Shown here in pieces: positions 1 through 45,482 of a stretch of 45,482 bases of DNA. Origin of the DNA: Chrysochromulina tobinii (lineage: Eukaryota); the NCBI GenBank assembly GCA_001275005.1, contig JWZX01002912.1, positions 1 through 45,482 of the forward strand, read 5' to 3'. How positions within the stretch are numbered: position 1 is the first letter of the stretch; the number at the start of each line of letters is the position of its first letter. Under the pieces are notes generated by a model, which saw only the letters and a program-made list of their open reading frames with translations, had not been told where the DNA came from and made no database searches. Made by a program: the position numbers and the translations under genes.

Positions 1-1410
1 ACCCTTCATCTCGAGAGTGAGCAGGTTGTCGAGCTCGTCGCGCACGAAGGGCTCCTTGAGGGACGGCGGTAGCTCTTTGAGCATCGCGGCGAGCATCGCG
101 TACGTGCGGTTGTCAAAGAACGGCCTCGCGGTGTAGTCCGCCTTGAAAGCCGCTGCTGCGAGCCGTACTTGGTCGTGAGACATGCCCCCCTTGAAGTAGA
201 CCGTCGTCTGGAATCGCAGCTCTGCGCTCTCCATCTTGAGCGAGTCCGTCGTCGAGACGTGCTTGAGAAGCTTCGCGACCAGCGCGACGCCCGACTCGAT
301 CAGGTTGATGTCCGAACGGACCTCCTTGAGGAAGACGCGCGCCGCGTCTGTCTCCGGCTTGATGGAGGCGAGCACCTGCCGCGCGAGCCAGCGGTTCGCG
401 TCCACGTACTCGTCCGTCGAGTGCGCTGTGTGGACGGTTCGCGGGTCGGCCCGCAGCGTCATGCCCACGAGCTCGCTTCCCTTGGCGCTGAGACCCGAAG
501 CCGCCCCCGCGAGCGTCGTCGCCCACTCCCGCATCTCGGTGACGTTCTTCTCCATCGGGCACGTCGGGACGATGCCGTCGCGGATGTCCTTGGGCGTGTG
601 AACCTTGGGCTCCCGCGGCTCGGGCTTCATGAGCTTCATCGTCTCCATGAGGGCGACGAGTACTGCGTCACGTGACGTGGACTCCTTGTGGTGCATGCTC
701 GCCAGACTGACCCGCATCACCTCGAGCTCTCGTGCCATGAGCTTCTCTTTGGCCTCTGCCTCGACCGCCCGCCGCCGCGCTGCGGCGTGCTCGAGCGCCT
801 CTTGCTCCGCTAGCGCTCGCTCTGCGGCTAGCCGCTCGCGTCTCTTGCCGCGCTGGAGGATCTCCTCGACCGTGGCCTCCGGCTCTTCGTCTTCGAGGGC
901 CTCTTCGATCGGTTGGCACGTGCTCGTGCTCAGGCTCACGCGCATCGAGCGACGGCGCTCGGCGACTCTTTGCAGCTCTGCTAGCAGCGCACGCTCCGTG
1001 CGTTCGATGTCCGCGCTTTCGTCGGCTTCTGCTGACGCCTCTTCGGGCGTGAGCGTGCGGGACGAGGTTTGTGCTGCAACTTTTGTTATGTGCTTCGTCG
1101 TGACGTCGACCTCCGTAGTTCTCGGAGACTTTTGCATTGTTTTTGCCCATAAATTGTCAGCATGTTGACCCGCACTGGGATCCCGAACCTGCGGTTCGCG
1201 GCGGATCTCGCTGGGCGAGCCGCGCCATTGGGTGGACGTACCGTCCTCCTTGTCCTCCGTGTCGTACGAGTTCTCGTCGTACGGCGGGGCCTCCGGTGGT
1301 GCCTTGGTTCCGGCACCTGTTCTGGGGTTCGCCCAGGGATCGTTGAAGATCGTTGAATTACCACTCGCTACCATGGGAACCGGAGCCCTTGGCTCCAGGG
1401 ACCCTTGCAT
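1..1410 (-). CDS. Gag-like ORF of a probable LTR retrotransposon (runs off the left edge)
   Basis: Not in the ORF track because it has no stop in the window. Manual translation from ATG 1410 (alternatives 1374, 1137) stays open to base 1: MQGSLEPRAP...coiled coil...YAMLAAMLKELPPSLKEPFVRDELDNLL, resembling the 'LP..y..f' segment of copia-type Gag. Intronless and directly downstream of a candidate LTR. Confidence 0.55.
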   Translation of the reverse strand, partial: MQGSLEPRAPVPMVASGNSTIFNDPWANPRTGAGTKAPPEAPPYDENSYDTEDKEDGTSTQWRGSPSEIRREPQVRDPSAGQHADNLWAKTMQKSPRTTEVDVTTKHITKVAAQTSSRTLTPEEASAEADESADIERTERALLAELQRVAERRRSMRVSLSTSTCQPIEEALEDEEPEATVEEILQRGKRRERLAAERALAEQEALEHAAARRRAVEAEAKEKLMARELEVMRVSLASMHHKESTSRDAVLVALMETMKLMKPEPREPKVHTPKDIRDGIVPTCPMEKNVTEMREWATTLAGAASGLSAKGSELVGMTLRADPRTVHTAHSTDEYVDANRWLARQVLASIKPETDAARVFLKEVRSDINLIESGVALVAKLLKHVSTTDSLKMESAELRFQTTVYFKGGMSHDQVRLAAAAFKADYTARPFFDNRTYAMLAAMLKELPPSLKEPFVRDELDNLLTLEMKG

Positions 1411-1464
1411 GCCGCTTAGGAGGTCCGGCGAGTAGACCTGACCTCTCGAGAGCGGGCTGAAGTC

Positions 1465-1614
1465 TGTCAGAGGTTCTTAGATGTCACACCGGACAAACAC
1501 TCTTCGACTCGCGCGCGGGGACTCCGCGCGCCCTTTCACCGGGACGGCGCTTGACGTAACTCTACGTGCATGCGACCGGAACGTCCCGGACCCGGTTTAC
1601 CGACTCGCATAACA
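1465..1614 (-). mobile_element. Candidate 150-bp 5' LTR
   Basis: On the minus strand it starts TGTTATGCG (1614) and ends CTCTGACA (1465), giving TG...CA termini with an imperfect TGTTA/TGACA inverted repeat. It lies between the PGM stop codon and the Gag-like ORF. No canonical TGG primer-binding site is seen and the second LTR is outside the window. Confidence 0.4.
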
Positions 1615-1617
1615 TGC

Positions 1618-4600
1618 TCACGAGCATCTCCACTCCTCTTCGCCATTCTCACCCACCACCACCAGGCACGAGTCCGACTGCTCGCCAGGGCTGGCGTTTA
1701 TCGTCGGCAGGTCGGCCTTGATCTCCGCCTGCACGGCCTTCACCTTGGCGGGGTCGCCAAGGTACCATCCCGACCGGAGCGGCCGCTCCGCCCACGGGGT
1801 CGCGATGGGCTGCAGCTGCTCGTCGAGCTGATACACGAGCGGCACGGCGTAAGGCACGTCGACCAGCGGGATCTCGTCAATCTCGAGCTGCTCGAGGTGC
1901 TTGACGAGGCCACGGAGCACGTTCTCCGACGCGACGACGAGGACCGTCGGCACCTGATGAGGGAGGCCATCAGGAGGTCATCGAAGGCAATCAAGAAGCA
2001 ATCAAAGGTCATCAGCGACCATCAGCGGCCATCAGAGGCCATCAGAGGCCATCAGAGGACCGTCCGCACCTCGTACTCCTCGCCACTCTCCGGGAGATCT
2101 CAATCTCAATCTCAATCTCAATCTCAAGATCAAGATCCGCACCTCGTACTCCTCGCCACTCTCCGCGCACGCCGCGCGCGCCTTGGCAACAGCGCGCTTC
2201 ATCGCAGGCTGCAGCTCGCCATACAGGAAGGGGAGCGTCCGCGCGGTGCAGTCGCGTAGCGACTCGGCGTCGGGGGGGAAAGGCAGTTCTACGAACTTGT
2301 CGTCCTCAAGGATGGAGCAGCTGCCGCGGTCGCGGTCGCTGTCGCTGTCGCTGTCGCGGTCGCGGTCGCTGTCGCGGTCGCGGTCGCGGTCGCCGTCGCC
2401 GTCGCCGTCGAAATCGCGGCCGTTGCTGCTCTCAGAGCTACCCTTGCTACTCTCGCGCAGACTGGGCTCCACCACGTCTTGGCACATCGCCTGCCACCTC
2501 TCGCTCAGCCCATCCGTCGCGCCGTATCGGCGATCGATCATCTGACGTCGCAGGGTTTCGTCCCACGGAGGCGGCCGGTCGTAGTACCCGCGACGCCACT
2601 TTTGCACTTGCTTGAGGCCGTGCCGATCAACGCACTCCGCTTTGACGAGACCAGTGAGCGCGCCGTAGTTTCGCTCGTTGAGCCGCCACGTGTTCCGGAT
2701 CGGCGTCCACTGCCATCGGCAGCAATCAGTAGCAATCAGTAGCAATCAGTAGCCATCAGTAGCCATCAGTAGCCATCAGTAGCCATCAGTAGCCATCAGT
2801 AGCCATCAGATCGGCGTCCACTGCCATCGGCAGCAATCAGTAGCCATCAGTGGTCACCTGCAAGTCCATCTCGTCGAGCGCGAGCCACGCTGTCTTCACG
2901 GCGCGCTGCAGCAGCGACGTGTAGAGCACCTGGTGGGGAGGATGGCGCCGTGGTGAGGACTTGCATGCAGCGCTGTCTTCACGGCGCGCTATAGCAGCGA
3001 CGTGTAACGCACCTCGATCTTATTGATGCCGACCCCCTTCAGCAGCTGGCCCGCGAGCCGTGCCTCATCGCGCCCGCGGCTGGTCAAGTCGGGGTCTGCC
3101 CAGCCGGTGAAGATTTTGTCGAGATTGTAGCGCGACTGTCCGTGGCGTAGCAGCACGAGCGCGCAGCGCACCTTTTGCTTCTGGTTGCGCACCTGGTGGC
3201 GGCGAGAGACGCGCTGAGAGATGGGTGGTGCGGCGCGGCGCGGCGCGGCGCGAGCAGCGCGAGCAGATGGGCGCAGATGGGCGGAGGTTGGCAGAGATTG
3301 GCAGAGATTGGCGGAGATTGGCGACAGCGGAGGGTGAGAGCAGCAGTGGAGGGTGGCCGCACGAGCCGCACGTATCTCCTCCCCCTTCGCGTTGGCTTGG
3401 CTGGCGGCTGGCGGCTGGCGGCTGGCGGCTGGTGGCTGGTTGCAGCGGTGGCGGCGGTGGCATACCTGCCGGTTGCGCGTCGCCAAGCGGAACTCGGCAA
3501 GTTCCGAACGCGCTGTCTTTTCTAGGCGCAGCGACTCCTGCCATATCAGGGAGGACGCGGAGTGGCAACTCAGCCGTCGCGACCGCAAGTGATCTAGAGG
3601 GGGAGACGGTGGCGGCGTGAAGACGCCCCATCCTTCCAAATATGGGAGGAGTTCACACCTGGAAGAAGTACGAGGGCGGCGTCTGCCGAACGGTGTAGGC
3701 CTCGCCCTCGATCTCCGCCAGCGCGCGCCCCGCCGTCTGCGCCGCGAAAGCCGCCTGCACCAAGTTGCCATCGGCGCTGAGTGGGGAGTACGCGATGTCC
3801 TGTCTCACCTGGTCCCTCATCGCAAGCTGCGCGGCGCGTACTCGCGCCTCGTCGCATAGGAAGCGCCCATGGCGGACGCAGCCCTCGCGGTCTGCCCAGA
3901 GGCCCTGCACGCGCACGTGCTTGAGGGTTTCGTCAAAGTCATAGAGCAGCGGCGTGCCCGTGGGCACGTCGAGGTGGAACACGTCGTCGTCGGAGATGCC
4001 GTCTAGCTTCTTGACGAGCGCGCGCAGCGTGTTGCCGTGAGACACTACGAGGACGGTCTTGCCGGCGACGAGGGCGGGCTGCAAGGTCTCTTGCCACAGC
4101 GGCTCCAGCCGGGCGCACACCATCCTCAGCGACTCCGCGCCGGGCACATCCGACGGCTCGTAGCGTGCATCCGCCTTGAAGGCCTTCTGCAACGGGTTCC
4201 CGTCGGGCAGCAGAGGAGGCAGCTCGTCGTACTTCCGACGCCAACCCATGACGGTGTCTTCGCCGTACTCCTGTGCCAGCTCACGCTTGTTCCGGCCCGT
4301 GAGCATGCCCGAGTGCTGCTCGTTCAGCTCGACGTGCTTGTGGACTGGGATCCAGCAGCCGTTCAGTGTCGAGAGCAGCAGCACGCTGGTCCGGATGGTC
4401 CGACGCATCATCGAGGTGTGCACCTCATCGACGTGAAGGCCCTCGGCCGCGATCAGGCGGCCAACCTCGCGCGCCTCTGAAATGCCCTGCTCCGTCAGAT
4501 CAACATCCACCCAGCCAGTGAACAAATTTGCACGATTCCATTCTGACTGTCCATGCCTCACGAGAATAAGCCGTGCGTGGGGCTCGCGGCTTTGCGCGAT

Positions 4601-4714
4601 TAGGTTGAGGCGGTGCGCTCTCGGCGGTGCCGAACGCGGCAGTGAGTGGTGCTGGAGTGGCACGAGCGCTGCTGCCGCTGTCGTGAGGAAGACCATGTGC
4701 ATTTTCTTTTGCAT
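1618..4714 (-). CDS. gpmA: Tandem two-domain cofactor-dependent phosphoglycerate mutase (dPGM), probably plastid-targeted; exons 4714-3659, 3537-3466, 3192-3013, 2929-2858, 2709-2143, 1953-1618 (~760 aa)
   Basis: Domain 1: [43 protein letters not shown]. Domain 2: [48 protein letters not shown]. Five GT-AG phase-0 introns join the frames cleanly. Hydrophobic then Ser/Arg-rich N-terminus. Confidence 0.9.
1954..2142 (-). other. PGM intron 5: GAGATT hexamer array, internal copy of the exon-exon junction, CTGATGGCCT array and CCTCCCTCATCAG acceptor
   Basis: GT at 2142, AG at 1954; removal restores EEYE|VPTVLVV. The internal GAGGAGTACGAG-GTGCGGACGGTCCTC matches the spliced junction with 1 mismatch. 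Confidence 0.85.
2326..2410 (-). repeat. Coding hexamer microsatellite (GACCGC/GACAGC/GACGGC) encoding [10 protein letters not shown]
   Basis: Tandem hexamers visible in frame within PGM domain 2. Confidence 0.8.
2710..2857 (-). repeat. PGM intron 4: (CTGATGGCTA/CTGATTGCTA)n 10-mer array with a duplicated acceptor plus exon start
   Basis: 10-mer array at about 2720-2810. GATCGGCGTCCACTGCCATCGGCAGCAATCAGTAGC occurs at both 2698 and 2809. Removal gives [18 protein letters not shown]. Confidence 0.85.
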
Positions 4715-5077
4715 AAGGTCACGTACTCGGTCGCGCTGGCCGCGTTACCCTGCTCCACGTGCGCGCGCGCGCGCGCGTGCCCTGGCGCAACAGAGGCATC
4801 CCCCGCGCAAAGGCAATCCGAAGTCCGCAAACTCTTCGAGATTCGGAGAGCTCGTACGGAAGTCAAGTCAGGTCAAGCCAAGTCGTGCGGAAGGGAGCGT
4901 CGACAGTGCCCAGAATGCACGTGCAAAGATGATGGCCGATTCCATTGATGCTTTCTTCTTTAGGAATCCTACTTTTGTGACGAAGACACCACGCCGCCCC
5001 CCTGACGAGCTCACCCCGTGTGTGTCCTGTGTGTCCCGGCTCCCCCCGGTGTCTTTGAACCGGCGGTTTGCCCTAAA

Positions 5078-7330
5078 ATGTCTTCAAAGTTGCCTTCGCC
5101 AAAATGTGCAAGTCTGTCCTCTAAGCGTCGCGGGCGGATGCCGGGGAGTCCCGTCGACTCGGATGAAGATATGCTGCGGATGCGGACGGAGCTAGCCGAG
5201 CAGAAGAAGCGCATGCTCGAGGAGAAGAAGCGCAAGAAGGAGGAGGAGGCAGCGCGCATCAAAGCGCAGAACAAGGCCATGCGCGACAAGATCAAGAAGA
5301 CCAAAGCAGCCACGGATAACAACATTGCCGATGACGTCACCGCAGATGGTAAGAGTGTAGGCCAGCTCCGAGCGGAGGAGGCGGCGGCGTCCAAGGCTCG
5401 GATGGAGGCGGAGGCGGCGAGGCTCGCGGCGGAGAATGCGGCCCAGCGTGAGCGCATCGCCAACACGGTCGCAGCCACAGATGACGAAGTCTTTGATGAC
5501 GTCACCGCAGATGGTAAGACCGTAGGCCAGCTCCGTGCGGAGGAGGCGGCGGCGTCCAAGGCTCGGATGGAGGCGGAGGCGGCGAGGCTCGCGGCGGAGA
5601 ATGCGGCGCAGCGTGAACGCATCGCCAACACGGTCGCAGCCACAGATGACGAAGTCCTTGACGACATCACCGCAGATGGTAAGACCGTAGGCCAGCTTCG
5701 TGCGGAGGCGGCTGCGGCGTCCAAGGCGCGGTTGGAGGCGGAGGCGGCGAGGCTCGCGGCGGAGAATGCGGCGCAGCGTGAGCGCATCGACAAAATTCTG
5801 GGCAACGCTCCGAAAAAGGCTCCGGAGAAGGGTGGCAAGAACGCGGGAGCAAGCAGCAGCGACGAGCCTCCGACAACCGACGCCTTCAAGACCCTGCGCA
5901 AGGTTGTGAAGGCGGCTCAAATCAAGGAAGCTCTGGAGCGCAAGGAGGCTCAGGAGCGAGAGCGTTTGGAGGCCATCAAGGAGGCGCGCATTGCTGCCGA
6001 GCGTGCCCACATTGCTAAGCTCGAGGCCGATCGGCACGAGCATGCGGAGAGGCGACGGACGTCGCCGCAGCTCGAGATGCTCGTCAAATGCGGCTTGGCC
6101 ACGCTCAACCGCATGTCCAAATCTGAGCGGGGCCTATCCGCGCTCATCAACGACGTGGGCGAGCTGCTGCGCGAGGCTCAACGGCTTTCGGAGGCGGAGG
6201 CGCTCTTCATCGAGGTGCGTGGACGCGCGACGAACCCTGACGAACCCTGACGAACCCTGACGAGCACCAATGCGCCCTGACGAACCCTGACGAGCACTGA
6301 CGCGCCCTGACGAACCCTGACGAACCCTGACGAACCCTGACGAGCACTAATGCGCCCTGACGAACCCTGATGCGCCCTGACGCGCCCTGACGAACCCTGA
6401 CGAGCCCTGACGAACCCTGATGAGCCCTATCTGCCCTCCCACGTGCCACTCCCACGTGCCCCGCCTGATTGCCTCCCTCATCAGGCGCTTGAGGTCCGGC
6501 GAAAGGTCAAGGGAGATCACGACCCGAGCACGCTGATCTCGCTCAATAATCTCGGCCTGCTGCTGAGCGAGCTCGGGCGGTACAACGAGGCGATGCCGTT
6601 GCTCGAAGATGCGCTCGAAGCACGCCGGGATGCCCAGGGGCCAAACCACCCGGAGACCCTCACGGCGATGAACAACTTTGGCGCGCTGCTCAAGGCGATG
6701 GGTCGTTACGAAGACGCGCTGCCATTGTACGCGGAGGCCTTGGAGACGCGTCGCGCCGTGTTGGGCGATACGCACCCGGACACTCTTGCCTCGATCAACA
6801 ACTTGGCCTCGCTGCTGCAGTCGCTGGGCAAGCACCGACTCGCCGAGACTCTTCTCGAAGAGGTGCGCCCGAGATTGCGATCTGAGTGCGATCTGAGAGC
6901 GATCTGAGTGCGATCTGAGTGCGATCTGGGTGCGATCTGAGTGCGATCTGAGAGCGATCTGAGTGCGATCTGAGTGCGATCTGGGTGCGATCTGAGTGCG
7001 ATCTGGGTGCGATCTGAGTGCGATCTGGGTGCGATCTGAGTGCGATCTGGGTGCGATCTGAGTGCGATCTGAGTCGCAATGCTTCGATGCGCTTGATGAC
7101 CGTGTGGCATTCGTGTGGCATAGGCGCTGTCGGCCGCACGCGACTCCCTCGGGGCTGAGAATCCATGCACGAAGATCTTTGAGTACAACCTGGCCAAGGT
7201 GCAGGAGAGGCTACGTCAGGAGCTCGAGTCGCTCTACGTCAAGCGCGCCACCTCGCAGGAGTCCATCCGTTCAATCTATGCCAAGCCGGCCGAGCGTGAA
7301 GTCATTCATAACAAACCGTACGCGAAGTAA
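5078..7330 (+). CDS. Coiled-coil/repeat protein with C-terminal kinesin-light-chain-like TPR repeats; exons 5078-6214, 6485-6862, 7124-7330
   Basis: 42-aa TPR_12-type units (HPETLTAMNNFGALLKAMGRYEDALPLYAEALETRRAVLG; HPDTLASINNLASLL). Two GT-AG phase-0 introns give LFIE|ALEVRR and LLEE|ALSAAR. Confidence 0.85.
5306..5788 (+). repeat. Three near-identical 165-bp (55-aa) coding repeats
   Basis: GCAGCCAC starts at 5306, 5471 and 5636; peptide unit AATDDEVxDDVTADGKTVGQLRAEEAAASKARMEAEAARLAAENAAQRERIANTV. Confidence 0.9.
6215..6484 (+). repeat. Intron with (CGAACCCTGA)n 10-mer array ending in TGATTGCCTCCCTCATCAG
   Basis: About 19 degenerate units at 6231-6420; acceptor cassette at 6466-6484. Confidence 0.9.
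6863..7123 (+). repeat. Intron with (GTGCGATCTGA)n 11-mer array
   Basis: About 18 units at 6876-7075, with GT and TAG boundaries. Confidence 0.9.
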
Positions 7331-7868
7331 GTAGGCTGTGGGCACCCGCGCTCGTTTTACGTTTAGTGCCTCCGGCATCACTCCAGCAGGGGCGTCATGG
7401 AGTTGTGCACTGTGTGGTGGAGCGCGCATTTTTCAAAGCTTTTGACCCGGAGTATTGTGGCAGGGCAGGTTGGAGCACACTGTTTGTTCATTAGGAGCAC
7501 GCGAGTTTGACCGTGTCTTAGCGATCATGTACGGTGTGGCCGAGACCCGAGTTGTTACCGCTCCTGTTCACAGCCAATGGTTATAATTCGACACCCAAGA
7601 CACCGGACCGCGCGTACATAAGAATGCCATTTCCGCAAGCTCGGCTCGAGGACCCCTGCGCCCTGGACCCCTTGTAACCACTCAACCATCTCGTTTACTC
7701 GTCAGCCGCCGGGCCGGGCGATTGTCGCTAAGCCCCGCCCGGACGCCAAAAACGCGTCCTTAATCAGGCACATCTCCATTTCGGTGCCTTCTTCCAAACT
7801 GGCTGCCGCTGTTCACAGCCAATGTTCACAGTGGTAAATGCGAGTAGAGAGGGCCCGTACAACTACTC

Positions 7869-8741
7869 ATGGACTGTCGGCTCGCTCGCTTGACGCCTCC
7901 TTATCGCCTTGTGGTGGTGGACATGGACGGCACATACCTTAATTCTGCAGGTCAGATCTCGGAGCGCAACTACAAGCTCGCATCCACGCTGCAGCAGCGC
8001 GGGGTTCACTTTGTGATCGCCACTGGTCGGCCTTCCGCCGTGCTGCAGCCTCTCATCAACGAGATGGGAGTCGCCTCGCTGCCCACTGTTACGTTCAACG
8101 GCGCGTGCCTGCAGCACGCCCGCGCAAACTTGCCGTCCACGCCGCTGTGGTACGACGCCATCGAAGCAGCAAAAGCCCGCGAGGTTGTGGCGCTTTGCAC
8201 CGAGCAGCTCGGCCTCGGCATCTCATACAGCACTCGAGCGACGTCGTATTTTGTCGCGAGCACGCCGGAGCAGCGCGAGAAGCTCTCCACGTACGAACGG
8301 CTTGAGAAGGTGGCGCAGGACCACGTGCTCGGCAGCGCCGCCGAGCTCTTCGCCGTGGACAGCCTGCCACTCGCGCTCAAGATCGTGGCTCTCACGCCCA
8401 CGCCCGACGCCCACGCGGCGGACGCGCGCGCGGCGCTGAGCGGCCGCGGAATCCACGTCATCTCGGCCGAGATGCACATCGAGTTCGTCAATGAGCACGT
8501 GAACAAGGCCGCGGCCCTCCGAAGGCTCTGTGACGTTCTCGGTGTTCCGCTGGCTGGCGTCGTAGCGTTCGGCGACGCGATGAACGATCTCGAGATGCTG
8601 AGCAGCGTCGGGCTGGGCGTCGCGATGAAGAATGCGCGCGAGGCCGTCAAGGCCGTCGCGGCCGAGACGTGCGACTTCACGAACGATGAGGATGGCGTCG
8701 CTCGCCGATGTGAAGAGCTCATCACCCAAGGCTTGCTGTGA
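7869..8741 (+). CDS. Cof-like HAD-superfamily hydrolase (subfamily IIB)
   Basis: Motif I VVDMDGTYL, motif II ATGRP, motif III NKAAAL, motif IV AFGDAMNDLEML, then GVAMKNA and NDEDGVA. Confidence 0.93.
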   Translation: MDCRLARLTPPYRLVVVDMDGTYLNSAGQISERNYKLASTLQQRGVHFVIATGRPSAVLQPLINEMGVASLPTVTFNGACLQHARANLPSTPLWYDAIEAAKAREVVALCTEQLGLGISYSTRATSYFVASTPEQREKLSTYERLEKVAQDHVLGSAAELFAVDSLPLALKIVALTPTPDAHAADARAALSGRGIHVISAEMHIEFVNEHVNKAAALRRLCDVLGVPLAGVVAFGDAMNDLEMLSSVGLGVAMKNAREAVKAVAAETCDFTNDEDGVARRCEELITQGLL

Positions 8742-9279
8742 GAGCCGACGAAGGAGTTGTAGGAGCGACGGGGCGGATCGATATTAAGGTCAAAGCGTGT
8801 TCATTATGAATAAAAAGAGCACAGGTCGGCGAGGTCTTCGAATCACGAAGGAGGCGTCTTTTCAACTTTTCGAAGGAGGTCGCGTATAAAACAAATAACA
8901 ATGTCGTTTTGAATAGACGTCAATACACCCAAGATCATGTGCACACCGCAGTGTCACAGGACATATGACTTAAACACAGATGAGACGCGCCGCGCGTCAT
9001 ACTCCTCATACACCGTTCACCGCACCATTCGGTCACACGATGACTGTCGGGCATCTCGTACTTCGATCGTTTTGAGGAGGTCGCGCGGTCAAATCGACAC
9101 GTTACCCAGCAGCTCACGTTCGAACGTGGAGCTTTCGTCAACGCGCATGCGGCCTCGAGCGCTTCGCATGAATGTTTGTACCGTGCTTCACGGATGGTCA
9201 TCGAGGAGGCTGTAGTTAGTGGACAGTTGGTGGACAGACGCCTCGTAACGGCATCATATGGTACCTGTGCCTCGACGGA

Positions 9280-10068
9280 TCAGAAGTCATCGAAGAGGCT
9301 CTTGACGTACGCCTCGAACGAGGCGTCGAGCGCCTCGGTGACCGCACGCGTGAGCGCGCGCGGCCGACCGTTGGGAGGGTAGTTGTCGGAGGGGTCTAGC
9401 CCGTGTACAAAGAATTGGTCAGCCCATCCACGAAGAACAAGATCGAGATCGTCATCAAGGGGATCCCCTTGCCCAATCAAATCCAAAATTGTGCTCAGCT
9501 TGATGAAATTGTTGAAGCGTTTGACGATGCGTGCCGATGCGATGACCTTCAAGCCCGCCGCCCGAAGCGAGAGCCTCTTGGCCGCCTCTGCCGCCATCTT
9601 GCCGATCTTGGCCGCCTCATCCAACTTGCCACCCGCGCTGGAACCGGCGGCCGAGCCCCCCGAGCCAGAACCGGCGGCCAGCGCCGGTGCTGCCGCGGCG
9701 GTCACCGCCGCTGCCGCAGCATCGATAATCCACTGAAGTCCCGTGCAGCGGTGACCGAACTTGATCTGTCCGCACTTCCTGCACTTGTTGCGCTTCTTGT
9801 CGCCGTCTTCTCTCTCCCGTTCCGCCTTGGCGTTTTTAGTGCGCAGGTAGTGATTGCGAACCGCGGCGTCGTTCCGGGTGGGAAAGTGCTCTATCGTGAG
9901 CTTCTTCCACTGTATCTTGCCCTTTTCCATGTACGCACCGCCGTTGACAACGTTTGTCAGCAGTTCGTCCTCATCACCGGTCCACATGGTCTGCTTGTCG
10001 TGGGCGCCACCTCGCCTCCTCTTGTCCCCATGTTGAGCAAGGTCGGGATCTTCCCATTCATCTCCCAT
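9280..10068 (-). CDS. Myb/SANT plus CxxC-H-C knuckle protein, paralogue A (5'-deleted; possibly pseudogenising)
   Basis: WTGDEDELL...WKKL...FPTRNDAAVRNHY and CRKCGQIKFGHRC. The ATG homologous to paralogue B's start (10109) is 41 nt upstream and out of frame. Confidence 0.7.
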   Translation of the reverse strand: MGDEWEDPDLAQHGDKRRRGGAHDKQTMWTGDEDELLTNVVNGGAYMEKGKIQWKKLTIEHFPTRNDAAVRNHYLRTKNAKAEREREDGDKKRNKCRKCGQIKFGHRCTGLQWIIDAAAAAVTAAAAPALAAGSGSGGSAAGSSAGGKLDEAAKIGKMAAEAAKRLSLRAAGLKVIASARIVKRFNNFIKLSTILDLIGQGDPLDDDLDLVLRGWADQFFVHGLDPSDNYPPNGRPRALTRAVTEALDASFEAYVKSLFDDF

Positions 10069-10400
10069 GGGGTCCTCGAGCTTCGAGCTTTTTGGGAGCG
10101 CGGCGGCATGGCTGCGCGGCGAATGCGCACGATGTGCTTTTCAAATCATTTCCACAATTGCGTGGAAACGGAAGTTCGGTGCGGAAATGAAAACAAGTTG
10201 CGGCTTCGTTCGTTCGTTTCAGGACCCCCTACCCAGACTGGTACCTGGTGACACATCCTCTCATCTTCCGGCACGAGCACAGAGGGTCGTCCTTGTTCAC
10301 GGATGGGTTATCGAGGAGGCTGTAGTTTGCAGCTGTAGAGTGTATTAGTGGACAGTTGGTGGGCAGACATACGGCATCATGGTGCCCGTGCCTCGACGGA

Positions 10401-11378
10401 TCAGAAGTCATCGATGAGGCTCTTGACGTACGCCTCGAACGAGGCGTCGAGCGACTCGGTGACCGCACGCGTGAGCGCGCGCGGCCGACCGTTGGGTGGG
10501 TAGTTGTCGGAGGGGGCTAGCCCGTGTGGAAAGCATTGGGCAGCCCAGCCACGAACCGCAATCTTGACATCGTCATCAAGGGGATCCATACGCAGAGCCG
10601 AATCCAAAACTGTGTGCAGCTTGACGCTCTTGAAATTGTTGAAGCGTTTGACGATGCGTGCCGATGCGATGACCTTCAAGCCCGCCGCCCGAAGCAACTT
10701 GCCACCCGCGCTGGAACCGGCGGCCGAGCCCCCCGAGCCAGAACCGGCGGCCAGCGCCGCTGCCGCAGCACCGAGGCCGCTACTGCCGGCGGAACCAGAG
10801 TGGGGAAACCCCGTAAAGGAGCCAAGTTGGAGATCGTCCTCGTCCGCGATCGACCTCAGGGCCATTCCCACGTAGTCGGCGGTGGCAGCGCTCGCCTCAA
10901 AATCTGCGAGGGTCCACTCAGGCTGCGAGCCCGTGCAGCGGTGACCGAACTTGATCTGCTTGCACTTCCTGCACTTGTTGCGCTTCTTGTCGCCGTCTTC
11001 TCTCTCCCGTTCCGCCGTCGCTTTTTCAATGCGCAGGTAGTGATTGCGAACCGAGGCGTCGTTCCGGGTGGGAAAGTGCTCTATCGTGAGCTTCTTCCAC
11101 TGTAGCTTGCCCTTTTCCATGTACGCACCTCCGTTGACAACGTTTGTCAGCAGCAAGTCCTCCTCACCGGTCCACATGGTCTGCTTGTCGTGGGCGCCAC
11201 CTCGCTTCCTCTTGCCCCCTTGTTGAGCAAGGTCGAGAGCTTCCCATTCATCTCCCATGGGGTCCTCGAGCTCACTTGGCCCCGTACCCATGCCCAACTC
11301 ATCGTCGGGCGGCGCATGAGCTTTTTGCGGGGCCCCGCGCGGAGGGGGGGGTCCCATCGACGCGGGGCGAGGCGGCAT
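10401..11378 (-). CDS. Myb/SANT plus CxxC-H-C knuckle protein, paralogue B
   Basis: WTGEEDLLL...WKKL...FPTRNDASVRNHY and CRKCKQIKFGHRC; highly similar to 9280-10068. Confidence 0.8.
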   Translation of the reverse strand: MPPRPASMGPPPPRGAPQKAHAPPDDELGMGTGPSELEDPMGDEWEALDLAQQGGKRKRGGAHDKQTMWTGEEDLLLTNVVNGGAYMEKGKLQWKKLTIEHFPTRNDASVRNHYLRIEKATAEREREDGDKKRNKCRKCKQIKFGHRCTGSQPEWTLADFEASAATADYVGMALRSIADEDDLQLGSFTGFPHSGSAGSSGLGAAAAALAAGSGSGGSAAGSSAGGKLLRAAGLKVIASARIVKRFNNFKSVKLHTVLDSALRMDPLDDDVKIAVRGWAAQCFPHGLAPSDNYPPNGRPRALTRAVTESLDASFEAYVKSLIDDF

Positions 11379-11554
11379 GGCGGCGCGTCAATGGAATCTC
11401 CAAGTACGGTGCGGAAATAAAAACTCGCCACGGAGGCATGGCCGTATGTTTGCTGTTCAACACAACGCGAAAAATCTCCACAATCGTTGTGGGCTGGGCC
11501 AATCTTGTTCGCTCCGATGGCGGCAATTCACAGCACAATGTTCCGCATTCGGAA

Positions 11555-12106
11555 ATGAAAAACATGCTCGTGGTCGGCGCGCTGTTCGCCACCACTGTCG
11601 CCGCGCTGCATTGGCCCGCTCCTCAGATTTCGCGGCGAGCCGTCGCGTGCGGTGCCGTGGCAGCTGTGCTGCAGCCTTCTGGCGGCTTCGCCTCTGATGA
11701 GATCATCTCCACCGTATTGGTACCCGGTGACACATCCTCTCCTCTTCCGTCTCGAGCACAGAGGGTCGTCGTGGATTACACGCTATGGCTCAACGATTTC
11801 GAAGGGAAACAGATAGATACTTCGAAAGGAACGCTGCTTCCATTCCCGCGGCCACCCTCACCATTCTCATTCTCGCTCGGGGTGGGAGAGGTTGTGCCAG
11901 GCTGGGATAAGACTGTCAAGTACATGCACCTTGGCGAGACGCGTCGAGTGATCATCCCACCCGAATTCGGCTATGGTGAGAAGGGCACGGGGCCGATCCC
12001 CGGGAACTCCAAACTCTACTTCGAGATCACGTTACTCGAGCTCAAGCCACCGCCCGTCCTCAGCGAGAAGCAGTTGCAATGGCTGGCGGAGCACCCAGAA
12101 CCGTGA
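11555..12106 (+). CDS. FKBP-type peptidyl-prolyl isomerase, probably thylakoid-lumen targeted
   Basis: VVVDYTLWL..IDTS..FSFSLGVGEVVPGWD..MHLGETRRVIIPPEFGYGEKG.GPIPGNSKLYFEITLL. Signal peptide followed by SRRA twin-arginine and a hydrophobic stretch. Start at 11555 or 11564. Confidence 0.92.
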   Translation: MKNMLVVGALFATTVAALHWPAPQISRRAVACGAVAAVLQPSGGFASDEIISTVLVPGDTSSPLPSRAQRVVVDYTLWLNDFEGKQIDTSKGTLLPFPRPPSPFSFSLGVGEVVPGWDKTVKYMHLGETRRVIIPPEFGYGEKGTGPIPGNSKLYFEITLLELKPPPVLSEKQLQWLAEHPEP

Positions 12107-12432
12107 AGGTGTGGTGCGGTGTGGCGCTCGCTCGAGGCCTCAGCAGCTGAGATGATATCTTTTTAGTGTATGTACACGTAGAAATGCTCCCTCTCTCTTC
12201 TCAGAAGAACCTCGAGCTGGTGGAGAACGCTACGTGATGGCCCGGGGAATGCCAATGCGCTGCCGATGGACGAGTCGCCAGGAAGTCGGCCAAATCTGGC
12301 GGGAAGCCGCGGAGCTGCGGCCGGTGCGAAAATATCCAACAGCCAGCCTGTTTCAGTAAGCCGGCGTGCGTCCTTTCCTCCCGTGTGGTGCACACGTGTG
12401 GTTTACAGCGCACGTGCGGCCGTACGCTCCTC

Positions 12433-12951
12433 TCAGTAGTCATCGTATCCTGCAAATTGGCCCGAATCGTACCAGAGCGAGCCGTCGGGCGCTCGGTACA
12501 AGAACTCGGCGTCGCACGGGCACAGGGGCACGCAGAACGCCACAGGCCAAAAGAGGAGAGCCCACAAGCAGCAGCACAGAGCGGTTGCGCCGCCAAAGTA
12601 CGAAGCCCGTAGCCAATACCCGCCAGGAGGCGCCCCAAGCGGCGTCGGTGCCATAACTACCACATCGCGTTCTGTAGACCCCCAACCTCCGCGCCGACTT
12701 CTGTAGACCACACGTACCGACGAAGACGTCCCTGTGTGTACAGGAACGCCTTCGACGTACTGCGCTGCGGCGACCGGCACGGCCTGCACGACAACTTCGC
12801 CGTCTGTGACTCCGTTGCGCAGCGCGCTCTCATCGTCCTCCTGCTGCAGTCGGATGGCGAGCGCGATGGACGCCTCGTCATCAGCCTGCCCCTCTAGCCG
12901 CTCAGCCGCCGCCACCTGTTCCTGATTCCTCGGGCTCTCCACATTCAGCAT
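12433..12951 (-). CDS. Small protein with a UIM-like motif and Cys-rich hydrophobic C-terminal segment
   Basis: DDEASIALAIRLQQED (ubiquitin-interacting-motif-like) and GGATALCCCLWALLFWPVAFCVPLCPCD. Confidence 0.65.
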   Translation of the reverse strand: MLNVESPRNQEQVAAAERLEGQADDEASIALAIRLQQEDDESALRNGVTDGEVVVQAVPVAAAQYVEGVPVHTGTSSSVRVVYRSRRGGWGSTERDVVVMAPTPLGAPPGGYWLRASYFGGATALCCCLWALLFWPVAFCVPLCPCDAEFLYRAPDGSLWYDSGQFAGYDDY

Positions 12952-13266
12952 TTTTAGCAAGCGCCACGCACAGAAAAGGAAAAGCGTCGCAGACCTTCGA
13001 TTATGTTTCGAGGGCTTGCGGCTCTACTCTTTTGTTCAAGTTCAAGTTCAAGTTCGAGTTACTACATTAACAACCTCTCGATTTGGCCCTGTGGCGTTCC
13101 GCGTGCGGCGTGCCCCTGTGCCCCAGCGCCGAGTTCTTATACCGCCCGACGCCTCTCCTCTGTTTCGTCATCGTGGCGACATGTGTGGTTTCTTCGCGAT
13201 TTTTAGTTTTTGGGGCTCTTCTCATCACACTTCACACATCGCCATCTAGTTTCCGGCACCGAGAGG

Positions 13267-14100
13267 ATGGTTGCGTCGGTCTCGGTCACCACACCCGTGA
13301 CGCGCGACGACGGGCCGTGGACGGAAGAGGAGAAGGCAGCATGCTTGGCTGTCCGCGAGAAGCTCATCAAAGAAAAGAATTTATCGCCGAAGCAGGTGGG
13401 CGAGATCGAGCTGGTCACCATTGTGATGAACAGCAAATGCAGGGTGGACGAGGCAGTGCAAAAGTTCATGACATACCACGAGAACTTGCTCGGTGAGTAT
13501 GGCCTGGGCGATGTCTGGTCGGACAAGGAAACGCTTCACAATCAATGGCATCGGCTGGCGGTCTGTGGATGCGACGAGGGCGGCCGATCTGTCATGTGGG
13601 TGCATGGGGGAGGCACGCCTGTGGAAGAGGAGGCTGCCTGCATGCGTAGCTGCTGCTGGTACTTTTTTGCCGTGCATGCTGATCGCCACACGCTTCGCAA
13701 CGGAATCAGCCTGGTCATCAACTCGGCGAATCGTCCGAAGAAGCAGATTGGAAACGAGAAGAAGCTGCAGGTCGCATGGCAGAACTTCCCGACGCGCGCG
13801 CAGGGCATCTACATTCTTGGAACGAATATGGTGACGCGTGTGGTGGTCAACGCCCTGATCGCCTTCGCGAGCCTGTTCGCCAAGAACAAGGTGATTGCAC
13901 GGATCATGTTTGCCGAGGTCAAGGACCTTGAGAAAAAGTGGGGTGGTGTCGAGCCACTCCCTGAGATGCATGGCGGCGCAAAGAGACTGCCAACTGCCGA
14001 GTGGGTCGACGAGCGGCTGTCCAACTTCCCGAGGATGAATCTGCCAGAGTACGTCGATATCGAAGGCGTCACTGCCGCTGCAGCCGCCGTCAAAATCTGA
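13267..14100 (+). CDS. CRAL-TRIO/Sec14-like lipid-binding protein
   Basis: GCDEGGRSV, NGISLVIN, NFPTRAQGIYIL, KVIARIMF and LPEMHGG follow the CRAL-TRIO pattern (GxDxxGRxV...FPxRxxxIxI...LPxExGG). Confidence 0.8.
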   Translation: MVASVSVTTPVTRDDGPWTEEEKAACLAVREKLIKEKNLSPKQVGEIELVTIVMNSKCRVDEAVQKFMTYHENLLGEYGLGDVWSDKETLHNQWHRLAVCGCDEGGRSVMWVHGGGTPVEEEAACMRSCCWYFFAVHADRHTLRNGISLVINSANRPKKQIGNEKKLQVAWQNFPTRAQGIYILGTNMVTRVVVNALIAFASLFAKNKVIARIMFAEVKDLEKKWGGVEPLPEMHGGAKRLPTAEWVDERLSNFPRMNLPEYVDIEGVTAAAAAVKI

Positions 14101-14360
14101 CGATGCAAAGACATCAGAGACGGAGCGAAAAAGAGGCCCGTGCCACTTTGTTCCACTTTGAGCCTCTAGAGCGTGCCGCGTGTGTTGCCGTTGCGAAGTG
14201 TTGCGTTACTTGCTGTTTTTGCTTGTGTGCATACAGAGGAAAAACAGTTCTTTGACGCCGTGTTGGACACTCAGCAGGCCGCCCAACACGGCGTGACTTT
14301 CGTGCGGATGCTACTCGGCTGAGCACTACGTGAGCGTCGTCGACGCTGGGCGGCGCACGC

Positions 14361-15014
14361 ATGGACGCCGCCGAACGCCTCGTGGCCGATGTATACGGGA
14401 CTGCCGACCTCAGTCTCGACGCCGCGTTTGCAATCTCTGAGGCAGATATCAAACACGTCAATACGATCGCTGGGTCACAAAAGGCGGTAAACTACGGCGA
14501 GGTGCCAAACAGGACTTGGAGCGAGGTGCTCAACCGACTTCAGCTCACAACTGATGATGTCTTCTACGACCTGGGCTCGGGCCGTGGCGCGCTCGCGATG
14601 TTCACGCACGTGGCATGTAAGCTTCGCAAGAGCGTCGGCATCGAGCTCTCCCGAGAGCGGCACACTATGGCCATGCGCGCATTGCAATCCCTGCGCTCCG
14701 CGAGCCCGGAGGCGTGTGCAGGTCTGTACTTTCTTAACGAAGACATCCACCACGCCGATTTCAGGGATGCGACGTGCGTCTTCCTCATGAATCAGGACAT
14801 GCCGCATCGGCTCGTCGGCGCGGTGTGGGCAAAGCTGCTCGCGCTCGGCCAGCCGCTCACGGTGGTGACTTTGCATGCGCCTCGGGACATCCCCAGGCTG
14901 CCCGAGCGCGAAACTATCTCTGGGCTGCCGCAGACGTGGAATCAGTCCACGGACTTCCATATATATCGACTGCCTGGAGCAGCGACGGAACGGTTACAAT
15001 GCAGGCGAGCTTAA
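14361..15014 (+). CDS. DOT1-like class I SAM-dependent methyltransferase
   Basis: NYGEV, DVFYDLGSGRG, VGIELSRERH, EDIHHADFRDATCVF. Confidence 0.8.
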   Translation: MDAAERLVADVYGTADLSLDAAFAISEADIKHVNTIAGSQKAVNYGEVPNRTWSEVLNRLQLTTDDVFYDLGSGRGALAMFTHVACKLRKSVGIELSRERHTMAMRALQSLRSASPEACAGLYFLNEDIHHADFRDATCVFLMNQDMPHRLVGAVWAKLLALGQPLTVVTLHAPRDIPRLPERETISGLPQTWNQSTDFHIYRLPGAATERLQCRRA

Positions 15015-15301
15015 ACACGGTCGCTGTGTCGCGGAGAACGCTTATTGACGGGAACGTCAAATACTTGTGATTGACGCGACGCGGGCTACATGTAGGGGGC
15101 TAGAAGGGTACAAAAGCCGCACCCTACACTAGGCTAGGCGTAGACGTTGAGTACAGACGGCTTTCAATTTTTACAGGACGTTCTCGCCACCGCCCGCGCA
15201 CACGGACACGCCGCATGGCCACACCCCGGCACGCCATGACGACCCCAGCCGGGCGCTGCTGCACGCTCTGGCTCTCGTCGACAACTGCTCCAGCTCACGC
15301 C

Positions 15302-17519
15302 TCACGGCATGTGTGCCCACTTGTCATCGATGATATAGTCGCCCGGCGCCTCGAAGTTGAAGACCCTGCCTGCGGACTCTCCCGGCGGCACCAACTCGTA
15401 CCCGCGGAGCCGCGCAATCTCGGAGATTGTCTCGGAGATTTTGACCGAGCCGAGCTCGTCGGAGGTGAGCTCTCGCAAGGCCTGGCCGTCGTTGACGATG
15501 CGCAGCTGGCGAACGGTGACGCGCGCGCCCGGAACGGCGCGGATCGTAAGCGCGCCGTCGAGCTCGAGGCGCGAGATCGCTATCTCGCCGTCGAGGCACA
15601 GCGAGGAGCGTGCGCTGAGCGAGATGGCCGCGCCGCCGCCCAGACGAGCGATGCCAATCCCGAGCGTCGGTCGGAAGAAGGCGCCCAACACGACGCGAGG
15701 CCCAGCGTCGACGGTGACGCCCCCAACGATCGCCTTCGCGGCGGGCGGCAGTCGGCTGCCCGCGAGCGCCAGCAGCCTTCGGTTGAAGGCGTAGATCGCA
15801 TGCTCGCCCGCGGCGGCGCCGCCGGACGCCTGCCCAGCCGCGGCCCTCTTCACAGCGTCGTCCCGGGCATTCTTGACCGGCGCGTAGAAGCCGTCGTCGA
15901 GGGAGGTGAAGCTCACCGCGGCGCTTGGGGGCAGTACGTAGGGAAAGTCCTGAGAGGTGTGAACGACATAAGGAAGGTGTGAAGGGAAAGTCCTGCGAGG
16001 CCATCCGTGGCAATCAGGGACGCTCAGTGGCACTCAGTGACAATAGGGTCGCTCAGTGGCAAAAGGGACGCTCAATGGCACTCAGTGGCACTCGGCGGCG
16101 CTCGGGTGGCGACTCGAAGCTGCCGAGATGCCTCCTCGTAGCACTCACCTGCATCATGCACTCGAGGCGCGTCGGGCTCTTGAACTTGGTGCGCGTGCCG
16201 TCCGTGTACTTGGGGTTGACGAACTCCGGCATCGCGCCGCCGCTGGCCTCGAGAGCCTCTACATAGGGACCGAGGCTGAAGATCAACTGGTTCGTGTTCC
16301 CGGGGAAGGGGGAGTAGCCCGTGGCCGGGTCGTTGTAGTCGCCGCGCGCGTCGAGCGAGGCGCGCACGAGCGCATCGAGCTGATTGTACTCGACATTCAC
16401 GACGAGGGTGCGGCTGGCGGCGCTCACCACGGCGCCCTCCTCCACCGCGTCGCTCGTGCTACGCGCCGTGCTGGGCGTCGGACGCGCCGTGGTGAGCGCC
16501 ATGAGAGCGCCCGAGGCATCGCCCGCACGCCGAGGCACCGAGAGCGTGTTCATCGCGAGCGAGTGCGCGACAGACACGCCGAGGGCAGCGGGGACGCCGC
16601 CGAAGACCAACGCGTTCGTGTCCTGCAGGAAGACGAGGTGGTTACACCCTTGCCCGAGCAACTTGCGCGCGAGCCCGGACGTGTGAAGCAATGCATGCAC
16701 GTCGCCGTGCCCGTGCGGTTTCGTCAGCAGGCAGAAGCGGTCGTTGGGCTCGGTGGCGAGGTGCGCGCGCCCGTTGGAGAGGCATGGCACCTTGCCCTGC
16801 TTGATCAGGTGCAGCTGTGAAGGCGCCAAACCGAACCGATCGCGCGCATCGAGCAGCGCCCGCGTCGGTGCGTCGGTGTCGTCAGACGTCATGATGATGA
16901 CCGGAATCAAGCTGGGCGTCGGCAGCGGCGCATCCGCTGGAGCAGAGGTACCGTCGGTGGCCGCGAGCGTGAGCGCCTGCAGGGCTAGGATGTGCCTCAC
17001 ATACAGTTCGAGGTAGCAAGTTCCGGTCATCGTCTCCGACGGCAGCGCGAGCTTGATGCCGCTGTACCCGAGCCGCTCGCCAAGGCCGCCCGCCACGATC
17101 ACGAACCCGGTGCGCCGCGCTGCGGCGGCGCCGAGCCGCTCGAAGCGGTCGAACTCGTCGGAGCCGAAGGCGAGCGTCACGCCTGACGGCACCGATGGCA
17201 CAAAGCCGTCGAATGGGTTCTCGCCCACACGGCTCGCCTCGAGCAGGCGCTGCGCACGGCGGACGTAGTCGCATACGCCTCCCGGCATCGAATTCTCGAG
17301 CGCGGCGAGCTGCGCGCGCAGGCGCCGCTTGCCGTCCTCGTCCTCACCCACGACCCAGCCCTCGGTGAGGTGCGACTGGTCGCCCGATGCGACGAGCTCC
17401 TCCAGGATGCGCGCGCCCGCCGCATCGGCTTCCTTGTCGAACAGGCTGTCCACCTTTTCACGACAGAGCGGCAAGCAGAACGACTGGAAGAGCGACGACA
17501 GCAGAGCATTGAGGTCCAT
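15302..17519 (-). CDS. USP: UDP-sugar pyrophosphorylase; exons 17519-16149 and 15949-15302
   Basis: VAGGLGERLGYSGIK, IMTSDDT, KQGKVPC, TKPHGHGDVH, FLQDTN, NVEYNQL, GYSPFPGNTNQL, EFVNPKY, RLECMMQ|DFP, YAPVKN. Confidence 0.95.
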
Positions 17520-17682
17520 CGTCGGCTGACTCCGCCGTGTGAATAGAGTTCGGACTTAAATTTAAGTGCCTTCAGAGGAGCGCGCCCACGCGACTAGGTC
17601 CTGTGATAATTTGCCGCCAAAATATGAGGGCCGGCTGTCGAGGATTCCGCAGTGGCAGCGCAGCAGCGCACGCAACGCGAAG

Positions 17683-18849
17683 ATGGGTTGCTGCCCCTCG
17701 GCACCGAAGAACGCGATGAACCTGGACGACGTGCTTGATGATGAGGACGCTGCTGGCGCGAAGATCAGCAAGAAGGAGAAGCGAAAGCAAGACAAGAAAC
17801 GACTGAATAACGCACCCGACAGCGCGAGCTTCTCCGAGGAGCCAATGGAGCCGGAGGAGCGCGACATGAAGTTGCGTACGAAGCAGAAGCGTACGCTGCG
17901 CGGTAAGCGTGGCGTCGTATCGGGCGTGGACCTCGACGAGTTCAACGAGTTCCCGAGCAATGAGCCGTTGTCGCCACAGCTGGACGATGACAGCGGTACG
18001 GGCAGCAGCAGCAGCAGCAGCAGCAGAACTTCAGCTGCGGCGGAAGCGGCGGCGAAAGCAGCGGCGGAGGCGGCCGAGGCGGAACGCGTCAAGGCGAAGG
18101 AGGCCGAGGCGGCTCGTGCGGCGGCGGCGGCGCGCGCTGCGGCGGATGCCTGGGCGGCGCACGTAGCTGCCGAGGAGGCGATGGCGGCGCAGGCGGCTGC
18201 GGAGGCCGAGGCGGCGGCGGCGGCGGCGGCCGAGGCCGAGGCGCGTGCGAAGGCGGAGGCGGAGGCGGCCAAGGCGAGGGCGGCGGCCGAGGCGCAGGCC
18301 CACGCAGCCAAGATGAACGCCGCGATTGCCGGCCGGATGGCCAGTAGCAAACCCAAGTCGCATGCACAGCAGCTGCACACGGACGCAGCTTTGGATCCGA
18401 CCCTGCAAACGTCGGACCAGCTGCAGTCGGCCGCCTTCGAGGCCTTCCTGCGCTGGGAGGATAAGGTGCAGCGAGCGGCACAGGACATTCTCAAGCATCC
18501 GATGAGGGCCAAAGTCCCTCGGAAACCAGATCCTCGGAAGCCAGATCCCGTCGGCAGCATGTTCACGCTCATCGCGATGGAGGAGCAGACGCGCAACACG
18601 TCGTTCGTGACGGTGATGCAGACGCAGCACGCGCTCTTCCAGGTCCGCCTGGTTCAGGGCAAGGGTCTTCGCGACTACGGGCTCCTTTGCGACACCGTGA
18701 TCAACAAGCTCTCCCTAAGGCTACCCGCGATCCCAAAGCAGAAGGACCCCAAGCAAGACATCGCGCCGCTCGTCTCGGCGTACACGTCGGCGATCGCTCA
18801 GCACCGTGATCTCGCCAAGGCCGCGCGCCCCGATGGGTTCGTCACTTAG
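17683..18849 (+). CDS. Hypothetical protein with MGCC N-terminus (possible myristoylation/palmitoylation) and Ala/Glu-rich coiled coil
   Basis: Long ORF with GC3-rich codons; first plausible ATG gives MGCCPSAPK. No family recognised. Confidence 0.7.
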   Translation: MGCCPSAPKNAMNLDDVLDDEDAAGAKISKKEKRKQDKKRLNNAPDSASFSEEPMEPEERDMKLRTKQKRTLRGKRGVVSGVDLDEFNEFPSNEPLSPQLDDDSGTGSSSSSSSRTSAAAEAAAKAAAEAAEAERVKAKEAEAARAAAAARAAADAWAAHVAAEEAMAAQAAAEAEAAAAAAAEAEARAKAEAEAAKARAAAEAQAHAAKMNAAIAGRMASSKPKSHAQQLHTDAALDPTLQTSDQLQSAAFEAFLRWEDKVQRAAQDILKHPMRAKVPRKPDPRKPDPVGSMFTLIAMEEQTRNTSFVTVMQTQHALFQVRLVQGKGLRDYGLLCDTVINKLSLRLPAIPKQKDPKQDIAPLVSAYTSAIAQHRDLAKAARPDGFVT

Positions 18850-19347
18850 TGTGTGCTCTTATAATGCGCGTTGTGGTTGCGTTAACCGGTGAGTCGGCGG
18901 GTTGAAGAGTCGCGTGTCCCCCGCCGCCCCGCCGGCGCGGACGTCCCGCGCCGGGGCGGCGAACTTAAGTGCGTTGCCGTTGGGGGCAAGCCGGACATAG
19001 TCTGACCGCTCGGCTAGGCCCGGCCGCGCACCTCTCTGCGTCCGGTCGTCCGCTGGGCCGCTCGCTCCCCGGGCGTCTCAGCAGAACTTTTGCGCGTTCG
19101 ATATATTTAATTTCATCGACCGACGCGTCTTACCGATCGGATTCATATGGATACTTACATGGTCGCCGCTGGTGTTCGGTAAGACGGGACGCGGTGGCGG
19201 ACCGCATCGCCATCGACCGCGGGACCCTTCGACGAACGAATGTCGAATCACTCGGTGCGTCGCACTTCACCGACTATATGCGTGTCCTAACCATTGTAAT
19301 TCGTCGTCGGGGTACTCCAAATCAAATGACGATGAATTGAGGAGCAG

Positions 19348-20268
19348 CTACGGCAGCTTACCGATGAGGGCGCTAGATATGGCGCTCAGAGTGGAGGAGG
19401 TCGAGGGCGACGATTGGGACGACGAGGAGGACGACGAGGTAGTCGAGGCCTCCTCGTCCACAACCTTCCTCCTCAACGAGGGCGTCGTCATGGGCGTCGT
19501 TCCCACACGTGGAAGCGAGCTGTGGGGAAGCGAGCTGTGGGGAAGCGAGCTGTGGGGAAGCGAGCCTCTCCACTCCATGGCCCAGTTAGGCATACTGAGC
19601 GACTTACTTATGAGCATGGGGTGAGGGCGAGCGCCGATGTCGACGAAGCCGACGCGGAGGTAAAGCCTGCGCGGCCCCTCATCCTGGGTCAGCAGGACCA
19701 CGCGCGCGCCGCTCGGTCGCGCTCGCGTCTCGATGAGCCAACGCAACATCCTCCCGCCCATGCCCATTCCTCGCAAGTCCGAGCGCACGGCAAACGCCTC
19801 GAGCGTCCAGTCCGAGAACGCCTCTGCCCCTGGTGGCTTGAGGACCTCGCGCTCCGTGGCAGCGAAGGCGTTCATCAGCGCATAGAAACGCCAGAACGCT
19901 CGCAACCCAAACCGGAATGGGATTTCGAGGAAGCCGAGCTTGATCAGCGTGCAGAGCGATGGCGCCATGTTGCTGCCCTGCGCAAAGACCACGTGCCCGG
20001 CCACGCGTCCGTCATTATCAAGCCAGAACTCGGAGCGCTCGCCCAGGAGTCGAAGGCGAACCCTATTGAAAAAGCGCAGTCGGTTTGCCCGCACTCTCTC
20101 GTCGGGCACGAGGTACCTCCACATCGGGTGGTGCATGTTCGCCTCCACGAGGACCTCGACAACCGCGTCGAGGTGCTCTGGATGCTCGCGCGTCGAGTGC
20201 AAAGTCGGCGGGATGGCGTGGCTCTCGACGAGGGCTGCTCGTCGAGACCACGGACTCGGCCGCTTCAT
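19348..20268 (-). CDS. GNAT-family N-acetyltransferase
   Basis: WTLEAFAVRSDLRGMGMGGRML (acetyl-CoA motif A) and LYLRVGF (motif B). The C-terminal tail carries a 15-bp repeat encoding (HSSLP)3 at 19511-19565. Confidence 0.8.
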   Translation of the reverse strand: MKRPSPWSRRAALVESHAIPPTLHSTREHPEHLDAVVEVLVEANMHHPMWRYLVPDERVRANRLRFFNRVRLRLLGERSEFWLDNDGRVAGHVVFAQGSNMAPSLCTLIKLGFLEIPFRFGLRAFWRFYALMNAFAATEREVLKPPGAEAFSDWTLEAFAVRSDLRGMGMGGRMLRWLIETRARPSGARVVLLTQDEGPRRLYLRVGFVDIGARPHPMLISKSLSMPNWAMEWRGSLPHSSLPHSSLPHSSLPRVGTTPMTTPSLRRKVVDEEASTTSSSSSSSQSSPSTSSTLSAISSALIGKLP

Positions 20269-20513
20269 CGCGGCGATCGCTCGTGCCGACGACGAACACT
20301 TCGATTGCAATCATCCAAACTAGGAGTCCAAACGCGAGAAGGAATCCTCATTTGGTCAAACGATCTCAAAAACCACACGTGCGGCCACCTTGTCGCTTCC
20401 ACAAGGGGCTGGGATTGCGCTTCCCACACTTTTTCGGAGTTCACACGTTTAGTCGTTCGGCGATCTTTGCTAGGCCTTGCACAGGGTTGCAGGCCTTGCA
20501 GCGGCAGCACCTG

Positions 20514-21425
20514 ATGACGGAGTCCGCGGGCACCTCGGAGCGGGGTGTCTTGAAGGACTACGTCCGCGGCCTCATCTCCAATGGCGTTGCTCTCGGGCTC
20601 CTGTACGCCATCTCATGCATTCCTGGCATGCGGCAGTACGTTTGTCTCTCCTTAGCTCTGCAGTGGGGCGTCTTCATTGTGCACGCGCTGCCCAATACCA
20701 GCGAGAAGTTTTACGACCTGAGCGGCAGCGCGACGCACTTCTCGTTGGTGGCCGTGTCGCTCTGCTCGGCTGCACGCGTGCACACACCCCGCCAGCTGCT
20801 CATCGCCATCCTCAGCATCGTCTGGATGACGCGCCTGGGCACCTTCCTGTTCCTACGCATCAGCCGCGACGGCAAGGACGAGCGCTTTGACTCGCTCAAG
20901 CGCGTGTGGCTCAGCTGGCTGGGCGCATGGACCATACAAGCCCTCTGGGTGACGTTGATCCAACTCCCCGTCGTGCTGGTTAATGACCGCGACGACGTCG
21001 CGCCCCTCGGCCTTACCGATGCCCTGGCGCTCGCCCTTTGGGTGGCGGGCTTCTTATTGGAGACACTCGCCGATGTTCAAAAGTTCGTCTTCCGAGCGGA
21101 TGCGGCCAACCGTCACCGGTACATCACCAGTGGACTCTGGCGACTGTGCCGGCATCCGAACTACTGTGGGGAGATTGCGATGTGGGTGGCGATGGCCGCG
21201 TCCGTGAGCTCTGCTGGCCTCGCCGCCCGTTTGTCCGTGCTTCACTTCGCGTGGCTCTCGCCCGCATTCACGGCGCTACTGCTGCTGCGAGTGACAGGAG
21301 TCCCTATGGTCGAGGCAGCAGGTCAGAAAAAGTGGGGCACTGAGCCGGCGTACCGCCATTATATGGAACGTACCGCTATGATCATCCCTTGGTGGCCTGC
21401 GCCGCCCTTCGAGAAGGTCTCGTAG
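20514..21425 (+). CDS. DUF1295 / steroid 5-alpha-reductase-like membrane protein
   Basis: SEKFYDLSGS, W.TRLGTFLF.RI..DGKDERFD, LETLADVQKF, GLWRLCRHPNYCGEIAMW, GVPMVE...KKWG. Confidence 0.92.
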   Translation: MTESAGTSERGVLKDYVRGLISNGVALGLLYAISCIPGMRQYVCLSLALQWGVFIVHALPNTSEKFYDLSGSATHFSLVAVSLCSAARVHTPRQLLIAILSIVWMTRLGTFLFLRISRDGKDERFDSLKRVWLSWLGAWTIQALWVTLIQLPVVLVNDRDDVAPLGLTDALALALWVAGFLLETLADVQKFVFRADAANRHRYITSGLWRLCRHPNYCGEIAMWVAMAASVSSAGLAARLSVLHFAWLSPAFTALLLLRVTGVPMVEAAGQKKWGTEPAYRHYMERTAMIIPWWPAPPFEKVS

Positions 21426-21968
21426 CCGGGCCGCCGTCAGCTGCCGCCATGTGCTGTGGAAGCCCTGCTGACCGCGCTCTGCACGCAAAGGGGTCGCCTC
21501 TGGATGATGTAACGGCCGCACTCGTGTCTCTCTTGAAAGCCGCCAACAATGTGCTGGTCGCTGGGTTTGAGCATGATGGGTCGACTCAGGGTCGACTCTA
21601 GGTCGTCTGCAACTGCATGGTCGTCTGTGGGTACGTGAACGTGCAGGTGTCGGGTGGAGCCGCGCGAACGGTGGGTTCCGAAGGTCGACATGAGACATGA
21701 CGGCCCTCGGCTGTGAGAAAAGGTTCTGGTTTCCAACTGAAAAGTGAACCTGGTTTCACTGCTAGCAAGCAAGCTAATTAGTCGAAACAACACAAGTACC
21801 TTCACTGCGTTCTTATTGTGATGCCAAAAAAGCGGCGTGAATCCGTGGCATTCACACTCCGTCCGGCCTGAAAAGAGGTGCGCCTTCATCCTGTCCTCCC
21901 TGAGGCAAGAGGCGCTGACCGTGCCTGCGGTCCCTCCCCTGACCGCTCGCAGCTGTTGGTTGGCACCG

Positions 21969-22295
21969 ATGCCTAACCTCGACGACTTGCTCAGCTGCGT
22001 CTGCCAGAACGCCCCGCAGCGGCCCGGCATCAACGATGTTCTCGATTCGCTCCAGCGCAACACGGTGTGCACGGGCACGCAGTGCTTCGAGACCGAGGCA
22101 GACGCCTTCGGCCTGACCGCCGTCCCCAGCGCCAACCAGCCAAATGCGATGTTCTTCATGATGATGATGTTTATGATGCTCGTTGCCGTTATGATGAAGC
22201 TGAAGAAGCCAGCGCCAACCATCACGGAGACAAAGCCAGGCTCGTCCTCGAGCCACGCAAACCAGCCGCCGCCGCCGCCGCCCACCGTGAGCTAA
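21969..22295 (+). CDS. SMIM14: Small integral membrane protein 14 (DUF2615)-like
   Basis: CVC near the N-terminus, CTGTQC, one TM helix, then KP...PPPPPPTV: the same layout as animal SMIM14 (CECVC...CTDTEC...TM...KP...PPAPPV). Confidence 0.7.
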   Translation: MPNLDDLLSCVCQNAPQRPGINDVLDSLQRNTVCTGTQCFETEADAFGLTAVPSANQPNAMFFMMMMFMMLVAVMMKLKKPAPTITETKPGSSSSHANQPPPPPPTVS

Positions 22296-22856
22296 GCTAC
22301 GGTGCCGATCCGAGTTTGAGAGGTTGGCTGCTGCCGCGCTCCCCCCTGGGGTGGTGGTGCCCCCGGGCCGTGTGCGTGCGCCTGTGGCTTGTATAGAGAG
22401 AGCGAGTACACTCTGAGTTTTGACTCTGTAGATCGGCTCCACTCGCTGCGTGCGGCGGGGCCCTGCGATTTCTAAGGATGAAAGAACGCGATTGACCATT
22501 CACGGACATCTGCCACATGGTACACGCGCGCGACGACTGCTCCTCCGGTGGCGGGGGGTCCGGGCGCCACGGGCGGTCAAAACGCGCGGACGTGCGTCAT
22601 AAGTGCCGAAAAGAGGCCGTCGCGGGACGCACGAAGAGAACCGGATCAATCTCATGACATGTAGTCATCAGATGGGTCTGGCCGCATGCAAGATGCCACG
22701 CCCCCGCGCCCGCCAATGTCACATTGTCACGCCTGCCCTCCCTAGTAAAGGCCCGGTCGGCATCTCCGGCGCCCCTGCCACACCGCTTTCCATGTGAGGA
22801 TCGCGCGGCGTGTACTGCTTGATGATGGCTCCGATCTCCGATCTCATATCCACGGC

Positions 22857-24806
22857 TCACGCAATCGAGGCGAGCGCCACCTGCACATCCTGGACCGTCG
22901 CAGGCGCCCCGCGGAACAGGATCAGCTGTGAAGTCTTCGGGAACGTGAACGAGGTCTCGCACATCACCTCGCCCACGTCGCACGTCGCCAGCTCGAAGGA
23001 AGCGCCCTCGTGCACGCGCAAGGGGAGCACGTGCTCCGTGCCGTTACGGCCGCTCGAGAGGGCCATCTCAACGAACGTGGTAATGCGCGAGGGAACCTTA
23101 ACGAGCGCCGCAATCGAGCCGAGAGCGCGGATGAAGTGCGAGTCGGACTTGAACGTGGGCATGTTGACCCAGCACGTGCACTCCCCCGTCGCGTCACGAA
23201 CGACGACGCCGCAGACGTTCTCGACCTCGGGCGTCATTCGCTCGCAGGAGTCGAGCGTGAGCTTCGCGAGCGAGAAGGGCAGGTATTCGTGCTCAATCTC
23301 GGCCTCTACCCGCGAGTCGCTGCCGTAAGGCAAGATCTCGTCGAGGTGCCCCACGTACGCTGGGCGCGTCGCCCGGATCTCGGGGCGTGAGAGGTCGCGC
23401 GAGGCGCGCACGGCGGTGCGCGAGGGCGCCCAGCCGCGGTCGAGCTTCTGCAGCACGTCGACGAAATCGACGCGGCGACCGGTAAGCTCCGCCGCCTCGC
23501 CCTTGAGTGAGTAACGGTTGTACCCGGCCATCTGGAAGAACCCAAACACGAGCGCCGCCTGGTCCTTCCAGCGCATCGACTTGAGCACGTCGCGGTCGGT
23601 GGACGTGGAGCCGGTGGCGTACCGGCCGCCGTAGACATGCTGCTCGACGATCGTGTACTTGATGTATGTCCAGAAGCCCGTGTTCGGGAAGTTGGCGCGC
23701 CACTTGGCGATCAAGTAGTCGCGCGTGCCGTGCGCCGTAGCTTCGGAGCGCTTGTACATAAAGTACGGGATGTCGCGCCACGAGAACTCCGTGATGCGGA
23801 ACTCGAGGCGCGCCGAAGGGACGAAGAGGGCGCGCCAGCCCTTGGCGCGGATCGTCATGATCATGTCCAGGTACTCGAGCGTGAAAGAAGCCTTCGGATC
23901 AACGACCGTTGAGATCTTATCCGTCTCGATAAGGAAGCCGTGGTCCTCGACGAACTCGGTCTGGTCCCCTTCCTTGAGGTCGTGGCCGCGGTTGAGCGCG
24001 CGGCGGAGCGAGTGGTCGTGGTGTACGGTGATGCCTTGCAAGGAGCCGTCCTTGACCAGCCTCAGGTTAGACTGCGTCGCGTGTGCCGCGAGGGAGCCGT
24101 CCATCTTGGACTCGTAAAGCATGGGCGCCGCAAGCATGTAGCCCGCATCCGGCTTGTTGGCCTGGTGCCACTTGAGTGACTGGAGGAGCTCGCAGCCGAA
24201 GAAGCTGTCGAGGGCGTACCCGTCGTTGTGCAGCAGCAGCGAGTACTTGGTCTTGATGTGCGGCACCGCGTCAACCCACCCTTGCATCGGGCTTGAGCGC
24301 AGCGGCAGCGGCAGCAGCGTCACCTTCTTCCACCTCTGGAGGACCTCTTTGAGATCGATGTTGGCGCACGACTCAAAGTTCGGGTAGGAGTAGATGAGGT
24401 GGACGTCGGCCGGCGCGAAGATCTCAAGAGCGCGGATGAAGCCCGGCGCTTGCGAGCACGCGTCCTTGACCGACACCACGATCGTCATCTCGTCGCGCAT
24501 CATCGTCGGCGAGCACGTCGGGTACTTTGGCCGCACCTCGCGCGGCGTCTTCGACAGCATGCAGTTGCGCGCGATCATGACGACGGGCACGAAGAGCCCG
24601 CCCTGATTCAGCAGCAGGCACACCACCAGCACGACGAGCGCTGGCAGCAGCAAGCGCGAGGACGCCGGCGGACTCACATCCGCCTGGACGCCCTTGTCGC
24701 GCATCGCGCGTTTTGGGCCATTCCAGCCCAGGGCAGACTTGACAAGGTCAAGCCGCTCGGAGCTACTCGATCGGTTCACTTGTCGCAGCGTCGGCGCGTT
24801 GCACAT
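22857..24806 (-). CDS. Type II membrane GT-A/GT2-like glycosyltransferase
   Basis: N-terminal TM helix, MTIVVSVKD, KTKYSLLLHNDGY (DxD-region equivalent), EFVEDHGFL and EYLDMIMTIRAKGWRALFVPSA. Intronless, 649 aa. Confidence 0.7.
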   Translation of the reverse strand: MCNAPTLRQVNRSSSSERLDLVKSALGWNGPKRAMRDKGVQADVSPPASSRLLLPALVVLVVCLLLNQGGLFVPVVMIARNCMLSKTPREVRPKYPTCSPTMMRDEMTIVVSVKDACSQAPGFIRALEIFAPADVHLIYSYPNFESCANIDLKEVLQRWKKVTLLPLPLRSSPMQGWVDAVPHIKTKYSLLLHNDGYALDSFFGCELLQSLKWHQANKPDAGYMLAAPMLYESKMDGSLAAHATQSNLRLVKDGSLQGITVHHDHSLRRALNRGHDLKEGDQTEFVEDHGFLIETDKISTVVDPKASFTLEYLDMIMTIRAKGWRALFVPSARLEFRITEFSWRDIPYFMYKRSEATAHGTRDYLIAKWRANFPNTGFWTYIKYTIVEQHVYGGRYATGSTSTDRDVLKSMRWKDQAALVFGFFQMAGYNRYSLKGEAAELTGRRVDFVDVLQKLDRGWAPSRTAVRASRDLSRPEIRATRPAYVGHLDEILPYGSDSRVEAEIEHEYLPFSLAKLTLDSCERMTPEVENVCGVVVRDATGECTCWVNMPTFKSDSHFIRALGSIAALVKVPSRITTFVEMALSSGRNGTEHVLPLRVHEGASFELATCDVGEVMCETSFTFPKTSQLILFRGAPATVQDVQVALASIA

Positions 24807-25235
24807 TGCAGGCCGTCCAGAGTCAAATCTACCTGCGAGCGGTGGCGGAGCCGGCGTCGGCGGTCAGCGACGTGAGGCGCGCGCGAGCGGATTGAGGCCT
24901 GCAATGCCAACAGACGACAAGCCACGCGCGCGCCACGGCCATAGGACGCCTCAGGCGGACAGGGCGTATTGCGTACTAGGTAGGATTCCAGTGCGCTGGA
25001 GCCGACTGCGTGGGACAATTCGAAGGAATTCGTGTGTTCACACCTGACGAAGAAGATAGTCCCCATTTATTTCCCCCGGAGTTGTAGTGGGCACGATCAC
25101 ACCCCGACACCCCCACCTTTATGCACTTCAAGAACTCGAAAGCGCAGGAGGTCGAGACCAAACTTGAGGCGAAACGTGCAAGGCAAATTGGGCCGCCGCA
25201 CTTGTCTCTCATTTTCGTGTCGAAGCCGGCCGACG

Positions 25236-26888
25236 ATGCAGGCCGACGGCCCGAAAGCGGAGCCTGGAATGGTCCACCGCACATCCCCTCCTCCTCCACC
25301 TCCTCATGGGTCGGCCGGCTTCGTCGCCTTGATCGAGCAGGACGCTAGCATGGCTCTCGAGGAGCTCGAGGAGGTGTCTGGTGTTGACCTAGGGATGTTG
25401 CTGAAGCTCCAGGACCCCCTGCTCGTGGGTGGCATCGTGGTCTTGTTCCTCCTCATCGCACTCATCGCCTTCTTTTGCTGCTGCGGCTGCTGCAAGAAGA
25501 GCTCTACCCCTACCTCGATCGTGTCTGCAAATCAGATGGCCCACAAGCGCCTCATCGAAGAGGACGAAGCGGCGATCAAGAGGGAGGCGTCGGCGGCAGC
25601 AGATCGGCTCCGAAAGCTCGAGGCGGAGGCAGAGATGCAGCGACGAGCCATGGCCGCCGCCCAAGCCGCCACCGAGAGCGCCAAGGCTGCGCATCGCGCG
25701 GCCCTGCAAGCGTTCGCGGATGCCAAGTCCAAGGCCAAGGAGGAGTATTCACGGGCACTGGAGGAGGCCGGTGCCATCTATCGGCAGGATTTTTTGGTAG
25801 ATCCGGAAGCGGCTGTCCTCGTAAACCAGGATGCGCAGCGGGTCGCATCGGCCGCGTACGCGCAGGCGCTGCGTGACGTCGAGAGGGACGTCCAAGCAGC
25901 CGCCAAACACCTGTTCGAGGTCACCGCGCCGTATCGGGCTTACCAGGAGGCTCAGGAGGCGCTCAAGGAGCAGTATAAGGCCGAGAGCCGCGCCGCGATG
26001 TTGGCGCGCGTGGCCAAGATTGAGCAGGAGCAGCAGGAGATGCAGCGGCTCGAGGCCGTGAAGCGCCAGAACGCGATCATCAAGGCCGCGAGAGAGCGCA
26101 AGCAAGCCGAGGATCTACTGCTCGCTGATGAGGACGGACGGGCAGCCACCAAGATGGCCATCAAGCCGCCATTGCCGCGCTCGTCGACCAGTGCCCACTC
26201 GCATGTCTACAGGTGTGTGGGGAACCTCCGGCGTGCCCCCTGAGTCCGCCCTGATGGCCTCGGATCGCCACGAATCGCCTCTGATTACCTCTGATTACCT
26301 CCGAGATCGGATCGCCACGAATCGCCTCTGATTACCTCTGATTACCTCCGAGATCGGATCGCCACGAATCGCCTCTGATTGCCTCTGATTACCTCCGAGT
26401 AGCTGATTACCTCCGAGTAGCTATGATTACCTCCGAGTACCTCTGATTACCTCTGATTCGCCCACTCCTCGCGTGTCTGCAGCTCCGGCTTCGTCGAGAG
26501 CCACTCGCTCGCGTCGCACCGTGCGTCCTTGCCCAAAGTCTGTCGGCCGAAAAAGGGAGCGGCGAGCCCCGAGGCCGCGACCCCGAGCGGAGGTGTCTTC
26601 GGCTTTTCGTGGGTGAGCAGCTCGGCACCCAAGGTCGAATCGGCCACGACGGCGCTCATCCCCGCACCGGAGACTACGCAGAGGCAGAAGGCCCATGTCA
26701 AAAAGCCGAGCTACCTGAATAACGTGTACTCGCATGCGGCGCTGCTGGACGCGTACGACGAGGAGTCGGGCCATCCCAGAGTGGCGACCCCTCCGCGCCC
26801 CTCGGCATGGTCGACCCCGATGCCCTCATGGCGCGCGCTCGGTACGGCGTTCAAAGGGCAACCCTCGTGGCGTGGAACCAAGAAGTAG
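25236..26888 (+). CDS. Single-pass membrane protein with Cys cluster and coiled coil; exons 25236-26212 and 26483-26888
   Basis: TM LLVGGIVVLFLLIALIAFF followed by CCCGCCKK and an Ala/Glu/Gln coiled coil. A phase-2 GT-AG intron joins ORF 25032-26243 to ORF 26529-26888. Confidence 0.7.
26213..26482 (+). repeat. Intron with CTCTGATTAC 10-mers nested in a 47-bp higher-order repeat
   Basis: GGATCGCCACGAATCGCCTCTGATT starts at 26262, 26309 and 26356. Confidence 0.85.
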
Positions 26889-27614
26889 GTCGACACGTCG
26901 ATCATCTCGACCCCAGCCGCCCATGATGAGCTGTGTCCATGCGCAGACCGAGGCGCGACAGCCGTGACAACAAGCGTGCCTTCCGCCTTTTTCTCGTTGC
27001 CGTAACGGTGATTTCAGTCGCGGTCTCCTGCAGTTGGACTGCCCATGTGCCTTCGAAAATCCGGTCGGGGGTCGGCGGTCTGGAGCGACGAACATATGTA
27101 ATACCATATGTATTATATGGTATTACCGCATTGTTCATTGTACGCTGAGACGCGTCAGACGGACGGACGCGTACCAAGATGCAATAGAACGTGATCGGAC
27201 GAGATCTGACTTTCCGGAGCCGTCTGACCCGGTCCGCTCTCCCGCGCGCCCCGCGCTAGCTAACCGCCCTGCTAACGGCGCATGAACGGGAACGCTTGGG
27301 TCGGGGTGGGGTTGCCCCGCCGCGGCGCGCTCTCGCACAGCGGTAAGCGCGGACCGACCGCGCCGACATGCGCGTTGCGCCTTGCGCGCCGTCCGCCGAC
27401 CGAGTCCCGCGACCTCCCGACCGGACGCTAACGCCGGCGTGCCCGGGTCACGTCACACTTTACCACACGTATCTAGATGGATATTGATTTCACAACGGCT
27501 TTTGAAAGCTTTGTGCTTCTGCACCGCCCCCTGTGGTGCGGTGCGACGTGTCGTGCACTCTAGACTCGTGCCCCTTGGCCTTATCCTATTCCTGACGAAG
27601 AGCTAAACTTGGAG

Positions 27615-28457
27615 CTAAACGTGCTCATGGAGCGACTCGACGTTTGACGGCAGCGGCACCAATGGCCGCGGCCACGGCGGCGGCGCACTCGCGGCGCCCT
27701 TGAGCCGCGCGAGCACCACCTCCGCCGCCGCGAGAAGCGCACTCATGCACATCGTATGCTCCGCACGCACCATGGCCACTGCGGCCTGCAGCGTGCGGTA
27801 AGAGGCTAGAGGGAGCAGTTGACGAAGCATGCGACGGTGCAGAGCGCTCCTCGCGTCGGAAAGCTCGCGCACCATGAGCGCGTCCTCGACCGAAGTCATG
27901 GACATGCATGCGATCGCACCGCCCGCACCCAGCCGGAGCAGCAGCAACTGGCGTCGCGCGCAGTAGCCCAGCAGCGTTCCAAGCTGCCCTCGCACATGCA
28001 CTGAGGCGATGCAGCCGCAGAAGCGGAGCGAATCGCCCACGCGTGCCGACTGGAGCAGCGCGAGCGCACGCCGGTGCTGCGGGCCGCGCAGGGCATGCAG
28101 CTCGTCGGGCAAGATGCGCCGCTGTGAGTCGAGCTGAGCGAAGAGCGTCACTCGCGGAGCAAGGTGCGCGCCAACCATGCCCGCCACCTCGTGCTGCTCG
28201 CCGTGCTCAAATGTGAGGCTGCTGCACACTGTGCAGAGCCACTCGCCATCCGAGAGCAGTATGCCCAGCGCCAGCGGATCGAAGCACAAGCTGCAAAAGG
28301 CATGTGACGCAGTCGGTCGTAGCATGAGGCCGCAAGGCGCCGCATCCAATGAGATCTCCAGCTCTGGAATCGGAGGCGGTGCGCCTCGACAGTACTCTCG
28401 CATGAAGGCCCGCGGCTCCGTCTTCGTCCACCCGATGGCAGCGCAGGAACATAGCAT
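27615..28457 (-). CDS. Hypothetical protein with a CxxC...CxxC motif
   Basis: Open frame containing FCSLCF and WLCTVCS. Start uncertain. Confidence 0.5.
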   Translation of the reverse strand: MLCSCAAIGWTKTEPRAFMREYCRGAPPPIPELEISLDAAPCGLMLRPTASHAFCSLCFDPLALGILLSDGEWLCTVCSSLTFEHGEQHEVAGMVGAHLAPRVTLFAQLDSQRRILPDELHALRGPQHRRALALLQSARVGDSLRFCGCIASVHVRGQLGTLLGYCARRQLLLLRLGAGGAIACMSMTSVEDALMVRELSDARSALHRRMLRQLLPLASYRTLQAAVAMVRAEHTMCMSALLAAAEVVLARLKGAASAPPPWPRPLVPLPSNVESLHEHV

Positions 28458-28505
28458 TTCTCGCGACAACAAGCGCGCGCGGGACGGACGGGGAGAGGGA
28501 AAGTT

Positions 28506-28543
28506 GAAGTGTGAAGTGTGAAGTGTGAAGTGTGAAGTGTGAA
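28506..28543. repeat. (TGAAGTG)n heptamer microsatellite
   Basis: About 5 perfect units. Confidence 0.9.
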
Positions 28544-28802
28544 GATCCGGGGGGGAAACACCGAGAAAAGCAAGCGTTATAGCGGCCGGCGGCTGATCTG
28601 GCTGTGTGATAAGGGGTCCAGGGGTCCCCGAGTAGTGGCAACCACATCCGTTGGGAGTTGGGTGTCATATTAAACCATTGGCTGAGTGTGACGAAGGGCT
28701 AACGAAGGGCGGGCGGCGGTACTGTTTTAACATATTAACATATGTTTAGTGCGCCCCCATGCCCTCGGCTACTTCGGCGCTCACGGCCTGGCGCTAGACA
28801 AG

Positions 28803-30527
28803 TCAGTCTCCGCGGGGCGCGGGCACCGTGATCTCGAGGAGCGAGTGAGCCTCTGCGAGCCACGCGGGCTCGGCAGATCCAGCATGGTCGATATGCGTGA
28901 GCCGCGCCGCGAGAGCACGAGCAGAGTCCAGCACTGAAGAGATGGCGGTCTCGACGCACTTGTCGCGTAGCTCGTCCTTGAACACACGCACTGGCTGGCC
29001 AAGCACCGCCCGCAGCGCCTCCGCCTCCGCGCAAAGTAGCTCCACCTGCCCCAGCAGTGTCTGGTGCAGCCGCGCCCGCTCCAGCTCTCGCTTCAGCTCT
29101 TGCTCGCTCGAGCTCGCCTTGAGCTCATCAAGCTGGCGCTCAAGATCGACCCGCTCCAGCTCTCGCTTCAGCTCTTGCTCGCTCGAGCTCGCCTTGAGCT
29201 CATCAAGCTGGCGCTCAAGATCGACCCGCTCCAGCTCTCGCTTCAGCTCTTGCTCGCTCGAGCTCGCCTTGAGCTCATCAAGCTGGCGCTCAAGATCGCT
29301 CGAGCTCGCCTTGAGCTCATCAAGCTGGCGCTGAAGATCGACGACGCGCCCAAGGGCCAGGCTTCGCGTCTTCAAGGCGCTTTCCGTCGCAGCTAGCACC
29401 GTGTCGGCCACTCCCGCCTTCACCGCCTCTTTCTGCGTCTCGAAGTCTGCTAGGAGCTCCTCGCGCGCCGCCTTGTGGATGGCATGCAGCCGCTCCTCGG
29501 CCGCCGCCACGGCGCTCGACACGGCGCTCATCTCGTGCTGGGCCGCCTCTGCCCGTGCGCTCGATACGGCGCGTGTGACGGCCGCCGCCTTCTCGTCGTC
29601 CAAGGCCGCGCGCATCGAGGCGCATGCCTCCTGCGCGATCGTCTCGAGGCGCTCGCGCTGTTCGGCGAGGGCAGCCTCGATGGCCGCTGCCTGCGCCTCG
29701 CGCATCCGACTCACCTCGGCCTCGGAGGTGGCCAGGCGCTCTTCCATTTGGGACATCGCGAGTCGGTGGGCCTCCGCCTCGCGCTCGTGGGCCTCGAGCA
29801 TGGCGGCGCTATCACCCCTGGCCTGCTCACGCACTGCGCTCAGCGCTGCCATGAACCTCTGCGTCGCCTTCTCGTCCGCCGACGCAAGCGCCGTCTCGAG
29901 CGCGAGTGCGTGCTCGCGTGAAGCCGCCTGCGCCTGCGCTTGCGCCCTCGCCAGGAGCGCCCTCTCGGTCTCAGTGGCCGTGGCGGCGGCCTTCTCGAGG
30001 AGCGTGCGCCGCTCCTGCTCATGCTCCTGCTTAGTCCTCTCCACCGCGTCCGCGATGGCCTTCTTTCGCTCCACATCGGCCAGCAGCACCGCCCTCTTCA
30101 CCGCGTCTTCCACTTTCAGATTCACCGAGGCCTCGGAGAACATGCCCGCACGTTGCGCGTCCTCAGATGAAGGGAGACGGGCAAAGGTGTAGGAGTACCT
30201 GGGCAACTCTGCCGCTCCGGGCTTGGGCAGGAGCAAGGAGATGGAATCACCGCGCTCGAGGCACCTTAAAGTACCTTTGCCCACGAGCGTGCCGTTCAGG
30301 TACGTGCCGTTGCTCGAGCAATCCTCGAGCCACCACGAGTCGTCCTGCTTAGGATGGTGCTCGAAGTAGACCAGCTTGCAATGCACGGCGGAGAGCATTG
30401 TGTCTGAGTAACTCACGTCACATGTCTCGCGCCGTCCGATGGTGAACTCCGTACCGCGCAGCTCGATCGTGCGGTCCGAATCCTTGGTGCCGACGCACTT
30501 TAGGAAGCCGTGCGCGCGGCGCTCCAT
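28803..30527 (-). CDS. FHA-domain protein with long coiled coil
   Basis: FTIGRR...LSAVHC...LEDCSSNGTYLNG...LERGDSISL. Three 75-bp (25-aa) repeats plus a partial unit at 29075-29340. Confidence 0.88.
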   Translation of the reverse strand: MERRAHGFLKCVGTKDSDRTIELRGTEFTIGRRETCDVSYSDTMLSAVHCKLVYFEHHPKQDDSWWLEDCSSNGTYLNGTLVGKGTLRCLERGDSISLLLPKPGAAELPRYSYTFARLPSSEDAQRAGMFSEASVNLKVEDAVKRAVLLADVERKKAIADAVERTKQEHEQERRTLLEKAAATATETERALLARAQAQAQAASREHALALETALASADEKATQRFMAALSAVREQARGDSAAMLEAHEREAEAHRLAMSQMEERLATSEAEVSRMREAQAAAIEAALAEQRERLETIAQEACASMRAALDDEKAAAVTRAVSSARAEAAQHEMSAVSSAVAAAEERLHAIHKAAREELLADFETQKEAVKAGVADTVLAATESALKTRSLALGRVVDLQRQLDELKASSSDLERQLDELKASSSEQELKRELERVDLERQLDELKASSSEQELKRELERVDLERQLDELKASSSEQELKRELERARLHQTLLGQVELLCAEAEALRAVLGQPVRVFKDELRDKCVETAISSVLDSARALAARLTHIDHAGSAEPAWLAEAHSLLEITVPAPRGD

Positions 30528-31282
30528 CCTTCAAAACACGAGGCGCGAGCGGATTCCAAACCTCGTCCGCCGCACTCTGGCGCACCTCCGCCCGCTGGTG
30601 GCAGCCCGAACTCGGCGGGCACTTCGGATTTCGCCATGAAGTTGCATGCACAGTACAAATTTGGAGTTTCGAGGAAAGCAGGCCATCGACTTCTACTACC
30701 CCAAACATGCAAAGGATGGATGGCTTACTCGGGAGATGCTCCCTTCACGCAGATCGCACGCTCTTTGGAAGACATGTAGAGTCATCATCACGCACTGGAA
30801 TCCATTTGCCTTTTGGGGGCGCAGGCCCGTCACGCGCGCGATCGTCTCTCATCGTCGCTCATCTCATCGCCGCTCCACGCGGGAGAATAATTGCGCCGAC
30901 ACCCGCACTGCGCCCATCACTGCGCTAAGCCACGCGTCGCGTTTCGGCGCATGCGTGCGAGTCCCTCATTTCGGAATTGGGAGGCTAGGGCCGGCGAAAC
31001 CTCCGGGGAAACCTCCGGGGAAACCTCCGGGGCTGGCGCGCGACGCCCCCTGCTCCTCGCCGTCGTCGCTGACGCGCCCGCCCACACCGGCGGCCCGATC
31101 ACCTGCGGCCCTTGGCCTTCGCCTCCGCGGGTCGTTTCGTCGGCGCAGCCGCGGGGGGCCCCGCCCTAAAGACGCCGCGCCGCGCAGGTGGGGGGACGAA
31201 GTCATCGTCCTCGCCGCCGCCGCGCCTCCCGTTGCTCCGGTCCGGCCGTCGGGTCGTCGGGTACTCGTCCCTCACGATGCTC

Positions 31283-31849
31283 TCAAACCCCCCGAGGTCG
31301 CCCCCAGCCACCTCCTCGGGCACCCTCTACCTCGTCGGTGGCGATTGTCACGGCCTTGATGTTCTCGGCGGCGAAGTCGCTGCGCGCTTGCGCCGGCGCG
31401 GAGGCGGGCGGAGGCGGCGGAGGCGGTGGCGGCACGTGCGCAGCGCCCGTGGGCGTCGTATGCGCCATCGGAGGAGCTGACCCCGCATGATTGATGCCAG
31501 TCGTGCCAGTGGTGTCACTGCGCGGATGGTCGTTCGGCAGCAGTGCGCCGCACTCGGAGGCGTTGATCACGGAGGCGCGGCACACGCGGGGGGGGTCTTT
31601 TTTGTCCCACGTGTTCTTTGTCGGCAGGCGGTAGCGGGGATCATCGTCCTGCCGGCTGCGGTAGCGGATGAGCAGCAGCAGCACGAGCGCAATGAGGAGC
31701 AGCAGGATGAACACGACGAGCGAGGTGATCAGCATCGGCGATGACGCGTCCGGCAATAACGCTCCCACGAGCTGACCCGGTGGACTCGTCGCGACTACCT
31801 CGAACGGCGATTCGGATGCTCGCCGCCTCGCGGACGGTGGCTTATGCAT
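31283..31849 (-). CDS. Single-pass membrane protein with poly-Pro; may extend to 31099 through a frameshift
   Basis: Strong TM LITSLVVFILLLLIALVLLLLI followed by RYRSR. Confidence 0.55.
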   Translation of the reverse strand: MHKPPSARRRASESPFEVVATSPPGQLVGALLPDASSPMLITSLVVFILLLLIALVLLLLIRYRSRQDDDPRYRLPTKNTWDKKDPPRVCRASVINASECGALLPNDHPRSDTTGTTGINHAGSAPPMAHTTPTGAAHVPPPPPPPPPASAPAQARSDFAAENIKAVTIATDEVEGARGGGWGRPRGV

Positions 31850-32067
31850 TTGGACCGATGAGAATAAGCGTCGTCGTGGGCGTTTTTTGTTCACATGGAT
31901 TCAGGGGCCCTTGAGTAGCTTTTCGTGGCGTTGAGGGGCGTTGCGGGGCACTGTGTCCGGCAAAACTTTTGAGGTGCTCAGCGCTCTCTCAGCGCACTTG
32001 CCTTTTTGTATACGGGCGCATTCCGCAAACCGCAAAGGTGGCTTCCAATTTCGTGTAAAGTGGCCTC

Positions 32068-35000
32068 ATGCAGCCGGGCGCGTCATCCAAGCAGCTCGTG
32101 CACACGTCGCGCGGGCTGGAGTGGCGCGGCTCGGGCCGGCAGCAGCCGGAGAATCACATCTGTGGTGCCGGTGCCGGCAGCAGCGGCGGCGATGGCCAGC
32201 CTTCGTCGGCGGCAGCAGCTCCAGCAGCTTGCGCCGCGGCCGCCAACGCTGCAGTGGTCCTGCCGCCTCCCGACTCGGTAGTGTACGAGCCTGGCGTGGC
32301 AAACCCGGATGCGCCAGGCTCTGTCGCCGCGCTGGTGAGAGCTCTCAACGCAACGGTACCGAAATCGCCACCGCGGCGGGACCTGCCGCGAACACCGCCG
32401 CGAACACCACCGTCGGCGTCGCCAGCGGTTGGTGGCAGCAGCCGAACCACCAGCAAGACCGTAGCCCAATCCGATCCAGAGGGTTGGTGGGTCTGGCGTG
32501 GCGAAGGAAGCGGAGCCCTTCGACCGCAGGAGATCGACGGCTCGGAGATAAAAGGCTCGGAGATACACGATGTTGACCATGATGTTGCTAACCATTACAT
32601 CTACGACGACCAAGGCTGGTGGTTCGCGAAAGACGAACTCGCGGAGGACGAGCACGCGGAGGACAAGCACGTCGGGAACGAGTCGCATCAGCCCTCTCCA
32701 TTAGCTGCCAAGATGAATTGGACTCGCCTCCGCACCATCCTCAAAAGCCCCCAACGTGGTGGCGGAGGCGAGGAAACGCCTCCGTCAGGTCCGACCATCG
32801 GCCAGGCGTTCGCATTCTCGCTCGGCGTTATGGTACTGCTCTTGGGTGGGCTGTACCTCGCCGCGAAGCATGGCGCCGAGGTCGCCGATAAAGCGCACGC
32901 TCCTACGCCGCCCCCGGCGGTGCACGAGCAGTCGCCGCCCTCGTTGACGCCGTCGGCACAGCTCATGCTCCACCCGCCGTCACCGCCCACTCGATCGCCG
33001 CACCCGCCGATGCCGAAGCCGTTTGCTGTAGCGGCGCGCCCGCCGCCCTCTGCAGCGCCGCGTCCGCCGACACCGGCACCATCGTCTCATCCATCTGCTA
33101 CGCCGCTGCCTACGCCAACACCAGTGCTCGAGCAGCGATGGATCCCGGAGCCGCATGCGCCTCTGGAGCCGTCGCCACCGCCACCGCCACCGCCACCATC
33201 TTTGTCGCCACATCCATCACCGCCTCCGCCGCGGATATTGCCGCCGCCCGAGCCACCGATGCCGGTGGCCCTCACGCGCGAGCCGCCGCCGCCGCCGCCG
33301 CCCTCGCCCTTCACTCCAGAGCCCTCTCCGCCTCCAGAGCCCTCGCCGCCGCCGCCGCCTGTGCCAGAGCCCCCCGAGCCGTCACCCTCGCCGCCCTCGA
33401 CCCTGCATCCGCCGCCGCCACCGTCGCCACCGTCCAATGGTTTGGACACCTATAACCCGCAGGAGCCTCGGTTGGAGGCGTCACCCTTCATGACGCCGCC
33501 ACCGCTGCCACCGCCGCCACCATCCAGTGGGCTGGACTATTTTTACCCGCATGAGCATCGGTGGGAAGAGTCACCCTTCTCTACGCTGCCGCCGCCGCGG
33601 CCCGAGCCACCAGAGCCCTCTCCACCGCCACCACCGAGTCCAGAGCCGCCGGAGCCATCGCCGCTGCCGCCACCGCCGCCGCCGCCACCGCCGCCAAGCC
33701 CCGACCCGCCGGAGCCCTCGCCCCCTCCCCCGCCGCCCAGACCGACGCCACCCGAGCCCTCGCCGCCTCCGCCCCCCCCGCCGGAGCCGCCGGAAATCTC
33801 CTTGAGCTTCTCTCAGCCGGGCGCGCAGCTGCAACAGCAACTGCTGCTGCATCCGCGAGATCAGCAGCTCGACCAGCTGTTCGTGCGACTCGCTGCGCCG
33901 CATCCGCCTGCGCCGCACCCACCTCCACCGCCGCGCCCACCTCCGCCGCCGCCGCCGCCGCCGCCCGCTCTGCTCGGGATGACGCTCGGGGTGATCGGCG
34001 AGGTGCTGCTCGGCGCGGGCCTGGTGATGATCGGCCTTGCGTGTGCATGCTGCCATCAGCACTCGCGCAAGCTCAAGGTGTCATACGAGCCCGACGGCAC
34101 CGAAGGGATGCTCCTCGCGGGAACACGTTTCCGCAGCGACGACTTCCGCAGCGACGACCTCGAGTCGCCATCGCTCACGCTGCCGTCGCCGGCACGCCTT
34201 CGTGCGCACTCGCTAACCAGCGGGCTTACCAGCGCGCGTGCCTTCGTGAGAGTGCCCGTGCGCATAGCCGAGGCGTTCGACCGCTTCGACACCGATCACA
34301 GCGGATACATTGATCGGCGTGAGCTGCGGGCGGTGCTGCACCACTACGGCGTCGACTTGAGCGACCACGGCGTGCTCGCAGTGCTGGCACGCTACGACGC
34401 CGAGCCCAACGGGCTGATGGACCTGCGCGAATTCTCGGAGCTCGTGCGCGACTTGGAGGAGGGCAAGGTGCGGGCGGAGCCCGTGCGGCCCGCCGCGCTG
34501 CCGCCGCCGCCGGTGCCGGCTCCCGCCTCGCCGGCCACGCGCACGATGCCGGTGACGCAACCGCCTCCGCCAGCACCCGCCTCGCCCACGTCAGCGCTGG
34601 CCGCTGCCCCAGCGGCTCTGCCGACCCCGTCGTCACCATTGGTGGTCATTTACGGGGTGCCGCCCGCGTCGCCCATGCCTCCCACATCGCCCACGCCCAT
34701 GCCTTCCCAGCCGCCAGCAGCTCCCCCGACCGCTGCCACCCGGACTAGTGCCTGCAGCAGCGGCATGTACGAGGCAGGATACGAGGCTGGCCTGGCGGCG
34801 TCGATCCACCTCGGCCCTTCTCCCCTCGCCCCCATGTCAACCGCCCCCACCCCGACAACCGCGCCCACCCCGTCGACCCATTTCGTCGAAGGCTTCTTCG
34901 GGACGCCTTCCGGCCAAGCGCCCGACTCGGCGCGGGTGCACGCGCACGCTCGGCTGGGCTTGATCCAAGCGCCGCCGCAGCTCGCGGGCGGCGTCCAGTC

Positions 35001-35730
35001 GCCCGTCACGAGTCCCGCGCGGCCCGAGGCCGTCGACCCACGATCCGCCGCCGAAATGTTTGCGAGCTGGGAGCAGGATTCTGGCGACCGTGTGCGCCGC
35101 CCGACGATGAGCGAAAAGATTCGTAGGGCGAGCGGGCACGGGGAGTTGCGCCTGTCGGCCGAGTACGAGCGCGCGGCCAAGGCGCTTCGGGCCGAGGGCA
35201 AGGAGCTTCTGGGGGTGCTCACGCAGCTCAAGCTGCGCTGCGGCCCCTCCACGCTCAGCTTCAAACCGGGCACGAATGGGCACCGGGTGGGCATCCGACT
35301 GAACTTCGCGCGCAGCCCAGACGCGGGGGACCGTACGGCGCTCATTCGTCTGGCCAACATCGCGGGGCTGCGCAACCCGATCATCGAGCCGGCCGTCGGC
35401 GGCGTGCGCGTCACCTTCATCGAGGACTACCCGCCGCCGCTGCACGACCTGCCGGCGCGGCTGCACGCGCACGCGCACGCCCTCGGCGAAGCGCTGCACG
35501 GTCACCACGAGCGCGCGATCAACCTCTTTTTACTCGTGGCCGAGCACTTTATGGGTGTGCCCACCCATCAGGCCGTTGAGCGCAAGCTGCCATTGGCCTA
35601 CTACGACCTTCCCGCGCGGGTCAAGGGCGAGCACGACCCGGCGCCCGTCTACCCCGAGGTGCCGCCGCTCATGATGGCCGCAGGCTACAGCGCGACCGAG
35701 GCTCCTGCCGATGCGCTGCAGTCGATCTGA
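32068..35730 (+). CDS. Large Pro-rich (extensin-like) protein with two TM segments and an EF-hand pair
   Basis: The TMs AFAFSLGVMVLLLGGLYLAA and LGVIGEVLLGAGLVMIGLACAC flank (EPSPPPP)n tracts. EF-hands are FDRFDTDHSGYIDRRELR and YDAEPNGLMDLREF. Confidence 0.8.
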   Translation: MQPGASSKQLVHTSRGLEWRGSGRQQPENHICGAGAGSSGGDGQPSSAAAAPAACAAAANAAVVLPPPDSVVYEPGVANPDAPGSVAALVRALNATVPKSPPRRDLPRTPPRTPPSASPAVGGSSRTTSKTVAQSDPEGWWVWRGEGSGALRPQEIDGSEIKGSEIHDVDHDVANHYIYDDQGWWFAKDELAEDEHAEDKHVGNESHQPSPLAAKMNWTRLRTILKSPQRGGGGEETPPSGPTIGQAFAFSLGVMVLLLGGLYLAAKHGAEVADKAHAPTPPPAVHEQSPPSLTPSAQLMLHPPSPPTRSPHPPMPKPFAVAARPPPSAAPRPPTPAPSSHPSATPLPTPTPVLEQRWIPEPHAPLEPSPPPPPPPPSLSPHPSPPPPRILPPPEPPMPVALTREPPPPPPPSPFTPEPSPPPEPSPPPPPVPEPPEPSPSPPSTLHPPPPPSPPSNGLDTYNPQEPRLEASPFMTPPPLPPPPPSSGLDYFYPHEHRWEESPFSTLPPPRPEPPEPSPPPPPSPEPPEPSPLPPPPPPPPPPSPDPPEPSPPPPPPRPTPPEPSPPPPPPPEPPEISLSFSQPGAQLQQQLLLHPRDQQLDQLFVRLAAPHPPAPHPPPPPRPPPPPPPPPPALLGMTLGVIGEVLLGAGLVMIGLACACCHQHSRKLKVSYEPDGTEGMLLAGTRFRSDDFRSDDLESPSLTLPSPARLRAHSLTSGLTSARAFVRVPVRIAEAFDRFDTDHSGYIDRRELRAVLHHYGVDLSDHGVLAVLARYDAEPNGLMDLREFSELVRDLEEGKVRAEPVRPAALPPPPVPAPASPATRTMPVTQPPPPAPASPTSALAAAPAALPTPSSPLVVIYGVPPASPMPPTSPTPMPSQPPAAPPTAATRTSACSSGMYEAGYEAGLAASIHLGPSPLAPMSTAPTPTTAPTPSTHFVEGFFGTPSGQAPDSARVHAHARLGLIQAPPQLAGGVQSPVTSPARPEAVDPRSAAEMFASWEQDSGDRVRRPTMSEKIRRASGHGELRLSAEYERAAKALRAEGKELLGVLTQLKLRCGPSTLSFKPGTNGHRVGIRLNFARSPDAGDRTALIRLANIAGLRNPIIEPAVGGVRVTFIEDYPPPLHDLPARLHAHAHALGEALHGHHERAINLFLLVAEHFMGVPTHQAVERKLPLAYYDLPARVKGEHDPAPVYPEVPPLMMAAGYSATEAPADALQSI

Positions 35731-35944
35731 AAGTCACTACACATACGTACGGGAATGGCATACAATCCACAACCCCATGTATGATGGGGCGTACAATTTT
35801 TGTTATACATGTAGTATTAAATACTTTTAATAGTTCAAAGGAGCGCCGCGCCTACATTACACTGACACAGGTGTGTGAAATGAGGGTCGAGAGAAGTGAT
35901 GAACAGCCAATTCACACTCAGTGGATGATCGTCGGAGCTCACAA

Positions 35945-37507
35945 ATGCTGACGCCATTCATTTGCACGGCGCTCTCCTTCTGGGCGCTGCCAGTGCAGCG
36001 ACATTCTGCCGTCGTCGGGCTCCGCACGAGACGGCTGGCCTTGAACGCCGAACCACCCAAGGACTCGACCTCTGTGCCTGCCATGCCCGGTGTGCCCTCA
36101 TTTGAGCAGTTCAAGAAGATGATGCAGACGGACGTGTCACCGGAGAAGCTCAGCGTCGGCGAGAAGGTGCAGGCGGGGATTTCCCAGAGCTGGGTGAACC
36201 CCGCGTACTGGAGCCGCCAGTTTGTGCAGGCGTCGCACATCTCCAACAACGTGCCCAATGCGAGCCGCGTCGTAGAGCTGGGCAAGGACGCCAAGAACCT
36301 GTACTACTTGAACGCTCCGGCCGCGTGCACGCTGATCGTGCCGCCGAGTAACGCGAAGATCGAGGAGGGCCCGATCCGCGAGGCTGCCGCGAAGCTCAAC
36401 GTGCCCTTCACGCTCTGGACGGGCAAACCCCTCGATGAGATACCGCTGCGCCCGGGCGCATTCGACGCAGCTCTCTGCTTTGATATGCTCGATGGTGCGC
36501 CGGAGCAGGCGGCGGCGGGCGCGATCGCCCTGCTGAGCAGCAGCCTCGCGCCCAATGGGAGGCTCCTCTTCCTCGAGCGCGCGACCGTTGGTATGCCCGC
36601 CCTCGCACGCACGTACGGCGGCCTCAGCGTGCAGTTCGATACGGAGGGCGGATTCGACGTGGGCATCGGAACGAAGCCGGGGGTGGGCAAGCCCGGGGGT
36701 GCGAAGCGCAAGGCGGCGGCGGCGGCGGCAGCGGCGCAGCAGCAGCAGTCGGAGCAGGCACGCGCAGCCATGGCCGCCAAGGGAGGCTTTGGCGCCGTCG
36801 TGGGCACTCGGGAGGTGTCGAGGGAGGCGAGGGCGGCGGAGAAGGAGGCGAGGGCGGCGGCGAAGGCGGCGGAGAAGGAGGCGAAGGCGGCGGCCAAGGC
36901 GCAGGCGGAGGCGCAGGCGGAGGCGCAGGCGGAGGCGCAGGCGGAGGCGGAGGTGGCGGCAGCTGAACGGGCGGCGGCGAAGCAGCAGCAGCAGCAGCAG
37001 CAGCGGGCGGCGGCGGAAGCGGCGGCGGCGGCGGCGGCGGAAGCGGCGGCGGCGGCAGCAGAGAAGGCGGCAGCAGAGAAGGCGGCGGTGGAGGCTGCGG
37101 AGGCGGAGGCGCGGAGAGTGGCAGCGGAGACGGCCGCGGCAGAGGCAGCGGCCAAGGAAGCCGCGTTGCGCGCGGCTGCCCAGGCGAAGGCAGCGGCGGA
37201 CAAGGCGGCGGCGGACAAGGCGGCGGCGGACAAGGCGGCGGCGGACAAGGCGGCGGCGGACAAGGCGGCGGCGGAGGAGCAAGGTGCCGTGGCTGCGGCA
37301 GCTCAGGCAGCGGCGGCCGCGCAGGCGGAAGCGGCCGCCGCTGAGGCGGCCGAGGGCGAGTACATGCAGGTGTCATGCCCCAGCGAGCTCGGACCAGATC
37401 GGCTTCTGCGCGTGCAACTGCCCGACGGCCGGCTGTTCGATGTGGCCGTGCCCGAGGGCCTCGCGCCGGGCGACGAGTTTGTGGTTGGGCCGTTTCCGAC
37501 GGTATGA
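35945..37507 (+). CDS. Probably plastid-targeted methyltransferase-11-like protein with Ala/Glu/Lys linker and small C-terminal VPxGxxPG domain
   Basis: Signal-like N-terminus; VVELG, FDAALCFDML, LAPNGRLLFLE; (AAADK)n repeats; C-terminal VQLPDGRLFDVAVPEGLAPGDEFVV. Confidence 0.7.
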   Translation: MLTPFICTALSFWALPVQRHSAVVGLRTRRLALNAEPPKDSTSVPAMPGVPSFEQFKKMMQTDVSPEKLSVGEKVQAGISQSWVNPAYWSRQFVQASHISNNVPNASRVVELGKDAKNLYYLNAPAACTLIVPPSNAKIEEGPIREAAAKLNVPFTLWTGKPLDEIPLRPGAFDAALCFDMLDGAPEQAAAGAIALLSSSLAPNGRLLFLERATVGMPALARTYGGLSVQFDTEGGFDVGIGTKPGVGKPGGAKRKAAAAAAAAQQQQSEQARAAMAAKGGFGAVVGTREVSREARAAEKEARAAAKAAEKEAKAAAKAQAEAQAEAQAEAQAEAEVAAAERAAAKQQQQQQQRAAAEAAAAAAAEAAAAAAEKAAAEKAAVEAAEAEARRVAAETAAAEAAAKEAALRAAAQAKAAADKAAADKAAADKAAADKAAADKAAAEEQGAVAAAAQAAAAAQAEAAAAEAAEGEYMQVSCPSELGPDRLLRVQLPDGRLFDVAVPEGLAPGDEFVVGPFPTV

Positions 37508-37731
37508 GGTTGAGAATACTTATTATTTGGTGTGGATGTTCCGTTGCTTCGGAATCGGATCATCCTAAATCCTTCTTTAAACGACACAGTACGACACACC
37601 AGGCCAAACTGCGAACGAGAGTGCAGAGTCGAGACATCGGACGGCACCACAGAGACCCACAAGCATCGGACCGTAAGCAGGGTCTGACGACACCCAAACG
37701 TGACGCAGGCGCCGTCTCGAGCGCGCTCATC

Positions 37732-40700
37732 ATGGCGACTTCTCTGTCGGCTCGTCTGTTCCTCTACGGCGCGGCCGGCGCCGTCGCGCTCTGCAGCTAC
37801 GTAGTCACGCGGCGCCGGCGTGCTCGAGCTGCCGAATGCGTCCAAGAACCAGAGCCAGGACCGCCGCGGGATCTCGTGGGCTACGGCCGCCGGCCGCCGC
37901 GCGCCGCTTGGCCAGCAGGCGCGGCCCTAGCAGTCAACTTTGCGATCAACATCGAGGAGGGCTCAGAACCGAGCATTCTCGACGGCGACGACAGGTCGAG
38001 CGGGGCACTATGCGAGTGCCCGAGCGAGGCGCCACCCGGCGTGCGCGACCTCGCCGCGGAGAACATGTTTGAGTACGGCTCGAGGGTAGGCATCTGGCGT
38101 TTGCTGCGCGCCTTTGAGCGGCGCTCGGCGCCCGCAACGGCGTTTGCGTGCTCGCTGGCGCTGGAGCGGCTGCCCGAGCTCGCGGCCGCCGTGCGCGACG
38201 GCGTCGCACGCGGCCTCCTCGACGTGTGTTGCCATGGATACCGTTGGGAGGACCATGTCGCGATGGACGAGGCGACGGAGCGATCTCGCATAAAGGCGGC
38301 GGTGGTCTCCCTCACGAGCACGCTCGGGGCGCCGCCCAAGGGCTGGTACTGCCGCACGGCACCCTCGATCCGCACGCGCCGCTTGCTCCTCGAGCACGGC
38401 GGCTTCGAGTACGATTCAGATGCCTACAACGACGAGCTGCCGTATTGGACTCGAGTGGTGACCTCCGATGGCGCCGAGCATTATCACCTGGTACGCGCCC
38501 CGTGATGTCGTTTCTGATGGCGTGTTGATCGCTTTCCGATGGCCTTCTCGAATGGCAGGTGCTTGATCCATACGGCCCGCTGATGACCTTTGATTGCCTC
38601 TTGATTGAAATACAATTGATGACCTCCTTGATTGCCTCCCTCATAGGTGCTGCCATACACACTGTGCACCAACGACTCCAAATTCGCGCCATTGATGACC
38701 TCCTTGATTGCCTCCCTCATCAGGTGCTGCCATACAATCTGTGCACCAACGACTCCAAATTCGCGCCAGGGCGCGCCTTCTCGACGGCAGATGACTTTTA
38801 CAACTTCGTTCGGGCCGCGGTCGATGCTCTGATCGAGGAGGCGGACACGACGGGCGTGCCCCGTATGCTTTCAGTTGGGTTGCACCCGCGTCTCATCGGG
38901 CATCCTGCACGTATCGGGTGAGTGCTCCTAATCGAGAGTGATTGGGGCCGTCATCAGCTGGCCGCCATCAGCTGATTGCTCTTGATCGAGAGTGATTGGG
39001 GCCGTCATCAGCTGGCCGCCATCGGCCGCTCCTGAAGACCCGTGCGATGTCGACCCCGTTGCACCCGCGTCCTTGCGCCCTCGGTGTTCCTGTGCTCGCA
39101 GCGGCTTGCATCAACTGCTCGACTATCTCATCGGGCTCGGTCCGAATCGAGTTTGGCTCGCGAAACGAGCGGACATCGCGTCTCATTGGCGGGCGCATCA
39201 TCCACCACCGGTGCTCGTGCCGAAGGCCGCTGCCCCGGCGGCGGAGGCGACGGAGGCGGGGGCGGCGGCGGCGGCGGTGACGGAGGCGGGGGCGAAGGTG
39301 GCGACGGCGAGTGCGGCGGCGGTGGTGGCGGCGGTGGCGCTGATCGAGGCGATGGTGGCGGTGACGATTGCGGCGACGGAGGTGACGATGGAGGCGGCGC
39401 ATGCGGCGGCGGCGGCGTTGCAGAGGGCGGTGGCCCTCCGTCAACGCCTCCGTCAACGCCTCCGTCAGTATGCCGAATCAGGAAGGCGGATCTACAACCT
39501 CCGCCACAACTTGAGTGCCGCCGCGACCATGAAAGCGTTCATCGACGCCTTTGAGGGAGGGGAGGGGAAGGAGGAGCTGCGGAAGCTGTTCCACTCAATC
39601 GACATCGACGGGAGCGGTGTCGTCTCGTCCAAGGAGTGGGGCAAGGCTATCGGGCAGCACTGGAAGCTGATGGGGCGTTTCTTTGGCGGGCTCACCGTTG
39701 GCGAGGTGGGCCAGATGTTCAAGAAGCTCGACGCGGACGGCTCGGGCGACCTCACGTGGGACGAGTTTGAGACTGCGCTGCAGCAGATGGACTGGAGCGT
39801 GCGGCTCGCTCAGGCCCTCGAGAGCCAATCTGGGGCGGCCGAGCTCAAGGCCTTGTGGGATCGTTTGGACAAGAACGGCGACGGCAAGGTCAGCGGCAAG
39901 GAGTGGGGCTCGGCGGTCCATGAGGACCAGCAGGTGATGGCCAAGTACTTTGGAGGGAAGGACCTCAAAGGGATTGGCAAGATGTTCTCCAAGATCGACG
40001 CCGATGGATCGGGAGATCTCACCTGGGACGAATTCGTCAACGGCTCGATTCGGCTCGTGCACTTGCCTAATTTGGACGAATTCGTCAAAGGCTCGATTCG
40101 GCTCGTCGCCGTCGCTACCGGCGACGCAGCCGGCGACGAGGCCGACGATGCCACTGCCGCGTCCTCGTCGGAGCTGCTCGATGCGAGATCTCGCGAGCAC
40201 CAGGGAGATCTCACCTCTTCGGAGCTGCTCGAGGCGAGATCTCGCGAGCTCCAGGGAGATCTCACCTCTTCGGAGCTGCTCGAGGCGGCGCCCTCTGCGC
40301 CGCCGCCGCCGCCCGTGCCGCGCCCCCATCTGCCATTCACGGGCCCCAGGCTGTTGATCACCGGAGGTGGAGGGTTCGTGCTTTCGCACGTCGTCGTGGC
40401 GTGGCTCGCCCAGGACGACGCGTCCCAAACCGACCTCACTGATGGATTGGCGCAAGGCGCCCAGGACGACGCACCTGCCGCCGCCACGCCCGCCGCCGCC
40501 ACGCCCGCCGCGAGGAGCGCTTCGAAAAAGGCGAGCGCGGCGTCTCCCCTCTCGAGCTGCGTCGTCTTCGATCGGCACTTCGACGCCGCCGCGCTCGCCT
40601 TCTTACGCGAAGCCCTCGCGAGCGGCCGGCTGCAGCTCTTCACAGGCGACGTGGGCGACGTTCACAGCTGGTCCCAGCTGGTCGACGCACACGGATCGCA

Positions 40701-43700
40701 CTTTTCCCACATGGTGCTCGGCGCGGCGCTCACGCCCACCGCGGACGAAGAGGCTCAACTCGGCGCCGAGGTGTTGCGCGTCAACTTCGTCGGCGTGCTG
40801 CATGCACTCGAGCTCGCGAGGAGCGGTTCCAAATTTGGGTGCCCCGCACTGCCACGCGTCGTGCTGGTCTCGTCGGACGCGGTGCGCTGATGACCTCTGA
40901 TGACCTCTCTGATGAGCCTCTGATGAGCCTCTGATGACTTCTGATGGGCCTCCGATGACCTCTGATGACCTCCGATGACCTCTGATGACTTCTGATGACC
41001 TCTCTGATGACCTCTGATGACCTTCCTCATTAGGTGCTCTCCGCCCCGGAGCTCGGCGGTGCTCTCCACTCACGCGAGCGCGACGCCAACCCCGACGCAC
41101 CGAGCGTGCCGCTGTACGCCCTCTCCAAATTAGGGAGCGAGGGCGTCGCCGAGCGCTACGCGTCGCTCTACGGCATCGAAGTGGTCTCCGTTCGCTTCAG
41201 CGATGTCTACGGTCCGATGGCGACACCGGTTGCATGCTGATTGCATGCTGATTGCATGCTGATTGCATGCTGATTGCCTCCCTCATCAGGGCCGATGGAT
41301 CGCGACACTGGCGCGCGCAACCGGCACAACGCGCCGTACCACGTGGCGACGAGATTGAGCCGAGATGAGCCGCTCGTAATCTCGGGCGATCTCGAGGACG
41401 TCGGATGGGATTACGTGGACGCGTCGAGCGTCGCGCGCGCCGTCGTGGCGTTGCTCACGGCGCCGACACGCCCGGGACGGCGCGTGTACGAGATCGCACT
41501 TGGGCGGCCAGTGACGCACGGTCAGTCTCGTTGATGGCCTCTGATTGCCTCGGATGGAGATCGCACTTGGGCGGCCAGTGACGCACGGTCAGCACACTTT
41601 GATGGCCCCTCTGATGGCTTCCACTGGACTACTTTAGCCTTGATTACATGCTGATTGCCTCTGATGGCCCTTTCCACTGGACACCCATCCTTGATTGCAT
41701 GCTGATTGCCTCCCTCATCAGGTGAGCTGCTCGCGGCGGCGCTCGAGCTTCCGCTGGACCATCTGTTGCAATCTCCGAGCTTGCTGACTGCTCGCGGCAT
41801 CAGCCTGGTGAGCAAGTCGGATGTTCACACCGCGGTAGCCCATGTTCACACCCTCCCGCCCGACCATTGGCTCCACGCACGCCCGCTCGATACGGCGCCC
41901 CTACTTGCCGAGTTTGGATGGCGTCCAACGCCTCTCGGGACCGCGATGGCGGAGTACATGGCGTGGCTGCGCCGGCAAGCCTCGCCCGGGACGACGCTGG
42001 CGCCCGGGACGACGCTGGCGCCCGGGACGACGCTGGCGCCCGGGACGACGCTGGCGCCCGGGACGACGCTGGCGCCCGGGACGACGCTGGCGCCCAACGA
42101 AGCAGCTGCCGCCGCCGCCGGCACCGCTACTGCCGCCGTGTCGACGGCCGGCGCTGCCGCGAGCGCGCCCTCAGCATCGCACACCACACTCAGCATTGCC
42201 CTCGACACCGCCTCCGGACTTCCGATGACGTGTCATCCACTCGCTGTGGAACTCTTTGGCCGACGGTTACAGCCACTAGGCCAGCGTGCGGTGAGAGCCC
42301 CTCATAGTGATTGCGACGGATTGCGACTCATGGCGACTGAGTGCGACTGAGTGCGACTGAGTGCGACTGACTATGTGCAGCTGAGCGTCTTCGTACTCTC
42401 CGAGATCGAGGGGCTACTCCATCCTTGATTGCATGCTGATTGCCTCCCTCATCAGCTGAGCGTCTTCGTACTCTCCGAGATCGAGGGGCTACTCCATCCT
42501 TGATTGCATGCTGATTGCCTCCCTCATCAGGTGAGCGTCTTCGTACTCTCGGAGATCGAGGGGCTGCGGGATGCCTTTGCGCTGGCTGGCTTCGATCCGG
42601 GATGCATGGCTTGGCTCTCTGACGCCATCAGTGGCACTCTGACGGTGGCGGACGTGCAGGTAAGTCTCGTTGATCGCCTCTGATCGCCTCTGCTTGCCTC
42701 TGCTTGCCTCTGATCGCCTCTGATCGCCTCTGATCGCCTCTGGTTGCCTCTGGTTGCAGGCGTGTCTCGAGCACGCGGAGGTGATCATCGGCGAGCCAAA
42801 AGGATCAACGCTCGAGCTGCTCGCCGCAGCGCCCAATCTCCGATGGTTCCAGGCACGTGATGATTGCATGACTGATTGCATGCTGATTGCCTCCCTCATC
42901 AACTGCTCGCCGCAGCGCCCAATCTCCGATGGTTCCAGGCACGTGATGATTGCATGACTGATTGCATGCTGATTGCCTCCCTCATCAGCTGCTCGCCGCA
43001 GCGCCCAATCTCCGATGGTTCCAGGCATGTGATCGACAGCAGACAGGCTGTCACGGCTGGAAGACCTGATTGCCTACCTCATCAGGCGACCTTTGCTCGC
43101 GGTCACGGCAGCTCAGCTGATTGCCTCCCTCATCAGGCGACCTTTGCTGGCTGTAACGGCATGATGAGCATGCCTCTGCCGGTCGCTCCTTTCGTGACGA
43201 CGCGGCTCGGTGGGGCCTTAGGTGCGGACATTGCCGAGTACGTGGCGGCGCACGTGCTTGCCCTCGAGCGCGGGCTCGGCGTGCATGCAAGCGCTCAGCA
43301 GCGCGCGGCGTGGCCCGATGACGAAACCCGCCGGCGCTCGTACCGGCGGCTCCCGTCGCTCACGCTCGGGATTCTCGGGCTCGGAGATCTCGGACGTGCT
43401 GTCGCTCAGCGCCTCGGCCCTGGATGCCTCGGCATGCGTATCGTCGGCCTTCGACGGACAGGCTCGTCCGCCGGCGGAGTCTCGTCAACCGGCGGAGTCT
43501 CGTCAACCGGCGGAGTCTCGTCAACCGGCGGAGTCTCGTCAACCGGCGGGGTCTCGTCAACCGAGATGGGCGCCCGTGGCCCAGCCGAGGAGCCGACGGA
43601 GGGTTTGGTCAGCCGTATCTACGGGCCGACGGAGCTCGCGAGATTCCTCGGCGAGTGCGACTACATCGTCTCGCTCTTGCCCGACACGCCGGCCAGCCGC

Positions 43701-44104
43701 GGTCTGCTCGACCACGACGCCTTGGCGCCGTGTGCTACGAAGCAGCCGGTGCTCATCAACGCGGGGCGTGGCTCGCTCATCTCCGAGGCGGAGATCACGC
43801 GAGCTCTCGATCTCGGCTATCTGCGCCACGTGGTCGCCGACGTCTTCATGACCGAGCCGCTCCCCGCGTCCTCGCCCCTCTGGCGCCACCCGAAGGTGAC
43901 CATCACGACGCTGATTGCCACTGATGACGCTGATTGCCACTGATGACCTCGCCCCTCTGGCGCCACCCGAAGGTGACCATCACCCCCCACGTCGCGGCGG
44001 TGACGAAACCGGCTGACGTGGTCGCTTGCTTTGGGGAGAACCTGAAGAGGTACGCGGCGGGTGAGCCCCTCAAGTATGTCTTCGATCTGGAGCGCGCCTA
44101 TTAA
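37732..44104 (+). CDS. Composite ~1607-aa protein: PuuE-type allantoinase/polysaccharide deacetylase + 4 EF-hands + NAD-dependent epimerase + D-2-hydroxyacid dehydrogenase; exons 37732-38490, 38724-38917, 39102-40881, 41034-41211, 41290-41520, 41722-42290, 42531-42659, 42760-42852, 43137-43895, 43973-44104
   Basis: PuuE: RDLVGYG, NIEEG, EYGSRVG, HGYRW, YDSDAYNDELPYW, GLHPRLIGHP. EF-hands: DIDGSGVVSSKE, DADGSGDLTWDE (x2), DKNGDGKVSGKE. Epimerase: ITGGGGFV, VSSDAV, YALSK, VYGP. Dehydrogenase: LRWFQ|ATFAG, GLGDLG, LINAGRG, DVFMTEPLP, ITPHVA. The exons sum to 4824 nt in one open frame. Confidence 0.75.
40882..41033 (+). repeat. Intron with (CTGATGACCT)n array ending in variant acceptor TGACCTTCCTCATTAG
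   Basis: About 13 degenerate units; removal gives VSSDA|VLSAP. Confidence 0.85.
41983..42095 (+). repeat. Six perfect 18-bp coding repeats (PGTTLA)
   Basis: CGCCCGGGACGACGCTGG x6 in the epimerase-dehydrogenase linker. Confidence 0.95.
43471..43560 (+). repeat. Five 18-bp coding repeats (GGVSST)
   Basis: CCGGCGGAGTCTCGTCAA x5 inside the dehydrogenase domain. Confidence 0.95.
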
Positions 44105-44856
44105 GTCATGTCAAGTCAGCCCCTCAAGTATGTCTTCGATCTGGAGCGCGCCTATTAAGTCATGTCAAGTCAGCCCCTCAAGTATGTCTTCGATCTGGAG
44201 CGCGCCTACTGAGGCGCCTCTGGTGCTCCTGAGAGCTCATAGCCGAGATCGAGAGCTCGCATGATCTCCGCCTCGGAGATGAGCGTGCCACGACTAGAGT
44301 GAGGCGCCTCTCGAGAGCAATTGAGTTCTCCTTGAAGTTAGGACTCCGACAGAACTGTGCTCGATTCATCGGCCGCTGTGCTGAGCTCTAATTTTGGCGA
44401 CGCTGTGTGCGGAGCAGAACCTGCGAATATGTACTTATAAGGCGCTTGCTGCATATAACTTTACGGGATTGTGCGTTGTCGTGGGCGGGGGCACGATATC
44501 GTGGGATCTGACGATAACGCGACCGTCCCCCCGTCAATATCGCACAACGACCGACGAGTGGTAATGCTGAGCAGAGGGACAGGGAGCGCGTGCGGGTGCG
44601 CGAGGGCGAAGGGGTCAGGGAGCGCGGGCGAGATCATGGTTGGGTTTTTGTGACGAAAGTTCCGAACCTCATGGGCAATTTCCGGAAATTGCCCACGGAC
44701 TGTTCGAATGAACTTTTTGGTAGGGGGGACCGGACTGAACTTTTTTGGAAGGCACACACAGCGTCACTAAGCCGAAACTGGCGAGTTTCTGGACAGTGCG
44801 CTCGCGCGGCTCTGGACATTGCGCTCGGACGGCTGCCCTCAACGAGGCTTTGCAAC

Positions 44857-45482
44857 ATGCCGGAACACCACTTCATCAAACAGCAGCCACATCCGCCATG
44901 GGAGGACTCGCACCGGGCCATGCCTGGGCCCCCTGCACGCCCACCGTCTGAGTCGCCGCCCATCTCGAGCCCGCCCAGCCCACCCTCCTCTAGTCCCAGC
45001 GGCCGACGTGGCAGCAACGGCGGCGGTGCTGGACCCGATGCTAGTCACGGTGGTGGCGGGAGCTCGACGGCGGGCTCGGATGTGGCCTTGGATGCAGGCG
45101 CGACCTCGCGGGCCCGCGCTGCCTTCAGCGTGGTCTACGATGAGACCATCGATGCCGTCTTCAAGGCGGACTCAAAGGCAGCCGGGCTGGCCAAGCTGCG
45201 CCCTTATCTCGACGCGAACATGTCCAAAGAGAGCGCCGACGCCTTTCAGGAGTGCTGCGGGAAACTCTTCGTGCTCTCGCGTGTCCACACCTCGATGGCG
45301 CCAGAGGTCTCGTTCGCCAAGGTGCAAGAGATCACTGATGCCCTCAGCCGCGCGTGCTCGATGGCTAGCCACGCCGCGGCGCCGCTCGTCGCTGGCCTCG
45401 TGACTGGCCTCAAGCGCTTCGTCGAGCAGCGGATCCTTCCGAATGGCGCGCTCGATCATATCACCAAGCAAGGCTTCAGGCT
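44857..45482 (+). CDS. Hypothetical protein, partial (runs off the right edge)
   Basis: Manual translation stays open from ATG 44857 (or 44671/44920) to the end: MPEHHFIKQQPHPPWED...AFSVVYDETIDAVFKADSKAAGLAKLRPYLD... No family recognised. Confidence 0.55.
   Translation, partial: MPEHHFIKQQPHPPWEDSHRAMPGPPARPPSESPPISSPPSPPSSSPSGRRGSNGGGAGPDASHGGGGSSTAGSDVALDAGATSRARAAFSVVYDETIDAVFKADSKAAGLAKLRPYLDANMSKESADAFQECCGKLFVLSRVHTSMAPEVSFAKVQEITDALSRACSMASHAAAPLVAGLVTGLKRFVEQRILPNGALDHITKQGFR

What the first reader, a model, noticed from the sequence alone, without database searches (positions are those of the whole stretch)
1954..43972. Candidate intron-generating system: exon-border duplication + CTGA-repeat array + shared acceptor cassette TGATTGCCTCCCTCATCAG
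Seen: the 19-nt cassette or a close variant ends 8 of 18 reconstructed introns in three unrelated genes (AG at 1954 on minus; 6484, 38723, 41033, 41289, 41721, 42530, 43136 on plus). It occurs 5 more times inside introns (ending 38646, 42455, 42902, 42988, 43085). Every copy is intronic and on the host sense strand. Eleven of 18 introns contain a ~15-45-nt copy of their own flanking exon border. Known: tandem duplication of an AG|GT site is a proposed intron-gain route, and introners in Micromonas and Aureococcus are TIR-bounded DNA transposons with similar full-length bodies. Here only the 3' cassette and repeat words are shared, there are no TIRs, and the duplication length varies. Inference: a templated insertion or repair process adds a branch-point array and acceptor between duplicated target sequence, making spliceable introns and recurring at the same sites. 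Whether this is already described for this lineage cannot be checked here.
Basis: partly seen in the sequence, partly recalled or inferred. Interest (0 to 1): 0.92.

Follow-up and report, generated by a model that had tools for sequence, protein, structure and literature searches.

The report
Introns built from other introns' tails
In a freshwater haptophyte alga many introns consist of a 13-55-base copy of the next exon followed by the same short splice-acceptor end, one such intron is present in some strains and absent in others, and they are likely made by copying the tail of an existing intron into a new site, a route to new introns that current introner searches would miss.

Summary
Confirmed and extended. 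The window is from the Chrysochromulina tobinii/parva group. The 19-mer occurs 12 times, none in 100 shuffles; RNA contigs join 8 of the 18 introns directly. In 140 metagenome loci, 52 of 109 cassette-ended units carry an upstream copy of the next exon's first bases, against 7 of 600 controls; median 23 nt, range 13-55. A second acceptor family is built the same way (29 of 55). Intron 41212-41289 is missing from 10 of 15 listed near-identical genomic ORFs: a filled/empty polymorphism, direction unproven. Corrections: many copies replace or duplicate an existing acceptor rather than open a new position, and two antisense, in-frame copies exist. Fillers are shared between introns of one gene ten times more often than between genes. 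Best reading: homology-primed, one-ended copying of intron 3' ends with a variable target duplication, probably by reverse transcription of pre-mRNA; enzyme and template not shown. The 2025 introner survey lists 0 families for C. tobinii.

The parts
41212..41289 (+). 78-nt intron of the cleanest type: GT donor from an 18-nt copy (4 nt lost) of the next exon's first 22 nt, an 11-mer CTGAT array, and the cassette acceptor. Polymorphic: absent in other strains.
   Evidence: RNA contig length and start at 41289; 10 of 15 listed cluster members lack it, P0384 reads into it with an intact duplication
1954..2142 (-). Intron of the PGM gene ending in a one-mismatch cassette (1972-1954); holds a 38-nt copy of its own junction (about 2091-2055: 23 nt upstream exon, 15 nt downstream exon) and two repeat arrays
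   Evidence: RNA pieces stop at 1954 and start at 2144, no joint listed
2930..3012 (-). Family-B intron: 42-nt copy of the downstream exon (3012-2971), then the second acceptor family (2970-2930)
   Evidence: RNA joint in 3 of 4 runs
2710..2857 (-). Intron with a CTGAT array and a 16-nt duplication across its acceptor; no cassette
   Evidence: RNA joint in 4 of 4 runs
6215..6484 (+). TPR-gene intron: CTGA array plus exact cassette (6466-6484); no detectable exon copy
   Evidence: RNA joint in 1 of 4 runs
38491..38723 (+). PuuE-domain intron whose position is older than its 3' end: earlier acceptors at about 38559 and 38646, a 45-nt downstream-exon copy at 38647-38691, exact cassette 38705-38723
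   Evidence: RNA join; position shared with P0064 and P0065, absent in P0072, P0066, P0076
40882..41033 (+). Intron made of a CTGATGACCT-type array with a loose (4-mismatch) cassette variant
   Evidence: RNA length arithmetic; other ends in other strains
41521..41721 (+). Intron with a 37-nt duplication across its donor and an exact cassette (41703-41721); its last 37 nt are identical to the ends at 42455 and 42530
   Evidence: RNA join
42291..42530 (+). Older intron (acceptor at 42380) extended by two units of a 35-nt downstream-exon copy plus the 3' end shared with intron 41521-41721; the intronic copies start CT instead of GT; cassettes 42437-42455 and 42512-42530
42853..43136 (+). GC-AG intron with two copies of a 45-nt stretch spanning its donor, each followed by array and cassette (42884-42902, 42970-42988), and a duplicated acceptor (43067-43085, 43118-43136)
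   Evidence: RNA contig piece starts at 43134
43896..43972 (+). Tandem-duplication type intron: a 37-nt repeat spanning AG|GT gives both splice sites, filler is CTGAT repeats only; splicing not shown
   Evidence: 5 of 15 listed cluster members run through the site but are not provably genomic
44064..44205 (-). Two 54-nt units (34-nt copy of the gene's last codons plus a 20-nt filler that reads like a branch point and acceptor on the minus strand): an antisense event of the same shape with another filler

Best explanation
These introns are a variable-length copy of the next exon's start followed by an acceptor end shared with other introns, and they likely arise when a break at a G|GT or G|GC site in a gene is repaired by copying the last 30-100 bases of an existing intron, most likely by reverse transcription of its pre-mRNA. 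Shown: the anatomy, the splicing, the precise AG end and ragged far end, two acceptor families, same-gene sharing of fillers, one filled/empty polymorphism. Inferred steps: (1) the antisense strand is nicked at the site and its 3' end anneals to the exon start behind a donor intron's AG, which looks alike because both sites tend to read G-T/C-G; (2) synthesis runs back through acceptor and branch-point array and falls off at a variable point; (3) the sense strand, broken 13-55 nt further downstream, is joined to that end, which duplicates the target; (4) the first copy supplies the GT/GC donor, so splicing restores the mRNA exactly; (5) every new intron is itself a template, so two good acceptor ends have spread without any element body. 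At a site with no intron this makes a new one; at an existing acceptor it replaces the 3' end. Arrays and whole units then expand by slippage. Selection removes most antisense or unspliceable events.
For: Anchored downstream-exon copy in 52 of 109 unique units against 7 of 600 mismatched pairs (Fisher p 3e-40). Lengths 13-55, median 23, 1196 of 1237 bases identical, 24 of 48 perfect. G follows the AG in 163 of 191 contexts; GT or GC in 98 of 109 terminal ones. Downstream sequence scores like sense coding DNA (81 sense, 10 antisense, 18 non-coding of 109; known CDS 104/7/21 of 132; intergenic 0/3/59 of 62), although the genome is reported as 40% coding (PMC4580454, passages). Same-contig pairs share 11 nt or more beyond the cassette in 6 of 87 against 79 of 10,939; 0 of 2000 permutations reach this. 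The three longest-sharing pairs also share 6-7 nt of exon start, base rate about 3% for 5 nt or more: the template includes exon 2, so it is not a free lariat. Non-cassette acceptors overwritten by a foreign end at L022, L042, L128 and window 42380. Empty allele of 41212-41289. A short, pristine form of the L034 intron in P0329. Variable-length target duplications flank non-LTR insertions (PMC9977147, passages).
Against: No reverse transcriptase, master copy or RNA intermediate was seen; no genome was held. Two antisense family-A units (60 and 78 nt, in open frames) and one antisense family-B motif at a stop codon exist, which fits unbiased insertion plus selection as well. Microhomology at the far junction is weak: 7 of 48 with 3 nt or more against 4% expected. 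6 of 20 units behind an old acceptor are self-copies that DNA slippage explains. The ProRS intron L006 has new-intron anatomy, yet an 84% identical relative reads in from an intron at the same position (P0183). 5 of 6 introns tested by cluster look-up showed no empty allele among the listed members (clusters favour like alleles). The polymorphism is not polarised: deletion between the 22-nt repeats would also give an empty site. About half of the units have no detectable duplication. The same-gene test rests on 4 genes, 3 of its 6 pairs from the window.
Confidence: 0.45

Rival explanations
1. Same anatomy, DNA template: a stalled fork or break end switches by microhomology to another intron's acceptor in the same gene or elsewhere, copies 30-100 nt and switches back; no RT is involved, and selection keeps the spliceable products.
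For: Self-copies are ordinary tandem duplications (6 of 20). Same-gene sharing with 6-7 nt of shared exon start. Duplications across donors and in coding repeats are common in the window. Antisense in-frame survivors. Direct repeats at new Daphnia introns are ascribed to staggered-break repair (PMC4202315, passages).
Against: Needs two switches, and the far junction mostly lacks microhomology (31 of 48 with none). Long-range switches should leave intergenic copies, and terminal copies behave like sense exons.
Confidence: 0.28
2. A HUH (Replitron-like) transposase recognises the acceptor end as an origin and performs one-ended copy-and-paste with a ragged far end.
For: Replitron-1 inserts orientation-specifically at a dinucleotide, carries variable flank of the parent copy at one end and makes variable target duplications; one Replitron locus was recovered in C. 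tobinii (PMC10288648, parts 1-5 of 7 read). The cassette has a 5-6 bp inverted repeat at its ends (sequence).
Against: No terminal direct repeats or element body. Folding is no better than shuffles (8 folds, z from -1.74 to +1.85). The paper saw those signatures only in Chlamydomonas and calls them possibly non-canonical. Two unrelated acceptor families would both need to be origins.
Confidence: 0.1
3. A short non-autonomous retroelement (SINE- or Penelope-like) with a master copy and a tandem-repeat tail, read on the antisense strand, is inserted by a partner RT.
For: Constant end, repeat array and variable duplication are non-LTR-like; non-LTR introners are about 5% of classified families (PMC12130899, section 6); a Pavlovales family with 'co-opt 5', carry 3'' is classed non-LTR (supplement file 8).
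Against: Fillers track neighbouring introns, not one master. No intergenic population. No Rfam match in 6 sources. No match in viral contigs; 5 in prokaryote genomes against 4.3 expected by chance.
Confidence: 0.07
4. No dedicated process: frequent tandem duplications across splice sites are neutral, the cassette is a selected splice signal, and new-looking introns are old introns whose first part was lost.
For: Shared positions at L006 and 38491; self-copies; interval 43896-43972 fits plain AG|GT duplication.
Against: An empty allele with both flanking introns intact. Foreign ends overwrite unrelated acceptors. 37-42 nt identical ends between different introns. Other introns of the same genes splice with unrelated ends, so the 19-mer is not required.
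Confidence: 0.1

Closest known systems
Introner-like elements of Symbiodinium and Polarella glacialis, classes 4/5 and 6/8/10 (bioRxiv 10.1101/2020.10.14.339549, parts 1-2 of 4 read)
   Same: [quoted passage not shown]
   Different: Those have fixed 3-8 nt duplications and a family body (inverted repeats in Symbiodinium). Here duplications are 13-55 nt and variable, and only the last 20-45 nt are shared.
Introners of marine Chrysochromulina MAGs and E. huxleyi (PMC9860276 / bioRxiv 2022.06.06.494994, passages and supplement rows; PMC12130899 supplement rows)
   Same: Same algal group; intron gain by copying; E. huxleyi fam24 is noted as 'co-opt 5', carry 3'' with 10-bp terminal direct repeats.
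   Different: The pictured Chrysochromulina family has a 4-bp duplication and carries the 5' site. The pipeline needs both intron ends to be alike; C. tobinii is listed with 0 families.
Intron gain by tandem genomic duplication of AG|GT (reviewed in PMC3443670, passages)
   Same: Donor comes from duplicated exon sequence; interval 43896-43972 and the self-copies fit it.
   Different: In the main class the duplication starts at the donor and has no AG of its own; branch-point array and acceptor come from another intron.
Intron gain at repaired staggered breaks in Daphnia (PMC4202315, passages)
   Same: Direct repeats, repeated events at one site, introns that lengthen by later events.
   Different: There the source of most inserts is unknown; here it is recurrently an intron 3' end with a fixed AG boundary.
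Non-LTR target-primed insertion and Replitron-1 insertion (PMC9977147 passages; PMC10288648)
   Same: One precise end, one ragged end, variable target duplication, copy-and-paste.
   Different: No element, poly(A) tail, terminal repeats or coding partner seen; the mobile unit is the end of an ordinary intron.

Membership tests
Introner (survey definition) | Introns of a family alike at both ends | tested here: not met
   5' ends are locus-specific exon copies; across contigs only 79 of 10,939 pairs share 11 nt or more beyond the cassette
Introner (survey definition) | Many copies in unrelated genes, removed by splicing | tested here: met
   140 loci, 109 unique terminal units; RNA joins at 6484, 38723, 41721 and family-B 2930-3012
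Introner (survey definition) | Creates introns at previously empty sites | tested here: inconclusive
   Empty allele for 41212-41289 in 10 of 15 listed members, direction not polarised; two other positions shared with relatives
TIR DNA-transposon introner | Terminal inverted repeats around the insert | tested here: not met
   The far end is ragged; only a 5-6 bp inverted repeat within the cassette, no better than shuffles
TIR DNA-transposon introner | Fixed short target duplication | tested here: not met
   13-55 nt, median 23, among 48 units with score 12 or more; shorter ones are below the detection cut-off
Non-LTR retroelement | Variable target duplication with one constant and one truncated end | tested here: met
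Non-LTR retroelement | Master copy with defined ends; poly(A) or repeat tail at the priming end | tested here: inconclusive
   No poly(A); fillers follow neighbours; only part of the genome seen
Non-LTR retroelement | Partner RT/endonuclease | not testable with these tools
   No genome held
Replitron | Short terminal direct repeats and an element body | tested here: not met
   None in the 48 fillers printed
Replitron | Orientation-specific dinucleotide target, fuzzy end from the parent's flank, variable duplication (Replitron-1) | tested here: met
   GT/GC after the insert in 98 of 109; same-gene filler sharing
Replitron | Rep HUH transposase acting on these ends | not testable with these tools
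   One locus reported in C. tobinii; not examined here
Tandem genomic duplication introns | Both splice sites come from the duplicated exon segment | tested here: not met
   Met only for 43896-43972; in cassette units the AG belongs to the shared end

The most novel reading that the evidence does not exclude
A bodiless introner: spliceosomal intron tails copy themselves, through their own pre-mRNA and a borrowed reverse transcriptase, into proto-splice sites across the genome, each new intron becoming a new donor. It is still active in lake Chrysochromulina, both founds new introns and homogenises old acceptors, and cannot be seen by searches that need whole-intron similarity.
Probability: 0.35. 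Interest if true: 0.92.

Novelty: new variant of a known kind. Interest (0 to 1): 0.8.

Why it matters
Where new spliceosomal introns come from is still open, and most classified cases are transposons with a recognisable body. Here the shared part is only the branch-point-to-acceptor end, so the 8,716-genome survey scores C. tobinii as having none; other lineages could hide the same route. The system is testable: a cultured alga, long dateable duplications, and at least one filled/empty site among wild strains. It also shows how 3' splice signals can be homogenised by copying rather than by selection alone, and it likely troubles gene annotation in this group.

Tried and rejected
No whole genome or contig access, so no genome-wide count. 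An unanchored repeat scan was swamped by low-complexity repeats. An anchored scan gave 86 AG|G-T/C hits against 33-69 for control dinucleotides, too noisy as a test; used only to find family B. Presence/absence among directly overlapping loci: none in 7 pairs. Homologue search for the dehydrogenase exon among longer proteins gave 1 weak hit. The HMMER search of representatives never ran, so no outgroup for the polymorphic intron. Hairpin role of the cassette: not supported by folding. Master ncRNA: no Rfam hit at gathering score in 6 sources; no viral match; 5 prokaryote matches are chance. Hammerhead idea (the complement starts with the recalled hammerhead box): dropped, the second conserved box is missing by eye. 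Free-lariat template: made unlikely by the shared exon starts. 13 of 26 ORFs given to exact look-up were not in the collection. The classifier is rough: it counts L063 twice and files several likely new introns (L007, L037, L122) as replacements. The E. huxleyi genome paper, which I recall as reporting strand-biased 10-11 bp repeats in introns, is not held; that point is recalled only.
Full report
Organism. Of six window ORFs looked up, four were in the collection and three of their 90% clusters list Chrysochromulina parva proteins; the UDP-sugar pyrophosphorylase cluster lists C. tobinii and C. parva. The window is from this freshwater haptophyte group. No genome was held.

Observation. The 19-mer occurs 8 times exactly and 12 times within two mismatches, never in 100 shuffles. 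I rebuilt 18 introns that give open frames. RNA contigs join 8 of them directly, three ending in the exact cassette (6484, 38723, 41721). One lake-strain contig has 409 nt between 40880 and 41721, the exact exon sum, and 455 nt between 41982 and 43134 against 527 expected; the 72-nt gap equals four units of the 18-nt coding repeat (my inference). Seven acceptors are the cassette; 41033 is a loose variant. Ten of 18 introns hold a copy of their own flank above my cut-off, an eleventh just below.

Beyond the window. One metagenome scan, stopped after 3 of 64 parts, gave 140 loci. Of 191 distinct contexts, 110 were terminal with enough flank and 109 unique. In 52 of 109 the first bases of the next exon recur upstream, against 7 of 600 mismatched pairs. 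Among 48 units with score 12 or more (one, L073, an artefact) the copy is 13-55 nt, median 23, half of them perfect; the filler is a median 50 nt and ends at AG. The copy starts GT in 34 and GC in 11 of 48. Downstream DNA scores like sense coding sequence under a model trained on the window (81/10/18 of 109; CDS 104/7/21 of 132; intergenic 0/3/59 of 62). A second acceptor family, a 24-nt motif plus a variable pyrimidine tract and CAG, has the same duplication in 29 of 55 units, some of them tandem re-duplications, including window intron 2930-3012, which is spliced.

Is it gain? The ORF between introns 41212-41289 and 41521-41721 lies in a 30-member cluster. Ten of the 15 listed members start inside the upstream intron, end inside the downstream intron and run through the 41212 site without a break; one of them was seen on 55 contigs. 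These are best read as genomic alleles without the intron; pre-mRNA with only this intron removed is a less likely source. P0384 reads into the intron through an intact 22-nt duplication; four members start at the downstream Met. Filled and empty alleles occur in both haplotype groups, so direction is not proven: deletion between the repeats would also empty the site. Five other introns of the same anatomy were present in all informative listed members. For 43896-43972, 5 of 15 listed members run through, but may be transcripts.

Results against simple gain. The position of 38491-38723 is shared with relatives at 90% and 83% identity and absent in ones at 86%, 74% and 62%; the tree does not resolve the first four. 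The cassette there was added to an older intron. ProRS intron L006 has clean new-intron anatomy, yet an 84% relative reads in from an intron at the same place. A rough classifier gives 22 new, 26 behind an earlier acceptor and 16 unclear for family A, and 7/3/8 for B. Of 20 units behind an earlier acceptor, 6 copy their own intron end and 14 differ, with clear overwriting of unrelated acceptors at L022, L042, L128 and window 42380; two of the 14 are misfiled. Of 88 loci with two or more copies, 3 have both orientations; in L036 and L140 the antisense unit is 60 and 78 nt and lies in an open frame.

Where the filler comes from. Introns on one contig share 11 nt or more beyond the cassette in 6 of 87 pairs, against 79 of 10,939 across contigs; no permutation of 2000 reached this. 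The three longest pairs (16, 18, 23 nt) also share 6-7 nt of exon start. So ordinary neighbouring introns act as donors, and the template extends into the donor's next exon: DNA or pre-mRNA, not a free lariat. The far junction shows only weak microhomology (7 of 48, p 0.003).

Mechanism. One precise end, one ragged end and a long variable duplication are what target-primed insertion leaves (PMC9977147, passages) and what Replitron-1 leaves (PMC10288648). I commit to priming at a nick in the antisense strand on the exon start behind a donor's AG, copying back into the intron, and joining to a sense-strand break 13-55 nt downstream. RNA as template (0.45) is preferred to DNA (0.28) because copies are confined to genes, nearly all sense, and biased to the same gene. 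This step is inference: no enzyme or intermediate was seen. That the insertion process itself is real, whatever the template, I put at about 0.9 (sum of the first four readings).

Known systems. Carrying the acceptor and recruiting the donor from the duplication is known from Symbiodinium and Polarella, with fixed 3-8 nt duplications and family bodies. Marine Chrysochromulina MAG introners as pictured have 4-bp duplications and carry the donor. The survey method needs both ends alike and lists C. tobinii with 0 families. The C. tobin genome paper mentions introns once (PMC4580454, passages). Ten literature searches showed no description of this system in their listings; subscription papers, including the C. 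parva and E. huxleyi genome papers, were not seen. The review PMC11282704 was read in part 1 of 5 only and PMC11347835 in passages; neither added anything. An earlier AI note on another piece of this genome (e1-2577349) describes the same footprint; it is not independent evidence.

Verdict. Real, spliced, recurrent and at one site polymorphic. It works like an introner but fails the membership test, since there is no shared 5' end or body. New variant of a known kind, with a fair chance of being a new kind. Interest 0.8.

Noticed in passing
window 37732-44104 (+): After splicing, the PuuE-like deacetylase, EF-hand, epimerase and 2-hydroxyacid dehydrogenase domains lie in one open frame: a possible four-domain fusion gene. 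The nearest named hits of the PuuE part are bacterial allantoinases at about 62%.
   Followed up: partly
PuuE relatives P0065-P0074, P0148: Read-through ORFs of eukaryotic relatives break off at many different places in this gene, which suggests lineage-specific intron positions.
   Followed up: partly
window 1624-4696 (-): Two histidine-phosphatase (phosphoglycerate-mutase-like) domains in one spliced frame of at least 753 codons, five introns.
   Followed up: partly
window 9280-10068 and 10401-11378 (-): Tandem pair of near-identical intronless ORFs with a weak Myb-like hit and a C-x2-C motif; the downstream DNA is duplicated too.
   Followed up: no
window 44860-45482: High summed contig depth in RNA and DNA runs suggests a multicopy element at the window's end.
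   Followed up: no
window 42381, 42456, 42903, 42989; L011, L025: Intronic copies of the exon start often begin CT, or follow a damaged AG, as if extra splice sites were removed after duplication.
   Followed up: partly
L062:1227 and window 44064-44205: Antisense inserts at the very end of coding sequences, where the insert supplies or follows the stop codon.
   Followed up: partly
window 42853: GC-AG intron; 11 of 48 duplication units in the loci also start GC.
   Followed up: partly

What the first reader, a model, noticed from the sequence alone, without database searches (positions are those of the whole stretch)
42817..43136. Stacked insertion units at a GC-AG intron create decoy splice sites and a potential in-frame micro-exon
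An 86-bp period (exon-end copy CTGCTCGCC...TTCCAGGCA plus repeat and cassette) starts at 42817, 42903 and 42989. The duplicated segment begins just after an exonic AG (42815-42816), so the cassette's terminal AG lines up with a genomic AG. One cassette ends AA (42902, dead acceptor). The next ends AG and leaves a 36-nt in-frame pseudo-exon 42989-43024 (LLAAAPNLRWFQ) with a GC donor. A further cassette plus GCGACCTTTGCT at 43066-43097 precedes the real acceptor at 43136. GC donors are known to be common in the haptophyte Emiliania.
Basis: partly seen in the sequence, partly recalled or inferred. Interest (0 to 1): 0.75.

Follow-up and report, generated by a model that had tools for sequence, protein, structure and literature searches.

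The report
Copied intron ends breed new introns
The stacked repeats are skipped leftovers inside one ordinary intron, with no mini-exon seen in the RNA, but they belong to a pattern found at many genes of this alga, in which a short piece of the gene is doubled around a copied intron end, which likely makes new introns without a classic jumping gene.

Summary
The coordinates are right. RNA contigs of two runs show one GC-AG intron, 42853-43136, and no 36-nt micro-exon; four homologues have the peptide once. DNA contigs hold the cassette-to-exon-copy junction; whether there are one or two units is unresolved. The stack is one case of a wider process. In 135 metagenome loci with the same 20-nt branch-point/acceptor cassette, 74 of 170 terminal cassettes have an upstream copy of their own downstream sequence (shuffles 1-3). 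Removing first copy through cassette restores codon phase in 17 of 18. Both junctions show microhomology; AG precedes the copy in 5 of 8 mid-exon cases where splicing does not need it (background 6%). Filler is shared between neighbouring introns more than chance (7 of 30 loci, null 1.7). Best reading: microhomology-guided copying of existing intron 3' ends, with variable target duplication, likely makes introns at G|GT or AG|GC and leaves harmless stacks elsewhere. No empty allele was seen, so intron gain is inferred. The scan noted this footprint before on another piece of this genome (e1-2577349).

The parts
42760..42852 (+). Exon of a 2-hydroxyacid dehydrogenase-like region, ending ...LRWFQ
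   Evidence: RNA contig lengths; aligns with P0001-P0004
42815..42816 (+). Exonic AG just before the duplicated stretch; matches the cassette's last two bases (likely the microhomology of the return junction)
   Evidence: enrichment at like sites
42817..42855 (+). Duplicated stretch, first copy: last 36 nt of the exon plus the used GC donor (GCA)
42853..43136 (+). The intron that is spliced: 284 nt, GC...AG
   Evidence: only GT/GC..AG solution of the RNA skip
42856..42902 (+). TGATTGCATG-type filler plus cassette ending AA (dead acceptor)
   Evidence: X15 contig covers to 42896
42903..42988 (+). Second 86-nt unit: exon-end copy, decoy GC donor at 42939, filler, perfect cassette ending AG (decoy acceptor, followed by CT)
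   Evidence: junction 42962-43016 in DNA contigs of X3 and X7
42989..43024 (+). 36-nt pseudo-exon, in frame, not included in the two bridging RNA contigs
   Evidence: X13 record 8, X14 record 13
43025..43065 (+). Likely the intron's older 5' part: GC donor, now a decoy, and a decayed off-register copy of the next exon's start at 43046-43064 (15 of 19)
43066..43085 (+). Variant cassette, likely an older acceptor, skipped; its use would add 17 codons in frame
43086..43110 (+). Copy of the next exon's first 25 nt (22 of 25)
43117..43136 (+). Perfect 20-nt cassette (CTGAT branch-point-like motif, pyrimidine run, CAG): the used acceptor
   Evidence: RNA pieces of X12, X13 and X14 start at 43134
43137..43895 (+). 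Next exon, with most of the PF02826 NAD-binding domain
   Evidence: E 4.9e-32
41685..41727 (+). 3' end of an upstream intron plus 6 exon bases, identical over 43 nt to 42494-42536: likely template or copy in a local copying event
   Evidence: (family D16)
42378..42565 (+). Sister stack (75-nt period) at the acceptor of intron 42291-42530; decoy AGs followed by C, used AG by G
43896..43972 (+). 77-nt intron whose donor and acceptor both come from a doubled exon stretch around AAG|GT, with CTGAT filler between
   Evidence: RNA skip in X13 and X14

Best explanation
The stretch is one GC-AG intron (42853-43136) holding skipped duplication debris, and it was likely built by repeated microhomology-guided copying of existing intron 3' ends into the gene. 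Proposed mechanism: during repair or replication the new strand copies a stretch X of the gene, switches at a 1-4 nt match onto the CTGAT repeats near the 3' end of another intron (often a nearby one), copies filler and the 20-nt branch-point/acceptor cassette, and returns at a short match around the cassette's end (AG, G|GT, CAG|GC) to the start of X, so X is doubled. The outcome depends on where X starts. At an exonic G|GT or AG|GC the first copy gives the donor and the cassette the acceptor: a precise new intron. At an existing acceptor the acceptor moves downstream (43086-43136). In mid-exon, running through an existing donor, the first donor is still used and the insert is harmless debris (42817-42988). 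Slippage then multiplies units (the 86-nt pair). Shown: the anatomy, the splice used, the doubling, phase restoration, the junction biases, the local similarity. Inferred: the order of events, that introns are gained, and the template-switch mechanism. Whether the template is DNA or RNA is open.
For: RNA: one intron, no micro-exon; removing the 7 RNA-defined introns gives 1149 open codons with the peptide once. Doubling: 74 of 170 terminal cassettes against 1-3 of 170 in five shuffles; scored duplicated stretches 13-68 nt in 41 clean cases, the longest including filler. Removing first copy through cassette restores codon phase in 17 of 18 testable GT/GC cases, 10 of 10 where the insert is not a multiple of 3. 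Left junction: AG before the first copy in 6 of 11 cases that do not start with GT/GC (background 6.1%), 5 of 8 for mid-exon starts; cut-short cassettes joined to a duplicate are rare (4 among 118 cores other than the search pattern), so conditioning on a whole cassette does not explain it. Right junction: mean microhomology 1.19 nt against 0.58 +/- 0.17 simulated, 0 of 2000 reach it (27 of 84 events scorable). Local template: 12 of 91 same-locus intron pairs share 8 nt or more of filler against 2.3% of 13,589 other pairs; without the window 7 of 30 loci against a null mean of 1.7, 1 of 5000; two introns of this gene share 43 nt that run 6 nt into their unrelated exons. No fixed length (16-133 nt non-duplicated) and no terminal inverted repeats (3 of 79). 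All 7 introns of this gene resemble the next exon's start (37 of 70 at positions 3-12), though the focal one only off register.
Against: No allele or orthologue without the insert was seen (5 strain or paralogue pairs aligned), so gain is inferred from anatomy alone. For GT/GC starts the G or AG before the copy (24 and 10 of 26) is also what donor-site selection predicts. The mid-exon class is small, and 3 of the 11 cases were set aside by eye (L033, L060, L064). Right-junction microhomology is weak: 11 of 27 have none. Local similarity could come from later gene conversion, or from repeated domains in some loci. 96 of 170 cassettes show no duplicate. The loci come from 4 of 64 parts of one collection, many from re-assemblies of what is likely one organism, and were picked by the cassette.
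Confidence: 0.58

Rival explanations
1. A non-autonomous retro-element or an RNA copy of an intron end is inserted by target-primed reverse transcription: fixed 3' end at the cassette's AG, variable 5' end, variable target-site duplication. It is then an introner of the non-LTR type.
For: Fixed 3' end, ragged 5' end and variable duplications are hallmarks of target-primed insertion (established knowledge, recalled). Non-LTR introners exist (about 5% of classified cases, PMC12130899 section 6), one in a haptophyte with 'co-opt 5', carry 3'' geometry (Pavlovales fam1). Very high summed contig depth over the filler and cassette in a DNA run hints at many copies (not a copy number).
Against: Duplications often exceed 25 nt; no poly(A) tail; fillers differ from site to site and resemble neighbouring introns; one shared piece runs 6 nt into the exon beyond the AG, which an excised intron RNA would lack; no long copy among 39 clean inserts measured (16-133 nt). 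No genome was available to look for a master element.
Confidence: 0.22
2. The cassette is only a strongly selected 3' splice signal reached by convergence, and the stacks are ordinary tandem duplications or slippage across existing splice sites, homogenised by gene conversion; no intron is gained.
For: Intron-poor lineages converge on fixed branch-point and acceptor structures (PMC2483917 abstract). This genome is rich in tandem repeats in exons and introns alike. 25 of 84 first copies are preceded by a cassette and could be plain tandem duplications.
Against: In the clean cases the first copy follows exon sequence directly and the cassette lies between the copies with no local precursor, which plain tandem duplication cannot give; phase is restored exactly at the copy's first base (17 of 18); two of the gene's 7 confirmed introns splice without the cassette, so it is not required.
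Confidence: 0.12
3. The stack is a functional alternative-splicing device: the 36-nt exon, or the 51-nt extension from 43085, is included in some transcripts and changes the enzyme.
For: Both additions are in frame and stop-free; the flanking introns would be 136 and 112 nt, within the range of this gene's introns.
Against: Neither is in the two bridging RNA contigs; 4 of 4 homologues have one copy; the pseudo-exon starts with CT, whereas all 7 used acceptors are followed by G, and 155 of 186 terminal against 60 of 114 internal cassettes are followed by GT or GC. One bridging contig is from another strain that may lack the stack.
Confidence: 0.05
4. The 86-nt array is partly an assembly artefact (one real unit shown as two, or none).
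For: The AA junction was in no listed contig of X3 or X7, and no piece spans the array.
Against: The cassette-to-copy junction is in two DNA runs at single-copy depth, and exon-copy-filler-cassette is in a third run; the two units differ at one base; like stacks occur in other assemblies. At least one unit is real.
Confidence: 0.03

Closest known systems
Introner-like elements of Symbiodinium and Polarella glacialis, classes 1, 4, 5, 6, 8, 10 (bioRxiv 10.1101/2020.10.14.339549; parts 1-2 of 4 read)
   Same: The insert carries the 3' splice site, the donor comes from the start of the target duplication, GC donors are tolerated, exons start with G, phase 0 is favoured (here 11 of 17).
   Different: The duplication lengths stated there are fixed per class at 3-8 nt, and the Symbiodinium elements have inverted repeats; here duplications are long and variable, inserts vary in length and sequence, inverted ends are absent, and inserts stack on existing splice sites.
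Emiliania huxleyi introner family 24 and Pavlovales fam1 in the dataset of PMC12130899 (supplement rows)
   Same: Haptophytes; 'co-opt 5', carry 3''; family 24 is noted as having 10-bp terminal direct repeats and is unclassified; fam1 is classed non-LTR.
   Different: 5 and 7 copies; sequences not seen, so kinship is untested. The same dataset lists 0 families for Chrysochromulina tobinii, the likely kin of this window.
Introners of a marine Chrysochromulina MAG (bioRxiv 10.1101/2022.06.06.494994, passages)
   Same: Same genus name, no terminal inverted repeats, one splice site carried and one co-opted.
   Different: 4-bp duplications and opposite polarity: they carry the donor and co-opt the acceptor.
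[quoted passage not shown]
   Same: Direct repeats overlap the splice sites; microhomology captures a fragment at a staggered break.
   Different: There the captured DNA is unrelated from case to case and few events are resolved; here the same ready-made acceptor is copied again and again, often like that of a neighbouring intron.
Intron gain by tandem genomic duplication of AGGT (PMC3265369 abstract; PMC3443670 passages)
   Same: A doubled exon stretch supplies the donor; intron 43896-43972 takes both sites from the duplicate.
   Different: Most introns here get branch point and acceptor from a foreign cassette placed between the copies.

Membership tests
DNA-transposon (MITE-type) introner | Terminal inverted repeats | tested here: not met
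   3 of 79 inserts have 8-nt ends complementary within 2 mismatches
DNA-transposon (MITE-type) introner | Short target-site duplication of fixed length | tested here: not met
   13-68 nt scored in 41 clean cases; stretches under 12 nt were below the threshold
Introner in the broad sense | Many introns at unrelated sites share sequence | tested here: met
   174 distinct exact cassette sites in 135 loci; sharing limited to the 3' 20 nt and repeat filler
Introner in the broad sense | Near full-length similarity and a common length among copies | tested here: not met
   non-duplicated part 16-133 nt; 2.3% of cross-locus pairs share 8 nt or more of filler
Introner in the broad sense | Insert is spliced out precisely | tested here: met
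   RNA for 7 introns of this gene; codon phase 17 of 18 elsewhere
Introner in the broad sense | Empty sites in alleles or close relatives | tested here: inconclusive
   none seen in 5 aligned pairs; no genome held
Non-LTR retro-element (SINE-like) insertion | Fixed 3' end, variable 5' end, variable duplication | tested here: met
Non-LTR retro-element (SINE-like) insertion | A master element, or an autonomous partner with the same 3' end; A-rich or repeat tail | not testable with these tools
   no whole genome; no tail at the cassette's end; no Rfam match in 42700-43250
Repair or replication template-switch insertion | Microhomology at both junctions | tested here: met
   left 5 of 8 AG in mid-exon cases; right 1.19 against 0.58 nt; modest sizes
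Repair or replication template-switch insertion | Insert templated from nearby sequence | tested here: met
   7 of 30 loci against 1.7; 43-nt identity in the window; conversion not excluded
Functional micro-exon | Inclusion in mRNA; conservation in homologues | tested here: not met
   0 of 2 bridging RNA contigs; 0 of 4 homologues

The most novel reading that the evidence does not exclude
This alga gains introns in bulk with no transposon: repair or replication copies the 3' end of an existing, often neighbouring, intron into a gene and doubles the landing site, so every new intron is a template for the next. The chain reaction has made a large share of the genome's introns and is invisible to introner pipelines because only 20 nt are shared; stacked AG|GT and AG|GC units would be tolerated because each rebuilds a donor after splicing (recursive splicing).
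Probability: 0.4. Interest if true: 0.85.

Novelty: new variant of a known kind. Interest (0 to 1): 0.62.

Why it matters
Where new spliceosomal introns come from is a long-standing question. PMC12130899 states that introners are the only mechanism able to explain bursts of gain. Here many introns carry a readable record of their making: a long doubled exon stretch, a copied acceptor, short matches at both joints. If the copying is by repair or replication from neighbouring introns, this is a bulk route to intron gain that needs no mobile element, in a culturable alga where strain comparison can test it directly. The focal stack matters because its AG alignment is not needed for splicing, so it separates a mutational bias from selection. 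The micro-exon itself has no support.

Tried and rejected
Whole genome: none held, so no genome-wide count and no search for a master element. The cassette was found in neither viral nor prokaryote contigs. A stop-free-frame test of the predicted introns was uninformative: 16 of 18 open, but mis-spliced controls gave 14 and 15; it was replaced by the codon-phase test. The first right-junction test (1.51 nt, 39 events) was inflated by overlapping loci and is superseded. The search for empty alleles in overlapping loci found only repeat-number and unrelated indels. The search for a full-length fused homologue of the dehydrogenase found nothing at E 1e-20 (weak). Protein searches did not name the organism. 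No Rfam match. Missing cover at 42846-42860 and 42906-42950 in DNA contigs is not taken as absence. The Emiliania genome paper is not held. Ten paper searches gave no description of this cassette or of long variable duplications at haptophyte introns; subscription journals, two supplement files of PMC12130899, the cut part of the PMC9860276 file and the families' sequences were not seen and may bear on novelty.

Full report
Observation. Every coordinate given is correct. Tandem Repeats Finder reports period 86, 2.5 copies, 42817-43033. Each unit is 39 nt of exon end plus donor, 27 nt of TGATTGCATG-type filler and a 20-nt cassette that reads as branch point, pyrimidine run and CAG. The cassette occurs 10 times in the window within 1 mismatch and never within 2 mismatches in 10 block shuffles. 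The copy of the next exon's start after 43085 is 25 nt long (22 identical), and an older decayed copy lies at 43046-43064 (15 of 19). An acceptor at 43085 would add 17 codons in frame.

The gene. The region lies in a + strand fusion gene with EF-hand, epimerase (at threshold) and 2-hydroxyacid dehydrogenase domains. The window is 63.7% GC and is held by mixed-culture and freshwater runs; Chrysochromulina tobin is 63.4% GC (PMC4580454, passages). The organism is therefore likely a freshwater Chrysochromulina, but no call names it.

What is spliced. Of three RNA runs laid, two have a contig bridging the place. X13 record 8 leaves 220 letters between its pieces ending at 42289 and starting at 43134: exactly 42530-42659 plus 42760-42849; the micro-exon would make 256. 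X14 record 13 leaves 95 letters between 42654 and 43134; the micro-exon would make 131. These are sums from the piece table, which does not list the middle pieces. X13 is another strain (17 other letters in 1418) and may lack the stack; X14 has no differences there. X12's piece also starts at 43134. The only GT/GC..AG solution is 42853-43136; with six other RNA-defined introns removed, the frame is open for 1149 codons and has the peptide once. All four homologues found read through the site with one copy. Contigs drop rare forms, so low inclusion is not excluded. The two further RNA runs had no bridging spliced contig.

Is it in the DNA. Runs X3 and X7 both have a contig for cassette-AG into the exon copy (42962-43016, depth 45.8 and 41.6 against 44.2 and 38.4 for the neighbouring unique contig) and one for 42987-43200; X15 has exon, first copy, filler and cassette (42756-42896). 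At least one unit is real. The AA junction was not listed, so two units rest on the window's assembly.

The wider pattern. No genome is held. Many are re-assemblies of what is likely one organism; overlaps were mapped and sites de-duplicated by context. Of 175 terminal cassettes, 5 followed by filler were dropped; 74 of the other 170 have an upstream copy of their downstream sequence within 300 nt, against 1-3 in five shuffles. Of 84 distinct first-copy junctions, 25 follow a cassette, 18 follow filler and 41 follow clean sequence; 30 of those 41 start with GT or GC. For the 18 of 30 with long enough flanks, removing first copy through cassette makes the codon phases agree in 17, and in 10 of 10 whose length is not a multiple of 3. 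These are introns whose donor is the start of a copy of the next exon. In the window's own gene the seven intron starts match the next exon at 37 of 70 positions 3-12, for example GTAAGTCTCG against GCGTGTCTCG; the focal intron matches only off register. Intron 43896-43972 takes both sites from a doubled stretch.

For GT starts, G precedes the first copy in 24 of 26 and AG in 10 of 26, far above background, but donor selection predicts the same. The informative class is the focal one, where the copy starts in mid-exon and runs through an existing donor, so the AG is not needed. Among 11 non-GT/GC starts outside the window, 6 follow AG (background 6.1%). I set aside by eye one probable native acceptor (L033, AG) and two intronic cases (L060, L064, no AG), leaving 5 of 8, p 4e-5. 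Conditioning on complete cassettes does not explain this: among 118 cores other than the search pattern, 69 end in AG, 20 continue into a second standard ending, and only 4 are cut short and joined to a duplicate. At the other junction, mean microhomology with the filler is 1.19 nt against 0.58 +/- 0.17 simulated (27 of 84 events scorable; 11 have none).

Where the insert comes from. The non-duplicated part is 16-133 nt and lacks inverted ends (3 of 79). Introns 250-4000 nt apart in one locus share 8 nt or more of filler in 12 of 91 pairs against 2.3% of 13,589 cross-locus pairs; counting loci and leaving out the window, 7 of 30 against 1.7 (1 of 5000 permutations). In the window, 41685-41727 and 42494-42536 are identical over 43 nt, including 6 exon bases, and the 17-nt filler part occurs in no other locus. 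This fits copying from a neighbouring intron end with a return match spanning the AG; later gene conversion would look similar.

Likely history of the focal intron (inferred). An insert at CAG|GC made the intron (donor now at 43025, acceptor 43085). A second doubled the next exon's first 25 nt and moved the acceptor to 43136. A third doubled the exon end from the AG at 42815 through the donor, moving the used donor to 42853. Slippage doubled that unit and one cassette became AA. The decoy at 42988 is followed by CT; all seven used acceptors are followed by G, and terminal cassettes are followed by GT or GC in 155 of 186 against 60 of 114 internal ones. Decoys followed by GT or GC could be removed by a second splice; this is untested.

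Comparison with what is known. The geometry (donor from the duplication, acceptor carried) is that of several dinoflagellate introner classes, whose stated duplications are fixed at 3-8 nt. A marine Chrysochromulina introner has 4-bp duplications and the opposite polarity. The 2025 survey lists 0 families for C. tobinii and a 5-copy unclassified Emiliania family with 10-bp terminal direct repeats and the same geometry; its sequence was not seen. Repair-associated gain with direct repeats and tandem-duplication gain are established. It works like an introner but fails the tests for a DNA-transposon introner. Ten searches found no description of this cassette, within the limits given under Tried and rejected.

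Verdict. Observation confirmed; micro-exon not supported; AG alignment supported; the stack is debris of a process that likely creates introns. New variant of a known kind, interest 0.62. Gain is unproven until an empty allele is shown.

Noticed in passing
window 43896-43972: RNA-supported 77-nt intron with both splice sites from a 37-nt doubled exon stretch around AAG|GT and CTGAT filler between: a clean tandem-duplication-type intron.
   Followed up: partly
window 42378-42565: 75-nt stack at the acceptor of intron 42291-42530; both decoy AGs are followed by C, the used one by G.
   Followed up: partly
window 38615-38768: 77-nt tandem of cassette plus exon start; the first cassette is one base shorter. 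Not covered by the RNA lay.
   Followed up: no
window 37930-44213: A polysaccharide-deacetylase/allantoinase-like exon (37930-38490) lies upstream in the same orientation; its best homologues are fused to epimerase domains, so deacetylase, EF-hands, epimerase and dehydrogenase may be one long fusion gene.
   Followed up: partly
window 44064-44208: 54-nt tandem of the last codons with TAA stops before a final copy with TGA: the same doubling at the gene's end, without cassette.
   Followed up: no
window 43767-43820 and 44239-44292: 54-nt inverted copy (96%) of coding sequence just after the stop codon, a possible template-switch product or mRNA hairpin.
   Followed up: no
window 41490-41592: Exon end plus donor of intron 41521-41721 is doubled around filler without a cassette.
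   Followed up: no
loci L005, L028, L050, L066, L071: A second standard acceptor ending: the cassette core continues ATTGC ATGCAG in place of ATCAG (20 of 118 non-exact cores continue ATTGC).
   Followed up: no
window 42660-42669; L023 near 1400: Intron-side copies that now read GTAAG while the exon copy does not: possible later improvement of a new donor.
   Followed up: no
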